The notes beneath the pieces are model-generated. The model searched no databases. It was not told where the DNA came from and worked only from the letters and a program-made list of their open reading frames with translations. A DNA stretch of 45,276 nucleotides from an uncultured Candidatus Woesearchaeota archaeon (GTDB lineage Archaea > Nanobdellota > Nanobdellia > Woesearchaeales > 21-14-0-10-32-9). Shown here piece by piece: positions 1-45,276 of this stretch. The stretch spans positions 1 to 45,276 of the forward strand of contig CAITEO010000002.1 of the NCBI GenBank assembly GCA_903891505.1. The letters are read 5' to 3'. Position numbers and translations under genes: made by a program. The first letter of the stretch is position 1. Every line of letters starts with the position of its first letter.

Positions 1-587
1 ATTATGAATACGTCAACTCCTTCTCCGGAGTTAACATCTCGCTGGAGTGCAACATTGATTGCGCGCACCGCAAGTTCTGCTCCTTGTTCGGCAGTCAAGT
101 CTTTCTTCCAGCTATCATCAAGAAGACCGAGTGCGAATACCGATCCTGAACCTGATGCGACAAATCCTTGATTGCTCTCTTTGGAAACATGAGTCAAAGT
201 ACCGTCAAAATATGCTTCATATAGCTGACTTCCTGAATTCTCGTCGTAGCCTGCAAAAATAAAAATACATATCGCGCCTGTTGTTCGAACCCCATTATAG
301 TTCATGTTCGCAAGAAGATTTGCTGCTTCTTTGACTGTTGGCTTTCTCCCTGTGCGCACTTCTTTGAGTTTCAATTCTGCTTTCAGGTATCTTATTACTA
401 ATTGTATGTCTGAGACTGTGCCAGACGTTGTGAGCGCCATTGTAGGAGTTATCTCTACTATCTTATCGATATCTTTCTGCGCGATAAGACTTCCTGCTGT
501 CGCCCTCTTGTCCGCTGCAAGAATCACTGCATCCTTGCATAGAATACCAACTGTAGTTGTCCCTGTCTTCATGTAGGAATCATCCAT
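1..587 (-). CDS. psmB: proteasome subunit beta (C-terminus runs off the window edge)
   Basis: Not in the ORF track because no stop lies in the window. Reverse-strand translation from the ATG at 587 reads MDDSYMKTGTTTVGILCKDAVILAADKRATAGSLIAQKDIDKI...ASGSGSVFALG...AINVALQRDVNSGEGVDVFII. A short propeptide is followed by the TTTVG N-terminal Thr nucleophile, the Ntn-hydrolase beta-subunit pattern. A GAGAGGG SD-like site lies just upstream. Confidence 0.85.
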   Translation of the reverse strand, partial: MDDSYMKTGTTTVGILCKDAVILAADKRATAGSLIAQKDIDKIVEITPTMALTTSGTVSDIQLVIRYLKAELKLKEVRTGRKPTVKEAANLLANMNYNGVRTTGAICIFIFAGYDENSGSQLYEAYFDGTLTHVSKESNQGFVASGSGSVFALGLLDDSWKKDLTAEQGAELAVRAINVALQRDVNSGEGVDVFI

Positions 588-815
588 GTTTTCCCTCTCA
601 AGATTTTTTGATGTTTTTTTATTCTTATGAGCATCCACGTCGAATCACCGAATGGAATAGCGCTTTTTTAACAATTTGATAAAACGCTAAGAACCCCTTA
701 TTATACTTTGGTTATGATATATCATTTATATAGTTTTTGGCTTTCTGCACCGAAAGATTTTGTGAATTGAGTTTCTCTACCTGCTACTCTTTATAGTTAA
801 GGACATAAATAAATT

Positions 816-904
816 ATAGTGCCTTGCTCGCCACTTAATGAACACATCTATTGTACTAGACTCGGAACACAATGATTACAAACATCTTCCGGCGAGCGCA
901 CTAT
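816..904 (+). other. 89-nt element closed by a 7+7 bp helix; candidate small structured RNA, class unassigned
   Basis: ATAGTGC-ctt-GCTCGCC (816-832) pairs perfectly with GGCGAGC-GCACTAT (891-904). TTTATAGT at 790-797 would place a transcription start near 820. No C/D, T-loop or other class signature was recognised. Confidence 0.25.
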
Positions 905-940
905 TAAGACACTATTGTTCTTAAGTATTATACAATAAAA

Positions 941-948
941 TATTTAAA
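941..948 (+). promoter_or_regulatory. TATA box (TATTTAAA) for the leaderless gene starting at 971
   Basis: The box centre is 26.5 nt upstream of the ATG at 971. The same spacing recurs at at least 10 other genes in the window. Confidence 0.45.
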
Positions 949-970
949 CAAGATTAATAGTTTTGATTCT

Positions 971-1423
971 ATGGAGAAATTCAAGACATTCACAATTCTT
1001 CTATTAATACTAGTTGCAATACTTGCTGTACTGTTAATAATGGGTAAAAAACAGACAAGCTATATCTGCTACGACGGAACAGAGCAGCAAGACCTAAATA
1101 AATGCCCGACAGTTCCAACTCTAGCAATAGATCAAAAGAAAGCAACTGATGCAATTAACAACTATGCAAGAGCATATGCAAGCTCCAAAGCAGATAGTTA
1201 CAGCATAGTAAATGTGTATAGGAATGGAAGTATTTGGAAAACAGATGTTCTTTTTTCTAGCACAAAAACAAAGGAAGTGTATAGCGTCAATCTTGATATT
1301 GACGGTAAAACAGCAACTGTAACTTGCACTGCTGGATGTGCTTATCTTGGATTGAACATCCCTATTAATACAAGCGCAACAAATACTACAAACACGACGA
1401 AGACTAATATAACCTCGCATTAA
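971..1423 (+). CDS. membrane-anchored extracellular protein of unknown function
   Basis: N-terminal TM helix FTILLLILVAILAVLLIM, then a small globular part (AIDQKKATDAINNYAR...VYSVNLDIDGKTATV, weakly PepSY-like) and an N/T-rich sequon tail (NTSATNTTNTTKTNITS). Confidence 0.55.
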   Translation: MEKFKTFTILLLILVAILAVLLIMGKKQTSYICYDGTEQQDLNKCPTVPTLAIDQKKATDAINNYARAYASSKADSYSIVNVYRNGSIWKTDVLFSSTKTKEVYSVNLDIDGKTATVTCTAGCAYLGLNIPINTSATNTTNTTKTNITSH

Positions 1424-1522
1424 ATTATTTATTTTACCTTTCATTATTTCTAATTTAATCAGTCAATTTTATTTATGTCTAGTTTAGTTATAGCTTCAAC
1501 TCCGTTTAGAGCCATATCAATA

Positions 1523-1530
1523 TTTATATA
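1523..1530 (+). promoter_or_regulatory. TATA box (TTTATATA) for the leaderless gene starting at 1552
   Basis: Consensus archaeal TATA with its centre 26.5 nt upstream of the ATG at 1552. Confidence 0.55.
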
Positions 1531-1551
1531 GATAAATCCTAATCCGAACGT

Positions 1552-2208
1552 ATGGCTGATAAATCATTCGTACTTTTGTCGCTTAAGGACGATAAAGCAA
1601 AGGAACTAAGCAAAGTGCTTGGCAACGAAACATGCAGGAAAATCCTTGACTACATGGCAAGCAAGGGTGATGCTACCGAGACACAAATCTCAAAAGATCT
1701 AAGTGTTCCAATAAGCACGGTAAATTATAATATGAAACTTCTCTCTGAGAACGGGATTGTTAGCGCAAATGAATATCATTATTCTGAGAAAGGAAAGGAA
1801 GTTACTCACTACAAGCTAAAGAACAGATACATAATCATTGCACCAAAAGAAGAATCAGAATCAAGCATTATGAGCAAACTCCGCGGAATTATTCCTGGTG
1901 CAATAATACTTGGTGCAGGAACTGTGATTGTCGGTGCGTTTGAATTCATAAAAAGACACAGCATAACATTTGCCAATACTGGTGCTAGAATGATGACGAA
2001 GAGTGCAGCATTCGCTGCAGATCAGGTCGCGGAAAGTGCTCCATCGACAGCCGCACCTCTTGCTGCAGGCACAACAAATGCAGCATCTACTGCTGCGGCT
2101 CTCGCGCAGAGCGCATCAATTGTTCCTCATTACACATTATGGTTCTTCCTCGGCGGACTATTTGTTCTTATTTGCATTCTTATCTGGAACTTTGTAAAGA
2201 AGAACTAA
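1552..2208 (+). CDS. ArsR-family winged-helix regulator fused to C-terminal membrane segments
   Basis: The N-terminus KELSKVLGNETCRKILDYMASKGDATETQISKDLSVPISTVNYNMKLLSENGIV has the ArsR/SmtB wHTH pattern. The C-terminal half has hydrophobic helices (IIPGAIILGAGTVIVGAF, LWFFLGGLFVLICILIW) separated by an Ala-rich linker. Confidence 0.7.
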   Translation: MADKSFVLLSLKDDKAKELSKVLGNETCRKILDYMASKGDATETQISKDLSVPISTVNYNMKLLSENGIVSANEYHYSEKGKEVTHYKLKNRYIIIAPKEESESSIMSKLRGIIPGAIILGAGTVIVGAFEFIKRHSITFANTGARMMTKSAAFAADQVAESAPSTAAPLAAGTTNAASTAAALAQSASIVPHYTLWFFLGGLFVLICILIWNFVKKN

Positions 2209-2219
2209 ATACATCTAGA

Positions 2220-2225
2220 TTTTTT
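2220..2225 (+). terminator. oligo-T tract downstream of the ArsR-like gene
   Basis: A T6 run lies 12 nt after the stop at 2208, followed by a further T5 run. Archaeal terminators are typically oligo-T. Confidence 0.35.
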
Positions 2226-2298
2226 ATCTAATATTTTTCAGTCAATCTCTATTTTATTATATCCTGCTTTTTTTTCTCCTACAAAGTGAAAACCAAAG

Positions 2299-2306
2299 TT
2301 TAAAAT
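2299..2306 (+). promoter_or_regulatory. TATA-like box (TTTAAAAT) for the leaderless ABC ATPase gene
   Basis: The box centre is 26.5 nt upstream of the ATG at 2329. Confidence 0.45.
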
Positions 2307-2328
2307 AAAGCTACTCAATTGTATTTGC

Positions 2329-3414
2329 ATGGGAGGAAAGGATCCAATACTAAAAGTAGATAATATTACGAAATCCTATGGACGAAAACAAGTCCTGAAC
2401 GGAATTTCTTTCGATGTTTACCCCGGAGAAACTCTCGGCCTCATAGGCACAAGCGGTTCCGGAAAGACAACTCTTCTTAACTGCATGATTGGCTTTGTAA
2501 CGCCCGATACGGGTGATGTAAAATTTAGGCAACCACGGCACGACGACAAAGTCGAGATTCCAGTGGAAGACAAACCAGAAAAAGATATTAAAGATGGAAA
2601 AGATAAGGAGAAGAAACTCGACGTAAAGCTTGAACTAGTAAAAGGATCAACTTACAAATCAGTCTACATCAGAGCTTCAAGGTTCAAACATGTCTATGGT
2701 TTTGCTTGCCAAGTGCCAAGCTTCTATGAAAAACTAACTGTTAAAGAAAACCTTCATTACTTTGGCGAACTATACGGCCTTTCACATGATGTGCTAAAGT
2801 CTAATGTTAATACATTATTGAAGCTGATGGATCTTGAAAATTCATCCTCTATTCTAGGTAAGAATCTCTCTGGAGGTATGGAAAGAAGACTTGACATTGC
2901 CTGTTCATTAATACACAATCCTCCTCTGTTAATACTTGATGAACCAACAGCTGATCTTGATCCTATTCTAAGAAAGAATATTTGGAACATAATAAAAAAA
3001 ATTAATCAGAAAGGAACAACAGTCATACTTTCAAGTCATCATTTGAATGAAATAGAAAGTTTGTGTGATAGAATAGCTATTTTGAAGGATGGTCAGATAA
3101 TTGCTCTTGGCACAGCAGATGAGCTTAAGAACAAATACTTGAAGCATAAGGAAGTTAGAATAGAATCATCTCCAGGAGATTATGAGAAACTAGGACCTTA
3201 TCTGCAGAAGAAATTCAAGAAAGAAATTGCAAGTTATGACATAAAAGGCGGAGAACTTATCTTGTTCTGCGAGAAACCGCAGGAGCTGCTAAACGATTTG
3301 GTAAATGCAATTGAGCAGGAGAAAGAAAAAATTCTTGAGTTAAAACTCGTTAAGCCTAGTCTTGATCAGGTATTCATAACACTCAACAAAAAAAATGAGG
3401 AGAAAAAAAGTTAG
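2329..3414 (+). CDS. ABC transporter ATP-binding protein
   Basis: Walker A GTSGSGKTT, Q-loop CQVPSFYEKLTV, signature LSGGMERRL, Walker B LLILDEPT and H-loop SSHHLNE are all present. An unusual ~60-aa K/D/E-rich insert lies between Walker A and the Q-loop, and there is a ~100-aa C-terminal extension. Confidence 0.9.
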   Translation: MGGKDPILKVDNITKSYGRKQVLNGISFDVYPGETLGLIGTSGSGKTTLLNCMIGFVTPDTGDVKFRQPRHDDKVEIPVEDKPEKDIKDGKDKEKKLDVKLELVKGSTYKSVYIRASRFKHVYGFACQVPSFYEKLTVKENLHYFGELYGLSHDVLKSNVNTLLKLMDLENSSSILGKNLSGGMERRLDIACSLIHNPPLLILDEPTADLDPILRKNIWNIIKKINQKGTTVILSSHHLNEIESLCDRIAILKDGQIIALGTADELKNKYLKHKEVRIESSPGDYEKLGPYLQKKFKKEIASYDIKGGELILFCEKPQELLNDLVNAIEQEKEKILELKLVKPSLDQVFITLNKKNEEKKS

Positions 3415-3445
3415 ACTAACAAAATTAAATTATTAGGTGCAACTC

Positions 3446-5404
3446 ATGAGTATGAAATGGACGAAAACACTAGGTAAGAACTTCAAGATTCTTGCGAGAT
3501 CAAAAGGATCAGCATTAATGGTACTTCTAGCTCCGTTGTTAATTGTCCTCATAATAGGTCTTAGTTTTGCAGGAAATAAAGAGAACACTACTCATGTAGG
3601 AATATACTTGAGTGATAACAACAATAATCTTACAAACAGGTTTATTACAAACCTCAATACGAGCGACAACACGCTTACAATATTCTCAACTTCAAATAGT
3701 TGCATAAATGCTATAAAAGAGGGAGTTGTAGTAACTTGCATAGTATTTCCGCAGAACTTCGCAATTGCAGACAACAAGACTAATCAAGTCGTATTTTATG
3801 TGGATGAATCAAGACTTAATCTTGTATACAAACTTATAGCTTCGCTCACAGTAAATGTAAATGTGGAGAGCACAGAGGTAAGTAAAGAGCTCACTCAGCA
3901 GTTGCTTTTCATAATGGATCAAACGAAGAAAGATGTTGATGATAGTGTGGCGCTCTCAGTTGGTATGAAAGCAAAGACGAGCAGTCTTGCTGGGAAGTCA
4001 GCAGATACAAAAACAAAAGTATCTAGCATGAATATGACCACTACTGCTGTAAATATGGCTACACTAAAACAAAATCTTAATAATGTTACAACTGATTATA
4101 ACAATCTAAAAAGCAGAGCAAGTAGTGTGCGTAGTGAAGGTTACTCTGTACTTGCTGACCTTAATATTACTTCAGGCGCACTTATGACTGCATTGCAAAA
4201 TCTAGATATTAGCTTAAGTGGGAATGATTCCACCGCTTCGACAAATGATTTTAACGCCTTAAATGATGCTATAAATAATTTGGCTACACAAGTTACAGCA
4301 ATGCAAAATCAGCTTGCAGAAGCAAAGAATGTGCAGTCAACAGTTTTATCAACGCTTAACTCGCTTAGCAGCGACATAACATCTCTCTCAACAGATCTTG
4401 ATAATCTGAAGATAAAACAGGAAGGAATAAGAACGAGAATAAACTCATTTAGTTTGAAGTCTGCTGAGAGTATTTCTCATCCTATTACAACAAAAGTTGA
4501 ATCTGTTGTCGCAAAGAACAACAAGATAACTTATTCATTCCCATATCTTTTGATGATGGTTGTTTTGTTCGTTGGAATAATGCTTTCAAGCACAATAGTA
4601 TTTATGGAGAAAGATTCAAGAGCGTTCTTTAGAAATTTCACAACTCCAACAAAGAGCGCGCATTTCATAATGATGAATTACTTTACATCATTTATTATAC
4701 TCGTTGCTCAATGTATAATAATACTTGCCGCAGTTTACTTTGGTTTGCATGTTCCTGCACTAACAAACATAGGTCTTACTACTCTATTCCTATTCTTAGG
4801 TATAACTGTTTTCATCCTTATAGGCATGATTGTTGGCAGCATATTTAGCACATCTGAAGCTATAACTATGAGCACTATTGCAATCGGCTCCGTACTTCTG
4901 TTCCTCTCCAATCTCATATTACCTCTTGAAACACTCTCGCCATTAATAGGACAGATAGCGAGGTTCAATCCATACGTCCTAGCGTCAGAAGGAATAAAGA
5001 AAGCAATGCTATTCCAATCCACATTTCAAGATCTTTATTTCGAGTTAATAGTTCTTGCTGCTTACTGTATAATACTTTTGATAATAGTTATCTCGATAAA
5101 GCGAATTATAACTTTGAAGTTCTTTGACAAAGTAATGAGAAGACGACATAAGATGGTATTCACAGTGCCTGAAGATCATTATTTGAGAATTGATGATAAG
5201 AACATCATAGTTAGAAGTGTTCCTGAACTTCTTGAAACATTAAAGCATATGAGCAATCATGATTACGCAACACTAACAAAACCAAACGTATTCACGAAGT
5301 GGCTGCGTGAAAGCTTGAATGAGAAGAGACTTGCTCTAAAACTTGAAGGAAAGAGCCTTGATAGTGCGATAAAAATACTTGAGAAATACGTCAAGAGCAA
5401 GTGA
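3446..5404 (+). CDS. ABC-2 type permease, YhgE/Pip-like architecture, with extra C-terminal cytoplasmic domain
   Basis: One N-terminal TM helix is followed by a ~330-aa S/T/N-rich coiled-coil-like extracellular region and 5 C-terminal TM helices. A soluble tail (PEDHYLRIDDKNIIVRSVPELLETLKHMSNHDY...FTKWLRESL) follows. The start is moved from the track GTG at 3437 to the ATG at 3446, because that GTG is part of an AGGTG SD 7 nt upstream of 3446. Confidence 0.75.
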   Translation: MSMKWTKTLGKNFKILARSKGSALMVLLAPLLIVLIIGLSFAGNKENTTHVGIYLSDNNNNLTNRFITNLNTSDNTLTIFSTSNSCINAIKEGVVVTCIVFPQNFAIADNKTNQVVFYVDESRLNLVYKLIASLTVNVNVESTEVSKELTQQLLFIMDQTKKDVDDSVALSVGMKAKTSSLAGKSADTKTKVSSMNMTTTAVNMATLKQNLNNVTTDYNNLKSRASSVRSEGYSVLADLNITSGALMTALQNLDISLSGNDSTASTNDFNALNDAINNLATQVTAMQNQLAEAKNVQSTVLSTLNSLSSDITSLSTDLDNLKIKQEGIRTRINSFSLKSAESISHPITTKVESVVAKNNKITYSFPYLLMMVVLFVGIMLSSTIVFMEKDSRAFFRNFTTPTKSAHFIMMNYFTSFIILVAQCIIILAAVYFGLHVPALTNIGLTTLFLFLGITVFILIGMIVGSIFSTSEAITMSTIAIGSVLLFLSNLILPLETLSPLIGQIARFNPYVLASEGIKKAMLFQSTFQDLYFELIVLAAYCIILLIIVISIKRIITLKFFDKVMRRRHKMVFTVPEDHYLRIDDKNIIVRSVPELLETLKHMSNHDYATLTKPNVFTKWLRESLNEKRLALKLEGKSLDSAIKILEKYVKSK

Positions 5405-5494
5405 TGTAAATATATTTTAAAAAATCATAGCTTAAACAAGAAAAGATATGAAAAAACATTCTTGACTTCTATTCTATCTGAATACTTAAAAACA

Positions 5495-5502
5495 TTTATA
5501 TA
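5495..5502 (+). promoter_or_regulatory. TATA box (TTTATATA) upstream of the secreted-protein gene
   Basis: The box centre is 26.5 nt upstream of the in-frame ATG at 5525. This suggests 5525 rather than 5516 is the leaderless start. Confidence 0.5.
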
Positions 5503-5515
5503 TCCAAATCCCTAA

Positions 5516-6256
5516 ATGAACTGGATGGTAAACAAAAAAACTAACAAAAAACTAATTATGATTTTATTGACAATAATAACATTATTTGCGCTCAGCGCAG
5601 TGTTCGCCAGCGCGGATGTGATAGATCCGAATAGTAAAACTGTGCCTTTTTGCGCCAAAGTAATAAATCTTAACGATTACCCTGACTATTATTTTGTAAG
5701 TGTTGAAACTTATCCTGGTAGCAGAAGTATAGATGTTGGAAACATAATAACATCGGATGAATGCTTGGGAATAAAAGGATATAAATTTGATTCCTTAGAA
5801 ATTTATGCAATTAACAAATCATATGTTGACTCGATTGGAATTGATAATATTCCAACTATTAATGTATCATTTCCTGGTGAATGTGAGGGTGGCTGTTTCA
5901 AAGAAGAATTCTCACCTGAGAATGCGATGTTGCTTAACGAATCAGTAAATTTGGGATCTAGCTACTATGTAAAGAAGTCAAGCCCAATGCAAAAAATGGA
6001 TGTAGAATTGAAAGTTACAAAAATAGGAGAGGACTTCATCATATACACCTCGAAGACAACAATCAGCTACAAGAATGGTAAGACTGATGTAAAATTATTC
6101 GTTGCACCAACTACAATTCCGCCACTTCCAGCACAAATTAGCATTTTTACAGATCCTCTTACTTCTGAACAGCGGGGATATGGACAAGTAGTTTCAAGGA
6201 ACATCTTCCAGAATGTCGGTTGTTTCTTCAAGAAACTGTTCGGTGGAGCATGCTGA
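5516..6256 (+). CDS. secreted protein of unknown function (likely true start at ATG 5525)
   Basis: Signal-peptide-like N-terminus KKLIMILLTIITLFALSAVFASADV. No family was recognised. The C-terminus is CFFKKLFGGAC. Confidence 0.6.
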   Translation: MNWMVNKKTNKKLIMILLTIITLFALSAVFASADVIDPNSKTVPFCAKVINLNDYPDYYFVSVETYPGSRSIDVGNIITSDECLGIKGYKFDSLEIYAINKSYVDSIGIDNIPTINVSFPGECEGGCFKEEFSPENAMLLNESVNLGSSYYVKKSSPMQKMDVELKVTKIGEDFIIYTSKTTISYKNGKTDVKLFVAPTTIPPLPAQISIFTDPLTSEQRGYGQVVSRNIFQNVGCFFKKLFGGAC

Positions 6257-6279
6257 TTTGTGGTGTGTGATACTTTAAG

Positions 6280-6669
6280 ATGCTAAGTTACGAACTTGAT
6301 TTTTTATTTTCTCTTTTTTTGACCTTGATTATAGAGGTTCCTGTACTTGTATTGCTGACTCGTTTTCATTTTAGGATAAATAGTAAAAAAATAAGCACGG
6401 CAATGCTTGTATTCACAGGAATCGTCTGCTCGTTCGCCACGTTGCCTTATGTCTGGTTTATTTTTCCGTATCTCATAGAGAACCAGACATTGTATGTAAT
6501 TACTGCTGAACTGTTCGCAGTTGTTGTGGAGACAATAATCTATTATTATGTCTTCAAATACACGCATAAATTAAGTTTAAAGAACTCTTTCGTTCTCTCT
6601 TTTCTTTGCAACCTCGCATCATTCCTCGTGGGTGTGTTGATTTTTACTATTGTCGCGCAAGCGCTCTAA
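6280..6669 (+). CDS. small integral membrane protein (about 4 TM helices)
   Basis: Four hydrophobic segments. It lies 24 nt after the preceding stop with GGTGTGTGAT upstream, so it is probably co-transcribed. Confidence 0.5.
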   Translation: MLSYELDFLFSLFLTLIIEVPVLVLLTRFHFRINSKKISTAMLVFTGIVCSFATLPYVWFIFPYLIENQTLYVITAELFAVVVETIIYYYVFKYTHKLSLKNSFVLSFLCNLASFLVGVLIFTIVAQAL

Positions 6670-6698
6670 AAAGTATTACAAATAGTCCAATCGATATA

Positions 6699-6706
6699 TT
6701 TATTAA
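6699..6706 (+). promoter_or_regulatory. TATA box (TTTATTAA) for the leaderless NUDIX gene
   Basis: The box centre is 26.5 nt upstream of the ATG at 6729. Confidence 0.5.
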
Positions 6707-6728
6707 CCTGCCCTAAATTGTTTTGTTC

Positions 6729-7187
6729 ATGCATTTCAAAAATATACATGGCAAAATCATCAAAGCACCTAAGGGCGATTATGCTTGGAGACCTGTTGTT
6801 TACGGTATTTTAATCGAGGACGGTAAGTTGCTTTGTCAAAGACCTCTTTGGGACAAAAGAAAGTATTCCCTCCCTGGCGGCGCAATGAAAAAAGGCGAGT
6901 CATACGATGAAGCGCTAAAAAGAGAATTTCTTGAAGAAACAGGGTGCAAAATAAAAGTTCTTCCGCAGCCAATATACTCAGATACTGAGCTGTTCGGCAA
7001 CCCTGAGAATAATATTTATTTTCAGAGAGTTAGTGCATACTTCAACGTTGAACTAATTTCAAGAAACAAGAAGAGAAAACTTGACAAGGAAACAACTGCG
7101 CTCTTCTTTGTTGATATTGATAATTTGAACAGCAACGACTTTACAGCATTTCAAAGGAAAGCTCTTAAGGATATTCTGAAGAAATAA
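6729..7187 (+). CDS. NUDIX hydrolase
   Basis: Complete Nudix box GX5EX7REUXEEXGU: GAMKKGESYDEALKREFLEETGC. The start is set at the ATG at 6729 (the track used TTG at 6723) because of the TATA spacing. Confidence 0.85.
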   Translation: MHFKNIHGKIIKAPKGDYAWRPVVYGILIEDGKLLCQRPLWDKRKYSLPGGAMKKGESYDEALKREFLEETGCKIKVLPQPIYSDTELFGNPENNIYFQRVSAYFNVELISRNKKRKLDKETTALFFVDIDNLNSNDFTAFQRKALKDILKK

Positions 7188-7226
7188 TAGCATATCAATT
7201 TTTTGTATTCTTGATTTCTAATAAAC

Positions 7227-7234
7227 TTTATTAA
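7227..7234 (+). promoter_or_regulatory. TATA box (TTTATTAA) for the leaderless HD-domain gene
   Basis: The box centre is about 27 nt upstream of the ATG at 7258. Confidence 0.5.
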
Positions 7235-7257
7235 TCCATATCACTTTTCTAAAATTC

Positions 7258-7746
7258 ATGGACATACTCGGACAAGCTGAACTTTTTGCAAGAAAAGAAT
7301 ATGCTAAGCATGATTTGAATCATGGATGGAAGCACATTGAGGAAGTAATGAAGTATGCGTTCGAGATTGCAAAACAAATCGACCGCTCGAGCAAGTTTAT
7401 GAACGTCGAGGTAAATTACGAGCTGCTCCAACTCGCAGTTCTCTTTCACGACATAGCCTATAAATCATACGAAACACACGTAGAAGAAAGTGTTAAGGTT
7501 GCTGAGGAGTTCTTAACAAAACAAAATTATTCAAAAGAAAAGATTGCAAAGTTAAAAGAAATAATGCTGAATCATTCAGGATCGCATAGGAGAAAATTAG
7601 GCGACGCCAAACTTATCGAGGGAAAGATACTCTACGATGCAGACAAGGCATTCTATGCAACAAGAACACTTGTTGATTACAATAAATACAAACCAACGTT
7701 CTATTTTAGCTTCACGAGAAACATGGTGAAACGACCAGAGAAATAA
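7258..7746 (+). CDS. HD-domain phosphohydrolase
   Basis: H...HD...D metal-binding pattern: HGWKHIEEV, LFHDIAY, NHSGSH, YDADKA. Confidence 0.8.
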   Translation: MDILGQAELFARKEYAKHDLNHGWKHIEEVMKYAFEIAKQIDRSSKFMNVEVNYELLQLAVLFHDIAYKSYETHVEESVKVAEEFLTKQNYSKEKIAKLKEIMLNHSGSHRRKLGDAKLIEGKILYDADKAFYATRTLVDYNKYKPTFYFSFTRNMVKRPEK

Positions 7747-7747
7747 A

Positions 7748-7804
7748 GAAAACGCGAATTAATCCCCAACCTAAAGGTTGGGGTATTTTGACATTCGCGT
7801 TTTC
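7748..7804. other. nested inverted repeat 1 (12-bp outer stem, 8-bp inner hairpin); candidate terminator or structured RNA
   Basis: GAAAACGCGAAT (7748-7759) pairs with ATTCGCGTTTTC (7793-7804). The inner hairpin is CCCCAACC-TAAA-GGTTGGGG (7764-7783). It lies directly after the HD gene stop. Confidence 0.5.
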
Positions 7805-7806
7805 GA

Positions 7807-7856
7807 ATTAAATCGTCGCACTAAAGTGCGGGGTATTGACCCGGCGACGATTTAAT
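7807..7856. other. nested inverted repeat 2 (13-bp outer stem); candidate terminator or structured RNA
   Basis: ATTAAATCGTCGC (7807-7819) pairs with GCGACGATTTAAT (7844-7856). It shares the internal motif CTAAAG..G.GGGGTATT(TT)GAC with repeat 1 and lies directly after the RPA gene stop on the other strand. Confidence 0.5.
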
Positions 7857-7869
7857 AAAAAGTATTTTC

Positions 7870-9039
7870 TTACAAATCCTCGTCGAGATCTTCGATGTCT
7901 TCTAGGGACATTAGTTCGTCATCGATGTCTTTGGGGCGCAGGTTTTCTTGTCGCTTAGGCACGTCTGGCTTCTTAGCATCCTGGAAGAATGTTTGCTGCG
8001 CTGCCTGCGCCGCAGGTTTCACCTGATTAGAATTTGAACTAGATGTTTGAGGAATTTCGTTTTCTATTCTCTTTATTTCTTCATCAGGATTTACTTCCCG
8101 AATTACAAAATTTGCAGTTAATTCGAGTCTGTTGAAAAGTGCGTTTTTTGTAACTCGGCCAATAATTTTTACGAGCATTCCGAGCAAATCCGTTTTTACC
8201 TGTTCGAAGAGTTCGAGATGATCTCTGTACTCGAGCAGTTGAGCTTCGTTTATACCAAGTAAGTTAAGGACTTGGTTTTTCCAAAGGACTGTTCGTATGT
8301 TTTCTGTACCGTCGTCAAGAAATATGTTAAGGACGCAGCTGTACGTGTACGCACCTGTCTCGTCTTCTTTCATCCTTTTTCCTGTTTCCTGATTTAACTT
8401 GAAGAATTTGATGTCAAATATTTGAACTATTGTTCCTAGAACCTCTATGTTTTGGTCGTTCTCAGTGAGCTCCTTAATTTTTTTTCTTTGCGCTTGAGGT
8501 CTCTGGAATTGAGCTTGTTGACTAGCTTCTGATACTGTTCCTTTCAACTCTACTCCTGCTGGGTTCACATCTATCGTACTAGAATCAGTAAGATGAAGTT
8601 CTATTTTTCCGTTGTTCTCCCTCGCCATCGCGCCTTTTACTTTTAGAATGTCTCCTTCTTTGAATGTGATTAATAAATCAGCTTTGTCGTTCCATAAAAC
8701 AATAAGAGTCGTACCTGTTTCATCGCCAATTAAGAACTTTGCAAGTTTTCCCTCTCGCTTTTCCGTCTTGAATTCCCTAACCTCATATTTCCTTATGGCT
8801 TTGCCGTCGAGCTCGAGGTTTCTCATGCCAACTAGAATGTTTTTTATCTTGACTACGCCCACAGGTTCTTGGAGTTTAACTCCGAGTTCATTCGCGACAA
8901 TGTGCGCCGCGCCTTCTTTACTTATTAAACCTGATAGCTGGTCTAATTTTTTCTTTATTCTAAAGTCAACTTCCTGCTCAGAAATACCTGCTTTTTCCAT
9001 TATTTTTTCTTTTATTGTCTCAAGTGGCAAGTTTATCAA
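7870..9039 (-). CDS. replication protein A-type ssDNA-binding protein (OB folds)
   Basis: The N-terminal region TIKEKIMEKAGISEQEVDFRIKKKLDQLSGLISKEGAAHIVANELGV resembles the N-terminus of euryarchaeal RPA large subunits. It is followed by OB-fold-like repeats and an acidic tail DDELMSLEDIEDLDEDL. TTG start with a GGGGGAT SD-like site upstream. Confidence 0.75.
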   Translation of the reverse strand: MINLPLETIKEKIMEKAGISEQEVDFRIKKKLDQLSGLISKEGAAHIVANELGVKLQEPVGVVKIKNILVGMRNLELDGKAIRKYEVREFKTEKREGKLAKFLIGDETGTTLIVLWNDKADLLITFKEGDILKVKGAMARENNGKIELHLTDSSTIDVNPAGVELKGTVSEASQQAQFQRPQAQRKKIKELTENDQNIEVLGTIVQIFDIKFFKLNQETGKRMKEDETGAYTYSCVLNIFLDDGTENIRTVLWKNQVLNLLGINEAQLLEYRDHLELFEQVKTDLLGMLVKIIGRVTKNALFNRLELTANFVIREVNPDEEIKRIENEIPQTSSSNSNQVKPAAQAAQQTFFQDAKKPDVPKRQENLRPKDIDDELMSLEDIEDLDEDL

Positions 9040-9240
9040 AATCTATCCCCCACAACCAGTATCCTCGTTGACGCGCTATGCGTTTCGCCATTCTGGCTCA
9101 AGCGCATAAAATTATATCTACGCCAAGTGAATACTCCCTGCAGTTTAAGGTTCCTCCCGTATATTTAAAGTTTACTGCTAGGGTTGGCTTGTCGAGTGGG
9201 AGAAAGTATTTAAAATGAGCTCTCTCTTTCTTTTCAGTTC

Positions 9241-12114
9241 TCATATTTTCAATGCATACTTGAGTGTTCCTAGGGATTCGTCGCCGGTGAGAGAGGAGCA
9301 AATGTACATGTATTTCTGAGTTGGGATGCAAGCCTGCAGCGTATTATTTACTGCGTTCACCACAAGATTTCCTTTCACTGTGAACGTTTGTATTTTAGTC
9401 ATGTTTAATGTTATGAATGGCACAGATCCTAAAATATTTAATTGAGTGTCTATCACATCATCATTATCTACATCAGTTAATGTTTCGTTAGATATTTGCA
9501 CATTATTCAAAACTTTTGCTGATTTTATTGTACAGGTGCAGGCATCGCCAACACTCGCGCATTCTGTTAATGACTTTGCAAATCTAACCAATTCTTCATG
9601 GGCAATATCTGTTGGATTAGGTGAAATATCTTCGAAATTTTCGACAAATACTGCATTTGCCTCTTTGCTATAATTTACTTTTACAAGCACCTGATCATTT
9701 AGTTTTAGGAGTTGATTTGTCTTGTATAATTCGCTTTCTTCATTTTCATAATCTGTCCAAACTGACGCATTTGAGATTATTTTTATCACGAGTTCGCCAG
9801 TCGAATCTTTTATTTTTATTGTCGCGTTTGGATCTGCAAGAAGTTCGGCCAAAGTTATTTCTTTGTCATTAAATATTTGTGTTTGTACACCCTGAGTTTG
9901 CATCGCCTGATTCAAAGGTCCTTTTGCTCTCGTCTGTATATCTGTTATTTTTCCTAATAATAACCCTTTCTGGTCAGGCGCGAGCTTACTTGATATCTTT
10001 ACGTTATAATCAGAAATAGACATTATGTCGTCTTCTAATTCTTTGTCACATACACTAACTTTAAGTTCTGGGTCTTGCCCAGCAGATTGGATTTGGTTTG
10101 AGATGCAATTATCCTTCTCAGCACCTTGTTTTGTCGTGCACAAATTTATTGTTTGCTTAAAGAATTCTTTCGTGTTATCAAAAAGTTTTGTTACATTATA
10201 TATTCTTGTTTGAAATGAATATTTTGCCAAGTACGTTCCAGCTTCTGTCTCTACTGTATCTGATGTTCCTGAAAAGTCCTCGCTCGGCATCTGGAAATTT
10301 GAGTCTAGAACGCATACTTCTGCACGATCTTTTATTTGTGATTGAAATGCTTTTTCTTGAGTTTTTCCTGCGCCTCCATAAATATCTATGTGGTCACATG
10401 CAAGTGCTGAACCTGTGTCTTCGACAATATAGTATCCATTTTTACTATTTCCTTCTCCCCAATAAATGTATAATTTTGCGCCTCTTTTGAATCTTGAGTC
10501 ACATTTCGCCGCGACTGTTCTTCCAGGAATAGGATCTGTGCCCATAGCTGTTACTCCGTTTTTATGTCCTGAAATTGTTGGACTTTGAGTGGGACCAAGA
10601 GGACTTATAGTTTCTGCTTTGAATACTTGTCCATTCATTGATCCACTTCCTTGACATCTTACTGCAGGAAAGAATGAGTCTTGTTTTAGGCAGCATTGAT
10701 ATGATGTTCCACATGCACCACCTACAGACCAAATACCGAAGTCGTTGAAAAATGGAGTGTAATAAACTGTTGTTCTTATATTTTTGAAGCAGTTCTTCTC
10801 GTTTATATCAGCCGGTAGTCCTGCTGCTTTTGCGGTTATAATTTTTAGATCAGCGTTAGCTTCAGGATTTGTTGTCTTTGTGTCTACAATTACGTTTCCT
10901 GTTCCTGCATTGTTTCCATTTGTATTTCCATTCGCGTTCGTATTGCCCGTCCCGATGCTGCTTTGCATTTTGCTGAGTTTATCTTTCGCATCAGTTATTA
11001 TTTGGTTCTCGCTATTTTTTATATCTGAGGATGGATCTGTTCTGCTCGTATCTATTTCGCTATCTAAAAGAACTGTCTTCATTGAAAGATTTATTTCGTT
11101 CCTATTTGCTATTTCTGCAAGTAAATTCTTGAGCGCGGCAATTTGCTGTGGAAGATGTGCATGAGGTGCACTATTCAATAATGCCACAGATATCGCTGTT
11201 CTGTCTGCATCTTCATACATACAAGTCTTTGATGTGGATTTCAAGCAGTACGCGCTCTTCGTGTATCTTGATTCTGGGGTGAATAGAAATACTTTGCCGT
11301 TCTTGTCTATGATATAGTTGTAATTTCTCAGTCCTGTTTTTAATTCGTTGTATGTTTCTTCGATTGAACTCGTATCGGTATCATGAACTATTATTGTTGT
11401 AGGAACATCATTCTGTCTTCTTGCAAAAGATGCCAGTATAGAATATTTTCTTGCTACTTGATATCCGTCTTCATTTGTCACAACATCATCTATTGTTGTT
11501 CTTGCTGTTTTTGTTTTGTCAGCAACACTATAGTAAGACTCCACATATGCATAAACTGGTATGCCAAGATCCGTCAAAGATTGCACCCATATTTTCATGT
11601 TTCCATTTTCTTTCACAATAACTGTATCAAGTTCGTCAACATTTATCTTAAGAGGATCATATTTTAGAATTAGACTGTTCATATTTTTAATGAACTCTGA
11701 TTTGAACATCTGTTCATAATCTGGAAAACATTCATCAATGTTTTTCTGAGAATCTATTATAGGATATGTTAGTTTTCCGCAACCTGCATTCTGTATTTTT
11801 CCTTTGAACGTCTCCTCTGAATAACCTGATGCAGATATTGTTGAAGTTGCTGCTTCTTTGGCCGCAATATCTATTGATGCATCCATGTAAAAAAATACTC
11901 TTTCTGTCGCCTCGAATGTATTTATTATTTTTATAGGTGTTTCGCCCATATCTCCTACTTTAGAACTGAGATCGCTTACTCTAAATATGAGTATGGCTGC
12001 GAATATGAATCCTGCAAATAAAAATAATAACAGAGTAATATTTCCTTTCTTCCCGATTACTTTTGAACCAAACAATCTTTTTGTTTGTTCTTTTGTGTTT
12101 ATTCTTTTTTTCAT
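9241..12114 (-). CDS. pilin-like-anchored surface protein with amidase_2-like and 3D (MltA/RlpA-like) peptidoglycan-lytic domains
   Basis: N-terminus GKKGN-ITLLLFLFAGFIFAAILIF. Residues ~236-362 read TTIIVHDTDTSSIEETYNEL...NYNYIIDKNGKVFLFTPESRY...AISVALLN (amidase_2-like). Residues ~445-582 read GRTVAAKCDSRFKRGAKLYIYWGEGNSKNGYYIVEDTGSALACDHIDIYGG (three-Asp 3D domain). Confidence 0.8.
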   Translation of the reverse strand: MKKRINTKEQTKRLFGSKVIGKKGNITLLLFLFAGFIFAAILIFRVSDLSSKVGDMGETPIKIINTFEATERVFFYMDASIDIAAKEAATSTISASGYSEETFKGKIQNAGCGKLTYPIIDSQKNIDECFPDYEQMFKSEFIKNMNSLILKYDPLKINVDELDTVIVKENGNMKIWVQSLTDLGIPVYAYVESYYSVADKTKTARTTIDDVVTNEDGYQVARKYSILASFARRQNDVPTTIIVHDTDTSSIEETYNELKTGLRNYNYIIDKNGKVFLFTPESRYTKSAYCLKSTSKTCMYEDADRTAISVALLNSAPHAHLPQQIAALKNLLAEIANRNEINLSMKTVLLDSEIDTSRTDPSSDIKNSENQIITDAKDKLSKMQSSIGTGNTNANGNTNGNNAGTGNVIVDTKTTNPEANADLKIITAKAAGLPADINEKNCFKNIRTTVYYTPFFNDFGIWSVGGACGTSYQCCLKQDSFFPAVRCQGSGSMNGQVFKAETISPLGPTQSPTISGHKNGVTAMGTDPIPGRTVAAKCDSRFKRGAKLYIYWGEGNSKNGYYIVEDTGSALACDHIDIYGGAGKTQEKAFQSQIKDRAEVCVLDSNFQMPSEDFSGTSDTVETEAGTYLAKYSFQTRIYNVTKLFDNTKEFFKQTINLCTTKQGAEKDNCISNQIQSAGQDPELKVSVCDKELEDDIMSISDYNVKISSKLAPDQKGLLLGKITDIQTRAKGPLNQAMQTQGVQTQIFNDKEITLAELLADPNATIKIKDSTGELVIKIISNASVWTDYENEESELYKTNQLLKLNDQVLVKVNYSKEANAVFVENFEDISPNPTDIAHEELVRFAKSLTECASVGDACTCTIKSAKVLNNVQISNETLTDVDNDDVIDTQLNILGSVPFITLNMTKIQTFTVKGNLVVNAVNNTLQACIPTQKYMYICSSLTGDESLGTLKYALKI

Positions 12115-12256
12115 CGTTTGTTTTATCTCGCATTTTGTTATTTATTTTTTGTTTATCTTATCTTTTCTTATCATTTGTATGTTTTGTCTTAGCTTTTCGG
12201 CACCATTATTTTATTTTATATTCTCATTATTTTATTATCTGTTGCTCAATTCTCAT

Positions 12257-13429
12257 CTAATTAGGAAATGAACAAACTTTTATTCCTGCTGATCTTTTCT
12301 CCTCTGTTTTTCCCCATTGGAATGAACCATATTCAAAGTGCCAGGTTTCTTTTTTCCATCGTACAAATCCCGCATCGCACATAATGCTTTCTGCAAGAGC
12401 TAAATTTGTTCCGCCCGCACCATTTAGCTTTGTTCCATCTTTTGTGTATAATATAGCATCGACTGCAGTCCCATCTAAATGTCCTGATGGATTTGTGAGC
12501 TTGTCCGGATTTCTTGCGAAACGGCAATCGTTATTGCTGCAATCACATCCTTCTTTGCACGCTTTTTCATAAAGCGCCATTTGAATTTCTTTTGTTCTAT
12601 ATGCTTGAGTTATTACAAGTTTCATTTCTTTTGGTCGAAGTTCTGTTTCAGAGATATTTTTAAGTCTATCTACAAGCGCAGGCGTAGCATAACATATTTT
12701 TCCAACAGTCGTGTCTGTTTCATCACAAACAACGTTTGGGATATTTTCTATTTTTACAAGCTGCTCCCCGTTCGGAGAAATTGGCCCTGTTCCGCTAGAC
12801 TCGTAGCCCTTAAGCAGCCCTGCTTTGTATCCGAAAACTCTCGGTTGTCGTTTATCCATATCTGTTGCTAATTTAAAGACGACGAGTTTGTTTTTTCCAT
12901 CTGGATTCGGCACTGTTGTTTTTGGTAATTTGTCTATTGTTCCCGGGTCACAAGAATCTACGGAAACAGGAATTGAAATGAATGGCATAACACTCACCAC
13001 TACTCCTACTGTCGCTTTAGAATTTTGTGTGCCTGTTGAAGTGAGTAAATAGCACTTATCATCCACAATAACTAACCATGTGTCTGTCATTCTGCCATCA
13101 GGATAGAATTTTGAAAGTGCGACCACTAATTGCTCGTTGAATGACGCCATACCTGCGTCTGTAGTTATATCTGCATCCGCGACAAGATTGTATACTTTGT
13201 AACCTGCGCGTACATCTTGATCAAGCACCATTCTTGTCGAGAAGAATCCGCCGGCTACATTTATGTCGCTAGTGATTTTGTCTTGCTGATTCTTAAGACC
13301 TGTATAGAGAAAGACGAGCAAAACTCCGAAAATAATCAAGAACCCTATACCTACTAGGAACAAAGATGCGAAATCTTCAAATTGCCCTTTTTTATTCAAG
13401 ATTATTTTATTCAACTTGGTTTTGCTCAC
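12257..13429 (-). CDS. pilin-like-anchored M15 (VanY/LAS-type) peptidoglycan peptidase
   Basis: N-terminus NKKGQ-FEDFASLFLVGIGFLIIFGVLLVF. The C-terminal domain is LVITQAYRTKEIQMALYEK...NPSGHLDGTAVD (exact SxHxxGxAxD, nt 12458-12488)...ETWHFEY (nt 12329-12343). GTG start with a GGAGAT SD upstream. Confidence 0.8.
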   Translation of the reverse strand: MSKTKLNKIILNKKGQFEDFASLFLVGIGFLIIFGVLLVFLYTGLKNQQDKITSDINVAGGFFSTRMVLDQDVRAGYKVYNLVADADITTDAGMASFNEQLVVALSKFYPDGRMTDTWLVIVDDKCYLLTSTGTQNSKATVGVVVSVMPFISIPVSVDSCDPGTIDKLPKTTVPNPDGKNKLVVFKLATDMDKRQPRVFGYKAGLLKGYESSGTGPISPNGEQLVKIENIPNVVCDETDTTVGKICYATPALVDRLKNISETELRPKEMKLVITQAYRTKEIQMALYEKACKEGCDCSNNDCRFARNPDKLTNPSGHLDGTAVDAILYTKDGTKLNGAGGTNLALAESIMCDAGFVRWKKETWHFEYGSFQWGKTEEKRSAGIKVCSFPN

Positions 13430-13578
13430 TATTATTTTATCTCCTATGCTTATTTTTTTATTATTTTATGTCTTATTATTTTTTGGTTTGATGGTATTTT
13501 GTTTTATTTTATCTCTTTTTCTCTATTTTTTCTACTCTTTTTTTCTCAATTTAATATTTAGTTTAATTTTTAGTTTAA

Positions 13579-14073
13579 TTAATCGCTTCCTGCTTTATGA
13601 AAAAAAGTCAGTATAGCTGGTCTTTCTAACCCATGATCATATACATAAACGAAGTATTTTGTCATTGTAACTTTCTGCGCGTTTAATCCCCAATTTTGAG
13701 ATTCTATGAAATCTACATATTGCATATTGCTAGTGTTCATTCTTATTTCTGCAGCCATTGCATGTTTCGCCGTACCTACTAGCGGAACACATTCCCTAAG
13801 AACTTGCTCATTAAATCTTTCAATATCTATAACTCCTGTGTATACTCGTCCCGTGTCGTCTTTATACGCAAAACAATTAGGAGAATAAAGAACTCTTGCT
13901 TCGTAGACTGTTGGTTCTACATTATTATTGACAAATATTTGTCTGAGTGATGCTGTCCAAGCTACGGCTATAGCTACAATTAGACCTATAAAAATAAGCA
14001 TTATTATCCAGAATAAGCCCTTATCCGCCTCGCTTATTAATCCTTTTTTGTTGATTTTTATTGCTCGTCCCAT
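13579..14073 (-). CDS. class III signal (pilin-like) protein, unknown mature domain
   Basis: N-terminus NKKGL-ISEADKGLFWIIMLIFIGLIVAIAVA, with a GAGGA SD upstream. Confidence 0.6.
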   Translation of the reverse strand: MGRAIKINKKGLISEADKGLFWIIMLIFIGLIVAIAVAWTASLRQIFVNNNVEPTVYEARVLYSPNCFAYKDDTGRVYTGVIDIERFNEQVLRECVPLVGTAKHAMAAEIRMNTSNMQYVDFIESQNWGLNAQKVTMTKYFVYVYDHGLERPAILTFFHKAGSD

Positions 14074-14147
14074 TTGTCCTCATACAATATTATTATTCTA
14101 CTCGTCGTAAGATCTTTTTAGATCTTATCAAATATTCTTCAAATCTT

Positions 14148-15062
14148 TTAGTTAGTTAATCCTTGATTTATTGCGTCAAAGAGCTCCTTTGAAATCTGCG
14201 ATGTCAATCTTACTGAGTTATCTTTTGAAAGATTAATATACTTCTCAGCAGGCCCGAATACAACTTTTATTTCTTGTTTACTTGACGCAATCATTTGTAT
14301 TGATTTAAATTGATCTGCGTGATTTAATTGAATTGTTCTTTGCATATAACATGCAATTCTTTTGCTCCACGCGGTGTTAAGTGGATGCTGCGGATCTTCA
14401 TAATAATAAATGTTAATCCCCTCTGTTTGTGATGTTCCGAATGAAAATATGAACGCATCATTTGTTGTACTTGCATCATTTTGATCTAAGTAAGCAACTT
14501 TTGTATTTGGATCATATCTTGCTTTTGAATTAAGCGTAGTTGCAAGCAATTGAAGATATGTCTTTGCTTCTCCTGATTCGTCTGACTGTACGAAAAATCT
14601 GACTGCCATTTTTGAATTTGCATTGTTAAATGTTTGTGGAATGCTCACGCAATTATCTGTAAAGCTAACATCTTCATTCGTGAATTTTAATGTAGAATCT
14701 TTCAACGACATTGGTATTGACAGCGTGTTTTGTATTATTGCTGCAGTAATAGTTATTCCCCTCATAGAAAAGTAAGGATATCTTCCTGCTCCATCTTTTG
14801 AAATTATGATAACCTCATCTGGGGTTATCTGAACTTTGTATTGTTCAGTATTTTTTTCATAATTGTAGGCTATATCATATGGCGCAGCAGATATAGTCAT
14901 GATTGAAAGCGCGAAATCCTTGGACATTACTTGTTCAGTCGAACCAAACATGAGTTTGGGAACAGATATGATAAGAATAACCATTATTGAAACTCCGACA
15001 ACGAGCTCTGCTATAGTATAGAGCATACTTCTTGTCGCATCAACCCCTTTCTTATTCATCAT
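14148..15062 (-). CDS. class III signal (pilin-like) protein, unknown mature domain
   Basis: N-terminus MMNKKGV-DATRSMLYTIAELVVGVSIMVILIISV. The YTIAELVV stretch is reminiscent of the bacterial FTLIEL pilin helix. The ATG at 15062 is preferred over the track TTG at 15065. GGAAGGGG SD upstream. Confidence 0.65.
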   Translation of the reverse strand: MMNKKGVDATRSMLYTIAELVVGVSIMVILIISVPKLMFGSTEQVMSKDFALSIMTISAAPYDIAYNYEKNTEQYKVQITPDEVIIISKDGAGRYPYFSMRGITITAAIIQNTLSIPMSLKDSTLKFTNEDVSFTDNCVSIPQTFNNANSKMAVRFFVQSDESGEAKTYLQLLATTLNSKARYDPNTKVAYLDQNDASTTNDAFIFSFGTSQTEGINIYYYEDPQHPLNTAWSKRIACYMQRTIQLNHADQFKSIQMIASSKQEIKVVFGPAEKYINLSKDNSVRLTSQISKELFDAINQGLTN

Positions 15063-15148
15063 CAAAAACCCCTTCCATCTCGTCCAATATTAATATAATT
15101 TCTCTAACGTTTTTCTGAATTTGTTTCTCTAAATTTATTCCTTTAAAT

Positions 15149-15922
15149 TCAGTAATTCTTTAGGCACTCATCTGTAAAGCATAATTTTATTGTGTTATCA
15201 GGATTTTTAACAACGTAAACATCAGCATAGCTTGTCACAAACATATATTTATATCCTGTATAGCCAATTTCTTGAGCAGCTGTCGGATTTTTGTAGTATC
15301 TCCAAAAAGACATTCCTCCTTGCCATCTGTAAACGTAACTGTTGTCTCCAAGATGAAGCTCTGAATCTTTAGTCTCATCCACCCCTGCTCTTTTTTTGAG
15401 CGCTTCGTAATTTGTAGAATCCATTATTTTTTCAAGAAAAGTATTTTCCTGAAAATCCACATCACTAATATTTGTGCATTCTATTTTTTTCTCACAGTTC
15501 AATGTTGTAGCGAGGGTTCCTGTATTTTTATATGTCGTGTTTGAGAATCCTGGTGAATACTCTGTGCATAAACATATGCATGTATTTCCGACAGGAGGAC
15601 AATCTACGGGACGAGGCACGTATCTTTTGTATCCGCTGGGAAATATTTCTATTACTTCTTCTGCGTTTTTGTTGAAAACGTAAATCGCGGTTCCTTCGTC
15701 GAGAGTTACGCTAACCAGCTTCATCTTTATGTTGCCACTTTTGTTTGCAACTTCGTGCATTGCAGCAATAAGTGCGTTTGTACTCTCATCAGACGCTTTG
15801 TGCGATTTTAGTGCTTTTGATATTGCGCTAAACGTGATTAGAAAAAGAAAAATAAATACTACTAATCCAATGATGAATGTTAACATCACTCCTTCTGCTG
15901 CTTTTCTGTTCATCTTTCTCAT
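15149..15922 (-). CDS. class III signal (pilin-like) protein, Cys-containing mature domain
   Basis: N-terminus NRKAA-EGVMLTFIIGLVVFIFLFLITF. Its ATG overlaps the upstream stop (ATGA), indicating translational coupling. Confidence 0.6.
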   Translation of the reverse strand: MRKMNRKAAEGVMLTFIIGLVVFIFLFLITFSAISKALKSHKASDESTNALIAAMHEVANKSGNIKMKLVSVTLDEGTAIYVFNKNAEEVIEIFPSGYKRYVPRPVDCPPVGNTCICLCTEYSPGFSNTTYKNTGTLATTLNCEKKIECTNISDVDFQENTFLEKIMDSTNYEALKKRAGVDETKDSELHLGDNSYVYRWQGGMSFWRYYKNPTAAQEIGYTGYKYMFVTSYADVYVVKNPDNTIKLCFTDECLKNY

Positions 15923-16446
15923 GGTCCAGTAGTTTTAGTTTTATCTGCTGCTGCAGGAGGTATGTTTTGTACCAAATCACAAGGTGTTTGTCCTGGATGA
16001 GCATCTATTTCGCCGAAGAAATTCAAATCACTTTTCATAAGATACCTACAATCAGGACCTGTATAAAGACATCGTCCTGGTCCTACTGCGCTCTGGCTCC
16101 AGATAAACATCTCTTTTTTTATGTTGTCTTTCATTGCAATGTTTGCAGCGATATTCGCCTTATTATTTGCGCAACCACATGTTTTTTGGTCGAATGATGC
16201 TACGCAGTATTCGCCGCCACTTGCACCTATTATTTTATCGTTGTCATAACCACATTGACATGGATCTAACGGATTTGTTTTTCCATCTCCGTCAAAATCT
16301 CCGTTTTCCAAATACGCACCGAATGCATCTCCTCCAGAGATGTATTTTGGATAAATTACGAATATAAAAAACAAGAGAAGCATACCTAATATCACAATCG
16401 TCATTAAGATTTTTAGCCCCATAGATATTGATCCTTTTTTATTCAT
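15919..16446 (-). CDS. class III signal (pilin-like) protein with Ca-binding-like DxDxDG motif
   Basis: The start is reset to the ATG at 16446 (MNKKGS-ISMGLKILMTIVILGMLLLFFIF) because a perfect GGAGGT SD lies 6 nt upstream. The mature part contains DGDFDGDGKTNPLDPCQC. Confidence 0.65.
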   Translation of the reverse strand: MNKKGSISMGLKILMTIVILGMLLLFFIFVIYPKYISGGDAFGAYLENGDFDGDGKTNPLDPCQCGYDNDKIIGASGGEYCVASFDQKTCGCANNKANIAANIAMKDNIKKEMFIWSQSAVGPGRCLYTGPDCRYLMKSDLNFFGEIDAHPGQTPCDLVQNIPPAAADKTKTTGP

Positions 16447-16512
16447 TTTATTACCTCCAAATATGATTTTCACGATCCGTTGTTATCTTATTATTTACTA
16501 TTCTAAGTTTAA

Positions 16513-17757
16513 TCATGGACAATCTTTGAAATTCTTTGATAACTCTGCATAGTTTGTTGCTTTTGCTTTTTGATAATAATTGCAACTTTCTGTTGTGTAT
16601 GAACAATATGTCTTGCCGCCAGACGTAAATTTAGATACTGCCTGGTCAGATGTGAAATCTGTCTTCGATGTTTCCTTGTATTTTGCATTTGAAACTGATG
16701 CAAGGCATTCGCAGTTTGTTAATGCAGCTTCGAATGAACAACGACCCCCTCCTGTTGAAGTGCCTCCGCAAGGACATTGCTGCGCATTTGCTTGGGTCGT
16801 TTGTCCTCCTTTGCAGATGTATTTTTGATCTAGTAGTTTGTTGTCAAAGTTAGATTTTAGTGTTCTTGCGCCTCCTGCTCTGTTGAAGCAATCAACATCC
16901 ACGTATTGATTATTTTTCGGATCATCACCCGCGTATGTGTTAGCCTGCGAGTCTGGATTGTTACAAGTTATGCCTGTGAGTCCTGCATTATTAGCTGGGA
17001 AGAAGCACATGTATGCCTGTCCATTTGGCTCTGATATTTTCATCACATAGAGTATTGTTTTATCTCCATTTTTGAATGCAGTGTGCCAAAAATATTTATT
17101 TTCTAACATATATCCAATTTGTTTCTCATTACTATCTTTCTTCGAGGAAGAAAATAGTATTGATGGAACAGGTGTCGGGCTTATACTTTTGATATCTGGA
17201 TCGGGTAAAATTGAAGACCTATCATTGAATTGTTTGTAGAAAGAATTTACAACACTTGCACCCATTATAACACATGGTTGAGCATTAGTTATTGTAACCG
17301 CTGAAACAGGAGTATCTACTCCTTGCGTTTTCATATCCTGTGTATCCAAGCTTTTTGATTCTGTTAGTCTAATTAGCATATCAGATCCTGATTTGTCGAA
17401 ATAAAGATTGAAATTATAATCGTAAAATCCACTCTGATCCATTGCGGGCAATTCAACAAAACAGAAGTCTTGATCTTTTGATGCAGCAGCAGTCGATATT
17501 GCTTTGCTCACTCCGTCAAAGAATGACATTTGCGCATCCATATTCTTATGGAAGTCCATCTGATTTTGTGTAGCATCCACTTCAGGCACTCCTCTTATCG
17601 CAGTGCGTATCTTATCAAATGCTTTTGGAATTAAACCATTGCCATAAAATATGAACACCATTAAAATTAAAAATCCTACAAGTATTATTATTGTAATCAA
17701 TGTGCCAAGTCCGGCACTATCTTCTCCTTTCCTACCTATTTTTCTTAGTTTTTTCAT
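16513..17757 (-). CDS. class III signal (pilin-like) protein, large Cys-rich mature domain
   Basis: N-terminus GRKGE-DSAGLGTLITIIILVGFLILMVFIF, paralogous at the N-terminus to 17975-19375. Confidence 0.65.
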   Translation of the reverse strand: MKKLRKIGRKGEDSAGLGTLITIIILVGFLILMVFIFYGNGLIPKAFDKIRTAIRGVPEVDATQNQMDFHKNMDAQMSFFDGVSKAISTAAASKDQDFCFVELPAMDQSGFYDYNFNLYFDKSGSDMLIRLTESKSLDTQDMKTQGVDTPVSAVTITNAQPCVIMGASVVNSFYKQFNDRSSILPDPDIKSISPTPVPSILFSSSKKDSNEKQIGYMLENKYFWHTAFKNGDKTILYVMKISEPNGQAYMCFFPANNAGLTGITCNNPDSQANTYAGDDPKNNQYVDVDCFNRAGGARTLKSNFDNKLLDQKYICKGGQTTQANAQQCPCGGTSTGGGRCSFEAALTNCECLASVSNAKYKETSKTDFTSDQAVSKFTSGGKTYCSYTTESCNYYQKAKATNYAELSKNFKDCP

Positions 17758-17768
17758 GATGTTCTACT

Positions 17769-17972
17769 TCATTCATTTCCAAATATGCTGTTGACTAAAA
17801 AGTTGGAATCTGAGTTTAAAAGTATTATATATGTTGCGACGATCGCGAGCAATATGGCTATAAGTATTATTCTAATTAAAGTTGATTTTATGAGTCCTTT
17901 TCGTCCGAGGCCACGAGATCTATGAACGCTCGTCAAACAACGTACTATGCATATGATTCTGTTGAAATCCAT
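17769..17972 (-). CDS. mini pilin-like protein (67 aa)
   Basis: The ATG at 17972 lies 2 nt after the upstream stop. GRKGL-IKSTLIRIILIAILLAIVATYIILL is followed by only ~17 further residues. Confidence 0.4.
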   Translation of the reverse strand: MDFNRIICIVRCLTSVHRSRGLGRKGLIKSTLIRIILIAILLAIVATYIILLNSDSNFLVNSIFGNE

Positions 17973-17974
17973 AA

Positions 17975-19375
17975 TTAAACCACCTGCGTGCACTCATTGC
18001 CTACTGAGTTAACATCTGTTATTAAAACCATTTGAGGACGATCGACAGTAAGCTTTTGTTTAAACCAATTCAAGAAACTTAAAGGATCGTCGTCAGGAGT
18101 ATCATATATAAAATTTAACGCCTTATATATTGGTCTCCAAGTGGCACTAAATCTCTCATCAGACACTCCAACGTATGCAATTACGTATGTGTGTTCTGTT
18201 CTGATGTTGTCAACAACAGGCCACGTTTGACCTTCGTTTGAAAGATAGTAATAATATGACTTCGGACTAACTCCGGGAATCGCATTCGCGCCTCCAAGCA
18301 TTTTTCTAGATATATCCCTGATTGATAATCTTGTGGCTTCGCCAATCGCTTTTTTTACGCATGCAGAATCGGAACAATCTGCTGCAGTTTTTTCTGCAAC
18401 TTGGAATCTACTCTCCAAAATCTGGTTGATGTCATAGTCTTTTATGAACACAGAAAGATCTGATCCGACATGAACTCGTATTTTATGATTTTTTAAATCT
18501 ACCATCACGAGAAGTGCATCATATGTTGATTCGTTCGTGTTGATGTGTGCATCTTCTATTATTCCTCTTGCATCGCTTGGATCCATCGCGCTGAATTCAT
18601 CCGCAGTTATTAAAAGAAGATTTGCTACATGCCCCTTTTGAAGATTTATTCCTGCCTGCTCTATTTCATCCTTTTGATCTTGTGTTAGAGTAAATCCATA
18701 ATCCATTATATAACCTGATGCAAGTTTCGCATCTATTTTTGATGGCTTTATTACTCGGTCATTATCTCCTATGCCTGCATCTGCTTTGAAGTCATAAATC
18801 GCGCCATAATAGTTCTTTGTTCCGCCACCATATATTATGGCTGGATTATACGCTTTGGACGCCAGATAGTTTATCATCTCCGGCGCAGAAATGTTGTTGC
18901 TCTCTCTTTTTATGGGCTCGTTTAGAAATTTAATCGGAGTTGCTGTTCCATCATCAAGTTTTCCTGATACGGTGAATGTGTAGCAGACAAAACATGCCTT
19001 TTCTTCTCTTTCTACTTTGAATATATCCTGCACAGACCCCTCAGCGAACTGCCACCAACACCGTGCTGCGCGATCTGCTATTTGTTTTTTTATTCCTTCT
19101 CTATCTCCTTTCAAAGTTCCTAATTTCTTTGTCTTGCAAACAATAGGAGTTAGTTTCTCCATGTCTGCAACTCCTGTCATTAAAGTTATTGTCGCCTTTC
19201 CTCTTAGAATAACACTCGCTCGACAAAGAGTGTTTTGAGTAGCCTCATCTGATCTTGATGCGATGAGAACAATCGTTCCTATGATTGCTATTAACACAAG
19301 TATCGCTATGATCATAGTTGCAAGAGTACCTATGGTCGCATCCTCTCCTTTCCTCGAGCCTATAAATCTCTTCAT
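17975..19375 (-). CDS. class III signal (pilin-like) protein with TPM-like domain
   Basis: N-terminus SRKGE-DATIGTLATMIIAILVLIAIIGTIVLI. The internal segment YIMDYGFTLTQDQKDEIEQAG...NLLLITADEF...YDALLVMVDLKNHKIRVHVGSDLSVFIKDYDINQIL resembles the TPM (TLP18.3/Psb32/MOLO-1) fold pattern; this is inference. Confidence 0.65.
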   Translation of the reverse strand: MKRFIGSRKGEDATIGTLATMIIAILVLIAIIGTIVLIASRSDEATQNTLCRASVILRGKATITLMTGVADMEKLTPIVCKTKKLGTLKGDREGIKKQIADRAARCWWQFAEGSVQDIFKVEREEKACFVCYTFTVSGKLDDGTATPIKFLNEPIKRESNNISAPEMINYLASKAYNPAIIYGGGTKNYYGAIYDFKADAGIGDNDRVIKPSKIDAKLASGYIMDYGFTLTQDQKDEIEQAGINLQKGHVANLLLITADEFSAMDPSDARGIIEDAHINTNESTYDALLVMVDLKNHKIRVHVGSDLSVFIKDYDINQILESRFQVAEKTAADCSDSACVKKAIGEATRLSIRDISRKMLGGANAIPGVSPKSYYYYLSNEGQTWPVVDNIRTEHTYVIAYVGVSDERFSATWRPIYKALNFIYDTPDDDPLSFLNWFKQKLTVDRPQMVLITDVNSVGNECTQVV

Positions 19376-19449
19376 GTGTTCCTCTAAATACTCTCTAAAT
19401 ATACACTATGATTCCTGAATTGAATGTTAAATGACCTTTTTTGATATTG

Positions 19450-19572
19450 TTAAACAATTTTGTATATTAAATAAACGCCATACATAAGCAACAAAAATAG
19501 CACAACAAATAAGATGGAAATAATCAACGTTTTTGTCATTGATTTTTCCTCTCCTTTTCTAGATAGCGCCAT
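19450..19572 (-). CDS. 40-aa mini pilin-like peptide (not in the ORF track)
   Basis: Translation MALSRKGEEKSMTKTLIISILFVVLFLLLMYGVYLIYKIV*. It has the same SRKGE motif as the next gene. A consensus TATA box has its centre 26.5 nt upstream of its ATG, and an oligo-T terminator of the preceding unit lies upstream. Confidence 0.45.
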   Translation of the reverse strand: MALSRKGEEKSMTKTLIISILFVVLFLLLMYGVYLIYKIV

Positions 19573-19594
19573 AGCTAATCATCCTCTATTTTAC

Positions 19595-19602
19595 TATATA
19601 AA
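19595..19602 (-). promoter_or_regulatory. TATA box (TTTATATA on minus strand) for the leaderless mini-pilin ORF
   Basis: The plus strand reads tatataaa. The box centre is 26.5 nt upstream of the ATG at 19572. Confidence 0.5.
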
Positions 19603-19681
19603 TGTTTGTATGGATTGCTCTTGAAAAATAGAATAAATACTACCCTTACGAAAACTAAGAAGAAAATTTACTTGAACCGTT

Positions 19682-19697
19682 AAAAAAAACCAAAAAA
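19682..19697 (-). terminator. oligo-T terminator (T6 GG T8 on minus strand) after the 402-aa pilin-like gene
   Basis: The plus strand has A8 (19682-19689) and A6 (19692-19697), 63-78 nt downstream of the stop at 19760. This marks an internal transcription-unit boundary in the cluster. Confidence 0.5.
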
Positions 19698-19759
19698 CAA
19701 ATCCAGAAAATGCAAACCGCGTATTATCAAAATGAACATTATATTATGACTTGCTTACG

Positions 19760-20968
19760 TTAGCCAGTTCTATTTACTTCAAAATTTTCTGTGAACGACC
19801 CTGTCTTTGTATCTCCAGTATATGTTTCCATTACAAACGTCATTCTGACCAACCCATTTACAGGTACTTTGCTCGCGCATCCTGAATAATCTATTAGTAA
19901 TTGTGCTTCATTTCCGACACCGCAAGAACTAGGTGATGCATATTTTGTATCTAAAAGTCTCATGCACGGACCTACTAACACTTGACATTTTGGATCGACA
20001 GAATCTAAATCGTTCCACATTTTGAATTTTTCATACATTCCGGAATCTGCGCGAACGAATTGTTTGGATACATTCGATTCGTCTTCATACCATTGAAGCG
20101 GTCCTTTAGGCAACGCTACCGGATGAGCATAATCCACATTTGATTCTGTAATATACACACTAGGCGTTCCAGTTTTATGAACATTCGCTGTCTGTGTTGC
20201 TTGATTTGTAGTTGGTGTTCCAACTACATTCACATACACTGTTGCCGAGGCTAGTATGTTAACTTTGCTCGTATCTGTATTGTTGAATACCATTATGTCA
20301 AGTTTGTATCTTTTTCCTGCAGCACCCGCTAGAGGAGTTATGATTATTGCTTTCTTGTTTGTCTGATCGCATGTTCCTCTTATTGTTCTTCCTTCGAACC
20401 AAGCATCTGTGATTGAAATTGGATTTCCTTCATTTGTTATATCTCGCAAGGTTATAGAGCATATTTTGTCCTTTCCTTCAAGCCATGTAACAAGTTTTAT
20501 TTTGTCTCCAATTGCAGGAGTGTATGTTTTTCCTGATTGTACTTGCGAAGTGAGATCTGGATCGGTTATATCTCCTGCATATAGCAGCACTGTATCGCTT
20601 CCTGTGGTTGCGCCTGAGTTGCCTGCACCTCCAGTTTTTGTTGCATCGTTGCCTTTGGCGTTAGTACTTCCCCCAACAATATGTGAAGCATTGTTGCAAT
20701 CAGCCATTCTTTGTCCTATGTCAAGAGGTCCTTCGCAACAAGTATATTCTTTTCCTTGTTTGTTTTTGCAAGAACCGACACCTGAATCCATTTTTCCAGT
20801 TGGACAAGCGCTTCCTTTTTCCACAAATACTCCTGTACACTGTGTTACTGAATTTGTTGCTGGAAAAATTTTATCTTTAAGAAGATATATTCCAAATCCT
20901 AAGAGAATTAACACTAACACTACAGTCATTAATATTTTTATAACTGAGGAATCGCCTTTCTTGTTCAT
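19760..20968 (-). CDS. class III signal (pilin-like) protein with Cys headpiece
   Basis: N-terminus MNKKGD-SSVIKILMTVVLVLILLGFGIYLL, then QCTGVFVEKGSACPTGKMDSGVGSCKNKQGKEYTCC. Confidence 0.65.
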   Translation of the reverse strand: MNKKGDSSVIKILMTVVLVLILLGFGIYLLKDKIFPATNSVTQCTGVFVEKGSACPTGKMDSGVGSCKNKQGKEYTCCEGPLDIGQRMADCNNASHIVGGSTNAKGNDATKTGGAGNSGATTGSDTVLLYAGDITDPDLTSQVQSGKTYTPAIGDKIKLVTWLEGKDKICSITLRDITNEGNPISITDAWFEGRTIRGTCDQTNKKAIIITPLAGAAGKRYKLDIMVFNNTDTSKVNILASATVYVNVVGTPTTNQATQTANVHKTGTPSVYITESNVDYAHPVALPKGPLQWYEDESNVSKQFVRADSGMYEKFKMWNDLDSVDPKCQVLVGPCMRLLDTKYASPSSCGVGNEAQLLIDYSGCASKVPVNGLVRMTFVMETYTGDTKTGSFTENFEVNRTG

Positions 20969-20985
20969 AATTCAGCCCCTAAAAC

Positions 20986-21231
20986 TCAGCCCATCGGATT
21001 ACAACAAGTTTCTGCCGCATTTGAGCAAGTTACTGTCGAGCCGTCTGAAGGAATTATTTGGTTTCCGCTGGAACATACTTTGCATATTCCTCCTTTGAGC
21101 CCACAGGATGTTCCCTGATTGGCACCGTTGCTGCTCTTTGTAATCAAGAATACAAGTATAACGAGTATTATTATTGCTATGACTACCATTATTATCATGT
21201 TTATGCTCATTTCTCCTTTCTTTGGATTCAT
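20986..21231 (-). CDS. small Cys-rich pilin-like protein (candidate major subunit), paralog A
   Basis: MNPKKGE-MSINMIIMVVIAIIILVILVFLI, then a 6-Cys headpiece C-x6-C-x2-C-x15-C-x6-CC. A GAGGT SD lies 8 nt upstream. Confidence 0.7.
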   Translation of the reverse strand: MNPKKGEMSINMIIMVVIAIIILVILVFLITKSSNGANQGTSCGLKGGICKVCSSGNQIIPSDGSTVTCSNAAETCCNPMG

Positions 21232-21272
21232 CGTTCATACCTCGAATACATTTATTCTATTCAAGTAAGCAT

Positions 21273-21521
21273 TTATGGTTTTATGCAGCATTTCTGGCCG
21301 CTTGAACATGATGCTGTTGGATGTAGAATATATCCTTCTCCTGCATCATCATTGCAGTTTCCTGAGGACTCTATGCACTGACCGCCAATCCCCGAGCAGG
21401 TTGTTCCGTTTGTTAATGGTCCTCCTACCCTGGTGAATAGAAGCACTGCTAGTATCACGAGGATTATCAGAGCTATTGCTGCTACAATTATTAGGTTTAT
21501 GCTCATATCTCCCTTTTTCAT
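21273..21521 (-). CDS. small Cys-rich pilin-like protein (candidate major subunit), paralog B
   Basis: MKKGD-MSINLIIVAAIALIILVILAVLLF, then C-x6-C-x6-C-x15-C-x5-CC. The ATG at 21521 is preferred over 21548 because an AGAGGTG SD lies 7 nt upstream of 21521. Confidence 0.7.
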   Translation of the reverse strand: MKKGDMSINLIIVAAIALIILVILAVLLFTRVGGPLTNGTTCSGIGGQCIESSGNCNDDAGEGYILHPTASCSSGQKCCIKP

Positions 21522-21665
21522 TTGAACACCTCTCAAGCGTTGTTGCATTTGTTTATTGACACATGTTGAGCGAGCTAAACAAATACTGATAGTGGATAAT
21601 GGACGCTCGGGTATTTAAAGTTTTCTAAGACTACGAGTATTGTGAAGTGTGGTGAGAATTTTTGT

Positions 21666-22229
21666 TCATCCGCAGACGATTATGCGCAGCTGCATTGATT
21701 GAAATGTTGTAGTTACAAAAGGAGTTATATCTGTTTTTGTTCCAGCGTAGCTTTTGTTGCAGCCGGTTGAGAGACTAATATATTCTCTTCCCTGAGAATC
21801 CCTGACTGTGACATTATATTCATAATTCCCCCATAAATCTAGTGTTTGATTCAAAATGTACTTTATTGTGTTGTTTGCATAAACACAGGAATCTACTCCG
21901 TCGCACATAATTTCCTTGTTGAAACTGCAGTCCTCAAGTAAGTCTCTTATTTTGTATTTGCATGGACTCGTTGATTCAATAATAGTCGTGCCGATATTGC
22001 TTATGGTTAGTGTTGTTCCGACTTCTTTTTTTTGTGAAGACACTGTTTTTGAATTGTTTATTGCGAATGAAAACCCGAAGAACATCACTAAACTAATAAG
22101 TATTACTATGACAAGCAAGCCCATGGTTTCTATCTGGCCTCTTTTCACCAAATAATTATGCTCAGTTCGAGAACAAATATTTTTCCTATTATGTTTAATA
22201 ATTTTGTTCGGTTTAATATTTCGTTTCAT
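21666..22229 (-). CDS. class III signal (pilin-like) protein, Gln+1 type
   Basis: VKRGQ-IETMGLLVIVILISLVMFFGF. ATGA overlap with the upstream gene. Confidence 0.6.
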   Translation of the reverse strand: MKRNIKPNKIIKHNRKNICSRTEHNYLVKRGQIETMGLLVIVILISLVMFFGFSFAINNSKTVSSQKKEVGTTLTISNIGTTIIESTSPCKYKIRDLLEDCSFNKEIMCDGVDSCVYANNTIKYILNQTLDLWGNYEYNVTVRDSQGREYISLSTGCNKSYAGTKTDITPFVTTTFQSMQLRIIVCG

Positions 22230-22750
22230 GAGTAGGTTTTCACCTCTAGAATTGAAAAGTAATTCTCATTTGATATCGGGTTATTGATTAATATTGGTAT
22301 AAATGTTGGGGTGCTAGATTTATTTGCTGAGTTGTTGTAATCATATAATGTTACATTCTCTACAGTAGAATTAAACATCATTATTCTTACAGTTATTTTT
22401 GAATTTTTGAAGACAAAATAATAATATTGCTTAGCTTCCTGTTTATCTGCATCAATTGTGCTCTTGAATGCTTTCAATCTGTAATAATCGAAGCAAGTTT
22501 TTACCATAACGTTGCTATCTGAGCATTTTAGTTCGTTTAGACTAGAGGCTATAACTGCAATCTTCATGGCGTTTATATCGTTCATGTTTTGTTTTTCAGT
22601 TTGAATGCTGCCATTTTTGCTGTTTACAAAGAAAACTAATCCTACTATTATCATTATTATAACTATTATTATTACCACTACTGTTTCGCCGCTTTGTAAC
22701 TGACCTTTCTTGCAGTTATTATTGCATTTATTGTTTTTTATATTTACCAC
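22226..22750 (-). CDS. class III signal (pilin-like) protein, Gln+1 type
   Basis: CKKGQ-LQSGETVVVIIIVIIMIIVGLVFF. GTG start. Confidence 0.55.
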   Translation of the reverse strand: MVNIKNNKCNNNCKKGQLQSGETVVVIIIVIIMIIVGLVFFVNSKNGSIQTEKQNMNDINAMKIAVIASSLNELKCSDSNVMVKTCFDYYRLKAFKSTIDADKQEAKQYYYFVFKNSKITVRIMMFNSTVENVTLYDYNNSANKSSTPTFIPILINNPISNENYFSILEVKTYS

Positions 22751-22821
22751 GTCGTGTTTTTTTGTTCATTGTGCATATTTTTATATTTTCTTTGCATCAT
22801 ATTATGCTTGTGACATCTCAT

Positions 22822-23949
22822 TTAGTATATTGTTGGGCAATTAGGCTTAGCCATATCTTTGTTCATTGTATTTATAGCCTCTATGTATGAATTCAAATTG
22901 TTGTAGTTATTCGTTGGATATGTTGAGTTTGTTATTGTTATATTTATGTAGTCTTGCAGCACTCCTGTTCCGAAGAAATAATTGCACTCAGGAATTGTTT
23001 TTTCTATGTTTGCAATTTGATTTGTTCTGTTGAGGTTTATTTCTCCGACGATTCTTGCTGTGTGCATAAGTTTCTCCATTGTGCAGCCGTAGAGTTTCTC
23101 GTCGCCCGATATTATTGCGCCAAGCAGAACCTCGTCGTTAACATATGGTTTCCAGGCGGATGAGTTTTGGTATTTATTTATTTCATCAGAATTAGGATCA
23201 TAAAATAGTACTTTTTTTTCTGTATTTGTCTTGCTTAGATCTACTATCTTGCTTTTTCTTAGGACTGCATTTTGAAGACTATTAAGCCCTATTTTATAGC
23301 TAGGCGCTACTATTATGTACTGCCTAAATCCCTGGTCGGTAATATTTTTAATGTTATCTTTAACTACTAACATTCTCTCGAAATTCACAGGCAACATATC
23401 ATAGTATGGTTTTGTGAGCGGGTCATCAATAAAAATATACTGTGTTTTCTCATCGCTAAGATAAAGTATTTGCGTTACAGGATAGGGCGCAGCATATAGT
23501 TTAGTCCAAACTATTGGCTTTGATCCCCCGACAATTTGAGGTGTGAAAATAATTTCTGTCTCCAACTGAATTCTGGATTTGCCATCCTTAAGAGAATATG
23601 TGTGTCCATCTTGTTCACATCTAAAAACCATCTCTGCATTGAGCATTTCAAGCGTCTGAAATGAATCTGGATTTTGCTGTATTGTAGCAAGCAGCGCCGC
23701 CATTCTTCCGCCGATAATAGTTGATAATTCTTGTACGCTGTCTTTTTTTTGGTTGTTTGTAAGCACTATAAAGAATATTAGTATGGCTGCGCCAGCTATA
23801 AGCACAAATATCCAATGAAATGTTATTTCTATTTGCGCTTTTTTTTGTGCAGGAATATATATTTTATTCTTTGATTTATTCTGCAACTTATTCTGTACTT
23901 TTTCTTCATGTACTTTTTTAGAAACAGCCGACTTGAGTTCTTGTTTCAT
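22822..23949 (-). CDS. class III signal (pilin-like) protein, Ala-Gln type
   Basis: QKKAQ-IEITFHWIFVLIAGAAILIFFIVL after a ~35-aa basic N-region. Confidence 0.55.
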   Translation of the reverse strand: MKQELKSAVSKKVHEEKVQNKLQNKSKNKIYIPAQKKAQIEITFHWIFVLIAGAAILIFFIVLTNNQKKDSVQELSTIIGGRMAALLATIQQNPDSFQTLEMLNAEMVFRCEQDGHTYSLKDGKSRIQLETEIIFTPQIVGGSKPIVWTKLYAAPYPVTQILYLSDEKTQYIFIDDPLTKPYYDMLPVNFERMLVVKDNIKNITDQGFRQYIIVAPSYKIGLNSLQNAVLRKSKIVDLSKTNTEKKVLFYDPNSDEINKYQNSSAWKPYVNDEVLLGAIISGDEKLYGCTMEKLMHTARIVGEINLNRTNQIANIEKTIPECNYFFGTGVLQDYINITITNSTYPTNNYNNLNSYIEAINTMNKDMAKPNCPTIY

Positions 23950-23950
23950 T

Positions 23951-24502
23951 TTAACCGTTATCAGCAGATATGCTAACCTTTCCTTTTCCTATTCCTTCTA
24001 GCTTAATATAGAAAAGATTGCCTGTTGAATTGAGGCAAAGAACTCCTGAATTCGCAGGAGTTCCTGATACTTGTATTATATCAAGTCCATACAAAGTCAT
24101 TGTTTTGGATGATGATACAAGGAACACATTATTTCCTGTTCCAACAGTGTATTCTGTATTTATAGACGGATACTTTTCCTTGAGCAAAGTTAAACCAGCA
24201 GAATTTATTGTTGTATTTATGAAGCATAATTGATTGTACTCACATGGTGCTTTGATTGTTTTCCTGGCTAAGTCTCCGTAATTGTTGCTCTGCTCTATCA
24301 TTAGTTTTAGCTGTGTTTTGAATGTTGCCTGATCGACACTACATCCTTGATTCATTATCTTATTTATTGATTTGTATCCAAAGAGAAGCACAGCACCGAC
24401 TATTAATATTGCCATTAAGTATATGAACACTTGCTGTGTTTGAGCGCGTCTGTTAGACTTTCTATAAGCTACTTTTCTGTTTTTAAATTTATTATTGTTC
24501 AA
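23951..24502 (-). CDS. class III signal (pilin-like) protein, Ala-Gln type
   Basis: NRRAQ-TQQVFIYLMAILIVGAVLLF. TTG start with a GAGGAT SD 7 nt upstream. Confidence 0.55.
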   Translation of the reverse strand: MNNNKFKNRKVAYRKSNRRAQTQQVFIYLMAILIVGAVLLFGYKSINKIMNQGCSVDQATFKTQLKLMIEQSNNYGDLARKTIKAPCEYNQLCFINTTINSAGLTLLKEKYPSINTEYTVGTGNNVFLVSSSKTMTLYGLDIIQVSGTPANSGVLCLNSTGNLFYIKLEGIGKGKVSISADNG

Positions 24503-24537
24503 ATTTTATCCTCGATATAATTAGATTATTTTTTCTT

Positions 24538-27500
24538 CTATTTTTTCTTTATTTGTTTTGTCATTGTTTTTAATTTTTCAAATACTTCATCTTCATCGTC
24601 AGACTTTTTATTTGCTTTTGAAACTTGCTCTTGGCTCGCACGTGATTTTTGCGTCGTTTGAGATTGAGAAGATGATTTTTTAATGTCTTGCAATGAAGGC
24701 TTTCGAGCCATCTCTTTTAGTTCATCAAACGCATCCTTATCTTTTTTATTCATCTCGTTTAAATCAAGATATTCTTCTTTTGATCCTGCATCCACATATT
24801 TTTTTGAAGACTGCACATTTGCTATGGGCGTTGTTGCAATTTTTGTTGCGCCAAACTGAAGGTTAGAATTCTGCATATTTATTTTTTCTGATTCGTCAAA
24901 CTGTCCCAAAACTTTTCTTCTCTCAAGCGATTTCATTTTCAAAGTTTTACTTCTATTTTGTGCTCGAAGCGCAATTTCTTCTGCAGTATAAGCTTCCTTT
25001 TCAGGTTGAAGTGATGTTAGTATAGGTATCTGTCCGAGGGTTGATGTCATTTCCTTCTCTTCTTTCACTTTTTTCTTATTTTCTTCCTCGAGAACATCCA
25101 TAACTTTAAGCACAACTCCTGCTATGAGCATCAGCGCACCGAGTATTAAAAATATTAAAGATGAGTATTTTAGTTTATGATATGTTGGTTGATCATTCGG
25201 ATCCATTGGATTTGTTCCTGCTTTGAACTCCTCTAGATTTGTGTATCCGTCTCCATCACTATCGTCGTTCGGATTTGCAATAGTTGGATTTCCGAAGTAT
25301 TTTATTTCCCACACATCTGGCAAGCCATCTCCGTCTGTATCAAGTGTAGGATCTATTTGACATATTCCCGTAGCAGGGTCGCAGTAGTTAGATTGACAAT
25401 CTATTTTTGCCGTGCATTTCTTTCCATTTATGCATTTTGCACAAGGCCCTGCACAGTCAATGTCTGTTTCAAAACCATCTTTTTTGCTATCAGTACAGTT
25501 AGCTTCAACACAGTTGCTATTCATGCAATTTAACGATACGCAATCAGAATCTATTATGCATTTTCCGCCTATGCCGCACTGTGCACATACAGGCCCGCCG
25601 CAATCTTTTCCTGTTTCCTGTCCATTCATTATATTATCATTGCAGTTAGGTATTGAACATATTCCTAATTTGCAATAATTTGATATGCAATTTCCGTCAA
25701 TAATGCATGAATTGTTCAAATCGCATTTAGGACATAATCCGCCGCAATCTACGTCTGTTTCTGTAGCATCTTTAATACCATTACTGCATGTTAGCGGATA
25801 GTTTACAACGAACTGTTTTTGATCTGTTTTATTATTATTATTATTATCAAAGACTGCTGCACAGAATATGCTTGATTCAGAGATTGTTATTGGAGTCATA
25901 ACTCCAGTGACTAATGAAAATTGGCATGTTTGGCTTGCATTAGTTTGTAAACCGTATGATATTGATTGTTGACATCCGCTTCCATAGTCAGTGCAGTTAA
26001 CTTTTATAGTCCACGAGTTTGATGATGTGCTAGATAAATTATCCTTGCTCGCAATTATATTTATTATCGGAGGGGTAAAATCGCATTCGTGTATTGATGA
26101 GTTTGATACTGTAATTGATACAGTGCTAGATTGCCCGACATTTCCTGCTTTATCTACAGCCCACACATTTAGATTGTATACTTTTCCGACGATAGAATCC
26201 CCATTTATAGTTATATATAATTGTCCGTTTGATGATGAGCCATCTCGTTCATATGTATAATTACTAGGGTTATCTTGAAGTGTCATATTGTAATAATACT
26301 CGTCTATTCCAGACACATTATCAGCGCTTTCTGCTTTTGCAGTTATCCTGCTAATCGAGCATGAATTAGCATTTGTTGTTATGTTTGGTACTGATGGAGG
26401 TATAGTATCTACTATAAAATTCTTTGAACTAAAACCTCCACTCATATACGTACAGTTTACATAAACTGTATTTCGTCCCTGCAAAACAACTTGAGGTAAT
26501 GTTCCGGAAAATCCTTGTCTGCTGCCTTCGTAAAATACTCCTTGATTTTTTGTTAATGAAAAAAATGAGGATGGATTTGATCTATTCAATGTCGCTGTGC
26601 AGCTCGCATCTCCTATTGTTGTGCTTCCATTTACAAACAATGTTGTTGTGTTAATCATTGATGCTGGCGAATAAAAATTGAACGACTGGATAAAATTAAG
26701 ACTAACATTTACTGAGTATATCTTGCTAGACCTAAGATTCGCGAGGTTATCACAAGTTATATTAAAATTGTAAACTGCAGACGTTGGTGAAGAATCAAAA
26801 AGTAATTGCTCGCTATAACTCTTTAGGAAATCGTAGAAGTCTTGAAAATTATAAGTTGGAGATCTATTAATAGCTGGAGTTGAACCTTGCGGAGGCGGAA
26901 CTTTAAAAATAGTGCACGCAGAAGCGTCATCTGTTTGTATTGTCAATGTTGTGTTTCTCCAATTGCCGTCTACAACTGGATTTGGCAACGCAGTCACACT
27001 TATCACTGGCGCAGAATTATCTACACCTACTCTTATTTCACCATAAGAATATCTGGACGGTGTAGCAGTTTCATTACATATTATGTATATCATTTCAGGA
27101 TATCCGTTGTAATCATAATACTGCCCGAAATAATTATCCATGCTAAAATTTTGGATGTAAACTCTTTTTTGGTTCGTCGTATTTGTTGTGAAACTTGCTG
27201 GTAAAGATTTATATGCATTTTCCATAGATTGATTTGGAGGTATTCCAAACTGAGAAAATCTACATTCCGTTACATTTCTTTCTGTTGCAATCTCCAAGAA
27301 GAATGGTGATTGATTGCTAAATGCAAAATCCGGCTTCTCTGTAAAGTTCACATGAATATTTTCTGGCTTGCTTACCCACATATACATGCCTGTTCCGTTT
27401 ATCTTGAATAATACTGCAACCTCAATTTGTATGTTTGGCACATTAAACGCATTTATTCTAAATATGTATAATCCGTCGGAAACATATCTTGTAGGTTGAT

Positions 27501-27843
27501 ACAACGAACTTGACAAATTCACCATATTTATTTCTGTGATAGCTGAGCTTATATTGCTCAGGTTAAATAAATCAGAGGGAATAGGGTCTCCTAGATTTCC
27601 CACTTGATATAATGTATAGTTGATAACTTGTACGCTTTCCTGAAACGTAATGTTTATGATTGGAGTTGTTGTGTTGTATACTTCGTTTTTTGTTTCTGTG
27701 CACCTTTGATGAGTAAGATCTTCATTGTATGGAATACAGTCCATTGCGGATACAAAAACAGAAGTGCATAGTACAAACACAAAGAACATGAATATTATTG
27801 ATGAGGAAAAAAGAAGACTCCCTCTACTTTTGACAAGTTTCAT
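24538..27843 (-). CDS. 1101-aa surface protein: Sec signal, Ig-like region, 3x 8-Cys modules, TSP3-type Ca-binding repeats, C-terminal TM anchor and K/E-rich tail
   Basis: Signal peptide ...VFVSA|MD. Three tandem modules follow the pattern C-x13-C-x3/4-C-x2-C-x5-C-x5-C-x4-C-x4/6-C (nt 25360-25788). DTDGDGLPDVWE and DDSDGDGYTNLEEFKAGTNPMDPND follow, then the TM helix LIFLILGALMLIAGVVL. A GAGGGA SD lies upstream. Confidence 0.8.
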   Translation of the reverse strand: MKLVKSRGSLLFSSSIIFMFFVFVLCTSVFVSAMDCIPYNEDLTHQRCTETKNEVYNTTTPIINITFQESVQVINYTLYQVGNLGDPIPSDLFNLSNISSAITEINMVNLSSSLYQPTRYVSDGLYIFRINAFNVPNIQIEVAVLFKINGTGMYMWVSKPENIHVNFTEKPDFAFSNQSPFFLEIATERNVTECRFSQFGIPPNQSMENAYKSLPASFTTNTTNQKRVYIQNFSMDNYFGQYYDYNGYPEMIYIICNETATPSRYSYGEIRVGVDNSAPVISVTALPNPVVDGNWRNTTLTIQTDDASACTIFKVPPPQGSTPAINRSPTYNFQDFYDFLKSYSEQLLFDSSPTSAVYNFNITCDNLANLRSSKIYSVNVSLNFIQSFNFYSPASMINTTTLFVNGSTTIGDASCTATLNRSNPSSFFSLTKNQGVFYEGSRQGFSGTLPQVVLQGRNTVYVNCTYMSGGFSSKNFIVDTIPPSVPNITTNANSCSISRITAKAESADNVSGIDEYYYNMTLQDNPSNYTYERDGSSSNGQLYITINGDSIVGKVYNLNVWAVDKAGNVGQSSTVSITVSNSSIHECDFTPPIINIIASKDNLSSTSSNSWTIKVNCTDYGSGCQQSISYGLQTNASQTCQFSLVTGVMTPITISESSIFCAAVFDNNNNNKTDQKQFVVNYPLTCSNGIKDATETDVDCGGLCPKCDLNNSCIIDGNCISNYCKLGICSIPNCNDNIMNGQETGKDCGGPVCAQCGIGGKCIIDSDCVSLNCMNSNCVEANCTDSKKDGFETDIDCAGPCAKCINGKKCTAKIDCQSNYCDPATGICQIDPTLDTDGDGLPDVWEIKYFGNPTIANPNDDSDGDGYTNLEEFKAGTNPMDPNDQPTYHKLKYSSLIFLILGALMLIAGVVLKVMDVLEEENKKKVKEEKEMTSTLGQIPILTSLQPEKEAYTAEEIALRAQNRSKTLKMKSLERRKVLGQFDESEKINMQNSNLQFGATKIATTPIANVQSSKKYVDAGSKEEYLDLNEMNKKDKDAFDELKEMARKPSLQDIKKSSSQSQTTQKSRASQEQVSKANKKSDDEDEVFEKLKTMTKQIKKK

Positions 27844-27870
27844 TCAATCCCTCATTTAATCCTCTTTTTT

Positions 27871-30800
27871 TTAAGTACAACGTCCTGTTATTGGATCGCA
27901 GATTGTAACTTCTGGCTGCGAGAAGTTCAAATTTCTTATGTTCAGTAATTTCTGTTGACTACCTATGTTACTTGGAACTCCTTTGTCTCCGACTGTGATG
28001 TTTAAATAAACCTTAACGTAAATATTTGGTGCGTCGTAGACTTTTTCATCGCCATCTGCCACTGTTTCAATAGGAAGCAACTGTACAATATCTCCTGTGC
28101 TTACGTTCCTGTAATACTCTGTGACATTCATGCTATTCTTGCAACCAAATGAATAATTCCTCGAACCAGTCTCAAGATTTGAAGAGTAGTCGCTGCAAAC
28201 GAACTTTATGTTAACAGACGCAGTTGCAATTGAACTATTATACACATCGCCTGTTGCGACATCGTAAAGTGTTACTGTTGGTGCGGTTTCGTCAATAGCA
28301 TAGTAAATTATATCTCCTCCATTCCCAATATACCAAACTGGAGTTGAACCTGCAGTTGCGTTGAAATTGCATGCAGAATAGAAGAACCTCATCATCTGTA
28401 CCGTTTCATTTATTGTCGCGCTGTGTTTTATTCCGTTAGAAGAATCATTATATTTAGTCCAAATAGTGCTATCAGGAACTATAGTAATAGGCGCTATTAT
28501 TGCATTATGATTTGTAGTATAATAACATGCCGCTGATGCGTTTGTCTCTAAAGATATATTCACATTTCCTTTCCTGAATGTTTCTCCTCGAGGTTTTGGA
28601 TTGTGTATTGATTTATCTGCATCTATTTCTACGTATGTGTTGTTTGTGAAACTCTGCAGGTGATCATCAGTACAAACAGTATGGATGTTGTATTCTCCGT
28701 CTGGAAGATAATTATAATTCCAAATTAAATTTGGCGTGCTCTTTGTTGCATCCTCGATAAAACTCAAAGTTGAATCATGTATGTTTGTCAAGTTCACTCT
28801 GCAAATTATTGTTTTTGCAGGATCATAAATTATATTTACTGTAAGATTTGTCAGGTACATATCCGCTCCTCCATCATATGCTGATGAAAGAGTGTAATTT
28901 ACTAATATGCTTGAAAGGTCAGGTAATAAAGTAAAGTCGATATGCTTGAGAACTTCTAGATTCATCGCAATATCTTTGGAGTAATAGTACAATCTATATT
29001 TTCCTGCAATTTTGCCAACTATAGATGTCTTAAACTGTGTTAATGTGTCTGTTTCTTTAGGATAAACAAATGCGTATGTATTCTCTGGTGGTGCTAAATT
29101 TGCTGGCGCATTCAAGCGGGCATCGTCTCCTAAATCATCTTTTCCACCCATAGTTACATATGTATTCACAACTTGCTCTGATGTTTCTGGCGCGAGTAGT
29201 TCTAGCTCTGCAACTGAATAAGATTCGCCATCTTTAACGACTTGGTCATTAAAACGCAATGTTGTATTAGGATTTTCAAAGTCAAGACAATATTGCATCT
29301 TATCTTGCTTATCGCTACAGGAATCACCCGGCACTGATTTGACTGCCTCTGAAAGTGGAGTGAAATCAGCATTTCTTATGCATCTTTGTTTCTCGTCGAG
29401 CCAGACGCATTTGCCTCTTTTCAATGTATCGTTGCTCAGAGTTATTATTGAATTATCAAGTCCTACTCTCACTAAATTAGTATTATCATATGTTACATTC
29501 TCAGTAAAATTCATATTGCCAACGCATTGATTTTTTGAATCGTATGTTTCACAAGCTACATCTCGTTGATTAATGCATGATGAATTATCAAATTTAACAT
29601 GGTTATAATTTATGATGGAATTATAGAAACAAGTGCTCTGTCCTGACGAATTCTGACCGAACAAATTACATAATGATTCAGGACAGTAATCGCCTAGTAT
29701 GTGTAAATCATTGCACTTTGAGCATTCTTGAAGATCAGGATTTTTAGGAATACAAACACCGATGCCTAATTCGTCATTGTTTGAAAGATTCATCCATTCG
29801 CAATCATTTGCTGCGAGCGTGTCGCATGGGTTGCTCTCACAAGAAGTCTTCGTGCGATAATCATAGCATGTTTGTATTTCTGTGCATGCGTGGTATTTTC
29901 CTATAATTGAACCAATAGTATCTGTGTTGTTCTTCGCGAAATCATCCGCAAAACATTCTCCTCCTTTGTACTCAGTATCAACACCAGCGAGTGCATCTGC
30001 GCAAAATTGATAAGGTGAAATATATCCTGGAAGAGAATCCAGTTCATAATTTATGTACGGCATCACGCCGAATGGACCGCTGCACACAGCACATATATCA
30101 CATTTTTCGCTGTTTGTCGTCTTATCATCGCAGCGTGCATCTCCTCCTAAAACAGTTGGTGCAATGCAACCGCAATCACATGGATTAGTAGTTGTAATTT
30201 TTCCATCAATACATTCAGTAAGATTATTACCTACGCAAATTTTTCCATTTCCTTTCATATCGCCTATTCCTATGCACTTATCATCCCAAATCGTGGCGCA
30301 GGCTAACTTATCTGGGCCTATTTTTAATAATTGATTTAATGGATCAGTAATTGATACAGAAATATTATAGCAGTAAGCTGTCTTTCCCGTATTATCTAAG
30401 CTACCAGTAAAATCTGACCATGTGAATGTTGCACCAGAAACTTTTTGTGGTATACGTCTTGGACTTGTGGATGCTTTGCATTTTGTTGGATGTATTGGAT
30501 CGTCTGCCACACATCTGAAGATATCTATCGTGCTTACTTGACAAGGTGTAGGTAATTGCCAATCGAGTTGTATTCCTTTTCCAAATCCATTTCCGAGTGG
30601 TTGAGGATAATCAAATATTCCTTTCGCTGTTAGATTAACTTTTGAATTATTGTCGCAAACTGGAGCACAAAGCGATGTAGTGGCACACACTGAGTTGTTA
30701 CAAGTACAGAACATTTGATTTGTACATCCTGATAAGTCAGTAGGGCATTTTAAACAATTCGCAGCATACTTACATTCATTAGTGCATGTAACTGTTCCAA

Positions 30801-31662
30801 CAAAATTCTGATTAGGAAAATAATAATCACAAGTTCTAGCTAAAGGCAAAATTATTGGTTCGCATTCTTCAGGACTTTCCAATTTTCCGTCACCGCATGA
30901 CGTTGCACCGACGCAAGGAGTGTAATTAAGAGGTATATTATTTAGCGTTGGAGGATTACAATTTCCTGAATCGGTTACTGTTCTATTTCCACAAATCCCG
31001 CTTGTATCCTGCCAAGGCCCGACGTTCCATTTTGTGATGCAGTTTTGACTTGGAGAATTACATGGAAGAGTTAAATTAAGTTCATATGGACCTATTGAAC
31101 TTGTTGTTAAAATAGAATTTTGTACAGTGCAAGAGGGTGTTCCTGATGCTGTCGCATTTACTAAGTAATTAGTATTTTTATTTACCATCAAGCTATAATA
31201 TCCTTGATTGTTTGTTGATAAAATTGAATAAACTCCTACACCTGCATTTATATCATGTATATTTACATTTGCAGACGATGCAGGAATTCCATCGTGATAA
31301 AAAACGTAGCCCTCAAGTTTAACATTCCCCTTGCAAAAGTTTTGGCAATCTGGATCAGACTTATATTCATTGGAATAATTGCCGTTAGACAACATACACG
31401 CACCTTGCGTGGATAAACCACAACTCCCTAAAAGAACACAACAAACTGTACTGCAATTATCAATATCAGAGCAATCTCTACCAGGGTAAAATACGCCGAT
31501 TGAAGAACAACTAGATGTTTCAGTCATGATACAAGTTCCTGATGAGTTAGTAACACAGCAACCAGTTTGAGGTCTTGTTGCAGAAACAATTGCTGGTAAG
31601 AATAAGAGCAGTAACCCTAGAACTAAAACAAAAACTCCAAGTTTAGCGTCGTATCTCATCAT
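27871..31662 (-). CDS. 1263-aa secreted Cys-rich, sequon-rich surface protein
   Basis: Sec signal ...AIVSA|TR. It has a CarboxypepD_reg-like segment (VKLEGYVFYHDGIPASSANVNIHD...NNQGYYSLMV), the motif SCGDGKLESPEECE, and very many Cys and N-x-S/T sites. A strong GGAGAGGG SD lies upstream. Confidence 0.8.
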   Translation of the reverse strand: MMRYDAKLGVFVLVLGLLLLFLPAIVSATRPQTGCCVTNSSGTCIMTETSSCSSIGVFYPGRDCSDIDNCSTVCCVLLGSCGLSTQGACMLSNGNYSNEYKSDPDCQNFCKGNVKLEGYVFYHDGIPASSANVNIHDINAGVGVYSILSTNNQGYYSLMVNKNTNYLVNATASGTPSCTVQNSILTTSSIGPYELNLTLPCNSPSQNCITKWNVGPWQDTSGICGNRTVTDSGNCNPPTLNNIPLNYTPCVGATSCGDGKLESPEECEPIILPLARTCDYYFPNQNFVGTVTCTNECKYAANCLKCPTDLSGCTNQMFCTCNNSVCATTSLCAPVCDNNSKVNLTAKGIFDYPQPLGNGFGKGIQLDWQLPTPCQVSTIDIFRCVADDPIHPTKCKASTSPRRIPQKVSGATFTWSDFTGSLDNTGKTAYCYNISVSITDPLNQLLKIGPDKLACATIWDDKCIGIGDMKGNGKICVGNNLTECIDGKITTTNPCDCGCIAPTVLGGDARCDDKTTNSEKCDICAVCSGPFGVMPYINYELDSLPGYISPYQFCADALAGVDTEYKGGECFADDFAKNNTDTIGSIIGKYHACTEIQTCYDYRTKTSCESNPCDTLAANDCEWMNLSNNDELGIGVCIPKNPDLQECSKCNDLHILGDYCPESLCNLFGQNSSGQSTCFYNSIINYNHVKFDNSSCINQRDVACETYDSKNQCVGNMNFTENVTYDNTNLVRVGLDNSIITLSNDTLKRGKCVWLDEKQRCIRNADFTPLSEAVKSVPGDSCSDKQDKMQYCLDFENPNTTLRFNDQVVKDGESYSVAELELLAPETSEQVVNTYVTMGGKDDLGDDARLNAPANLAPPENTYAFVYPKETDTLTQFKTSIVGKIAGKYRLYYYSKDIAMNLEVLKHIDFTLLPDLSSILVNYTLSSAYDGGADMYLTNLTVNIIYDPAKTIICRVNLTNIHDSTLSFIEDATKSTPNLIWNYNYLPDGEYNIHTVCTDDHLQSFTNNTYVEIDADKSIHNPKPRGETFRKGNVNISLETNASAACYYTTNHNAIIAPITIVPDSTIWTKYNDSSNGIKHSATINETVQMMRFFYSACNFNATAGSTPVWYIGNGGDIIYYAIDETAPTVTLYDVATGDVYNSSIATASVNIKFVCSDYSSNLETGSRNYSFGCKNSMNVTEYYRNVSTGDIVQLLPIETVADGDEKVYDAPNIYVKVYLNITVGDKGVPSNIGSQQKLLNIRNLNFSQPEVTICDPITGRCT

Positions 31663-31730
31663 CCCTCTCCTCTCGAATAAATCTGATATGCTAGTTTATA
31701 AATGTTTCTTTGAAAAAGATTGAAATTAAC

Positions 31731-34700
31731 TTACGTCCATCCTGAGCTTGGATTGCATGAAAGACCTGTAACATTCGCCCTGCAATCTTTGTTAAAATTA
31801 CAAATACCTGCGGATGTACATAATGGAGATGGTGGTATTTGTGATGGCCAATAAATACAGCAAGTTTTGCCTGCTTGCGCACCAGTACCTGGAAAAGTCT
31901 CTCCTTTAACACATTTATCTCCCTGCAAAGCTCCTCCTCCATTCGCATCGCAATGCGATATTCTACAATACTCACCAGATAAACACCCAACAGTTCCTTG
32001 ATAATTATTTGACGGAGGAGTACAATATATTTGATTTGATGATCCGAACGAACACATATTACTTAAAGTTGGATTTAAGTTACAATTTGATTTACACATT
32101 GTGCTTCCAACAGCCCATTCAAATGAGTATGCTGCGTCGCATTGTGCCGCACCACATGCAGATTTACTACACAAGCAATTCCATGCTCCTGCACATACAC
32201 CGCTACCATCACATGTTCCTTGGCAATAAGCTTTTCCTGTGCTTGCACCATACCCTCCAACGCCTGGCGTGGAACAAGTACGAGCAGTATTGCATATTCC
32301 TGTTCCTGTTGATGGGTTGAACGTTTTCTCAAATGTTGTTCCAAATCCGTACTTTGTACAGCCAGCAGGCGCTATATTTGTTATCTGATCCGGTCCCGTG
32401 CATGCTTCGTTTAAAGTTCCTTTCGCCGTGCAAGGCCACAACACTGTATATGTTGCGAACATTGGTCCAGCACAAATATTTCCTCTATTTCCATCACAAT
32501 TTCTGTCAAACGTTAGATTATAGACGTCGTTATATTTTCCACCTGTTGGAAAAACACCTGGAGGTGGAGATTGAGTTAAAGAGAATGTGTATTGATAATT
32601 CGCAAGCTCGCTAATTTTTGTAAGAGTTGGATTTGTTGATTGTGTTCTTAATTTTTCAAGTTCTCCGTACAAGCTCGTCATGTAACAGATGTCGAATGTT
32701 GTTTTACGTTTAAACACAGTGGCTTGATCCAAAAGCGATCCTGTTGTTCCCGTGCAACAAGTGTGATTTGCAGTGAATGGATCTGTAGTTACTGCGTTGT
32801 ATGGATATATTAGAGTAGTATTATGATGCGGTACACATTCTGTAACGTTCACTCCGACTCCGACAGGCACTGAATAAACAGGTTGATTTGTTAGAGGAAT
32901 ATTGGATTCCACGACGAGTGTTACGTTGTGTATGCCAACATTTGAAAGATTGAGTGGTTTTATTTTTTGTATAAGTATATTTTTGTCTGTGATAATTGTT
33001 GAAAATTCTGTTGGGATTGTTATCAGTGGATTACTTGATTTATTATAGAATACTGACTGCCAATCAGGAATAGCTGCGTTCCACCAGAATATTGTCCAGA
33101 TGTAATTAGTTATGCTGCCTCCCATTATAATTGAACCTCTGCTCGCAGAACCATCTAGTGGAAGCATATCTTCTACGCTCGCAATATTTTCAGGGATGTC
33201 GTTGTATATTTTTATTTTTGAAATGTTTGCAACAGGCAAATCAAACACGAGTATCTTTACTACCTGATAATCGAACAGCCCTGACTCGTCTTTTACTGTC
33301 AGAGTTACATTGTGTGGTCCGTAATCAGAAACATTAGTTGTGTAATTAGCCATTCTGTGTGTTTGTAAAAACATGCCTGAATTTGACCAGTTGTGAGGTG
33401 CTAAAGCAGGAGACATAACTATTTGTTTGCAAAGTATGTTCTGACCTGTATTTCCATTTATGCTTGGCAGCGTGCAATTATCATCGTAGTCTTCTTTCCA
33501 TCCATTGTATATATACCAAACGTTCTGATCGTCAGGATCGTAGCCCCAAGGATCGATGACTATTGTTTGGTTGTTTGAAGCTATAATATCATAATAATTT
33601 GGCGCGTCAGTCTGATGAATAAAATCTAGGGCAGGTATTCTGTTCTTGAGCGCAGTTATGTATGTTAGTGATCTGTTGCCAATCAACGACGCGTTGTCTT
33701 TTACAATAAGAAGATGGTCATACTTGTATTGGCATAGTGGCCATGTGCACGTAGAATCATTCTCAAATCCTACTACTTGAACACTCATGTGCTCCGGGTC
33801 GTAATAATCAGATATTTCTCCTCCTAATTCAAGATGATTTGCGTAACTCGCATAATCTTTTGACAGATTAAACAAAAAGTCTTTGCTGTCTGCTTTGAGC
33901 AAAGCCATGACATAGTTGTGCATTCTCACAATTCTTAGTTTTGAATCATACTTGAATAAGTGCTTCACGAGTACTGGCTGCTTGTTTTTTATACTGACAG
34001 TAAAATTGTAAATAGACTCCACAGAGATTCCCTCTGTTGTTAGTATAACTTTAGTTACTGGATCATTTAATATTGTTATATTATCTCCTTGTGCATTCTC
34101 AAATATTGAAAAATCTACACAATTCTTTAATCGTTTAGATATCTGGCTTTGAAGAAGATATTCTACTGATTGATTTTTTGCATTTGCACTTATCACATTC
34201 ATCATGTTGTTGTTTGGAATGCATGGGCTGAACATTAGGCTAGTAGAACCAGGCGTTCCTATGGGCTTCGTATTTTCACTTCCCATGTAACAGAGTCTTG
34301 ACATGTTGTTGTAGCCCGCAAATCCTGAAAGTCTATATCCCTCGTTAAAATTTAGTAAACATGAGCCCGTATTTTCATATAATGGATAGAGTTCTGATAT
34401 GTATTGGTTTGATTTGTTCGGGTATTCTGGAACATTAAGATTAACGATGTTACAATAACTATTGTTAAGCACAGAATATGAAACGTTAAAACGCAGCGTT
34501 CTTACACTTCCATTTGTACTTGTAAAATTTAAACTGTAAGGTATGTAAATTGTACCGATTGTATTTGGGCGTGATATGTTATTTGGACCGCCCTGATATG
34601 TGTAAAATGTTCCTCCTTGCAAAGAAAGATCATCTATTGAAGATGTAACTGCTGCATCCATGCAAGTGTAAACATAGTAGTTGATTGATTCTGAAGCTAA

Positions 34701-34892
34701 ATAATTATTAACTGCATTCGAGGCGTCCTGCTGGAGTTTAATTTTTGTAATAGTTGATATTCCGCTCATTGCGATAATTACGACCACTAGAATTACTATT
34801 CCTAGAATTACGAAGACAGTAACTTGCCCTTTAGGAGTTACTTTGCACTTCATCTTTCTATTTTTTCTCAATTTTTTGGCGCCAATAGACAT
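31731..34892 (-). CDS. 1053-aa protein with class III (KGQ) signal, PKD-like modules and Cys-rich C-terminus; first gene of the cluster
   Basis: N-terminus KVTPKGQ-VTVFVILGIVILVVVIIAM. PKD-like strings YGPHNVTLTVKDESGLFDYQVVKILV and VGIHNVTLVVESN are present, and the C-terminal ~300 aa are Cys/Gly-rich. Confidence 0.8.
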   Translation of the reverse strand: MSIGAKKLRKNRKMKCKVTPKGQVTVFVILGIVILVVVIIAMSGISTITKIKLQQDASNAVNNYLASESINYYVYTCMDAAVTSSIDDLSLQGGTFYTYQGGPNNISRPNTIGTIYIPYSLNFTSTNGSVRTLRFNVSYSVLNNSYCNIVNLNVPEYPNKSNQYISELYPLYENTGSCLLNFNEGYRLSGFAGYNNMSRLCYMGSENTKPIGTPGSTSLMFSPCIPNNNMMNVISANAKNQSVEYLLQSQISKRLKNCVDFSIFENAQGDNITILNDPVTKVILTTEGISVESIYNFTVSIKNKQPVLVKHLFKYDSKLRIVRMHNYVMALLKADSKDFLFNLSKDYASYANHLELGGEISDYYDPEHMSVQVVGFENDSTCTWPLCQYKYDHLLIVKDNASLIGNRSLTYITALKNRIPALDFIHQTDAPNYYDIIASNNQTIVIDPWGYDPDDQNVWYIYNGWKEDYDDNCTLPSINGNTGQNILCKQIVMSPALAPHNWSNSGMFLQTHRMANYTTNVSDYGPHNVTLTVKDESGLFDYQVVKILVFDLPVANISKIKIYNDIPENIASVEDMLPLDGSASRGSIIMGGSITNYIWTIFWWNAAIPDWQSVFYNKSSNPLITIPTEFSTIITDKNILIQKIKPLNLSNVGIHNVTLVVESNIPLTNQPVYSVPVGVGVNVTECVPHHNTTLIYPYNAVTTDPFTANHTCCTGTTGSLLDQATVFKRKTTFDICYMTSLYGELEKLRTQSTNPTLTKISELANYQYTFSLTQSPPPGVFPTGGKYNDVYNLTFDRNCDGNRGNICAGPMFATYTVLWPCTAKGTLNEACTGPDQITNIAPAGCTKYGFGTTFEKTFNPSTGTGICNTARTCSTPGVGGYGASTGKAYCQGTCDGSGVCAGAWNCLCSKSACGAAQCDAAYSFEWAVGSTMCKSNCNLNPTLSNMCSFGSSNQIYCTPPSNNYQGTVGCLSGEYCRISHCDANGGGALQGDKCVKGETFPGTGAQAGKTCCIYWPSQIPPSPLCTSAGICNFNKDCRANVTGLSCNPSSGWT

Positions 34893-34931
34893 TCCTAACC
34901 CTTCCCTCTTTTGATTCTCCCGTTTAACAGG

Positions 34932-34955
34932 AACTGCGCGTTGCAGTTATATAAA
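34932..34955 (-). promoter_or_regulatory. cluster promoter: TATA box (TTTATATA, 34948-34955) abutting a 6-5-6 palindrome AACTGC-N5-GCAGTT (34932-34948)
   Basis: The TATA lies about 59 nt upstream of the ATG at 34892, and the leader contains AGAGGGAAGGG. The palindrome occupies the TATA-to-TSS interval, a classic archaeal repressor position. The region is divergent from the CYTH gene promoter. Confidence 0.45.
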
Positions 34956-35001
34956 TTTTGCGAAGAAAACGAGGAGGGTTCTGCAGTAATATGCAAAAAT
35001 A

Positions 35002-35009
35002 TTTATTAA
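35002..35009 (+). promoter_or_regulatory. TATA box (TTTATTAA) for the leaderless CYTH gene
   Basis: The box centre is 26.5 nt upstream of the ATG at 35032. Confidence 0.5.
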
Positions 35010-35031
35010 AACACTTAATTCTTCTAATAAC

Positions 35032-35577
35032 ATGGAAGAAATTGAAGTAGATATTTTGGAGATAGATGTTGAAGAAATTACTTCTAAACTTAAAAGTCTA
35101 GGCGCAAAGAAATCATTCGAAGGCCGTATTGATAGCCTGTACTTTGATTTCAACAATAAATCACTCGATAAAAACCACGAACTGCTGCGCCTTAGAAAAA
35201 AAGGACATGAGTGCACGCTCACTTTGAAGAAGAAAACAAAAGTAAAGAATGATTCTATGGAAGATTGTGAAGAAGAATACGATGTAACTATTGAAAACTT
35301 TGAGAAAGCAAGACTCCTCCTTGAGCAGCTTGGCCTCATAGAATGCCAGACTGATTCTCGTGATAGAATATGCTACAAATTAAAGAACTCAGCTGTAAAC
35401 ATAAATATATATGATAATATTCCTCCTTTCCTTGAAGTAAAGTCAGAGAATGAGCTTGAATTGAAAGAAATCCTAAAAGCGCTCGGGTTCTCTCTTTCAA
35501 ATGTTAAGTGCACATGCGAAAAGGACGTTGTTGCGCACTACGCGCACATCTTTCCAACAACAACGAGGATGCCGTAG
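35032..35577 (+). CDS. CYTH-domain protein (CyaB/thiamine-triphosphatase-like)
   Basis: The pattern EIEVDIL...LRLRKKGHECTLTLKKK...EEEYDVTIENFEKARLLLEQLGL...ICYKL...VNINIYDNIPPFLEVKS fits archaeal CYTH proteins. The signature ExExK reads ExExD here. Confidence 0.7.
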   Translation: MEEIEVDILEIDVEEITSKLKSLGAKKSFEGRIDSLYFDFNNKSLDKNHELLRLRKKGHECTLTLKKKTKVKNDSMEDCEEEYDVTIENFEKARLLLEQLGLIECQTDSRDRICYKLKNSAVNINIYDNIPPFLEVKSENELELKEILKALGFSLSNVKCTCEKDVVAHYAHIFPTTTRMP

Positions 35578-35578
35578 A

Positions 35579-35618
35579 ACAAACTAGAATTTACAAATAC
35601 AAACTAGAATTTACAAAT
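35579..35618. repeat. perfect 20-nt tandem direct repeat x2 (ACAAACTAGAATTTACAAAT)
   Basis: The copies at 35579-35598 and 35599-35618 are identical. They lie in the convergent intergenic region between the CYTH gene and the small Cys-rich gene. Confidence 0.95.
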
Positions 35619-35651
35619 TTCTTATAGAGCAAACTTTAACATTGTCTTTGC

Positions 35652-35861
35652 TCAGTTTGGAGTGCAGACTTTTTGAGGGATACACATGTTGTTGCAGCCT
35701 TTGAATTCTGGGTGTGTTCCGCCAAGACATATAACTCCTGTATCGAGGCATTTGCCATTCTGGCAACATTCGCCCTTCTTTGCTCTGCACGAGTTGCACC
35801 CAGCAACTAACAGCGAAAACACGAGTAGCATAATTAATAGAACAATAATGATTTTCTTCAT
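35652..35861 (-). CDS. small secreted Cys-rich protein with lipobox-like signal
   Basis: MKKIIIVLLIMLLVFSLLVAG|C, then 10 further Cys in 48 aa (CNSCRAKKGECCQNGKCLDTGVICLGG...CNNMCIPQKVC). Confidence 0.55.
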   Translation of the reverse strand: MKKIIIVLLIMLLVFSLLVAGCNSCRAKKGECCQNGKCLDTGVICLGGTHPEFKGCNNMCIPQKVCTPN

Positions 35862-35882
35862 AATCTACTCCCTATGATTTGT

Positions 35883-35890
35883 ACTATAAA
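35883..35890 (-). promoter_or_regulatory. TATA-like box (TTTATAGT on minus strand) for the small Cys-rich gene
   Basis: The box centre is 25.5 nt upstream of the ATG at 35861. Two copies of TACTTTTTCTAA(G/C)AAC (35891-35907, 35928-35944) lie just upstream of it. Confidence 0.4.
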
Positions 35891-35973
35891 TACTTTTTCT
35901 AAGAACGGTTGTGCATTTCTGCTAATTACTTTTTCTAACAACTTGCTCTAATAATTAAATTTTCTACTCTGTC

Positions 35974-36030
35974 CTGCCTTTCTGTGCTAAGCGCAGCACT
36001 CGCCGACCAAAGGTCGGTCAGATTAGGCAG
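35974..36030. other. GC-rich three-helix inverted-repeat island in an AT-rich spacer; candidate structured RNA or terminator
   Basis: The outer stem is CTGCCT (35974-79) with AGGCAG (36025-30). Hairpin A is GTGCT-aagcgc-AGCAC (35984-99). Hairpin B is CCGACC-aaa-GGTCGG (36003-17). Confidence 0.35.
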
Positions 36031-36134
36031 AGCAAATATAATAAAAATAACACAAGAATATAAAAATATGATAAAAATAAGTATAAGAATAAAAGAATAC
36101 TAAACGTAACTAGAATAAAAAATAATACAAAATC

Positions 36135-36995
36135 TTACTTCAAAACCAAACCTGCGAAGCTAACAAAGTTCTTGAAGTCGTCATCAAGCTCTGCTGTTGT
36201 GTAGTATTGTTCGAGTGTGACCTTCTTTGGCTTCATTAGTACAAGTGCAAATGCTATGCCAACGTAGTTCTCCATGTTCATCACGTGCTCATCGACGTAT
36301 TTCAGGAAGTCAACTGGCTTGTCTTCCTGTATCAAATCCATAGCTCCCTTGTCTAGTTCGTAAACTTTCTTATGAGGATCCTGGCTGAATGGAACATAAT
36401 TGTGGTTTGGTCCATACTTTGTGAAGTTTGTTGGAACTATTATTACTGCATTCTTTCCAAGCTCTAGTAAGGATTCCTTTACATCAACAGCTAGTTGCTT
36501 CATAGGAACATCATTGCTAAGCAGAATTGGAAGTATCTTAAGTGCTTCAGGGTTGTTTCCTTTGAATATGAATTGCAGCATTGGCAGCTGGGATTCTATC
36601 TGCTCATCCTCATCAAACAGCTCGTTGTTCTCTGAGATTGTTCCCTTAGAAATGAGTGCTCGCCCAAGTGCCTGATCAACACGTACAAGACCGTATGGTG
36701 TTTCCCAGGATTCAAGTGTGATTCCTGAAGTTGTTTTTGATTGTCCTACGACAATTACCACGTCAGGTATTTCTGATTCTGCAAGTGCCTTGTACGCCCA
36801 TGCAGCGCAGTAACCTGCTTTGTCATAAGAATACATTGGCGCTATTATTCCTTTGATTATATCTTCTTTTTTCCCGCTGAACTTGATAGGTAACTCTCCA
36901 GGTCCTTTTTTGCCCGTGAATGCCTCATTGATCTGCTTGTCAAGCAGCATTGAAACTCCATGATAATATATTCCAGAAAGTTTTGCTTTTCTCAT
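36135..36995 (-). CDS. Memo-like / AmmeMemoRadiSam system protein B family protein
   Basis: The N-terminus RKAKLSGIYYHGVSMLLDKQINEAF, together with GIIAPMYSYDKAGYCAAWAYKAL and the overall ~285-aa length, fits the Memo/UPF0103 family. The usual PHAGY His reads M here. Confidence 0.7.
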   Translation of the reverse strand: MRKAKLSGIYYHGVSMLLDKQINEAFTGKKGPGELPIKFSGKKEDIIKGIIAPMYSYDKAGYCAAWAYKALAESEIPDVVIVVGQSKTTSGITLESWETPYGLVRVDQALGRALISKGTISENNELFDEDEQIESQLPMLQFIFKGNNPEALKILPILLSNDVPMKQLAVDVKESLLELGKNAVIIVPTNFTKYGPNHNYVPFSQDPHKKVYELDKGAMDLIQEDKPVDFLKYVDEHVMNMENYVGIAFALVLMKPKKVTLEQYYTTAELDDDFKNFVSFAGLVLK

Positions 36996-37017
36996 GCAAC
37001 TAGAATGTACCTTGAGG

Positions 37018-37025
37018 TTTATAAA
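37018..37025 (-). promoter_or_regulatory. TATA box (palindromic TTTATAAA) for the leaderless Memo-like gene
   Basis: The box centre is 26.5 nt upstream of the ATG at 36995. Confidence 0.5.
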
Positions 37026-37166
37026 TTTTTGGGCAAAAGAAGTCTAGTTATGAACTGATAATACTACTAAATACTAAAAAACATTACAAGCTAAACCTTG
37101 CAAGCTAAATATTGAATCTATTATATATTTGAAGTTAAGAATATTTTATGAGACTATTTTAAGAAT

Positions 37167-40100
37167 TTAATTATGAACGCAAGCCCCATTACTGCAAACA
37201 GAATTGCCTAAAGATGAACAATTTATTTCTTTTGAAGCCCATTCATCTGAATCAGTGCAATAACACTCTCTCAACTTATTATTATTTTGATAAGTCAAAC
37301 ACGTATCAGTGCATACTACTTCCGCATTCACGCTAACATTGCCTGGTACAAATTGCTGATATTGCGAACCGCCATCGCTATCCACACAATTTTTAGGTGG
37401 TGGTAGTGGAGGTAAAACACATGCCCCTGCACTGCAAATATAACTAGTGTTAATTGATTTGCAGGATTTCTCGACAAAAGCAGACTCGTTAGTAGTTGTA
37501 TTACAATAATACTCCAAAACAGTTATACTATCTGCTGTACAATTATCAATGTAGCTAGTAAGACCATTCACATTAACAATGCCTTTCACTGTATAATTCA
37601 AGCCGCCATCACTATCAACACAGAAGTTATTCTGAGTAAATGTAGGAGGGAATGATATGCTGTTCCCATTAGGATTAACCCTTAGTATTGCAGTTATTAA
37701 TCTCCAATCTATATCTTTTCCGGGAACACCCGTAACAAATATTGTTTTGTTCGTTCCATTAGCTATGTATGTTGCGGATACTAAAGAATTATAGTTAGCC
37801 TCTATTGCATCCCGAAGTATTCTAACATCAGTGCTTAGATTGACATAATCTACTCTTATTGATGTGTATCCTATCTCTTCCATCGCGCCGACAATCATCC
37901 TGTTATCCTGAACTGAAAGGTACAAGTCCTTAGTATTTCTAAGTTCAAAATCCGAGAGTTTCATCTTGTTTTGCGAATTTATTGGACTAAACAAGTTACT
38001 GAAGAACTTCTTAAGTTCTGCCCAGAAATCCTTAAAGAATTGAACAAATCCAGAACCTTGTGTTCTGCCTACGCCCACAACTTCCTCTAGTTTTTGATTC
38101 CCTGATATTAATATAATATTCAAAGGCTTGTCATAGTATAAATAAATCTTATTTGATGTATCTGAAGACTTATCACTGCACTTCGTAAAGAATGAATCTG
38201 GCGTCACATCAGGGAGCACTGTGCTGCAATCATAGTCTTGGGCTTCAAGTAATTTGATGTTGTTTAAAACACCAGTTCCAGCACTTCCTTTATAGTCATC
38301 GAATGGAAGAGTTATATCTGTTACTTCAAGTCCTATAACTACAAATCCATCCTTGTTCCACTGCTTATTAGATCCGAAATTAGAATTAATATCCCCTAAC
38401 TTGTTATCTCCAACTTTTAATACACAAATATTATTCGTCATGTTAAATTGCGCATCATATTCACCAAATGGCAAAACATTGCTTAATGTTGTATAATTCC
38501 CACACATTAACGTGTACTCATTCTTGTTGAAAAGTTTTTTACTTTCAACTTCACCTATCTTCCTCAAAGTTGCAGCAAGTGGCTTTACTCTGTTAATATC
38601 TGCAAGTTTAACCCAACCCTCGCCATCAGTTTCACAGAACCAATGACCTTTAATTGTATATGGCAAGGCAACATTCTGTTGTGTAATTACATTATCGAAC
38701 GTTACCCCTGTTTTAACTACGCCATTATACGACTCGTTGTACTTTGTATAATTGCCAATCGCTCTATCGCAAGACCAAAGCGCATTGCCATAGTAAAGAA
38801 GAGAAAGTTCATCTTTTATTTTATCCTCTGATGCATTAACATAAAATGATTTATAGTCGCCAAGAGCATCTGCAACAGTTTGATCATCTAATACAGTAGT
38901 TCCCTTCCAGCAAGCACCAATGGTATCTTTCCAATACTCGCCATGCTGACCTACACTTGTATCATCACCGCAGCACAAATTACCCGTCCAACCAAAACTT
39001 ATGACTCCATTGCATGCATCCTTGTACGGACCAACATCCACTATTGATGGCGACTTACCTATGAACCCATTATTACCTGTAGGACCATCAAGATTCTTCA
39101 CCCATTTCCCCCAATCACCAGAGCAGAACTCATTCACAGAATCACCAGATGCACTCGTATCTTTAGGTCTTAAGAAGAAATTATCTAAAGCAACATTAAC
39201 AGATGATGTTTTGATATCTACATAATCGCCACTAGGGTCTCTTCCCTTGCCTATTGTTATATTTATTGCAGCAATATTATTTTTATCGAGTGTTCCAGAA
39301 CAAGTTATTGAATTATCTAATGGTATTGTTACATGCTGCCATCTTAAAGGTCCTTTCTTAACAGCAATATTATCTAACAAGTCGTATTTGCATTCAGTTC
39401 CATTAGAATCTACAATAGAAACAGTATCATTTGTTACCACATTATACATTATGTCAAACTCAAGATAACTAAATCTTGACCAATTAAGTGTATATGCCTC
39501 ATAACTATAGAACCACAAAAACGCACCACCATTTGAACTAAAACTTATTACATCTCCTGTGTTCTTATTATAATCTGTCTTGACCTGCCTCTGCAGAATT
39601 TTCTCTCCTGTTATTGCATCTGTAACCAAATCATCAAAACTCATCAGACTGTGAATGGGAACCCCTTTCATTGAAAACACTTTCATTTGAGGAAGACCTA
39701 TTCCATTAAGTGCATTGAGTTTATTATTACAATTATCAGCACCACAGCACTCTTGTATGTGTGATCTTCCATCTTGTGCATAGCACACATAGGATTCATT
39801 CGGATTCAACAACACATTTGTAGGATCCATCCACTGACCATCAACACAACAATCGTTATTTGTGCCTAGAGTTATACCTGTGCAAACACAATTGCCATTA
39901 GAGCTAACCCCACATATTGGAGCAGAAGATTTCATAGTCCCACCTAATGCAGTACAATCCTGCTGGCCATTATATCCTGCGCAATAAGCAGCCTGACCTA
40001 AACAACAGTAGCTCGGAGAAGCTAAAGATGCTTCTCTTGAATAAACAAGAGCTCCATTCTTACAGTACTCTGTTCCTTTTGCACAAAGTTTCATACCATT

Positions 40101-42836
40101 ATCAGGATATGTATAATGATACGTAGCATATATTTGCTTACAGGAGAATGTTGATGGTATTGTTCCTCCGAGACATAAATCTTGATGATACTGACAAAGT
40201 TCCTGGTTCATTGTTTGTGCATTAGCATTAAATATAGACGGTCCTGCTAAAAATCCTGCACACAAAGGCTCTTTGAGGTTTTCAGTTCTGTTGCAGAAAA
40301 CATCTTTTCCTACTGAGCTAACATACTCATTTACCTTATCCCATTTATTGTTTACAGGATCTACAAGAACCTCACAGTTAGGATCACACGTTGCCAAGAA
40401 TGAACCTAAAGTATAGGCTATGCTATTGCCCTGAGCATCTACTTTGCACCAGCCGTTGCATGTTCCACCCGCCTTATTTACAGCAGTACATGCTATTTCG
40501 CATTTTGCAGGAGTGTTCTGATTGCAATCAATCATTTTCAAACCCTCATCAGGGATGTTCTCTATTGTATCAATGCATTTTCTTTGATTGCTTGCAAACG
40601 GAAGGATAAACGTTCCTCCTCTTGGAATTCCTAAATTTCCATATTTTGGTGTTGATGAAGTTGCGTTGCAGTAGAACCATTTATCTCCATTTGAAATAAA
40701 GTGCGTCTCTTCCGCCTGAACAATCCAGTAAGGATTTGGTATAGAAACAATATTTACTGTACTGCCTGTTCCAGAAACTGTACTTTTCTCAACAGTTTCA
40801 TCGGGTGAAATCCAGGAATAATTCAAACCAGGATACGCAAAACTAGGCGTTGATGAAACTATCGCATCTGCATCATATGAATCAGAACAAAGATATTCAT
40901 TATCAGGAGTTATTGCTCCAAGATCAGATGTGCCGTATGGATTTTGAGTCCATTTGCAATTAGTATCTCCATTACACGAATTAGCATTGTAATAAATATT
41001 CGAACAAAAAACTGAGTTTCCCGTAGTTGCATTAAGAACACAGGTTGGGCCTATTTTACAGGTTCTTGTATAAACAAATTTATTAGAATAATAATCTACA
41101 CAATATTTTTCTGTAAAATTTGTTTGAGTCCATCCTGGCGCGCAAGGCTCTGCATCTTGAGAAACTTTATGTACTTTATCATCATCTCCGGTTGGTTCTA
41201 TGTTGGTGCTTATACAATTTCCAATATTAGTAATATTTTCAATCGTATTTGAATTTTTATAGCATGTTCTATTTTTAACATATGGAATATTCTTATTATC
41301 ACCATTTCCACTTGCATCACAATAACAAGTTGACATGACTACAGCGGGCGTAGTATTCTCCGCCCATCCAGGTCCTAAAGATGTGCAAGTATCTGCGTCA
41401 GCCCTGGCCTGGTCGCAGCGAAGAGCAACTTTGCCAGTTATACAAAATCCGTAGGTTTCAGTTGAAAAAGTTTGACTGTCAGAACCGCTACTACAACCGA
41501 TTGTTGCTGAACAATTAATTGAATCAGCACCACTACAAGGATTTGTTTCTCCATTTAACGAACACGTTCCAGTAAGATCGTCTCCACATGCAAGATCAGA
41601 TGCATTCTTTGCAGACTCATTATACCATGCTGGTTTTATAAGATAATCTCCCCAGATCGTTGCATCCCAGGGAAGCAAAGGGTTATTTTTGTTATCGTGA
41701 CAATCAGAATCATCCATATCTACTTGTCCATTTAAATCATTATCTATTCCATCATTACAATTTGCGAGTATACTATCTGTTCCTCCATTAGGCGCTGTTT
41801 CTTTTACAGGTAATATTTGTGATGCACCTGGTGCTGTACTCACAGTTCCATCGTATCCACAATAACTATTTCCATCACCCTCGTAACTGCAACCTTTTGG
41901 TCCAAGAGCTCCTGGAGTTCCTTCAACGTCTGGCACTTTTTGTGGATAGGCTACTGCGTACACGCGTACTTCTCCTGCGTTTCCGCCACCGCCACCGCCA
42001 CCGCCAGCACCACCGTCTCCTCCGTTCGTGTCGTCTCCGCCATCTCCAGCGTGGCCACCGATGCCTCCATTAACCATAATTTTTGAACCATCACCTGATT
42101 CTTTGAACTCATTTGATATCTGAATTATTATTATTCCTCCTCCTGATCCTCCAGCACCACCAGCGCCTCCTCCTCCTGATCCTCCAGCACTTTGACCATC
42201 ATGTCCTCTGATTCCATTTTGACCAGAATCATTTATGATAGAATTTTCTTTCATCTCGAAATCTTGTACTATAAATTTAACGTAGGCTCCGGAATTATCT
42301 TGAGAAACCGATGTTCCTCCACCGCCACCACTATTACTACCACCTATTCCAGCGCCGCTTGTTCCTCCTCTGTAAAGTTTTTGTCCACCAGCACCGCCGG
42401 AACCGCCACCGCCACCGTGATTTTGACCACCGCCACTCTGTACACCCTTTCCTCCAGTTCCTCCACTTCCAGCACCATCAACTCCTTGACCGCCAGGACT
42501 CCCTCCATCCTGTCCAGATGAATCTACACCTCTCGCTGCAAGGGGCGCTAGTGAATTTACGAATGTTATGTCTGCAGAAGTATCTATTGTTAAACTTTTG
42601 AATGTCCAATTTACTGGGACTGTTACATCTGCTGATTTTACATCAACAGTTTGATTTTGTTTTATTACACAATTAACATTTGGATGTGGAGTACCGGGAT
42701 CGTAGCAACCAGCTTCGCAAGTTATATCTGTATCTGCACATGGAGTTGCGCTCACTATGCGCGTTGTAGAAACCACGACGAATAACGAGACGATTAGCAT
42801 TAGAACTATCCCTGTTGTCCCTCTTTTACCCACCAT
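37167..42836 (-). CDS. 1889-aa giant secreted protein: Gly-run region, Cys-rich body, two C-terminal CVDSDGG modules
   Basis: Sec signal ...TRIVSA|TP. Residues ~100-290 are poly-Gly runs alternating with short beta-like strands. The motif CNDGIDNDLNGQVDMDDSDC is present, along with very many Cys and N-x-S/T sites. The C-terminus carries two ~70-aa modules, each starting CVDSDGG and ending C.xGACV. Confidence 0.85.
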   Translation of the reverse strand: MVGKRGTTGIVLMLIVSLFVVVSTTRIVSATPCADTDITCEAGCYDPGTPHPNVNCVIKQNQTVDVKSADVTVPVNWTFKSLTIDTSADITFVNSLAPLAARGVDSSGQDGGSPGGQGVDGAGSGGTGGKGVQSGGGQNHGGGGGSGGAGGQKLYRGGTSGAGIGGSNSGGGGGTSVSQDNSGAYVKFIVQDFEMKENSIINDSGQNGIRGHDGQSAGGSGGGGAGGAGGSGGGIIIIQISNEFKESGDGSKIMVNGGIGGHAGDGGDDTNGGDGGAGGGGGGGGNAGEVRVYAVAYPQKVPDVEGTPGALGPKGCSYEGDGNSYCGYDGTVSTAPGASQILPVKETAPNGGTDSILANCNDGIDNDLNGQVDMDDSDCHDNKNNPLLPWDATIWGDYLIKPAWYNESAKNASDLACGDDLTGTCSLNGETNPCSGADSINCSATIGCSSGSDSQTFSTETYGFCITGKVALRCDQARADADTCTSLGPGWAENTTPAVVMSTCYCDASGNGDNKNIPYVKNRTCYKNSNTIENITNIGNCISTNIEPTGDDDKVHKVSQDAEPCAPGWTQTNFTEKYCVDYYSNKFVYTRTCKIGPTCVLNATTGNSVFCSNIYYNANSCNGDTNCKWTQNPYGTSDLGAITPDNEYLCSDSYDADAIVSSTPSFAYPGLNYSWISPDETVEKSTVSGTGSTVNIVSIPNPYWIVQAEETHFISNGDKWFYCNATSSTPKYGNLGIPRGGTFILPFASNQRKCIDTIENIPDEGLKMIDCNQNTPAKCEIACTAVNKAGGTCNGWCKVDAQGNSIAYTLGSFLATCDPNCEVLVDPVNNKWDKVNEYVSSVGKDVFCNRTENLKEPLCAGFLAGPSIFNANAQTMNQELCQYHQDLCLGGTIPSTFSCKQIYATYHYTYPDNGMKLCAKGTEYCKNGALVYSREASLASPSYCCLGQAAYCAGYNGQQDCTALGGTMKSSAPICGVSSNGNCVCTGITLGTNNDCCVDGQWMDPTNVLLNPNESYVCYAQDGRSHIQECCGADNCNNKLNALNGIGLPQMKVFSMKGVPIHSLMSFDDLVTDAITGEKILQRQVKTDYNKNTGDVISFSSNGGAFLWFYSYEAYTLNWSRFSYLEFDIMYNVVTNDTVSIVDSNGTECKYDLLDNIAVKKGPLRWQHVTIPLDNSITCSGTLDKNNIAAINITIGKGRDPSGDYVDIKTSSVNVALDNFFLRPKDTSASGDSVNEFCSGDWGKWVKNLDGPTGNNGFIGKSPSIVDVGPYKDACNGVISFGWTGNLCCGDDTSVGQHGEYWKDTIGACWKGTTVLDDQTVADALGDYKSFYVNASEDKIKDELSLLYYGNALWSCDRAIGNYTKYNESYNGVVKTGVTFDNVITQQNVALPYTIKGHWFCETDGEGWVKLADINRVKPLAATLRKIGEVESKKLFNKNEYTLMCGNYTTLSNVLPFGEYDAQFNMTNNICVLKVGDNKLGDINSNFGSNKQWNKDGFVVIGLEVTDITLPFDDYKGSAGTGVLNNIKLLEAQDYDCSTVLPDVTPDSFFTKCSDKSSDTSNKIYLYYDKPLNIILISGNQKLEEVVGVGRTQGSGFVQFFKDFWAELKKFFSNLFSPINSQNKMKLSDFELRNTKDLYLSVQDNRMIVGAMEEIGYTSIRVDYVNLSTDVRILRDAIEANYNSLVSATYIANGTNKTIFVTGVPGKDIDWRLITAILRVNPNGNSISFPPTFTQNNFCVDSDGGLNYTVKGIVNVNGLTSYIDNCTADSITVLEYYCNTTTNESAFVEKSCKSINTSYICSAGACVLPPLPPPKNCVDSDGGSQYQQFVPGNVSVNAEVVCTDTCLTYQNNNKLRECYCTDSDEWASKEINCSSLGNSVCSNGACVHN

Positions 42837-42858
42837 TCGTTGAACCCATTATTTTTAC

Positions 42859-42866
42859 TATTTAAA
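42859..42866 (-). promoter_or_regulatory. TATA box (TTTAAATA on minus strand) for the leaderless giant gene
   Basis: The box centre is 26.5 nt upstream of the ATG at 42836. Confidence 0.5.
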
Positions 42867-43074
42867 TGTTGCTTTTTTGTAAAAATAACTCCCTCTTGAC
42901 TAATTCTTCTTTTTTCGTCGTATTTTTCTTGTGCTATTCCTAAATTAATTTTTTCATCTCCAACATAAATTCTCTCGCTCTCGTCAGAGAAGTTTGTGCC
43001 ATTTCTTCTTTCACGAACACACTCACTTCGTATTGAAGTCTAGCTCGTTTCTCGAGCTCAAATTCGTAGTTTTT

Positions 43075-43920
43075 TTATTTCTTTTTGTGTTCAAGTCTTT
43101 TTTGTTTTTCTGATTTATCTAAAAAGTTATCCCTTAAAACTACACTTTTACCTAATTTATGCTCTATATCTTTTCGCGTTGAGCCCGCAACATCTCCGCC
43201 ATCCTTAGAATCTTTTTTTAGTTTTAGGAACTCCTTGGAATCACGTTCTCTTGTGAATCTGGTTGTGGTTACTTCTCCGAGCATAGTAAGGATGAGTTCT
43301 ATATCGTCCATGTGATCTCTAAGATTTTCTTTTTGCAATCCTTTGAATTTCTTGTATTCACTCGGAGTTATGCCAAATGTTGCTTTGGAGATTTCTGCTG
43401 TAAGAATTGAATACTCTTTTTTTGTTTGCAGACCTCTCTTGCTCCATTCATCTGTCAATTCATCCCTTATGGCTATGCCCCTAACTCTCTTTTCAATCCA
43501 ATCATCAGAATATCCTTTTGATTTGTATATCTCTTTCATTCTCATTTGAGCGAGTTCCGGATTCTCGATCTCTTGTATGTGAATATACCCTACTTTTGCA
43601 AGCCATCTTTTGAAAGGTTCTGCCTTCTTTGAAGGAATAGATTGAATTAGCCTAAAAGCATTCTCTGTGTTAACACAATTAAGATTCTGCACTCCTCCTG
43701 ATGTCTCAATCCTAAGGGGGGTGACAATTTGTCCCCACCCTTCATTTAAAGCTTCATCTCTCTTCCTAAGTTTCTTTAGATAATCAGAAGGATTCACAGA
43801 ATCAGTCAAAACACCAACAATGTCTAAAACAACAAAATACCATTGACCATTATGCCAAGTTCTACGAATATTTTTTCCCTGAAAAACAATAAGTGTATTT
43901 TCTTTGTCCATATCAAGCAC
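43075..43920 (-). CDS. Bro-N domain / DinD-like (DNA-damage-inducible protein D-like) protein
   Basis: The N-terminus IVFQGKNIRRTWHNGQWYFVVLDIVGVLTDS...NAFRLIQSIPSKKAEPFKRWL has the Bro-N pattern. The C-terminal half KGLQKENLRDHMDDIELILTMLGEVTT...GGDVAGSTRKDIEHKLGKSV parallels DinD-type proteins. The track start is a GTG at 43920; an ATG at 43911 is an alternative. Confidence 0.7.
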   Translation of the reverse strand: MLDMDKENTLIVFQGKNIRRTWHNGQWYFVVLDIVGVLTDSVNPSDYLKKLRKRDEALNEGWGQIVTPLRIETSGGVQNLNCVNTENAFRLIQSIPSKKAEPFKRWLAKVGYIHIQEIENPELAQMRMKEIYKSKGYSDDWIEKRVRGIAIRDELTDEWSKRGLQTKKEYSILTAEISKATFGITPSEYKKFKGLQKENLRDHMDDIELILTMLGEVTTTRFTRERDSKEFLKLKKDSKDGGDVAGSTRKDIEHKLGKSVVLRDNFLDKSEKQKRLEHKKK

Positions 43921-43991
43921 TTGTCTATATGAAACTCTCTTTAGTTTATATATTTCACGCGAACTTGTCTAGTTGAGTAAGTTATTTTTCA

Positions 43992-44174
43992 TTAATCATA
44001 TGCAAGTCCGTAGTAATCCTCAATGCCATTTAGTATAATTCTGTGTTTCTCTGCTTCTTTGCAGACGTTTGACTCCTTAGAATGGAGCATTTCTACGAAT
44101 TGTTTTTCATTGAATATTAGCGCATGGATTGCTACAGAAAACAATGATCTAACTTGATTTATCTCTGTTTCCAT
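43992..44174 (-). CDS. small ORF overlapping the 3' end of the nucleotidyltransferase gene (possible partner or frameshifted C-terminal part)
   Basis: 60 aa with a 26-nt overlap in another frame. No canonical HEPN Rx4-6H motif is seen; RSLFSVAIH has 7-residue spacing. Confidence 0.3.
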   Translation of the reverse strand: METEINQVRSLFSVAIHALIFNEKQFVEMLHSKESNVCKEAEKHRIILNGIEDYYGLAYD

Positions 44175-44574
44175 GACATTCTCGGAAGATTTTCGGACTA
44201 TTAAATATCAAATCAATATCTGATTGCTTTGTCTGTTTTCCAGCAGCATAAGACCCGAAAAGCAGAACAATGTACTGCTTTTCTTTTATGTCTTTTTTGA
44301 ATTGATTGAGTACAATTAAAATATTTTTATTTTCTAAAATTTTTTGTGCTCGCATGTATTCTGCTTCAAAAATAGACGGATGTATTCTTTTTATCAAAGA
44401 CACTCTGTCTGCATTTCCAAATCTTTCCAGGCTTATTATTCCACTCTCTTTAAGTTTTCTTATATTGGAATGTGTAGTTTTATAATCAACACTGAGTTCT
44501 TGCGAGAGTTGCCTGATGCTTATTCCTTTGTTGTTTTCAATGAGATATTTTATGATTCTTTGATTGTTAGTCAC
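44149..44574 (-). CDS. winged-helix + minimal nucleotidyltransferase (MNT-like) fusion protein
   Basis: N-terminal wHTH IRQLSQELSVDYKTTHSNIRKLKESGII, then the NTase motif LLFGSYAAGKQTKQSDIDLIF (GSx10-12DxD). GTG start with an AGAGGAG SD 7 nt upstream. Confidence 0.75.
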   Translation of the reverse strand: MTNNQRIIKYLIENNKGISIRQLSQELSVDYKTTHSNIRKLKESGIISLERFGNADRVSLIKRIHPSIFEAEYMRAQKILENKNILIVLNQFKKDIKEKQYIVLLFGSYAAGKQTKQSDIDLIFNSPKIFRECHGNRDKSS

Positions 44575-44591
44575 ATAAACTCCTCTAAGTT

Positions 44592-44638
44592 ATGGTATAA
44601 TTACCATAATATTATGTTATTGCTACCATATATTTAAA
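44592..44638 (-). promoter_or_regulatory. promoter of the wHTH-NTase gene: TATA (TTTAAATA, 44631-44638) plus 16-bp palindrome ATGGTA-TAAT-TACCAT (44592-44607) at the predicted TSS
   Basis: The palindrome begins about 27 nt downstream of the TATA centre, and a third TACCAT half-site lies at 44624-44629. This is a plausible autoregulatory operator for the wHTH domain. Confidence 0.4.
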
Positions 44639-44688
44639 CCTTACAAAGAAAAATCTGAAATTAGTATTCATTTTAGTTATTCTCTTAT

Positions 44689-45276
44689 CTATTCTTCTTT
44701 TTCTTCCAGAATTAAATGAAGGTTTTCAGTTGCTTGTTTTGCGAGTTCTTCGTATCCAAATGATCGTATAAGTGATGCATACTCCATTTCTGCACGTAAA
44801 TGTTCAGGTTTTGTTGCAAGTGAACAAATCACAGTAGTTAATTTGTACTTTTTGGCGAGCATCAAGTTTTGCATCATGCGTCCAAGTAGCATTTCACGTG
44901 CTCTTGAATGAATAATAATTTTTTCCATATCAAACACCAAAACCTTTTCTTTTTCTTTCATTATTGCGCTAAGTACTTGGTTTACTCCTGATCGTCTGTA
45001 ATGGAATGAATCTTTCTGCTCTAATTCCTCAAAGTCGTAGAGAAATTTCATGTTTTTATTCTCAATATTTTGTTGTTCACCTTTTGCGAATATGATTCCT
45101 GGTTTGTTTGTGTTCGTCTTCGTAATTATTCCAGAGTATAATTTTAGTTTTGTTTTTGTTTGCAATAGTTTCAAATCTTTTTGTTGTTTTTCGTACAAAA
45201 ACAGCAATCCTTTTGTTCCAAGCGCTGTAGCTATCTTAATGAATTCTTCTTCGTTGTTATTTGGTATGCATACGTC
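44689..45276 (-). CDS. rnp3: RNase P protein component 3 (Rpp30/p30 type), N-terminus runs off the window edge
   Basis: The reading frame stays open upstream of the track start to the window end (DVCIPNNNEEEFIKIATALGTKGLLFLYE...). The body reads HYRRSGVNQVLSAIMKEKEKVLVFDMEKII...RAREMLLGRMMQNLMLAKKYKLTTVICSLATKPEHLRAEMEYASLIRSFG, which fits the PHP-like Rpp30 pattern. Confidence 0.7.
   Translation of the reverse strand, partial: DVCIPNNNEEEFIKIATALGTKGLLFLYEKQQKDLKLLQTKTKLKLYSGIITKTNTNKPGIIFAKGEQQNIENKNMKFLYDFEELEQKDSFHYRRSGVNQVLSAIMKEKEKVLVFDMEKIIIHSRAREMLLGRMMQNLMLAKKYKLTTVICSLATKPEHLRAEMEYASLIRSFGYEELAKQATENLHLILEEKEE

What the first reader, a model, noticed from the sequence alone, without database searches (positions are those of the whole stretch)
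9241..34892. 25.6-kb one-strand cluster in which 18 of 21 ORFs begin with a class III (prepilin-like) signal, with no assembly machinery in the window
Seen in sequence: every ORF from 9241 to 24502, plus the 1053-aa ORF at 31731-34892, has a basic dipeptide + G/A followed directly by an 18-25-residue hydrophobic helix. The motif lies within the first ~10-35 residues.

The 18 N-termini, in gene order, are: TPKGQ-VTVFVILGIVIL, NRRAQ-TQQVFIYLMAILIV, QKKAQ-IEITFHWIFVLIAG, CKKGQ-LQSGETVVVIIIV, VKRGQ-IETMGLLVIVIL, MKKGD-MSINLIIVAAIAL, PKKGE-MSINMIIMVVIAI, NKKGD-SSVIKILMTVVLVL, SRKGE-EKSMTKTLIISILF, SRKGE-DATIGTLATMIIAIL, GRKGL-IKSTLIRIILIAIL, GRKGE-DSAGLGTLITIIILV, NKKGS-ISMGLKILMTIVIL, NRKAA-EGVMLTFIIGLVVF, NKKGV-DATRSMLYTIAELVV, NKKGL-ISEADKGLFWIIMLIF, NKKGQ-FEDFASLFLVGIGF, GKKGN-ITLLLFLFAGFIF.

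The genes are tightly packed (gaps mostly under 150 nt, two ATGA overlaps), and internal genes carry GAGG/GGAGG SD sites, so the block is operon-like.

Established knowledge: a [KR]-G/A cleavage site placed before the hydrophobic stretch is the hallmark of archaeal class III signal peptides. These are processed by A24 prepilin peptidases (PibD/FlaK/EppA) and assembled into pili, archaella or bindosome-like structures.

Inference: 18 different pilin-like subunits in a row, from 40 to 1053 aa, far exceeds characterised archaeal pilus loci. Those have a few pilins next to an ATPase and a platform gene. I recognise no archaellin or known adhesive-pilin domain here. No PilB/FlaI-type ATPase, PilC/FlaJ platform or A24 peptidase lies anywhere in the 45 kb. 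This looks like an undescribed multi-subunit surface filament or cell-contact apparatus.
Basis: partly seen in the sequence, partly recalled or inferred. Interest (0 to 1): 0.9.

Follow-up and report, generated by a model that had tools for sequence, protein, structure and literature searches.

The report
Pilin-like gene island with cell-wall-cutting enzymes
A tiny symbiotic archaeon (Woesearchaeota) carries a conserved block of about 20 genes for pilus-type surface proteins, and the last ones carry enzymes that cut bacterial cell walls, which suggests an appendage for gripping and opening bacteria.

Summary
On the minus strand, 9241-34892 contains 20 tightly packed genes. Eighteen begin with a basic residue pair plus G/A and a single hydrophobic helix (P about 2e-25 against the rest of the same proteins). 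The motif is conserved in orthologues at 23-58% identity.

The block is a syntenic island of Woesearchaeota/Nanoarchaeia (DPANN). I found it in more than 10 lineages, often next to the same RPA-like gene. No pilus ATPase lies anywhere in 634 kb of flanking DNA.

- The last two genes fuse the pilin-like N-terminus to peptidoglycan-active domains: a VanY/LAS peptidase with intact motifs, and Amidase_2 plus 3D.
- In a distant lineage the same terminal position carries Peptidase_M23 plus SLT instead.
- The first gene (1053 aa) is predicted to be a long N-terminal helix followed by tandem Ig/cadherin-like domains.
- Five proteins have Gln at +1, as EppA substrates do. Two paralogues of 81 and 91 aa look like major subunits.

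Best reading: a repertoire of modular pilin-like proteins for a type IV filament machine encoded elsewhere, used to contact bacteria and breach their murein.

Cleavage, polymerisation and the machinery are untested. No known pilin model or solved fold matches. DPANN pilin islands and Woesearchaeal murein hydrolases were each reported before; I found no paper that links them. New variant of a known kind.

The parts
31731..34892 (-). First gene, 1053 aa. Class-III-like N-terminus of the Gln+1 type (PKG|QVTVFVILGIVIL). Predicted adhesin-like modular pilin.
   Evidence: In 24 homologues Q23, T25 and F27 are invariant. AlphaFold2 mean pLDDT is 75: a helix over residues 22-91, then tandem beta-sandwich domains and a Cys-rich C-terminus. 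Foldseek matches cadherins, an RTX adhesin and Ig repeats at E about 1e-6. No Pfam or PDB sequence hit.
27871..31662 (-). 1263-aa surface protein with a Sec-type signal (..AIVSA|T). 5.9% Cys and 35 N-glycosylation sequons.
   Evidence: Weak CarboxypepD_reg hit. Positional orthologues in all relatives.
24538..27843 (-). 1101-aa type I membrane protein: Sec signal, TSP3 calcium-binding repeats, a C-terminal transmembrane segment (890-919) and a Lys/Glu-rich cytoplasmic tail.
   Evidence: TSP3_bac E 8.4e-10. Transmembrane segment and tail. Orthologues at 30-48% identity.
23951..24502 (-). 183-aa Gln+1 pilin-like protein (RRA|QTQQVFIYLMAILIVG).
   Evidence: Alignment of 17 sequences. AlphaFold2 pLDDT 80.7: N-terminal helix plus an alpha/beta domain. 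No PDB fold match, best E 0.2. The family has 1,688 representatives at E<=1e-3, with the motif conserved.
22822..23949 (-). 375-aa Gln+1 pilin-like protein (KKA|QIEITFHWIFVLIAG).
   Evidence: Orthologues at 33-50% identity with an invariant Q..F.W.F. No Pfam or PDB hit.
22226..22750 (-). 174-aa Gln+1 pilin-like protein (KKG|QLQSGETVVVIIIV).
   Evidence: hhalign finds N-terminal similarity to the 187-aa protein (91.6%).
21666..22229 (-). 187-aa Gln+1 pilin-like protein (KRG|QIETMGLLVIVIL). 4-nt overlap with the gene upstream.
21273..21548 (-). Small pilin-like protein. Its likely start is at residue 10 of the ORF, giving MKKG|DMSINLIIVAAIALIILVIL and an 82-aa product. C-terminal mini-domain with 6 Cys. 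Candidate major subunit.
   Evidence: A GAGG site precedes the internal ATG. Paralogue of the 81-aa gene, hhalign 99.1%. 11-sequence alignment with invariant K2, K3, S7 and six Cys.
20986..21231 (-). 81-aa small pilin-like protein (PKKG|EMSINMIIMVVIAIIILVIL). Candidate major subunit.
19760..20968 (-). 402-aa pilin-like protein (MNKKG|DSSVIKILMTVVLVL) with a Cys-rich head that varies in length.
   Evidence: Orthologues of 401-520 aa at 29-35% identity. No family hit.
19450..19572 (-). 40-aa micro-protein made only of the leader plus the hydrophobic helix (MALSRKG|EEKSMTKTLIISILF...).
   Evidence: Conserved as MLSRKG plus a helix in L001, L003 and L032. Called as a gene on the ENA copy of the contig.
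17975..19375 (-). 466-aa pilin-like protein (SRKG|EDATIGTLATMIIAIL) with a TPM domain.
   Evidence: TPM_phosphatase E 1e-6, 29.2 bits against a cut-off of 22.1. 12 homologues. Synteny anchor.
17769..17993 (-). 74-aa ORF, true start probably internal, encoding a small pilin-like protein (GRKG|LIKSTLIRIILIAIL).
   Evidence: Positional orthologues of 59-77 aa with KKG/KRG plus a helix and a conserved C-terminal ITQ[IM]FG.
16513..17757 (-). 414-aa pilin-like protein (GRKG|EDSAGLGTLITIIILV). Its C-terminal domain is shared with the 184-aa protein.
   Evidence: hhalign 92.3% over residues 327-406 against 71-155. Orthologues.
15919..16473 (-). 184-aa ORF; the likely start at residue 10 gives MNKKG|SISMGLKILMTIVIL. 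Contains a DxDxDG calcium-loop-like motif.
   Evidence: GGAGG precedes the internal ATG. Weak TSP_3 and Dockerin hits..
15149..15922 (-). 257-aa pilin-like protein (NRKA|AEGVMLTFIIGLVVF). 4-nt overlap with the gene upstream.
   Evidence: Weak ComGG minor-pilin hit, E 0.0046, below the cut-off.
14148..15065 (-). 305-aa pilin-like protein (MNKKG|VDATRSMLYTIAELVV).
   Evidence: Orthologues at 35-38% identity. Weak PG_binding_5 hit, E 0.013. No PDB hit.
13579..14073 (-). 164-aa pilin-like protein (NKKG|LISEADKGLFWIIMLIF).
   Evidence: Orthologues at 44-50% identity. Still recognisable in the distant islands L035, L036, L039 and L040.
12257..13429 (-). 390-aa pilin-like N-terminus (NKKG|QFEDFASLFLVGIGF) fused to a VanY/LAS-type zinc peptidase domain that acts on peptidoglycan.
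   Evidence: Peptidase_M15 E 3.3e-4 and VanY E 3.5e-3, both below the gathering score. The LAS motifs QAYRT..Q, SGHLDGTAVD and ETWHFEYG are conserved in 4 orthologues. Endolysin PHROGs hits.
9241..12114 (-). Last gene, 957 aa. Pilin-like N-terminus (GKKG|NITLLLFLFAGFIF) fused to an Amidase_2 domain (237-361) and a 3D domain (543-588).
   Evidence: Amidase_2 E 1.4e-9, 38.8 bits against 26. 3D E 1.9e-5, 25.2 bits against 23.8. Orthologues of 1174-1202 aa add a weak SGNH/GDSL hit. Zinc-ligand conservation is only partial. The same island position in L040 holds Peptidase_M23 plus SLT.
36135..42836 (-). Conserved upstream neighbours: a 1889-aa Sec-exported Cys-rich surface protein (37167-42836) and a Memo-like protein (36135-36995).
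   Evidence: The same pair lies upstream of the 1053-aa orthologue in L004, L006, L015, L017, L018 and L020. Memo E 1.2e-25.

Best explanation
The block is a lineage-wide island of Woesearchaeota (DPANN archaea). It encodes the substrate repertoire of a type IV filament (TFF) system whose ATPase, platform and class III signal peptidase are encoded elsewhere in the genome.

Shown:
- 18 otherwise unrelated proteins share only a short basic leader ending in G/A, followed by a hydrophobic helix.
- The island is collinear across many lineages.
- Its terminal genes carry peptidoglycan-cleaving domains.
- Its first gene encodes a long N-terminal helix followed by Ig-like repeats.

Inferred mechanism:
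1. An A24-type peptidase cuts after the G/A.
2. The freed hydrophobic helix lets the proteins be lifted from the membrane and stacked into a pilus or short pseudopilus.
3. The two small paralogues (81 and 91 aa) are the bulk subunits.
4. The four small Gln+1 proteins, with the 1053-aa adhesin-like protein, form the priming or tip complex.
5. The remaining 'modular pilins' display functional heads: a TPM domain, a VanY/LAS peptidase, and Amidase_2 plus 3D.
6. The appendage binds a bacterial cell and digests its murein locally, for attachment, feeding or cytoplasmic access.
For: - Motif statistics and conservation.
- Two signal classes. Gln is invariant at +1 in five families, and +1 Gln is the EppA requirement in Methanococcus (PMC4390842).
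- The only similarity shared among the families is the N-terminal 40 or so residues, as is typical of type IV pilins.
- The island is collinear in four full copies and in L015, L017, L036, L039 and L040. L039 has up to 17 consecutive motif-bearing genes, often beside the same RPA-like gene.
- The LAS motifs of the VanY-like domain are intact. Amidase_2 and 3D score above the Pfam cut-offs.
- Non-homologous murein hydrolase domains, Peptidase_M23 at 1.5e-21 and SLT at 1.5e-14, sit at the same terminal position behind the same kind of N-terminus in L040.
- The first gene has an adhesin-like predicted architecture.
- Literature: archaeal pilin genes often lie outside their machinery operons (PMC4858521). 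flaI, flaJ and flaK are found in most Woesearchaeota MAGs (PMC11606122). Functional proteins with class III signals are proposed to decorate archaeal TFF machines (10.64898/2026.04.22.720090). Modular pilins are established in bacteria (PMC8179133).
Against: - No cleavage, filament or machinery was shown.
- No T2SSE-type ATPase lies within 634 kb of DNA around 40 related loci, so the link to a TFF machine rests on the signal alone.
- No Pfam or NCBIfam pilin or archaellin model matches at E<=0.1.
- The strict FlaFind-type pattern fits only 4-5 of 18.
- The confident model of the 183-aa subunit matches no solved pilin (best E 0.2).
- The Amidase_2 zinc ligands are incompletely conserved.
- The VanY hit is below Pfam's gathering score.
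Confidence: 0.55

Rival explanations
1. Bindosome-like array, not a pilus. The proteins are cleaved by a class III signal peptidase but stay anchored at the cell surface by their N-terminal helix, or form only a very short stub. The result is a surface patch of adhesins and murein hydrolases, comparable to the Sulfolobus sugar-binding bindosome.
For: Most members are large, with functional heads that would be hard to pack into a filament body. Class III signals on non-pilin functional proteins are widespread in archaea and are often unlinked from TFF loci (10.64898/2026.04.22.720090, section 16). No ATPase is ever adjacent.
Against: The island also encodes headless or nearly headless subunits (40, 74, 81 and 91 aa) that make sense mainly as filament building blocks. 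It also has a set of four small Gln+1 proteins that resembles a minor-pilin priming set.
Confidence: 0.2
2. Ordinary uncleaved signal anchors. The basic residues plus a hydrophobic helix simply tether exo-enzymes and adhesins to the membrane (N-in, C-out) through the Sec pathway. The G/A has a structural role, and no TFF machine is involved.
For: The motif departs from the canonical class III pattern in most members. There is no pilin HMM or fold match. No machinery is linked.
Against: Positive-inside topology alone does not explain a strictly conserved G/A directly after the basic pair in 18 unrelated families and their orthologues, or the invariant Gln at +1 in five families. Leaders are very short, typically 4 residues. 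A 40-aa protein made only of leader plus helix has no obvious role as an anchor. The three true Sec proteins in the same cluster use a different signal of the VSA| type.
Confidence: 0.18
3. The hydrolases act on the archaeon's own envelope or serve general scavenging of free murein fragments. The island would then be a housekeeping surface-protein cluster rather than a device aimed at bacterial cells.
For: The target of the enzymes was not tested. The Amidase_2 domain may be a non-catalytic binding module.
Against: Archaea outside the Methanobacteria and Methanopyri are not known to make murein or pseudomurein, and archaeal peptidoglycan hydrolases have been shown to kill bacteria (PMC12352652). 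Four different bacterial-type murein-cleaving activities recur at the same position: LAS peptidase, amidase, and 3D or SLT transglycosylase plus M23 endopeptidase. They sit next to adhesin-like proteins.
Confidence: 0.1
4. An integrated virus or mobile element carrying adsorption and lysis genes.
For: Endolysin-type PHROGs hits for the VanY-like domain. A BRO-N protein lies at 43075-43920.
Against: There is no capsid, terminase, integrase or replication gene, and PHROGs gave no structural hit. The same chromosomal neighbours (RPA-like gene, Memo, SecY region) are found across genomes at 23-50% identity. Base composition is uniform.
Confidence: 0.02

Closest known systems
Methanococcus maripaludis Epd pili (archaeal TFF 'System 1'; EppA-processed pilins)
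   Same: Many different pilin-like proteins per system. Short basic leader ending in G. Gln at +1 in five of the families here, as EppA requires (PMC4390842). A very small major pilin that lacks a globular head. System 1 is reported in DPANN (10.64898/2026.04.22.720090).
   Different: The Epd locus holds 11 genes and includes its ATPase, two platform genes and its peptidase; here there are 18 substrates and no machinery. No sequence-model match to the Epd, DUF361 or Class_IIIsignal families. Thirteen members lack Gln at +1. Murein-hydrolase heads are not known in Epd.
Modular type IV pilins of bacteria (Streptococcus sanguinis PilB/PilC; PMC8179133), and the minor-pilin/PilY1 tip complex
   Same: A pilin-type N-terminus fused to a functional head. 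Four small pilin-like proteins are encoded next to an adhesin of more than 1000 aa. Functional modules are predicted to be displayed at the filament tip.
   Different: Archaeal-type leader with no N-methylation motif (IPR012902) hit. The heads here are murein hydrolases and a TPM domain. Neither tip-complex assembly nor a pilin fold was demonstrated.
Sulfolobus bindosome and other archaeal substrate-binding proteins with class III signals
   Same: Class III signals on functional, non-filament proteins that are encoded away from the TFF machinery.
   Different: Those are solute-binding proteins encoded next to ABC importers, one or a few per locus. Here there are 18 in one island, with hydrolases and adhesin-like proteins and no solute-binding domain.
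DPANN 'dark matter' islands of predicted pilins (Makarova, Wolf and Koonin 2019, PMC6393860, Fig. 2A)
   Same: Long runs of unannotated DPANN genes with N-terminal signals, interpreted there as diverse pilins.
   Different: Those islands were recognised through adjacent FlaI and TadC genes. This island never has them, and its hydrolase cargo was not discussed there. I could not see the figure, so identity with that island is untested.
Archaeal peptidoglycan hydrolases and 'vampiristic' Woesearchaeota (PMC12352652, PMC9723730)
   Same: Murein-cleaving domains in Nanoarchaeota/Woesearchaeota, including large SLT (GH23) transglycosylases such as the L040 terminal gene.
   Different: Those studies considered only Sec and Tat signals or CAZy content. 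Neither mentions pilins (0 occurrences), class III signals or the island context.

Membership tests
Archaeal class III signal peptide (type IV pilin-like) proteins | Short, positively charged leader ending in G/A at -1, directly followed by a hydrophobic stretch of about 20 residues at the extreme N-terminus | tested here: met
   18 of 18 proteins, conserved in orthologues, P about 2e-25. The typical leader is 4 residues in the 183-aa family. Many members have a polar or acidic spacer of 4-10 residues before the hydrophobic core.
Archaeal class III signal peptide (type IV pilin-like) proteins | Fit to the canonical FlaFind-type cleavage pattern [KRDE][GA][ALIFQMVED][ILMVTAS]x3 (pattern recalled from memory) | tested here: not met
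   Only 4-5 of 18 match: the 1053-, 402-, 91- and 81-aa proteins, plus one off-site match.
Archaeal class III signal peptide (type IV pilin-like) proteins | Match to curated pilin or archaellin N-terminal models in Pfam and NCBIfam | tested here: not met
   No such family at E<=0.1 for any of the proteins. The only hit is a sub-threshold ComGG match for the 257-aa protein (E 0.0046).
Archaeal class III signal peptide (type IV pilin-like) proteins | Pilin fold: a long N-terminal helix packed on a beta-sheet head | tested here: inconclusive
   The 183-aa model has helix 4-34, helix 40-53 and a beta-rich domain (pLDDT 80.7), but matches no solved pilin (best E 0.2). The 1053-aa model starts with a helix over 22-91 that begins exactly at the Gln.
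Archaeal class III signal peptide (type IV pilin-like) proteins | Cleavage by an A24 prepilin peptidase (PibD, FlaK or EppA) | not testable with these tools
   Needs proteomics or co-expression. Gln at +1 in 5 of the 18 fits the EppA rule (PMC4390842).
Type IV filament (TFF) system | Cognate secretion ATPase, polytopic platform protein and prepilin peptidase in the same genome | not testable with these tools
   Absent from the window and from 634 kb around 40 related loci. Whole genomes could not be searched. The literature reports flaI, flaJ and flaK in most Woesearchaeota MAGs (PMC11606122).
Bacterial modular type IV pilins | N-terminal pilin module carrying the N-methylation motif (IPR012902), plus an extra functional module | tested here: not met
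   Functional modules are present: TPM, VanY/LAS, Amidase_2, 3D and Ig-like repeats. No bacterial N-methylation motif was hit in Pfam. The resemblance is architectural only.
Sulfolobus-type bindosome | Class III signal on solute-binding proteins that are encoded with ABC importers | tested here: not met
   No solute-binding domain in any member. The only ABC system in the window is an ABC-2 type at 2329-5404 on the other strand, outside the island.
LAS / VanY (Peptidase_M15) murein peptidases | Zinc-binding motifs H-x6-D and a second His (ExWH), plus an HMM match | tested here: met
   SGHLDGTAVD and ETWHFEYG are conserved in 4 orthologues. The HMM scores are below the gathering score: 20.9 against 27 and 17.6 against 25.
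Amidase_2 (N-acetylmuramoyl-L-alanine amidase / PGRP) and 3D domain | HMM above the gathering score; zinc ligands His, His and Cys/Asp; the three Asp of the 3D domain | tested here: inconclusive
   Both HMMs score above their cut-offs. The first His is present in 3 of 4 orthologues, the second His does not align, and Asp sits at the Cys130 position of T7 lysozyme. The 3D motif EDTG..DHIDIY is present. The amidase domain could therefore be a binding module rather than a catalytic one.

The most novel reading that the evidence does not exclude
Woesearchaeota build a pilus-derived organelle that carries murein-cutting enzymes and adhesins as pilin fusions, and use it to latch onto bacterial cells and perforate their walls. 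This would be a cross-domain parasitic or predatory contact device of an archaeon against bacteria. It would be assembled by a generic FlaI/FlaJ-type machine, with two signal classes (Gln+1 and non-Gln) sorting tip and body subunits.
Probability: 0.3. Interest if true: 0.85.

Novelty: new variant of a known kind. Interest (0 to 1): 0.66.

Why it matters
The hosts of Woesearchaeota and how these archaea make contact with them are unknown. This island provides a concrete, widely conserved gene set that ties three observations together: the pilus-like structures seen on DPANN cells, the many class III signals in their 'dark matter' genes, and the puzzling bacterial-type murein hydrolases in their genomes.

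If the enzymes really ride on a type IV filament, that would be a new functional class of archaeal TFF system: enzyme display against another domain of life. It would also argue that some DPANN archaea live on bacteria rather than on archaea.

The idea is directly testable. The hydrolase heads can be assayed on sacculi, signal cleavage can be tested with PibD or EppA, and the island can be used as a marker in metagenomes and in cryo-ET of enrichments.

Tried and rejected
- Known-family assignment. Pfam, NCBIfam and PHROGs scans of all cluster proteins and of ten orthologues gave only the TPM, TSP3, VanY, Amidase_2, 3D and weak SGNH hits.
- PDB sequence searches. Single sequences (the 957- and 390-aa proteins) and profiles (A1-A4) found nothing meaningful.
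- Fold test of a small subunit. The 183-aa model is confident, but Foldseek found no pilin or any other match.
- Machinery. I looked for a T2SSE-type Walker A in every ORF of 40 loci (634 kb) and found only an MCM-like protein. The unannotated window ORFs 5516-6256 and 6280-6669 do not look like an A24 peptidase. I could not search whole genomes. The 620-kb and 233-kb contigs are reachable only 10 kb at a time and only around proteins already retrieved, so whether these genomes carry the machinery stays open.
- Virus or mobile element: rejected (plus the conserved chromosomal flanks).
- Tat signal: rejected, because the basic pair is mostly KK rather than RR and there is no Tat consensus.
- The 1889-, 1263- and 1101-aa proteins as class III substrates: rejected. 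Their orthologues have plain Sec signals with VNA|/VSA|-type sites.
- tRNA and Rfam scans of the window found nothing.
- The window's own contig is on record without DNA, and the window appears to be the whole 45,276-bp contig.

Full report
**1. What is in the sequence**

The window has about 36% G+C and no tRNA or Rfam feature. Between 9241 and 34892 the minus strand carries 20 ORFs. Coding density is 96%. Gaps run from -19 to 187 nt and there are three overlaps.

Every product has a single N-terminal hydrophobic segment. The other two products, of 1263 and 1101 aa, have ordinary Sec-type signals that end in VSA.

The tripeptide [KR][KR][GA] lies in the first 40 residues of 17 of the 20 cluster ORFs. 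The 1053-aa protein has PKG, and the 1889-aa protein upstream also carries the tripeptide. That makes 18 of the 21 proteins tested. Elsewhere in the same proteins the tripeptide occurs at 0.00076 per position, so the binomial P is about 2e-25.

**2. Origin and conservation**

Homologues of the 466-aa and 1053-aa proteins are few. Where a source names them, they are 'Candidatus Woesearchaeota' or 'Candidatus Nanoarchaeia'.

Three other full copies of the block have the same gene order at 27-58% protein identity:
- L001/L004 from GCA_053576915.1,
- L003 from a JGI metagenome,
- L032/L006 from the lineage of a 620-kb Woesearchaeota contig.

This shared order includes the VanY-like and Amidase_2 genes at the end and, in L001 and L003 at least, an RPA-like gene just beyond them.

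A scan of one genome per GTDB species found the 1053-aa family in 19 loci. All look Woesearchaeal or Nanoarchaeal by content and context, although 8 records are titled 'uncultured Methanosarcinales archaeon' and one 'uncultured archaeon'. The better-covered loci share a conserved core: a giant Sec protein, Memo, the protein of about 1000 aa with Gln at +1, two more giant Sec proteins, and four small Gln+1 proteins.

A metagenome scan seeded with the two small pilin-like paralogues found further collinear islands at 23-35% identity. L039 has 17 consecutive motif-bearing genes and again ends at the RPA-like gene.

A profile of the 183-aa family finds 1,688 representatives at 50% clustering. The island is therefore widespread and has no annotation.

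**3. The N-terminal signal**

In orthologues the leaders are short (MKG, MKKG, MNKKG). Several window ORFs therefore probably start at internal ATGs, some of which are preceded by GAGG or GGAGG.

There are two classes.
- Five families (1053, 183, 375, 174 and 187 aa) have an invariant or nearly invariant Gln right after the G/A, plus strongly conserved following residues such as QTQQVFIY, QIE.SF.W.F and QIQSGET. Among the 145 best relatives of the 183-aa family, 101 have [KR][GA]Q and the typical leader is 4 residues. A Gln at +1 is what the Methanococcus pilin peptidase EppA requires (PMC4390842).
- The other 13 have a variable +1 residue. By my reading of the N-termini, 13 of all 18 carry Asp or Glu within +1 to +6.

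An all-against-all profile comparison shows that, apart from two paralogous relationships, the families share only the first 40 or so residues. Type IV pilins behave the same way.

Several tests count against simple membership:
- A strict FlaFind-type pattern (recalled from memory) matches only 4-5 of the 18.
- No Pfam or NCBIfam pilin or archaellin model is hit.
- The AlphaFold2 model of the 183-aa protein (pLDDT 80.7) has an N-terminal helix and an alpha/beta head but matches no solved structure.

**4. What the proteins carry**

- The 1053-aa model (pLDDT 75) starts with a helix over residues 22-91 that begins at the Gln. Tandem beta-sandwich domains follow. They match cadherins, an RTX adhesin and Ig repeats at E about 1e-6. 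The C-terminus is Cys-rich.
- The 81- and 91-aa proteins are paralogues (99% hhalign probability). They have an MKKG leader, a 25-residue hydrophobic helix and a mini-domain of about 45 residues with six invariant Cys.
- A 40-aa protein made only of leader plus helix is conserved in three relatives.
- The 466-aa protein has a TPM domain.
- The 390-aa protein ends in a VanY/LAS peptidase domain. The HMM scores are sub-threshold, but the QxYR, SxHxxGxAxD and ExWH motifs are conserved in all four orthologues.
- The 957-aa last gene has Amidase_2 and 3D domains above Pfam's cut-offs. Its longer orthologues add a weak SGNH hit. The amidase zinc ligands are only partly conserved, so that domain might bind rather than cut.
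- In the distant island L040 the gene at the same terminal position (1311 aa, SNKKG|QVFIVG...) shows no BLASTP hit (E <= 0.01) to the 957-aa protein or any other cluster protein. It carries Peptidase_M23 (1.5e-21) and SLT (1.5e-14), with HxxxD, HxH and catalytic Glu-Ser motifs visible in the sequence.

Unrelated murein-cleaving domains recur behind the same kind of N-terminus at the same place in the island. This is the strongest indication of what the island is selected for.

The three or four giant Sec proteins are 3.5-5.9% Cys and have about 35 N-glycosylation sequons each. The 1101-aa protein has a C-terminal transmembrane segment and a charged cytoplasmic tail.

**5. Machinery**

The window encodes no T2SSE ATPase, T2SSF platform or A24 peptidase. 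The 634 kb held for 40 related loci encode none either; the only Walker A hit there is an MCM-like protein.

Most archaea keep pilin genes outside the machinery operons (PMC4858521). Functional proteins with class III signals are usually unlinked from TFF loci (10.64898/2026.04.22.720090). flaI, flaJ and flaK were detected in most Woesearchaeota MAGs of one study (PMC11606122).

I could not search the genomes that carry this island, so this point remains open.

**6. Explanation and rivals**

*Best explanation (0.55).* The island is the substrate set of a TFF machine encoded elsewhere: minor or tip pilins with an adhesin, two small bulk pilins, and modular pilins that display murein hydrolases. 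It is used to contact bacteria and breach their walls. The shown and inferred steps are separated in the Best explanation section.

*Rivals.*
- A bindosome-like surface array that is cleaved but forms no filament (0.2).
- Plain uncleaved signal anchors (0.18). This fits poorly with the invariant G/A and Gln, the 4-residue leaders and the headless 40-aa member.
- Enzymes aimed at the cell's own envelope or at free murein (0.1; this concerns the target and is independent of how the proteins are assembled).
- A mobile element (0.02). This is rejected by the conserved chromosomal flanks and the absence of viral genes.

**7. Comparison with what is known, and novelty**

The island works most like the Methanococcus Epd/System 1 pili (many pilins, Gln+1 signals, headless major pilin). 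It also resembles bacterial modular pilins with a four-minor-pilin and adhesin tip complex (PMC8179133). It fails the sequence-model and canonical-motif tests for membership in any described pilin family.

Three things were reported before:
- islands of predicted pilins in DPANN (PMC6393860),
- murein hydrolases in Woesearchaeota and Nanoarchaeota (PMC9723730, PMC12352652),
- the idea of functionalised archaeal TFF machines (the 2026 preprint).

In the paper searches run here, the papers read do not link murein hydrolases to class III signals or describe this conserved island. Term searches of the two hydrolase papers found no 'pilin', and of the preprint found no 'peptidoglycan' or 'hydrolase'.

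I therefore rate it a new variant of a known kind, with interest about 0.66.

Noticed in passing
L040:13639-17574 (+): The terminal island gene in a distant lineage is a 1311-aa protein with a class-III-like N-terminus. It carries Peptidase_M23 plus SLT domains in place of Amidase_2 plus 3D. It is probably the 'large lytic murein transglycosylase' type reported for Woesearchaeota.
   Followed up: partly
window 19450-19572 (-): A conserved 35-40-aa protein made only of M(L)SRKG plus one hydrophobic helix, that is, a pilin-like protein with no head. It is present in L001, L003 and L032.
   Followed up: partly
window 35652-35861 (-): A 69-aa ORF with a lipobox-like signal (LLVAG|C) and a Cys-rich mature part. 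It lies between the island and the Memo gene. Possibly a small secreted lipoprotein.
   Followed up: no
window 36135-42836 (-): A Memo-like protein and an 1889-aa Sec-exported Cys-rich protein are conserved directly upstream of the island in at least six other genomes. L004 also has a radical SAM gene nearby, which may point to an AmmeMemoRadiSam-type association.
   Followed up: partly
window 24538-27843 (-), residues 890-1101: The 1101-aa TSP3-repeat protein has a C-terminal transmembrane segment followed by a cytoplasmic tail of about 180 residues rich in Lys, Glu and Ser. It could link the surface assembly to the cell interior.
   Followed up: no
window 43075-45207 (-): A BRO-N domain protein (43075-43920) and a protein combining a winged helix-turn-helix with a minimal nucleotidyltransferase domain (44149-44574) lie at the right end. 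The second resembles the DPANN-typical MNT/HEPN family mentioned in PMC6393860.
   Followed up: no
L003:7228-7793 (-): A MazE-like antitoxin gene pair is inserted on the opposite strand inside the island of one relative, between the Gln+1 genes and the small pilin genes.
   Followed up: no
L032:16932-20540 (+), and window 9241-12114 residues about 400-440: Orthologues of the last gene have a weak SGNH/GDSL hydrolase hit between the Amidase_2 and 3D domains, possibly a peptidoglycan O-acetyl esterase. The window's protein has an Asn/Gly/Thr-rich low-complexity stretch there instead. The L032 amidase domain has Gln in place of the first zinc-binding His.
   Followed up: partly
L008:582-4939 (-): In a genome at about 30% identity the non-Gln pilin-like genes, including both small paralogues, sit in a divergently oriented block upstream of the Gln+1 core, separated from it by secY, an EMC3/YidC-like gene and rpl34e. 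The two modules therefore stay linked even after rearrangement.
   Followed up: partly
L015, L018, L019, L023, L026, L028, L031: Several GTDB representative records that carry the island are titled 'uncultured Methanosarcinales archaeon', although their content and context match Woesearchaeota. These are probably placeholder or wrong labels. L018 and L020 are high-G+C versions of the island.
   Followed up: no
window 1-45276: The protein database gives 45,276 bp as the longest contig that carries the window's proteins, so the window is probably the entire contig. An identical 9.9-kb fragment exists in ENA sample ERZ1426827.
   Followed up: no

Follow-up and report, generated by a model that had tools for sequence, protein, structure and literature searches.

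An archaeal protein with an N-terminal anchor and amidase-like and MltA-type domains, predicted to act on bacterial cell walls

To our knowledge, archaea have no murein. What, then, would an archaeon do with a protein in which a domain of the Amidase_2 type is joined to a 3D domain of the MltA type, behind an N-terminus that resembles that of a prepilin? The question is raised by a gene of an uncultured Candidatus Woesearchaeota archaeon, found in a stretch of 45,276 nucleotides (GCA_903891505.1 CAITEO010000002.1:1-45276) that was analysed as a whole and is called the window here. Judging from its sequence and from structure models, the product is rather likely to be a multidomain enzyme that a DPANN archaeon (Woesearchaeota/Nanoarchaeia) keeps outside its cytoplasm by an N-terminal anchor and that acts on bacterial peptidoglycan. 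The archaeal host given in the first-pass annotation is borne out by syntenic loci from Candidatus Woesearchaeota archaeon, in which a proteasome beta subunit and aCPSF1 are encoded, and by one close homologue deposited under Candidatus Nanoarchaeia.

Layout of the protein and its predicted wall-directed domains

The reading frame proposed for the gene was confirmed, and all the peptides quoted for it are found in the translation where they had been placed: GKKGN with the hydrophobic stretch (aa 21-44), IIVHDT (241-246), LLDSEIDTSRTDP (349-361), the Asn/Gly/Thr linker (388-407), TTVYYTPFF (448-456) and VEDTGSA...CDHIDIY (564-579). The frame and its parts are as follows.

9241..12114, minus strand: complete ORF of 957 aa, stop codon included; predicted multidomain murein-active surface protein
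12043..12114, minus strand: basic leader ending in KKG, aa 1-24, with G24 as putative site of class III (prepilin-type) cleavage
11983..12042, minus strand: hydrophobic helix, aa 25-44; membrane anchor or pilin-like alpha-1 helix
11419..11970, minus strand: conserved N-domain, aa 49-232, with the motif GE.......E..E....Y.D.S
11032..11406, minus strand: Amidase_2-fold domain, aa 237-361; H244, Y265 and D360 present, second zinc-ligand His replaced by D351
10894..10953, minus strand: flexible linker rich in Asn, Gly and Thr, aa 388-407, of differing length in homologues
10339..10797, minus strand: MltA/YuiC-type double-psi beta-barrel (3D) domain, aa 440-592, with the Pfam 3D match at aa 543-588
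10015..10338, minus strand: conserved Cys-containing middle domain, aa 593-700, which accompanies the 3D domain in relatives
9244..9834, minus strand: conserved, beta-rich, Cys-containing C-terminal domain, aa 761-957, with an invariant ...ALKI at its end

An extracytoplasmic topology with an N-terminal anchor fits these data, as the protein has a single hydrophobic helix, at its N-terminus, and all of its 20 cysteines, invariant in a three-sequence alignment (A1), lie downstream of it. The word-indexed homologue search returned 3 proteins only with the full sequence and was saturated with a 23-sequence alignment (1 protein), and a scan of metagenome contigs gave nothing beyond a duplicate of the homologue at locus L003. 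Neither NCBIfam nor a phmmer search against the PDB gave a match for the 957-aa protein, and profile searches were needed. On the same N-terminal chassis, distant relatives have SLT, Peptidase_M23, NlpC/P60 or GDSL modules; the SLT module is present in those that share the anchor, the N-domain and the Amidase_2 domain, and the protein itself has no SLT/GH23 match in Pfam. A tRNA scan found none, and the scan for sigma-70 promoters and intrinsic terminators, models that are not applicable to archaea, gave counts at the level of the shuffled control.

The 3D assignment made in the first-pass annotation, for which a comparison with PF06725 had been proposed, holds by a small margin, with a marginal Pfam match just above the curated threshold (aa 543-588, E 1.9e-5, 25.2 bits against a cutoff of 23.8). 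Three of the six homologues scanned are above this cutoff (P0002, L003 and P0009), P0003 (22.8 bits) and L002 (18.0 bits) are below it, and P0013 is not listed; the highest scores among homologues are 38-41 bits. The structural comparison supports the same assignment. The AlphaFold model of aa 430-957, with a pLDDT of about 85-95 in the barrel, matches the MltA double-psi beta-barrel in a Foldseek search against the PDB (2gae, E 5.7e-5), followed by LtgG (6qk4) and other MltA structures, and the MltA proteins of N. gonorrhoeae and A. baumannii align with it at 3.6-4.2 A over 84-97 columns. For the C-terminal domain the same search gave weak matches to OB/HIN-like folds, and a profile match of the protein to YuiC in the PDB is marginal (E 0.04). 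In YuiC and MltA the catalytic Asp is D162 and D308, respectively, and the Asp that binds the substrate sugar is D151 and D297 (PMC4499186). An HMM alignment to YuiC places D577 at the catalytic position and D566 at the sugar-binding one, with Asp conserved at the former in 84 and at the latter in 90 of 91 related proteins. Of the three aspartates by which the domain had been named, these two stand; the first canonical one (YuiC D129 / MltA D261) is replaced by K537, at a position that holds N (52), D (24) or K (4) in relatives, and D539 lies two residues downstream. The 3D domain is likely the active module of the protein, predicted to be a lytic transglycosylase.

The Amidase_2 assignment, to be checked against PF01510, is also confirmed (aa 237-361, E 1.4e-9, 38.8 bits against a curated cutoff of 26), and all six homologues scanned carry the domain with 31-49 bits. 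The fold expected for it is found in the AlphaFold model of aa 1-375, which has an overall pLDDT of 77.7 and, within the amidase domain, mostly 84-96, falling to about 51 in residues 291-300, with 292-297 below 50. Foldseek returned 38 PDB matches at E<=1e-3 for this model, and among the matches listed they are Amidase_2-fold proteins throughout: AmpD is the best (2y28, E 1.9e-6), and others are XlyA (3hmb, TM-score on the target 0.69), PlyL and PGRPs. A profile of the domain against PDB sequences matched weakly (AmpDh3, E 2.2).

The zinc site of this domain is incomplete. H244 and D360 are kept, and the second His is D351, so the earlier caveat about the zinc ligands was right on the missing second His; the RTDP motif, which it had also counted as a departure, is canonical, D360 being the normal AmpD-type Asp third ligand. 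The residue equivalent to D351 is Asp or Asn in the four closest homologues, Asn in at least five close homologues (P0003-P0006, L002, L003) and Val or Tyr in more distant fusions. Of the 14 fusion proteins that also carry 3D, 11 have D, N, V or Y in place of the second His. This His is kept in most stand-alone relatives, which have a full canonical amidase site. The homologue at L003 has lost the first zinc His too (Q). Set against reference sequences, the SYHY and HAG motifs are altered, Y265 lies at the catalytic Tyr position (T7 Y46), and T359, adjoined by R358, is aligned at the Lys position (T7 K128 / AmpD K162); E353 is likewise retained. Though degenerate, the domain is still conserved, with a per-column identity of 63% against 68% for the 3D region (5 homologues), which argues for a retained, non-catalytic function. 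The suggestion that it may be a binding module is well founded, and the domain is probably a non-catalytic module of wall recognition. On the other hand, D351 might coordinate the metal and the amidase domain might be active, in which case the protein would be a bifunctional hydrolase that both strips stem peptides and cuts glycan. The retention of H244, Y265, E353 and D360, the intact fold of a conserved domain and the full site of stand-alone relatives speak for such an enzyme, but Asn, Val and Tyr at the position of D351 are poor zinc ligands, and neither the loss of the first His in the L003 homologue nor the altered HAG and SYHY motifs agrees with it, so that a second active site is regarded as unlikely.

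The N-terminus and its gene neighbourhood

The N-terminus, GKKG followed past the putative cleavage site by NITLLLFLFAGFIFAAILIF, consists of a short basic leader, a [KR][GA] motif and a helix of some 20 mostly hydrophobic residues; in the model, one long helix runs across residues 22-53. Neither K23 nor G24 varies among homologues. With KKG ahead of such a helix, the N-terminus resembles the class III (prepilin) signals of archaea. Among relatives, an N-terminus with [KR][GA] and a hydrophobic stretch is present in 42 of the 55 that have the N-domain, as against 4 of the 51 that have the 3D domain only. The N-domain (aa 49-232), which has no Pfam match, is a companion of KKG-type N-termini.

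The gene is the last in a run of 16 consecutive genes (9241-24502) whose products begin with [KR][KR][GA] and a hydrophobic stretch, an N-terminus found in none of the nine genes to the left of the run. The order of the run is conserved in three other archaeal loci (L001, L002 and L003). Its further members are the following.

12257..13429, minus strand: upstream neighbour of 390 aa, with NKKG and a hydrophobic stretch at its N-terminus and a C-terminal domain like VanY/M15 (LAS-type) peptidoglycan peptidases
13579..24502, minus strand: fourteen further consecutive genes with [KR][KR][GA] and a hydrophobic stretch; putative pilin/pseudopilin operon ending with the gene under study
20986..21548, minus strand: two small genes of 81 aa and about 82 aa (from an internal Met); candidate major pilins

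In the 390-aa neighbour, R278, H317, D324 and H364 of the VanY/M15-like domain are invariant, and a profile search against the PDB matched the L-Ala-D-Glu peptidase Ply500 (E 0.0015) and YodJ (E 0.0023), a match of the LdcB type. With phmmer against the PDB, this protein gave epimerase matches only, which are spurious. The two small proteins consist of MKKG, a hydrophobic helix that begins with [DE] and a small Cys-rich tail, and are conserved in L001 and L003; they match no pilin family in Pfam.

The first-pass annotation called the protein pilin-anchored. The motif and the gene context agree with this; profiles and assembly genes do not add to it. Pfam was run on the N-termini (70-80 aa) of ten proteins of the locus and on the two small pilin-like ones, and NCBIfam on seven proteins. 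For the protein and the other locus proteins scanned, neither gave a match to pilin or class III profiles, and the Pfam output for these N-termini and small proteins was noise from transmembrane-like families alone. An assembly ATPase, a platform protein and a prepilin peptidase are absent from the window and the fetched flanks. Both results would suit an ordinary uncleaved signal anchor, by which the enzyme would sit on the archaeal membrane as a type II membrane protein, with no pilus or pseudopilus involved, and a basic stretch before the transmembrane helix is expected under the positive-inside rule for any such anchor. Such an anchor explains less easily why the helix begins right at [KR][KR]G/A in all 16 proteins of the run, which are otherwise unrelated; two of the 16 are small, with the MKKG[DE] layout of major pilins, and are conserved in other loci. 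Moreover, the ordinary Sec-type signals of the window, which belong to two other proteins (5516-6256 and 24538-27843), look different, and it is established that archaea also have class III signals on surface proteins other than pilins (10.64898/2026.04.22.720090). A plain anchor is thus a possible, although not the favoured, explanation of this N-terminus.

Proposed action on bacterial walls and other readings

If the N-terminus is a class III signal, a prepilin-type peptidase with its gene in another part of the genome would cleave the pre-protein behind KKG (G24). The hydrophobic helix would then hold the protein in the membrane, or insert it as a minor or tip subunit of a type-IV-pilus-like filament made from the upstream genes. 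The degenerate amidase domain may bind the MurNAc-peptide part of murein, as non-catalytic PGRPs do, and the 3D domain, past the flexible linker, would cleave the MurNAc-GlcNAc bond as a lytic transglycosylase, while the neighbouring VanY/M15-like peptidase would trim or cut stem peptides. Together, the two proteins would open the bacterial sacculus locally, at the site of contact with a host or prey. Delivery on a pilus may be the way in which a bacterial partner is breached; that the 16-gene locus builds a type-IV-pilus-like filament with murein hydrolases, namely this protein and the M15-like peptidase, as minor or tip subunits is a speculative and rather doubtful extension. Murein as the substrate is supported by the matches of the neighbour to Ply500/LdcB-type peptidases and by the SLT, M23, NlpC/P60 and GDSL modules of chassis relatives. 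Pseudomurein contains neither MurNAc nor D-amino acids, and it was rejected as a substrate on this chemistry and on the VanY/M15 type of the partner. A separate consideration, which goes against the cutting of walls, is that in a Gram-negative host the outer membrane would separate the enzyme from murein.

The same domains could be put to other uses. The scavenging of free murein debris (necromass) as a nutrient, with no attack on a living host or prey, would suit DPANN archaea, which rely on salvaged compounds according to PMC9723730, and a syntenic ABC transporter is encoded nearby. This transporter, however, is of the ABC-2 exporter type and divergently transcribed, with an RPA-like gene between it and the gene under study; the enzyme has an anchor and is not a free secreted protein, its gene belongs to an operon of adhesin- and pilin-like character that giant surface proteins adjoin, and genes for muropeptide uptake or catabolism were not seen in the window, all of which makes scavenging improbable. 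In bacteria, loci for type IV pili and for secretion frequently have a lytic transglycosylase of their own, and a gene within a pilin-like operon could by analogy serve to remodel the envelope of the archaeon itself, for instance for the passage of a pilus. Such a role is very unlikely in a cell that lacks murein, with no Mur-type synthesis genes in the window: the formation of 1,6-anhydroMurNAc requires MurNAc, and the VanY/M15-like partner as well as the SLT, M23 and NlpC/P60 modules of relatives target bacterial-type peptidoglycan. Amidase_2 and M15 domains are also common in phage lysins, and the gene for a Bro-N protein lies at a distance of 31 kb, which would suit a lysin carried in an integrated element, be it the endolysin of a virus or prophage or a tail-associated one. 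A phage origin was nevertheless rejected, because a search of IMG/VR viral contigs gave no relative; capsid, terminase and integrase genes were not detected in the window either, and the RPA-like gene and the ABC transporter stay syntenic with the gene across loci that are only 36-49% identical, which leaves this origin scarcely credible.

Known systems and meaning for DPANN archaea

An anchored archaeal enzyme acting on bacterial walls, the reading preferred here, has parts in common with several known systems. With MltA from E. coli (GH102) and YuiC from B. subtilis (Sps) it shares the double-psi beta-barrel fold, the catalytic and the substrate-binding Asp and the DTGSA motif. Unlike them, it has K537 for the first Asp and an extra Cys-rich insert (F..V[KR]CQGSG), its 3D domain is fused to the amidase-like domain and to two further C-terminal domains, and, in an archaeon, a class-III-like N-terminus replaces the lipobox or Sec signal. 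With AmpD, T7 lysozyme, the phage endolysins PlyL and XlyA and the PGRPs it shares the fold, the first zinc His and the Asp ligand of the AmpD type, along with a Tyr (Y265) aligned with the catalytic one, and like receptor-type PGRPs it keeps the fold with one zinc ligand missing. It differs in which ligand is gone: in non-catalytic PGRPs this is usually the Cys, in the present protein the second His, with Asp or Asn in its place. Also unlike in the rest of the Amidase_2 family, the domain has a novel N-domain on one side and a predicted lytic transglycosylase on the other.

Closest in lineage and proposed role are the extracellular murein-lytic proteins of Woesearchaeota/Pacearchaeota, already published, which, according to passages of PMC8204110 and of Vigneron et al. 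2022 (PMC9723730), would bind and degrade the walls of bacterial hosts or prey. Those DPANN proteins are of the SLT type, whereas the present one uses a 3D/MltA-type module and not SLT/GH23, and the same passages make no mention of a class-III-like anchor, a pilin-like operon or a paired M15-like peptidase. The solute-binding proteins of archaea with class III signals (10.64898/2026.04.22.720090) have the same basic leader, [KR]G/A site, hydrophobic helix and large functional ectodomain; here the cargo is a wall-degrading enzyme encoded in a pilin-like operon, and not beside an uptake transporter of its own. Bd3285 from Bdellovibrio bacteriovorus (PMC10127604) is likewise an MltA-type enzyme by which one microbe acts on the wall of another, but it is made by a predatory bacterium, which secretes it into prey cells, and it has neither an amidase-like module nor a pilin-like anchor. 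The archaeal hydrolases Woldo and Danwoldo from Halogranum, secreted enzymes that kill bacteria, also combine murein-binding and murein-cleaving modules, but they have Tat signals and pass free into the medium (PMC12352652). In the survey reported there, the share of archaeal hydrolases with Sec or Tat signals is 32%. The portion of its supplementary text that was searched does not contain PF06725, so the present architecture appears to have escaped that survey.

Whether the partners of some Woesearchaeota and Pacearchaeota are bacterial or archaeal has so far been argued mainly from genes for SLT-type murein transglycosylases. The locus described here offers a second, independent set of murein-directed modules (3D/MltA-type, amidase-fold and VanY/M15-like peptidase), to which relatives add M23, NlpC/P60 and GDSL; all of them are borne on a common N-terminal chassis that resembles a prepilin signal, with the genes inside a conserved pilin-like operon. 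It agrees with earlier proposals that bacteria serve such archaea as hosts or prey, and it yields predictions on the catalytic residue (D577), the cleavage site (G24), the binding module and the association with a filament. The combination also provides a sequence signature for spotting DPANN lineages that are likely associated with bacteria. It indicates, too, that surveys limited to Sec/Tat signals and standard binding domains miss such enzymes. If the filament proposal is true, a DPANN archaeon would possess an enzymatically armed pilus with which to drill into the wall of its bacterial host, a concrete molecular mechanism for cross-domain episymbiosis or predation of an archaeon on a bacterium.

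Domain architecture and conserved residues

The ORF at 9241-12114 on the minus strand translates into a protein of 957 aa, in which every peptide quoted by the first-pass annotation was found at the residues and nucleotides where it had been placed. The proposed combination of an Amidase_2 and a 3D module was borne out by Pfam, with both matches above their curated cutoffs: Amidase_2 at aa 237-361 (E 1.4e-9, 38.8 bits against a cutoff of 26) and 3D at aa 543-588 (E 1.9e-5, 25.2 bits against 23.8). Most of the homologues scanned also matched both families, 3D reaching 38-41 bits in some of them; in this Pfam scan, 3D fell under the cutoff in the homologous protein P0003 and in the homologue from the syntenic locus L002, and was not listed for a further homologue, P0013.

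As a single sequence, the target gave no PDB and no NCBIfam match; structure prediction was therefore based on aligned relatives. For aa 1-375, the resulting model (pLDDT 77.7, pTM 0.73) has, at E<=1e-3, 38 matches in the PDB; among the matches listed, these are Amidase_2-fold proteins throughout, including AmpD (1.9e-6), the endolysins XlyA, PlyL, and PlyG, and PGRPs. A second model, covering aa 430-957 and with a pLDDT of about 85-95 within the barrel, matches MltA (5.7e-5), LtgG, and further MltA structures, with YuiC ranking lower. The two-domain observation is confirmed as real and lies far beyond chance.

Features of the 957-aa protein (residues; feature; basis)
1-24; basic leader ending in KKG; sequence
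25-44; hydrophobic helix; sequence, modeled as a single helix over 22-53
49-232; conserved N-domain of no known family; Pfam and family alignment
237-361; Amidase_2 fold; Pfam and structure match
388-407; Asn/Gly/Thr linker; sequence
440-592; MltA/YuiC-type barrel; Pfam and structure match
593-700; conserved middle domain; family comparison
761-957; beta-rich C-terminal domain; family comparison and model

All 20 cysteines of the protein lie C-terminal to the helix and are invariant in the three-sequence alignment A1, a pattern that would fit an extracytoplasmic, disulfide-bonded ectodomain.

In the 3D domain, residues were mapped with a five-sequence profile aligned to YuiC, where D162 (MltA D308) is the catalytic carboxylate, D151 (MltA D297) a ligand of the -2 sugar, and D129 (MltA D261) the third Asp (PMC4499186, from which the residue roles were taken). 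The catalytic position corresponds to D577 of the target (Asp in 84 of 91 related proteins) and the sugar-binding position to D566 (Asp in 90 of 91), while the third is K537, with N, D, or K among relatives. As judged from this alignment, both residues with defined catalytic and substrate-binding roles are conserved.

The amidase-like domain had been described as retaining only the first zinc-ligand His, with Asp residues in place of the other ligands. The first His is H244, and the absence of the second was upheld, its position being occupied by D351 both in an alignment to AmpDh3 and in an hmmalign with AmpD; the Asp of RTDP, however, is not aberrant, since D360 is the AmpD-type third ligand. 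The SYHY and HAG motifs are likewise changed in the target according to the same hmmalign. Across 57 related domains the canonical H...SYHY...H.E...K.DP pattern predominates; the second His is mostly retained in stand-alone relatives, with the canonical zinc site kept in stand-alone proteins of N-domain plus amidase, whereas of the 14 proteins also bearing a 3D domain, 11 have D, N, V, or Y at this position. The first His is also lost in one homologue. The domain is nonetheless on a par with the rest of the protein in conservation, its column identity being 63%, against 68% for the 3D region. Taken at the level of sequence, the most economical reading is that of a PGRP-like recognition module which would have handed catalysis over to the 3D domain. 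Alternatively, the domain could be active as an Asp-ligated variant, making the target a bifunctional enzyme.

Prepilin-like N-terminus and conserved operon

Fourteen consecutive annotated genes (9241-24502) carry the [KR][KR][GA] motif directly ahead of a hydrophobic stretch, and all nine genes on the far side of the target lack it. Among genes upstream of the target, several have the classical [KR][GA]/Q form. The run at 13579-24502 (-) encodes proteins with class-III-signal-like N-termini, in which TPM (17975-19375) is the sole known domain.

Genes accompanying the target (coordinates; strand; description)
12257-13429; minus; upstream neighbor, VanY/M15 (LAS-type) peptidase-like protein of 390 aa, with an NKKG+hydrophobic N-terminus and a C-terminal domain
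20986-21231; minus; small MKKG pilin-like gene with a Cys-rich tail, same run of genes
21273-21548; minus; small MKKG pilin-like gene with a Cys-rich tail, same run of genes

The two small genes fall under the 100-aa and 120-aa ORF-listing cutoffs and are additional to the 14 annotated ones. Both products read MKKG/[DE]MSI followed by a hydrophobic helix and a small Cys-rich tail, and both genes are kept at the equivalent position in the syntenic loci L001 and L003 (49-58% identity). They match no Pfam pilin family, and are candidate major pilins by virtue of a layout expected of short major pilins.

Directly upstream of the target, the M15-like protein shares its type of N-terminus. QxYR, H317-x6-D324, and WH364FEY are invariant in its C-terminal domain (R278, H317, D324, H364), whose profile matches the L-Ala-D-Glu peptidase Ply500 (E 0.0015) and the carboxypeptidase YodJ/LdcB (E 0.0023); matches to Pfam and NCBIfam stay under threshold.

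Three independent loci are colinear in the order p402, TPM protein, p414, p184, p257, p305, p164, M15-like, target, RPA-like, with protein identities of 25-50%. At about 50%, the TPM protein is the most conserved operon protein of appreciable size among those with homologues elsewhere. The locus is flanked in all relatives by the RPA-like single-strand-binding protein (7870-9039 (-), 62-68% identity) and an ABC-2 transporter pair (2329-5404 (+), 58-75%), which are useful synteny anchors with no evident functional tie to the hydrolase. MazE-like and AbiEii-like genes lie close to the operon in L001.

The claim of a pilin-anchored protein was sustained as regards the prepilin-like motif and the conserved operon, but not by a pilin or class III model match at the locus (Pfam, NCBIfam), nor by an ATPase, platform protein, or prepilin peptidase within the window or the fetched flanks. 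A plain signal anchor is the rival explanation for this N-terminus; ordinary Sec-type signals are carried by two other window proteins (5516-6256 and 24538-27843). According to a 2026 preprint (10.64898/2026.04.22.720090), archaeal surface proteins that are functional but not pilins carry class III signals; the terms "peptidoglycan" and "hydrolase" are absent from it. A KKG-type N-terminus is found in 42 of 55 relatives with the N-domain versus 4 of 51 3D-only proteins; it tracks the N-domain rather than 3D, and therefore belongs to the chassis (anchor plus N-domain, with Amidase_2 in longer relatives) and not to the enzyme module.

The same strand encodes, upstream, four giant proteins of 1101, 1263, 1053, and 1889 aa (24538-42836 (-)) that are predicted to be surface proteins and may be adhesins. 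The 1101-aa protein has a Sec signal, a match to bacterial TSP3 repeats, a sub-threshold Big_13 (Ig-like) match, and a C-terminal transmembrane helix, while those of 1053 and 1889 aa have [KR]G+hydrophobic N-termini; beyond TSP3 and Big_13, Pfam matches are nearly absent.

Host, modular family, and proposed substrate

The archaeal origin assumed by the first-pass annotation is well founded. Products of the window include HTH proteins of the TFIIE-alpha/HVO type and an RPA-like OB-fold protein that contains an archaeal DUF2240 segment; aCPSF1 and a proteasome beta subunit are encoded at homologous, syntenic loci whose records bear the title "Candidatus Woesearchaeota archaeon" (a 620-kb contig); and the close homologue P0004 (MGV8163001.1, auto-named N-acetylmuramoyl-L-alanine amidase) comes from a "Candidatus Nanoarchaeia archaeon". 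These findings place the host among DPANN archaea of the Woesearchaeota/Nanoarchaeia type. L002 (CAZOPU010000014.1) is titled "uncultured Methanosarcinales archaeon", yet it is colinear in the operon, RPA-like gene, ABC transporter, and proteasome subunit, and the title is probably due to mis-binning or mislabeling. A viral lysin would be another explanation for the target; no relative was found among IMG/VR viral contigs. The right edge of the window carries genes for a Bro-N domain protein (43075-43920 (-)) and an HTH plus nucleotidyltransferase protein (44149-44574 (-)), which may be of mobile-element or toxin-antitoxin type.

An exhaustive profile search yielded 292 relatives at E<=0.001, modular in architecture. 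Longer members add SLT, Peptidase_M23, NlpC/P60, or GDSL modules to the anchor, N-domain, and Amidase_2 chassis (P0048, P0061, P0070, P0091, P0094, P0140), and the chassis-bearing relatives are predicted to form a polymorphic family whose members are multi-enzyme murein hydrolases. An SGNH/GDSL esterase-like insert follows the middle domain in P0003 and P0004, where the GDS motif is seen in the aligned sequence only, and lies between the amidase and 3D domains in the L003 homologue (L003:9920-13528; Lipase_GDSL_2 E 2.7e-4, below the Pfam cutoff). The two positions suggest independent acquisitions, and the insert may be a peptidoglycan O-acetylesterase.

The reactions of these wall-enzyme modules require MurNAc and D-amino acids. 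Every module added in relatives is a predicted bacterial-wall enzyme, and the composition of the family, taken with this chemistry, argues for bacterial peptidoglycan as the substrate, against pseudomurein or an archaeal polymer. This speaks against the possibility that the target remodels the archaeon's own envelope; scavenging of necromass is a further rival.

Alongside the observed domain identities, residue conservation, topology signals, and conserved operon, a mechanism is proposed in which the pre-protein would be cut after G24 and anchored in the membrane or a filament, the amidase-like domain would bind murein, and the 3D domain would cleave the glycan, leaving 1,6-anhydroMurNAc ends. 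Together with the neighboring peptidase, the target would open a bacterial sacculus at the contact site.

In earlier studies, bacterial hosts were suggested by Castelle et al. (PMC8204110), and Vigneron et al. (2022, PMC9723730) built their proposal of a "vampiristic" lifestyle on pore-forming toxins and GH23 transglycosylases, an observation made again in a 2024 study. In a 2025 study (PMC12352652), bacteria were killed by secreted haloarchaeal peptidoglycan hydrolases, for which Sec and Tat signals were considered. The concept is therefore already known. PF06725 does not appear in the text available from the supplementary files of PMC12352652. New here are the 3D/MltA-type and degenerate amidase modules, the M15-like peptidase paired with them, the prepilin-like chassis common to a polymorphic hydrolase family, and the location of the target gene as the last in a conserved pilin-like operon. 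The feature itself is well supported as real, and its significance would rise much only with demonstrated filament association and a bacterial host.

Follow-up and report, generated by a model that had tools for sequence, protein, structure and literature searches.

A Woesearchaeota-type DPANN archaeon encodes, in a stretch of 45,276 nucleotides (hereafter the window), a 390-aa bimodular protein whose C-terminal domain is an M15/LAS metallopeptidase and whose N-terminal module opens with a class III-like leader. On balance, and with somewhat more confidence than doubt, we read this protein as an exported hydrolase, tethered to the surface, that would cleave the murein stem peptides of bacterial walls, with both its substrate and its processing being predicted. 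The protein represents a new architecture within a known theme, that of DPANN peptidoglycan hydrolases and modular pilins.

The gene and its M15/LAS zinc peptidase domain

The 390-aa ORF is confirmed as real (Table 1). It starts with a GTG codon, its stop codon lies at 12257-12259 on the minus strand, and it has an orthologue (P0002, 52% identity) in a syntenic locus, which NCBI names a D-Ala-D-Ala carboxypeptidase family protein. The long GTG start is supported because homologues retain the same KKG and hydrophobic N-terminus. An earlier note, drawn from the letters of the DNA, had described the product as a pilin-anchored M15 (LAS/VanY-type) peptidase with an H-D-H zinc site. The strings that it quoted (NKKGQFEDFASLFLVGIGF, LVITQAYRTKEIQMALYEK, SGHLDGTAVD and ETWHFEY) all occur in the minus-strand translation of 12257..13429; WHFEY maps to 12329-12343 as given there, and SGHLDGTAVD does begin at 12458, its end having been placed one base too far (12488 instead of 12487). 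Translated in all six frames, the window contains the pattern S.H..G.A.D a single time, where 200 residue shuffles give an expectation of 0.0.

Table 1. Features of the M15 gene and its surroundings (window coordinates).
Feature	Position	Strand	Basis
Complete M15 gene; the bimodular product of 390 aa consists of N-module, linker and M15 domain	12257..13429	-	ORF list; syntenic orthologue
GGAG Shine-Dalgarno-like element, 11 nt 5' of the M15-gene GTG	13441..13444	-	direct sequence reading; function inferred
N-module, residues 1 to about 200, made up of a leader, a 57-residue helix and a small alpha/beta head with conserved YTTR...PGYKVY...W...IPNPxG signature	12830..13429	-	stand-alone homologues; AF2
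Basic leader M1-G15 ending K13-K14-G15; putative class III (prepilin-type) site between G15 and Q16	13385..13429	-	motif only
Hydrophobic stretch A21-L45, segment of the long N-terminal helix predicted to lie in the membrane	13295..13369	-	Kyte-Doolittle; AF2
Low-confidence stretch linking the two modules, residues ~201-224	12758..12829	-	pLDDT 49-58
M15/LAS zinc peptidase domain, residues 225-390 (166 aa, C-terminal)	12260..12757	-	family profile vs. PDB, AF2, Foldseek
R278, aligned with VanX Arg71 (transition-state stabilisation)	12596..12598	-	invariant 42/42; aligned to YR of VanX, LdcB, VanXY
S315-G-H317-L-D-G-T-A-V-D324 = SxHxxGxAxD; H317 and D324 predicted Zn ligands	12458..12487	-	H, D invariant 42/42
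E361-T-W-H364 = ExxH, with E361 the predicted catalytic residue and H364 the predicted third Zn ligand	12338..12349	-	E 41/42, H 42/42
164-aa gene, NKKG and hydrophobic N-terminus, upstream of the M15 gene; possible distant N-module paralogue	13579..14073	-	ORF list, hhalign
957-aa gene, GKKG and hydrophobic N-terminus, Amidase_2 and 3D domains, downstream of the M15 gene	9241..12114	-	Pfam Amidase_2 1.4e-9, 3D 1.9e-5
Cluster of about 15 genes, products starting [KR][KR][GA] and hydrophobic helix; proteins of 1053 and 1889 aa are among them	9241..42836	-	

Taken as a single sequence, the protein falls below every curated M15 cut-off (PF01427, 20.9 vs. 27 bits; PF02557, 17.6 vs. 25 bits), and its top matches, all sub-threshold, are D-Ala-D-Ala dipeptidase models (PF01427 and NF007557). 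A single-sequence phmmer search against the PDB gave no M15 match, returning chance UDP-galactose 4-epimerase matches (E about 0.1), and a two-sequence profile searched against the PDB was too weak (Ply500 at E 0.25). One relative only came from a word-indexed homologue search, and a wider family from an exhaustive profile search; the M15 family profile comprises 42 members. Searched against the PDB, this profile matches the solved structures of LdcB, VanXYc, VanX, Ply500 and VanY (E 5.7e-13 to 8.9e-7; 4ox3 5.7e-13, 4mur 1.6e-12, 1r44 7.4e-12, 2vo9 1.9e-11) with the catalytic motifs aligned: the SxHxxGxAxD of the window protein aligns with the same motif in 4ox3, 4mur and 1r44, and its ExxH with EPWH or EWWH of LdcB, VanXY and VanX. 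E361/H364 and R278 of the window protein align with E181/H184 and R71 of VanX (VanX numbering). As for the Pfam search that the earlier note had proposed as a check, it fails for the single sequence and succeeds for the family, with 36 of the 42 members matching PF02557 at E<=1e-3 (30 of 42 for PF01427). With the single sequence below the curated cut-offs, the M15 assignment depended on the profile of the family and on a predicted structure.

The AF2 model of the M15 domain (pLDDT 95.5, pTM 0.89) was compared with solved structures using Foldseek, in which every match at E<=1e-3 was an M15 enzyme (probability 1.00 to VanX, Ply500, VanXYc, LdcB, VanY and ChiX; TM 0.46-0.58) and the next was Hedgehog-N, from the other LAS branch. 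Family profile, invariant residues and AF2/Foldseek comparison fully support the M15/LAS call and the assignment of H, D and H as predicted zinc ligands. Cysteines C235, C246, C351 and C386 are kept in 27-34 of the 42 members, which would fit an extracytoplasmic, disulfide-stabilised domain.

Profile scores of the subfamily representatives are close together (LdcB 52 bits, VanXYc 50.6, VanX 48.4, Ply500 47). The two predicted metal-binding histidines are 47 residues apart in the window protein, 34-56 in most family members and 73-78 in VanX-like members; this absence of the long VanX-type insert argues against M15D and makes no choice between M15B and M15C. The sequence does not discriminate between D-Ala-D-Ala, L-Lys/mDAP-D-Ala and L-Ala-D-Glu as the bond that would be cleaved. 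The same figures bear on a purely nutritional role, in which a VanX/VanY-like dipeptidase or carboxypeptidase would take D-Ala or released muropeptides while leaving the intact wall unbreached. Such scavenging or trimming would agree with the dipeptidase models that head the single-sequence matches, and with the presence of Brevibacillus and Desulfovibrio proteins, cytosolic and VanX-like, among the nearest non-DPANN relatives, in comparisons that included a rough NJ tree. However, in the DPANN clade no long insertion separates the metal motifs, and its M15 domain is predicted to be extracytoplasmic and is fused or linked to endo-acting NlpC/P60, SLT and Amidase_2 domains, which makes this role quite improbable.

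An N-terminal module with a prepilin-like leader

The N-module is an independent evolutionary unit, homologous to stand-alone proteins of 164-194 aa (typically ~175 aa; P0027, P0030, P0036 and P0039 among them). Its AF2 model (pLDDT 80, pTM 0.72) is pilin-like in outline, with a long helix (residues 13-69) followed by a beta head of five or six strands, and the hydrophobic stretch within this helix averages 3.08 on the Kyte-Doolittle scale in a 17-aa span.

The suggestion that this module is a pilin anchor holds in part. The KKG/Q leader is real: a short basic leader ending in G/A precedes a hydrophobic H-domain near the N-terminus (NKKG15/QFEDF, then A21-L45), and some 15 genes of the cluster share a [KR][KR][GA] column with 67 of 151 relatives. 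The leader is also EppA-like, the KGQx form in the window matching EppA sites defined by experiment (KGQ[VLI], PMC4371748), and a type IV filament system, TFF system 1 (Epd type), has been reported in DPANN. What did not appear is a recognisable pilin family, fold or assembly machinery. Pfam scans at E<=10 found no pilin family (Pilin_N, Class_IIIsignal and similar) in the window N-module and no match to a pilin model in any of the 15 cluster N-termini, with Pilin_N weakly matched by two of 25 N-module relatives (best E 0.0014). Foldseek of the N-module against solved structures gave no pilin match (best E 0.17, TM about 0.12); matches to PCNA and sliding clamps were set aside as noise, and no fold was assigned. 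Neither in the 45-kb window nor in a related 21-kb locus (L001) was a prepilin peptidase (A24), a PilB/FlaI ATPase or a PilC/FlaJ platform gene recognised. A class III (EppA-type KGQx) signal on the 390-aa protein fits at the level of the motif only.

These observations leave room for a plainer reading, namely an uncleaved type II signal-anchor with a positive-inside KK ahead of the transmembrane helix and neither prepilin processing nor filament. The missing pilin matches, the missing pilus machinery within 45 kb and the polar QFEDF spacer between Gly15 and the hydrophobic run are all as a simple anchor would have them. However, among the 67 relatives with the motif, G/A nearly always follows two basic residues (29 KKG, 10 KKA, 9 KRG) and Gln is the commonest +1 residue, while six cluster genes carry [KR][GA]Q[FILVT], as EppA substrates do; a conserved N-module of ~175 aa with a folded head also exceeds the needs of an anchor. 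We therefore consider the simple anchor somewhat unlikely, yet deserving of serious attention.

Neighbouring genes and fusion proteins

The M15 gene lies within a cluster whose products share the basic-hydrophobic N-terminus, and related loci were located with an eight-sequence alignment. Overall, the order small pilin-like gene, M15 gene, Amidase_2 gene is kept in four Woesearchaeota-type genomes, as is synteny with RPA, ABC transporter, NUDIX and HD genes. The position of the upstream 164-aa gene is conserved in L001, L002 and L006. This gene is possibly a distant N-module paralogue: an hhalign comparison (A6 vs. A9) aligned about 80 columns of the N-termini with a probability of 66% and an E-value of 5.5e-5, and BLASTP of the N-module against the 164-aa neighbour was not significant (E 0.38). 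The Amidase_2 neighbour is likewise present in L001, L002 and L006, its 3D domain being detected only in the window and L006, and the N-terminal 180 aa of the 957-aa protein match M15-bearing giants (P0019 and P0016). The same M15 clade forms the C-terminal end of 1200-1800-aa proteins in other DPANN genomes, where it is accompanied by NlpC/P60, SLT or GDSL domains.

The earlier note had further proposed that the two adjacent genes cover all three bond classes of murein. With an Amidase_2 and 3D neighbour carrying the same type of N-terminus, a multi-bond murein-degrading pair is reasonable, and is reinforced by the fusion proteins of other DPANN genomes; glycan cleavage by the 3D domain is a prediction from the name of the domain.

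Could these enzymes serve the archaeon's own envelope? A self-directed or non-murein role, such as envelope remodelling (e.g., for assembly of the filament cluster) or cleavage of non-murein peptides, would suit an M15 gene located inside a surface-protein cluster, and wall hydrolases of their own are common in bacterial secretion and pilus systems (see PMC12102498 on VirB1). All the associated catalytic domains (Amidase_2, 3D, NlpC/P60, SLT and M15) are nevertheless murein-specific by family, and we hold this role to be very improbable. No DPANN archaeon is known to build murein, which counts further against it; with murein synthesis not expected in this archaeon, a bacterial wall is the more plausible target.

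The M15 and amidase pair might also be seen as the endolysin cassette of an integrated virus, given a fold like that of phage M15 endolysins and a Bro-N protein encoded at 43075-43920. Yet murein endolysins would be useless to a virus of a murein-less archaeon, the viral structure matches are no closer than the cellular ones, the synteny with RPA and ABC transporter genes in four genomes is chromosomal, and N-terminal anchors and sizes of 390-957 aa are unlike endolysins. A viral lysis module is thus scarcely credible, and we reject a phage endolysin origin of the M15 protein in view of the chromosomal context, the N-terminal membrane module and viral fold matches that are no better than cellular ones.

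A proposed mode of action

For the surface-tethered hydrolase that we favor, the motif suggests that Sec would insert the basic leader ending in KKG, that an EppA/PibD-like prepilin-type peptidase would probably cut before Gln16, and that the 57-residue helix would then remain embedded in the membrane or become part of an assembly resembling a type IV filament. The head of the N-module and the flexible linker would keep the C-terminal domain outside the cell. There, by homology and according to the model, H317, D324 and H364 would bind zinc, with E361 as the general base and R278 stabilising the transition state. From the genomic context, the substrate would be the stem peptide of murein in the wall of a bacterium that serves as host or prey or is a competitor, on which the M15 protein would act jointly with the adjacent Amidase_2 and 3D protein.

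It is tempting to speculate further that the 9-43 kb cluster encodes a type IV filament-like organelle with wall-cutting minor subunits, a "lytic pilus" with which Woesearchaeales episymbionts would bore through the murein of a bacterial host, and that fusions of T4SS pilin and VanY domains in CPR represent the same solution, reached independently or by domain exchange. We regard this extended scenario as unlikely, if worth stating. The enzymes of such a pilus would be M15 and Amidase_2 with 3D here, and giants with NlpC/P60, SLT or GDSL domains in other lineages.

Comparison with known systems

The M15 family itself (LAS, clan MD) is ordinary and already annotated, and M15-type hydrolases have already been catalogued in Woesearchaeales. 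Its members LdcB/YodJ, VanY, VanXY, VanX and the phage L-Ala-D-Glu peptidases Ply500 and LysB4 act on murein stem peptides or D-Ala-D-Ala, and share with the window protein the fold and the catalytic set (R, SxHxxGxAxD, ExxH). The window domain is, however, only 14-25% identical to these known enzymes, and its clade differs by an IPNVxCDE...GKIC N-terminal extension, the conserved cysteines and a WHFEYGT..W....C tail; in addition, an archaeal pilin-like module replaces the Sec signal, lipobox or wall-binding domain.

Woesearchaeota and Pacearchaeota have extracellular murein-degrading enzymes thought to be aimed at bacteria, and Woesearchaeales proteins that combine LysM with Peptidase_M15 are listed in the table of a published peptidoglycan-hydrolase study (PMC12352652, PMC8204110, PMC9723730). 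These catalogues of DPANN and archaeal hydrolases either require a wall-binding domain and a Sec signal or focus on giant SLT proteins. They contain no description of the N-module and M15 architecture, of its operon with Amidase_2 or of the fusion series.

Modular type IV pilins such as PilB and PilC of S. sanguinis (Raynaud et al., 2021, PMC8179133) come from bacteria; their leaders are of the IPR012902 type, with Glu5, and the modules that they carry serve mostly for binding, whereas the host here is an archaeon and the cargo module an enzyme. For the S. sanguinis PilB pilin module the structure is solved and filament incorporation has been shown; the window module is a putative pilin only. 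An archaeal precedent is the bindosome, in which large non-pilin proteins with prepilin-type signals use pilus assembly machinery for surface display; its subunits are, however, PibD-processed solute-binding proteins with a dedicated bas operon, whereas the cargo in the window is a hydrolase with no assembly genes nearby. Finally, in the T4SS_pilin-VanY fusions of CPR (Patescibacteria), likewise a radiation of ultrasmall episymbionts, a filament-subunit-like N-module precedes a VanY-type domain that is related to the window domain and shares its WHFEYGT tail; these proteins are bacterial, with a VirB2-like N-module (PF18895, Sec signal) as opposed to the class III-like one of the window.

Implications

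Were the N-terminus just a membrane anchor, the finding would only add a further example to the published theme of DPANN peptidoglycan hydrolases. If it is instead a pilin-like module, the idea of modular pilins would reach archaea and enzymatic cargo, with a possible parallel between the architecture in the window and the T4SS_pilin-VanY fusions of CPR. For the question of how Woesearchaeota and Pacearchaeota find and attach to their hosts, the cluster supplies expressible proteins with which to study the breaching of a wall by an ultrasmall archaeon, and murein-specific hydrolases encoded in a conserved operon and mounted on pilin-like N-modules would point to bacteria, and not to other archaea, as the partners of these organisms.

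The catalytic domain

The 390-aa open frame, which has GGAG 11 nt upstream of its start as read from the sequence, contains in translation all the protein strings quoted in the earlier note. SGHLDGTAVD had been placed there at 12458-12488; string and start hold, but the end lies one base too far, as the mapped interval shows (see table). The pattern S.H..G.A.D occurs once in the window's six-frame translation, against ~0 expected from shuffles.

Features of the window and of related loci
Feature	Sequence	Coordinates	Strand	Description
M15 gene	window	12257-13429	minus	390-aa ORF, GTG start
ExxH motif	window	12338-12349	minus	within ETWHFEY, translation of 390-aa ORF
SGHLDGTAVD	window	12458-12487	minus	translation of 390-aa ORF
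305-aa pilin-like protein	window	14148-15065	minus	weak PG_binding_5 (PF21398) match, E 0.013, below cut-off
184-aa protein	window	15919-16473	minus	DGDGKTNPLD, weak match
466-aa protein	window	17975-19375	minus	SRKG + hydrophobic leader; TPM domain (PF04536, E 1e-6)
1101-aa protein	window	24538-27843	minus	TSP3_bac, E 8e-10
Surface-protein cluster	window	9241-42836 (9.2-42.8 kb)	minus	15 genes, [KR][KR][GA] start then hydrophobic helix
Bro-N domain protein	window	43075-43920	minus	PF02498, E 1.8e-11
P0002	L001	9887-11047		database orthologue (348 aa); open frame extends to 386 aa
TPM protein counterpart	L001	4184-5662		equivalent position to 466-aa gene
T4SS_pilin + VanY protein	L027	7539-8411		Saccharibacteria MAG CAZZNB010000004

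Taken alone, the 390-aa sequence fell below every curated M15 threshold tried (20.9 bits for PF01427, cut-off 27; 17.6 bits for PF02557, cut-off 25), scored 26.7 bits with the NCBIfam DdpX model and ~20 bits with PHROG endolysin families, and retrieved nothing relevant by phmmer from PDB sequences. From 5.8 billion proteins, a word-indexed search retrieved only one relative (P0002, 52% identical, named at NCBI 'D-alanyl-D-alanine carboxypeptidase family protein [Candidatus Nanoarchaeia archaeon]'), and profile searching, run exhaustively over 1.84 billion cluster representatives, gave 192 relatives at E<=1e-3. When 42 C-terminal domains were aligned (A3), R278, Q283, P308, H317, D324, W363 and H364 proved invariant and E361 and E366 nearly so, and 27-34 members retain C235, C246, C351 and C386. 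PF02557, one of the families suggested in the earlier note, individually matches 36 of these 42 domains (PF01427, 30 of 42). The A3 profile found M15 enzymes of known structure, their catalytic motifs aligned with its own, namely LdcB/YodJ (PDB 4ox3, E 5.7e-13), VanXYc (4mur, E 1.6e-12), VanX (1r44, E 7.4e-12), Ply500 (2vo9, E 1.9e-11) and VanY (5hnm, E 6.9e-7).

With A3 as input, AlphaFold2 modeled the domain at pLDDT 95.5 and pTM 0.89. In a Foldseek search of the PDB, all hits at E<=1e-3 were M15 enzymes, and next came the N-domains of Hedgehog, which represent the LAS superfamily's other branch; matches to viral structures were no closer than those to cellular ones. Together, the invariant residues, the profile matches and the modeled fold make the H-D-H, Glu and Arg assignment well supported by homology, and the M15/LAS identity first proposed from the SxHxxGxAxD and WH motifs stands, with a predicted Zn site. 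The metal motifs are 47 residues apart, vs. 73-78 in VanX-like relatives, which argues against a closed, VanX-type dipeptidase pocket.

N-terminal module and leader

The N-terminus reads MSKTKLNKIILNKKG-QFEDF-ASLFLVGIGFLIIFGVLLVFLYTGL. Part of the query profile (residues 11-126) is also matched by stand-alone proteins of 164-194 aa (P0027, P0030, P0036, P0039 and others). These have in common a KK[GA] leader and a hydrophobic stretch, as well as the blocks Y-T-T-R...PGYKVY and IPNPxG and an invariant Trp; because the module also exists alone, the 390-aa protein is a fusion of an independent N-module and a peptidase. In an AlphaFold model (pLDDT 80, pTM 0.72), residues 1-224 form a single helix (13-69), then a small alpha/beta head and a disordered linker, a predicted type IV pilin outline.

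Two readings of this module were compared: pilin-like, as the note's "pilin-anchored" implied, and a plain signal-anchor. The leader motif itself was borne out: it occurs in 67 of 151 relatives, mostly as KKG, KKA or KRG, with Gln the commonest +1 residue, and six window genes carry [KR][GA]Q[FILVT], matching the tabulated processing sites of Methanococcus maripaludis substrates of the prepilin-type peptidase EppA (KGQV, KGQL, KGQI, RAQI; PMC4371748). The surface-protein cluster, a consecutive run of about 15 genes with such leaders, includes proteins of 1053 and 1889 aa. Pilin family, fold and assembly-gene support was not found, as a signal-anchor would predict: Foldseek gave no similar solved structure for the N-module (best E 0.17), Pfam matched no family to it, pilin models matched none of the 15 cluster N-termini, and no prepilin peptidase, pilus ATPase or platform gene is recognizable within the window. 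Among N-module relatives, Pilin_N matched weakly in 2 of 25. Non-pilin proteins such as Sulfolobus bindosome subunits can use the prepilin-type route (PMC4371748), and a 2026 preprint assigns Epd-type TFF system 1 to DPANN archaea. On the motif-level case, a class III-like, pilin-like module is more likely, with the signal-anchor a live rival.

Within the cluster, the 1101- and 1263-aa proteins have Sec-like N-termini rather than [KR][KR][GA] leaders. The 184- and 1101-aa proteins bear thrombospondin type 3/dockerin-like calcium-binding motifs. Immediately beyond the cluster is the gene for the Bro-N protein, whose family is frequent in viruses and mobile elements.

Conserved locus and link to murein degradation

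The archaeal character of the window shows in an RPA-type OB-fold protein with DUF2240, TrmB/TFIIE-like regulators and HVO-type domains, and the relatives that bear a name come from Nanoarchaeia and Woesearchaeota MAGs. A small pilin-like gene, the M15 gene and a large Amidase_2 gene, with the RPA gene nearby, keep this order in the window and in loci L001 (GCA_053576915.1), L002 and L006 (a 620-kb Woesearchaeota contig), other genes intervening before the RPA gene in these three loci. P0002 (348 aa) is annotated without a leader because it was called from an internal Met; its frame extends upstream to a 386-aa protein with MLHKLNKKGMADKFF and a hydrophobic helix. The syntenic L002, with L005, L008 and L077, comes from TPA MAGs titled 'uncultured Methanosarcinales archaeon' yet carries a DPANN-type locus, and these organism labels look unreliable.

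Elsewhere in DPANN, members of this M15 clade are the C-terminal part of much larger proteins (1200-1800 aa; loci including L004, L005 and L007), which start with the same type of leader and contain further wall-hydrolase domains: NlpC/P60 and SLT in P0016, NlpC/P60 in P0019, P0021, P0022 and P0025, and a GDSL esterase domain in P0015. P0019 (E 2e-8) and P0016 (E 6e-6) are homologous at their N-termini to the first 180 aa of the 957-aa Amidase_2 + 3D protein in the window. This Rosetta-stone link between the M15 gene and its neighbor gives the M15 domain a firmer connection to murein breakdown than its name does on its own. For the multi-bond attack on murein proposed in the earlier note, the Amidase_2 + 3D neighbor is borne out, and cooperation of the two proteins is inferred. 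The 305-aa protein may be a wall-binding partner.

Relatives beyond DPANN and proposed function

A genome scan and rough NJ tree separated three groups of relatives: cytosolic VanX-like proteins (Brevibacillus, Desulfovibrio and others, 24-31% identity), Sec-signal proteins including CPR members, and a third, large group whose leaders are class III-like. Several CPR-type proteins (L027, P0028, P0044, P0048) join T4SS_pilin (PF18895, VirB2-like) to a VanY-type M15 domain related to that of the DPANN clade; with these fusions, the 'filament-subunit module + M15' architecture seems present in both ultrasmall radiations. One published paper on Patescibacteria T4SS makes no mention of them.

Peptidoglycan hydrolases are an established theme in DPANN archaea: the giant SLT proteins are published (PMC8204110, PMC9723730), and a survey of modular archaeal hydrolases records Woesearchaeales proteins of the LysM+Peptidase_M15 type that have Sec signals (PMC12352652). 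In bacteria, modular pilins are already well known (PMC8179133). The literature surveyed appears to contain no description of the N-module + M15 architecture, of its conserved operon or of the fusion series.

Homology and modeling show the fold and the catalytic residues. For export, processing and target, we propose that the protein would be inserted by Sec and probably cleaved in prepilin fashion before Gln16, with the membrane or a filament retaining its long N-terminal helix. The Zn peptidase would be displayed in a form stabilized by disulfides of the four conserved cysteines and would cleave bacterial murein stem peptides together with the adjacent amidase/3D protein.
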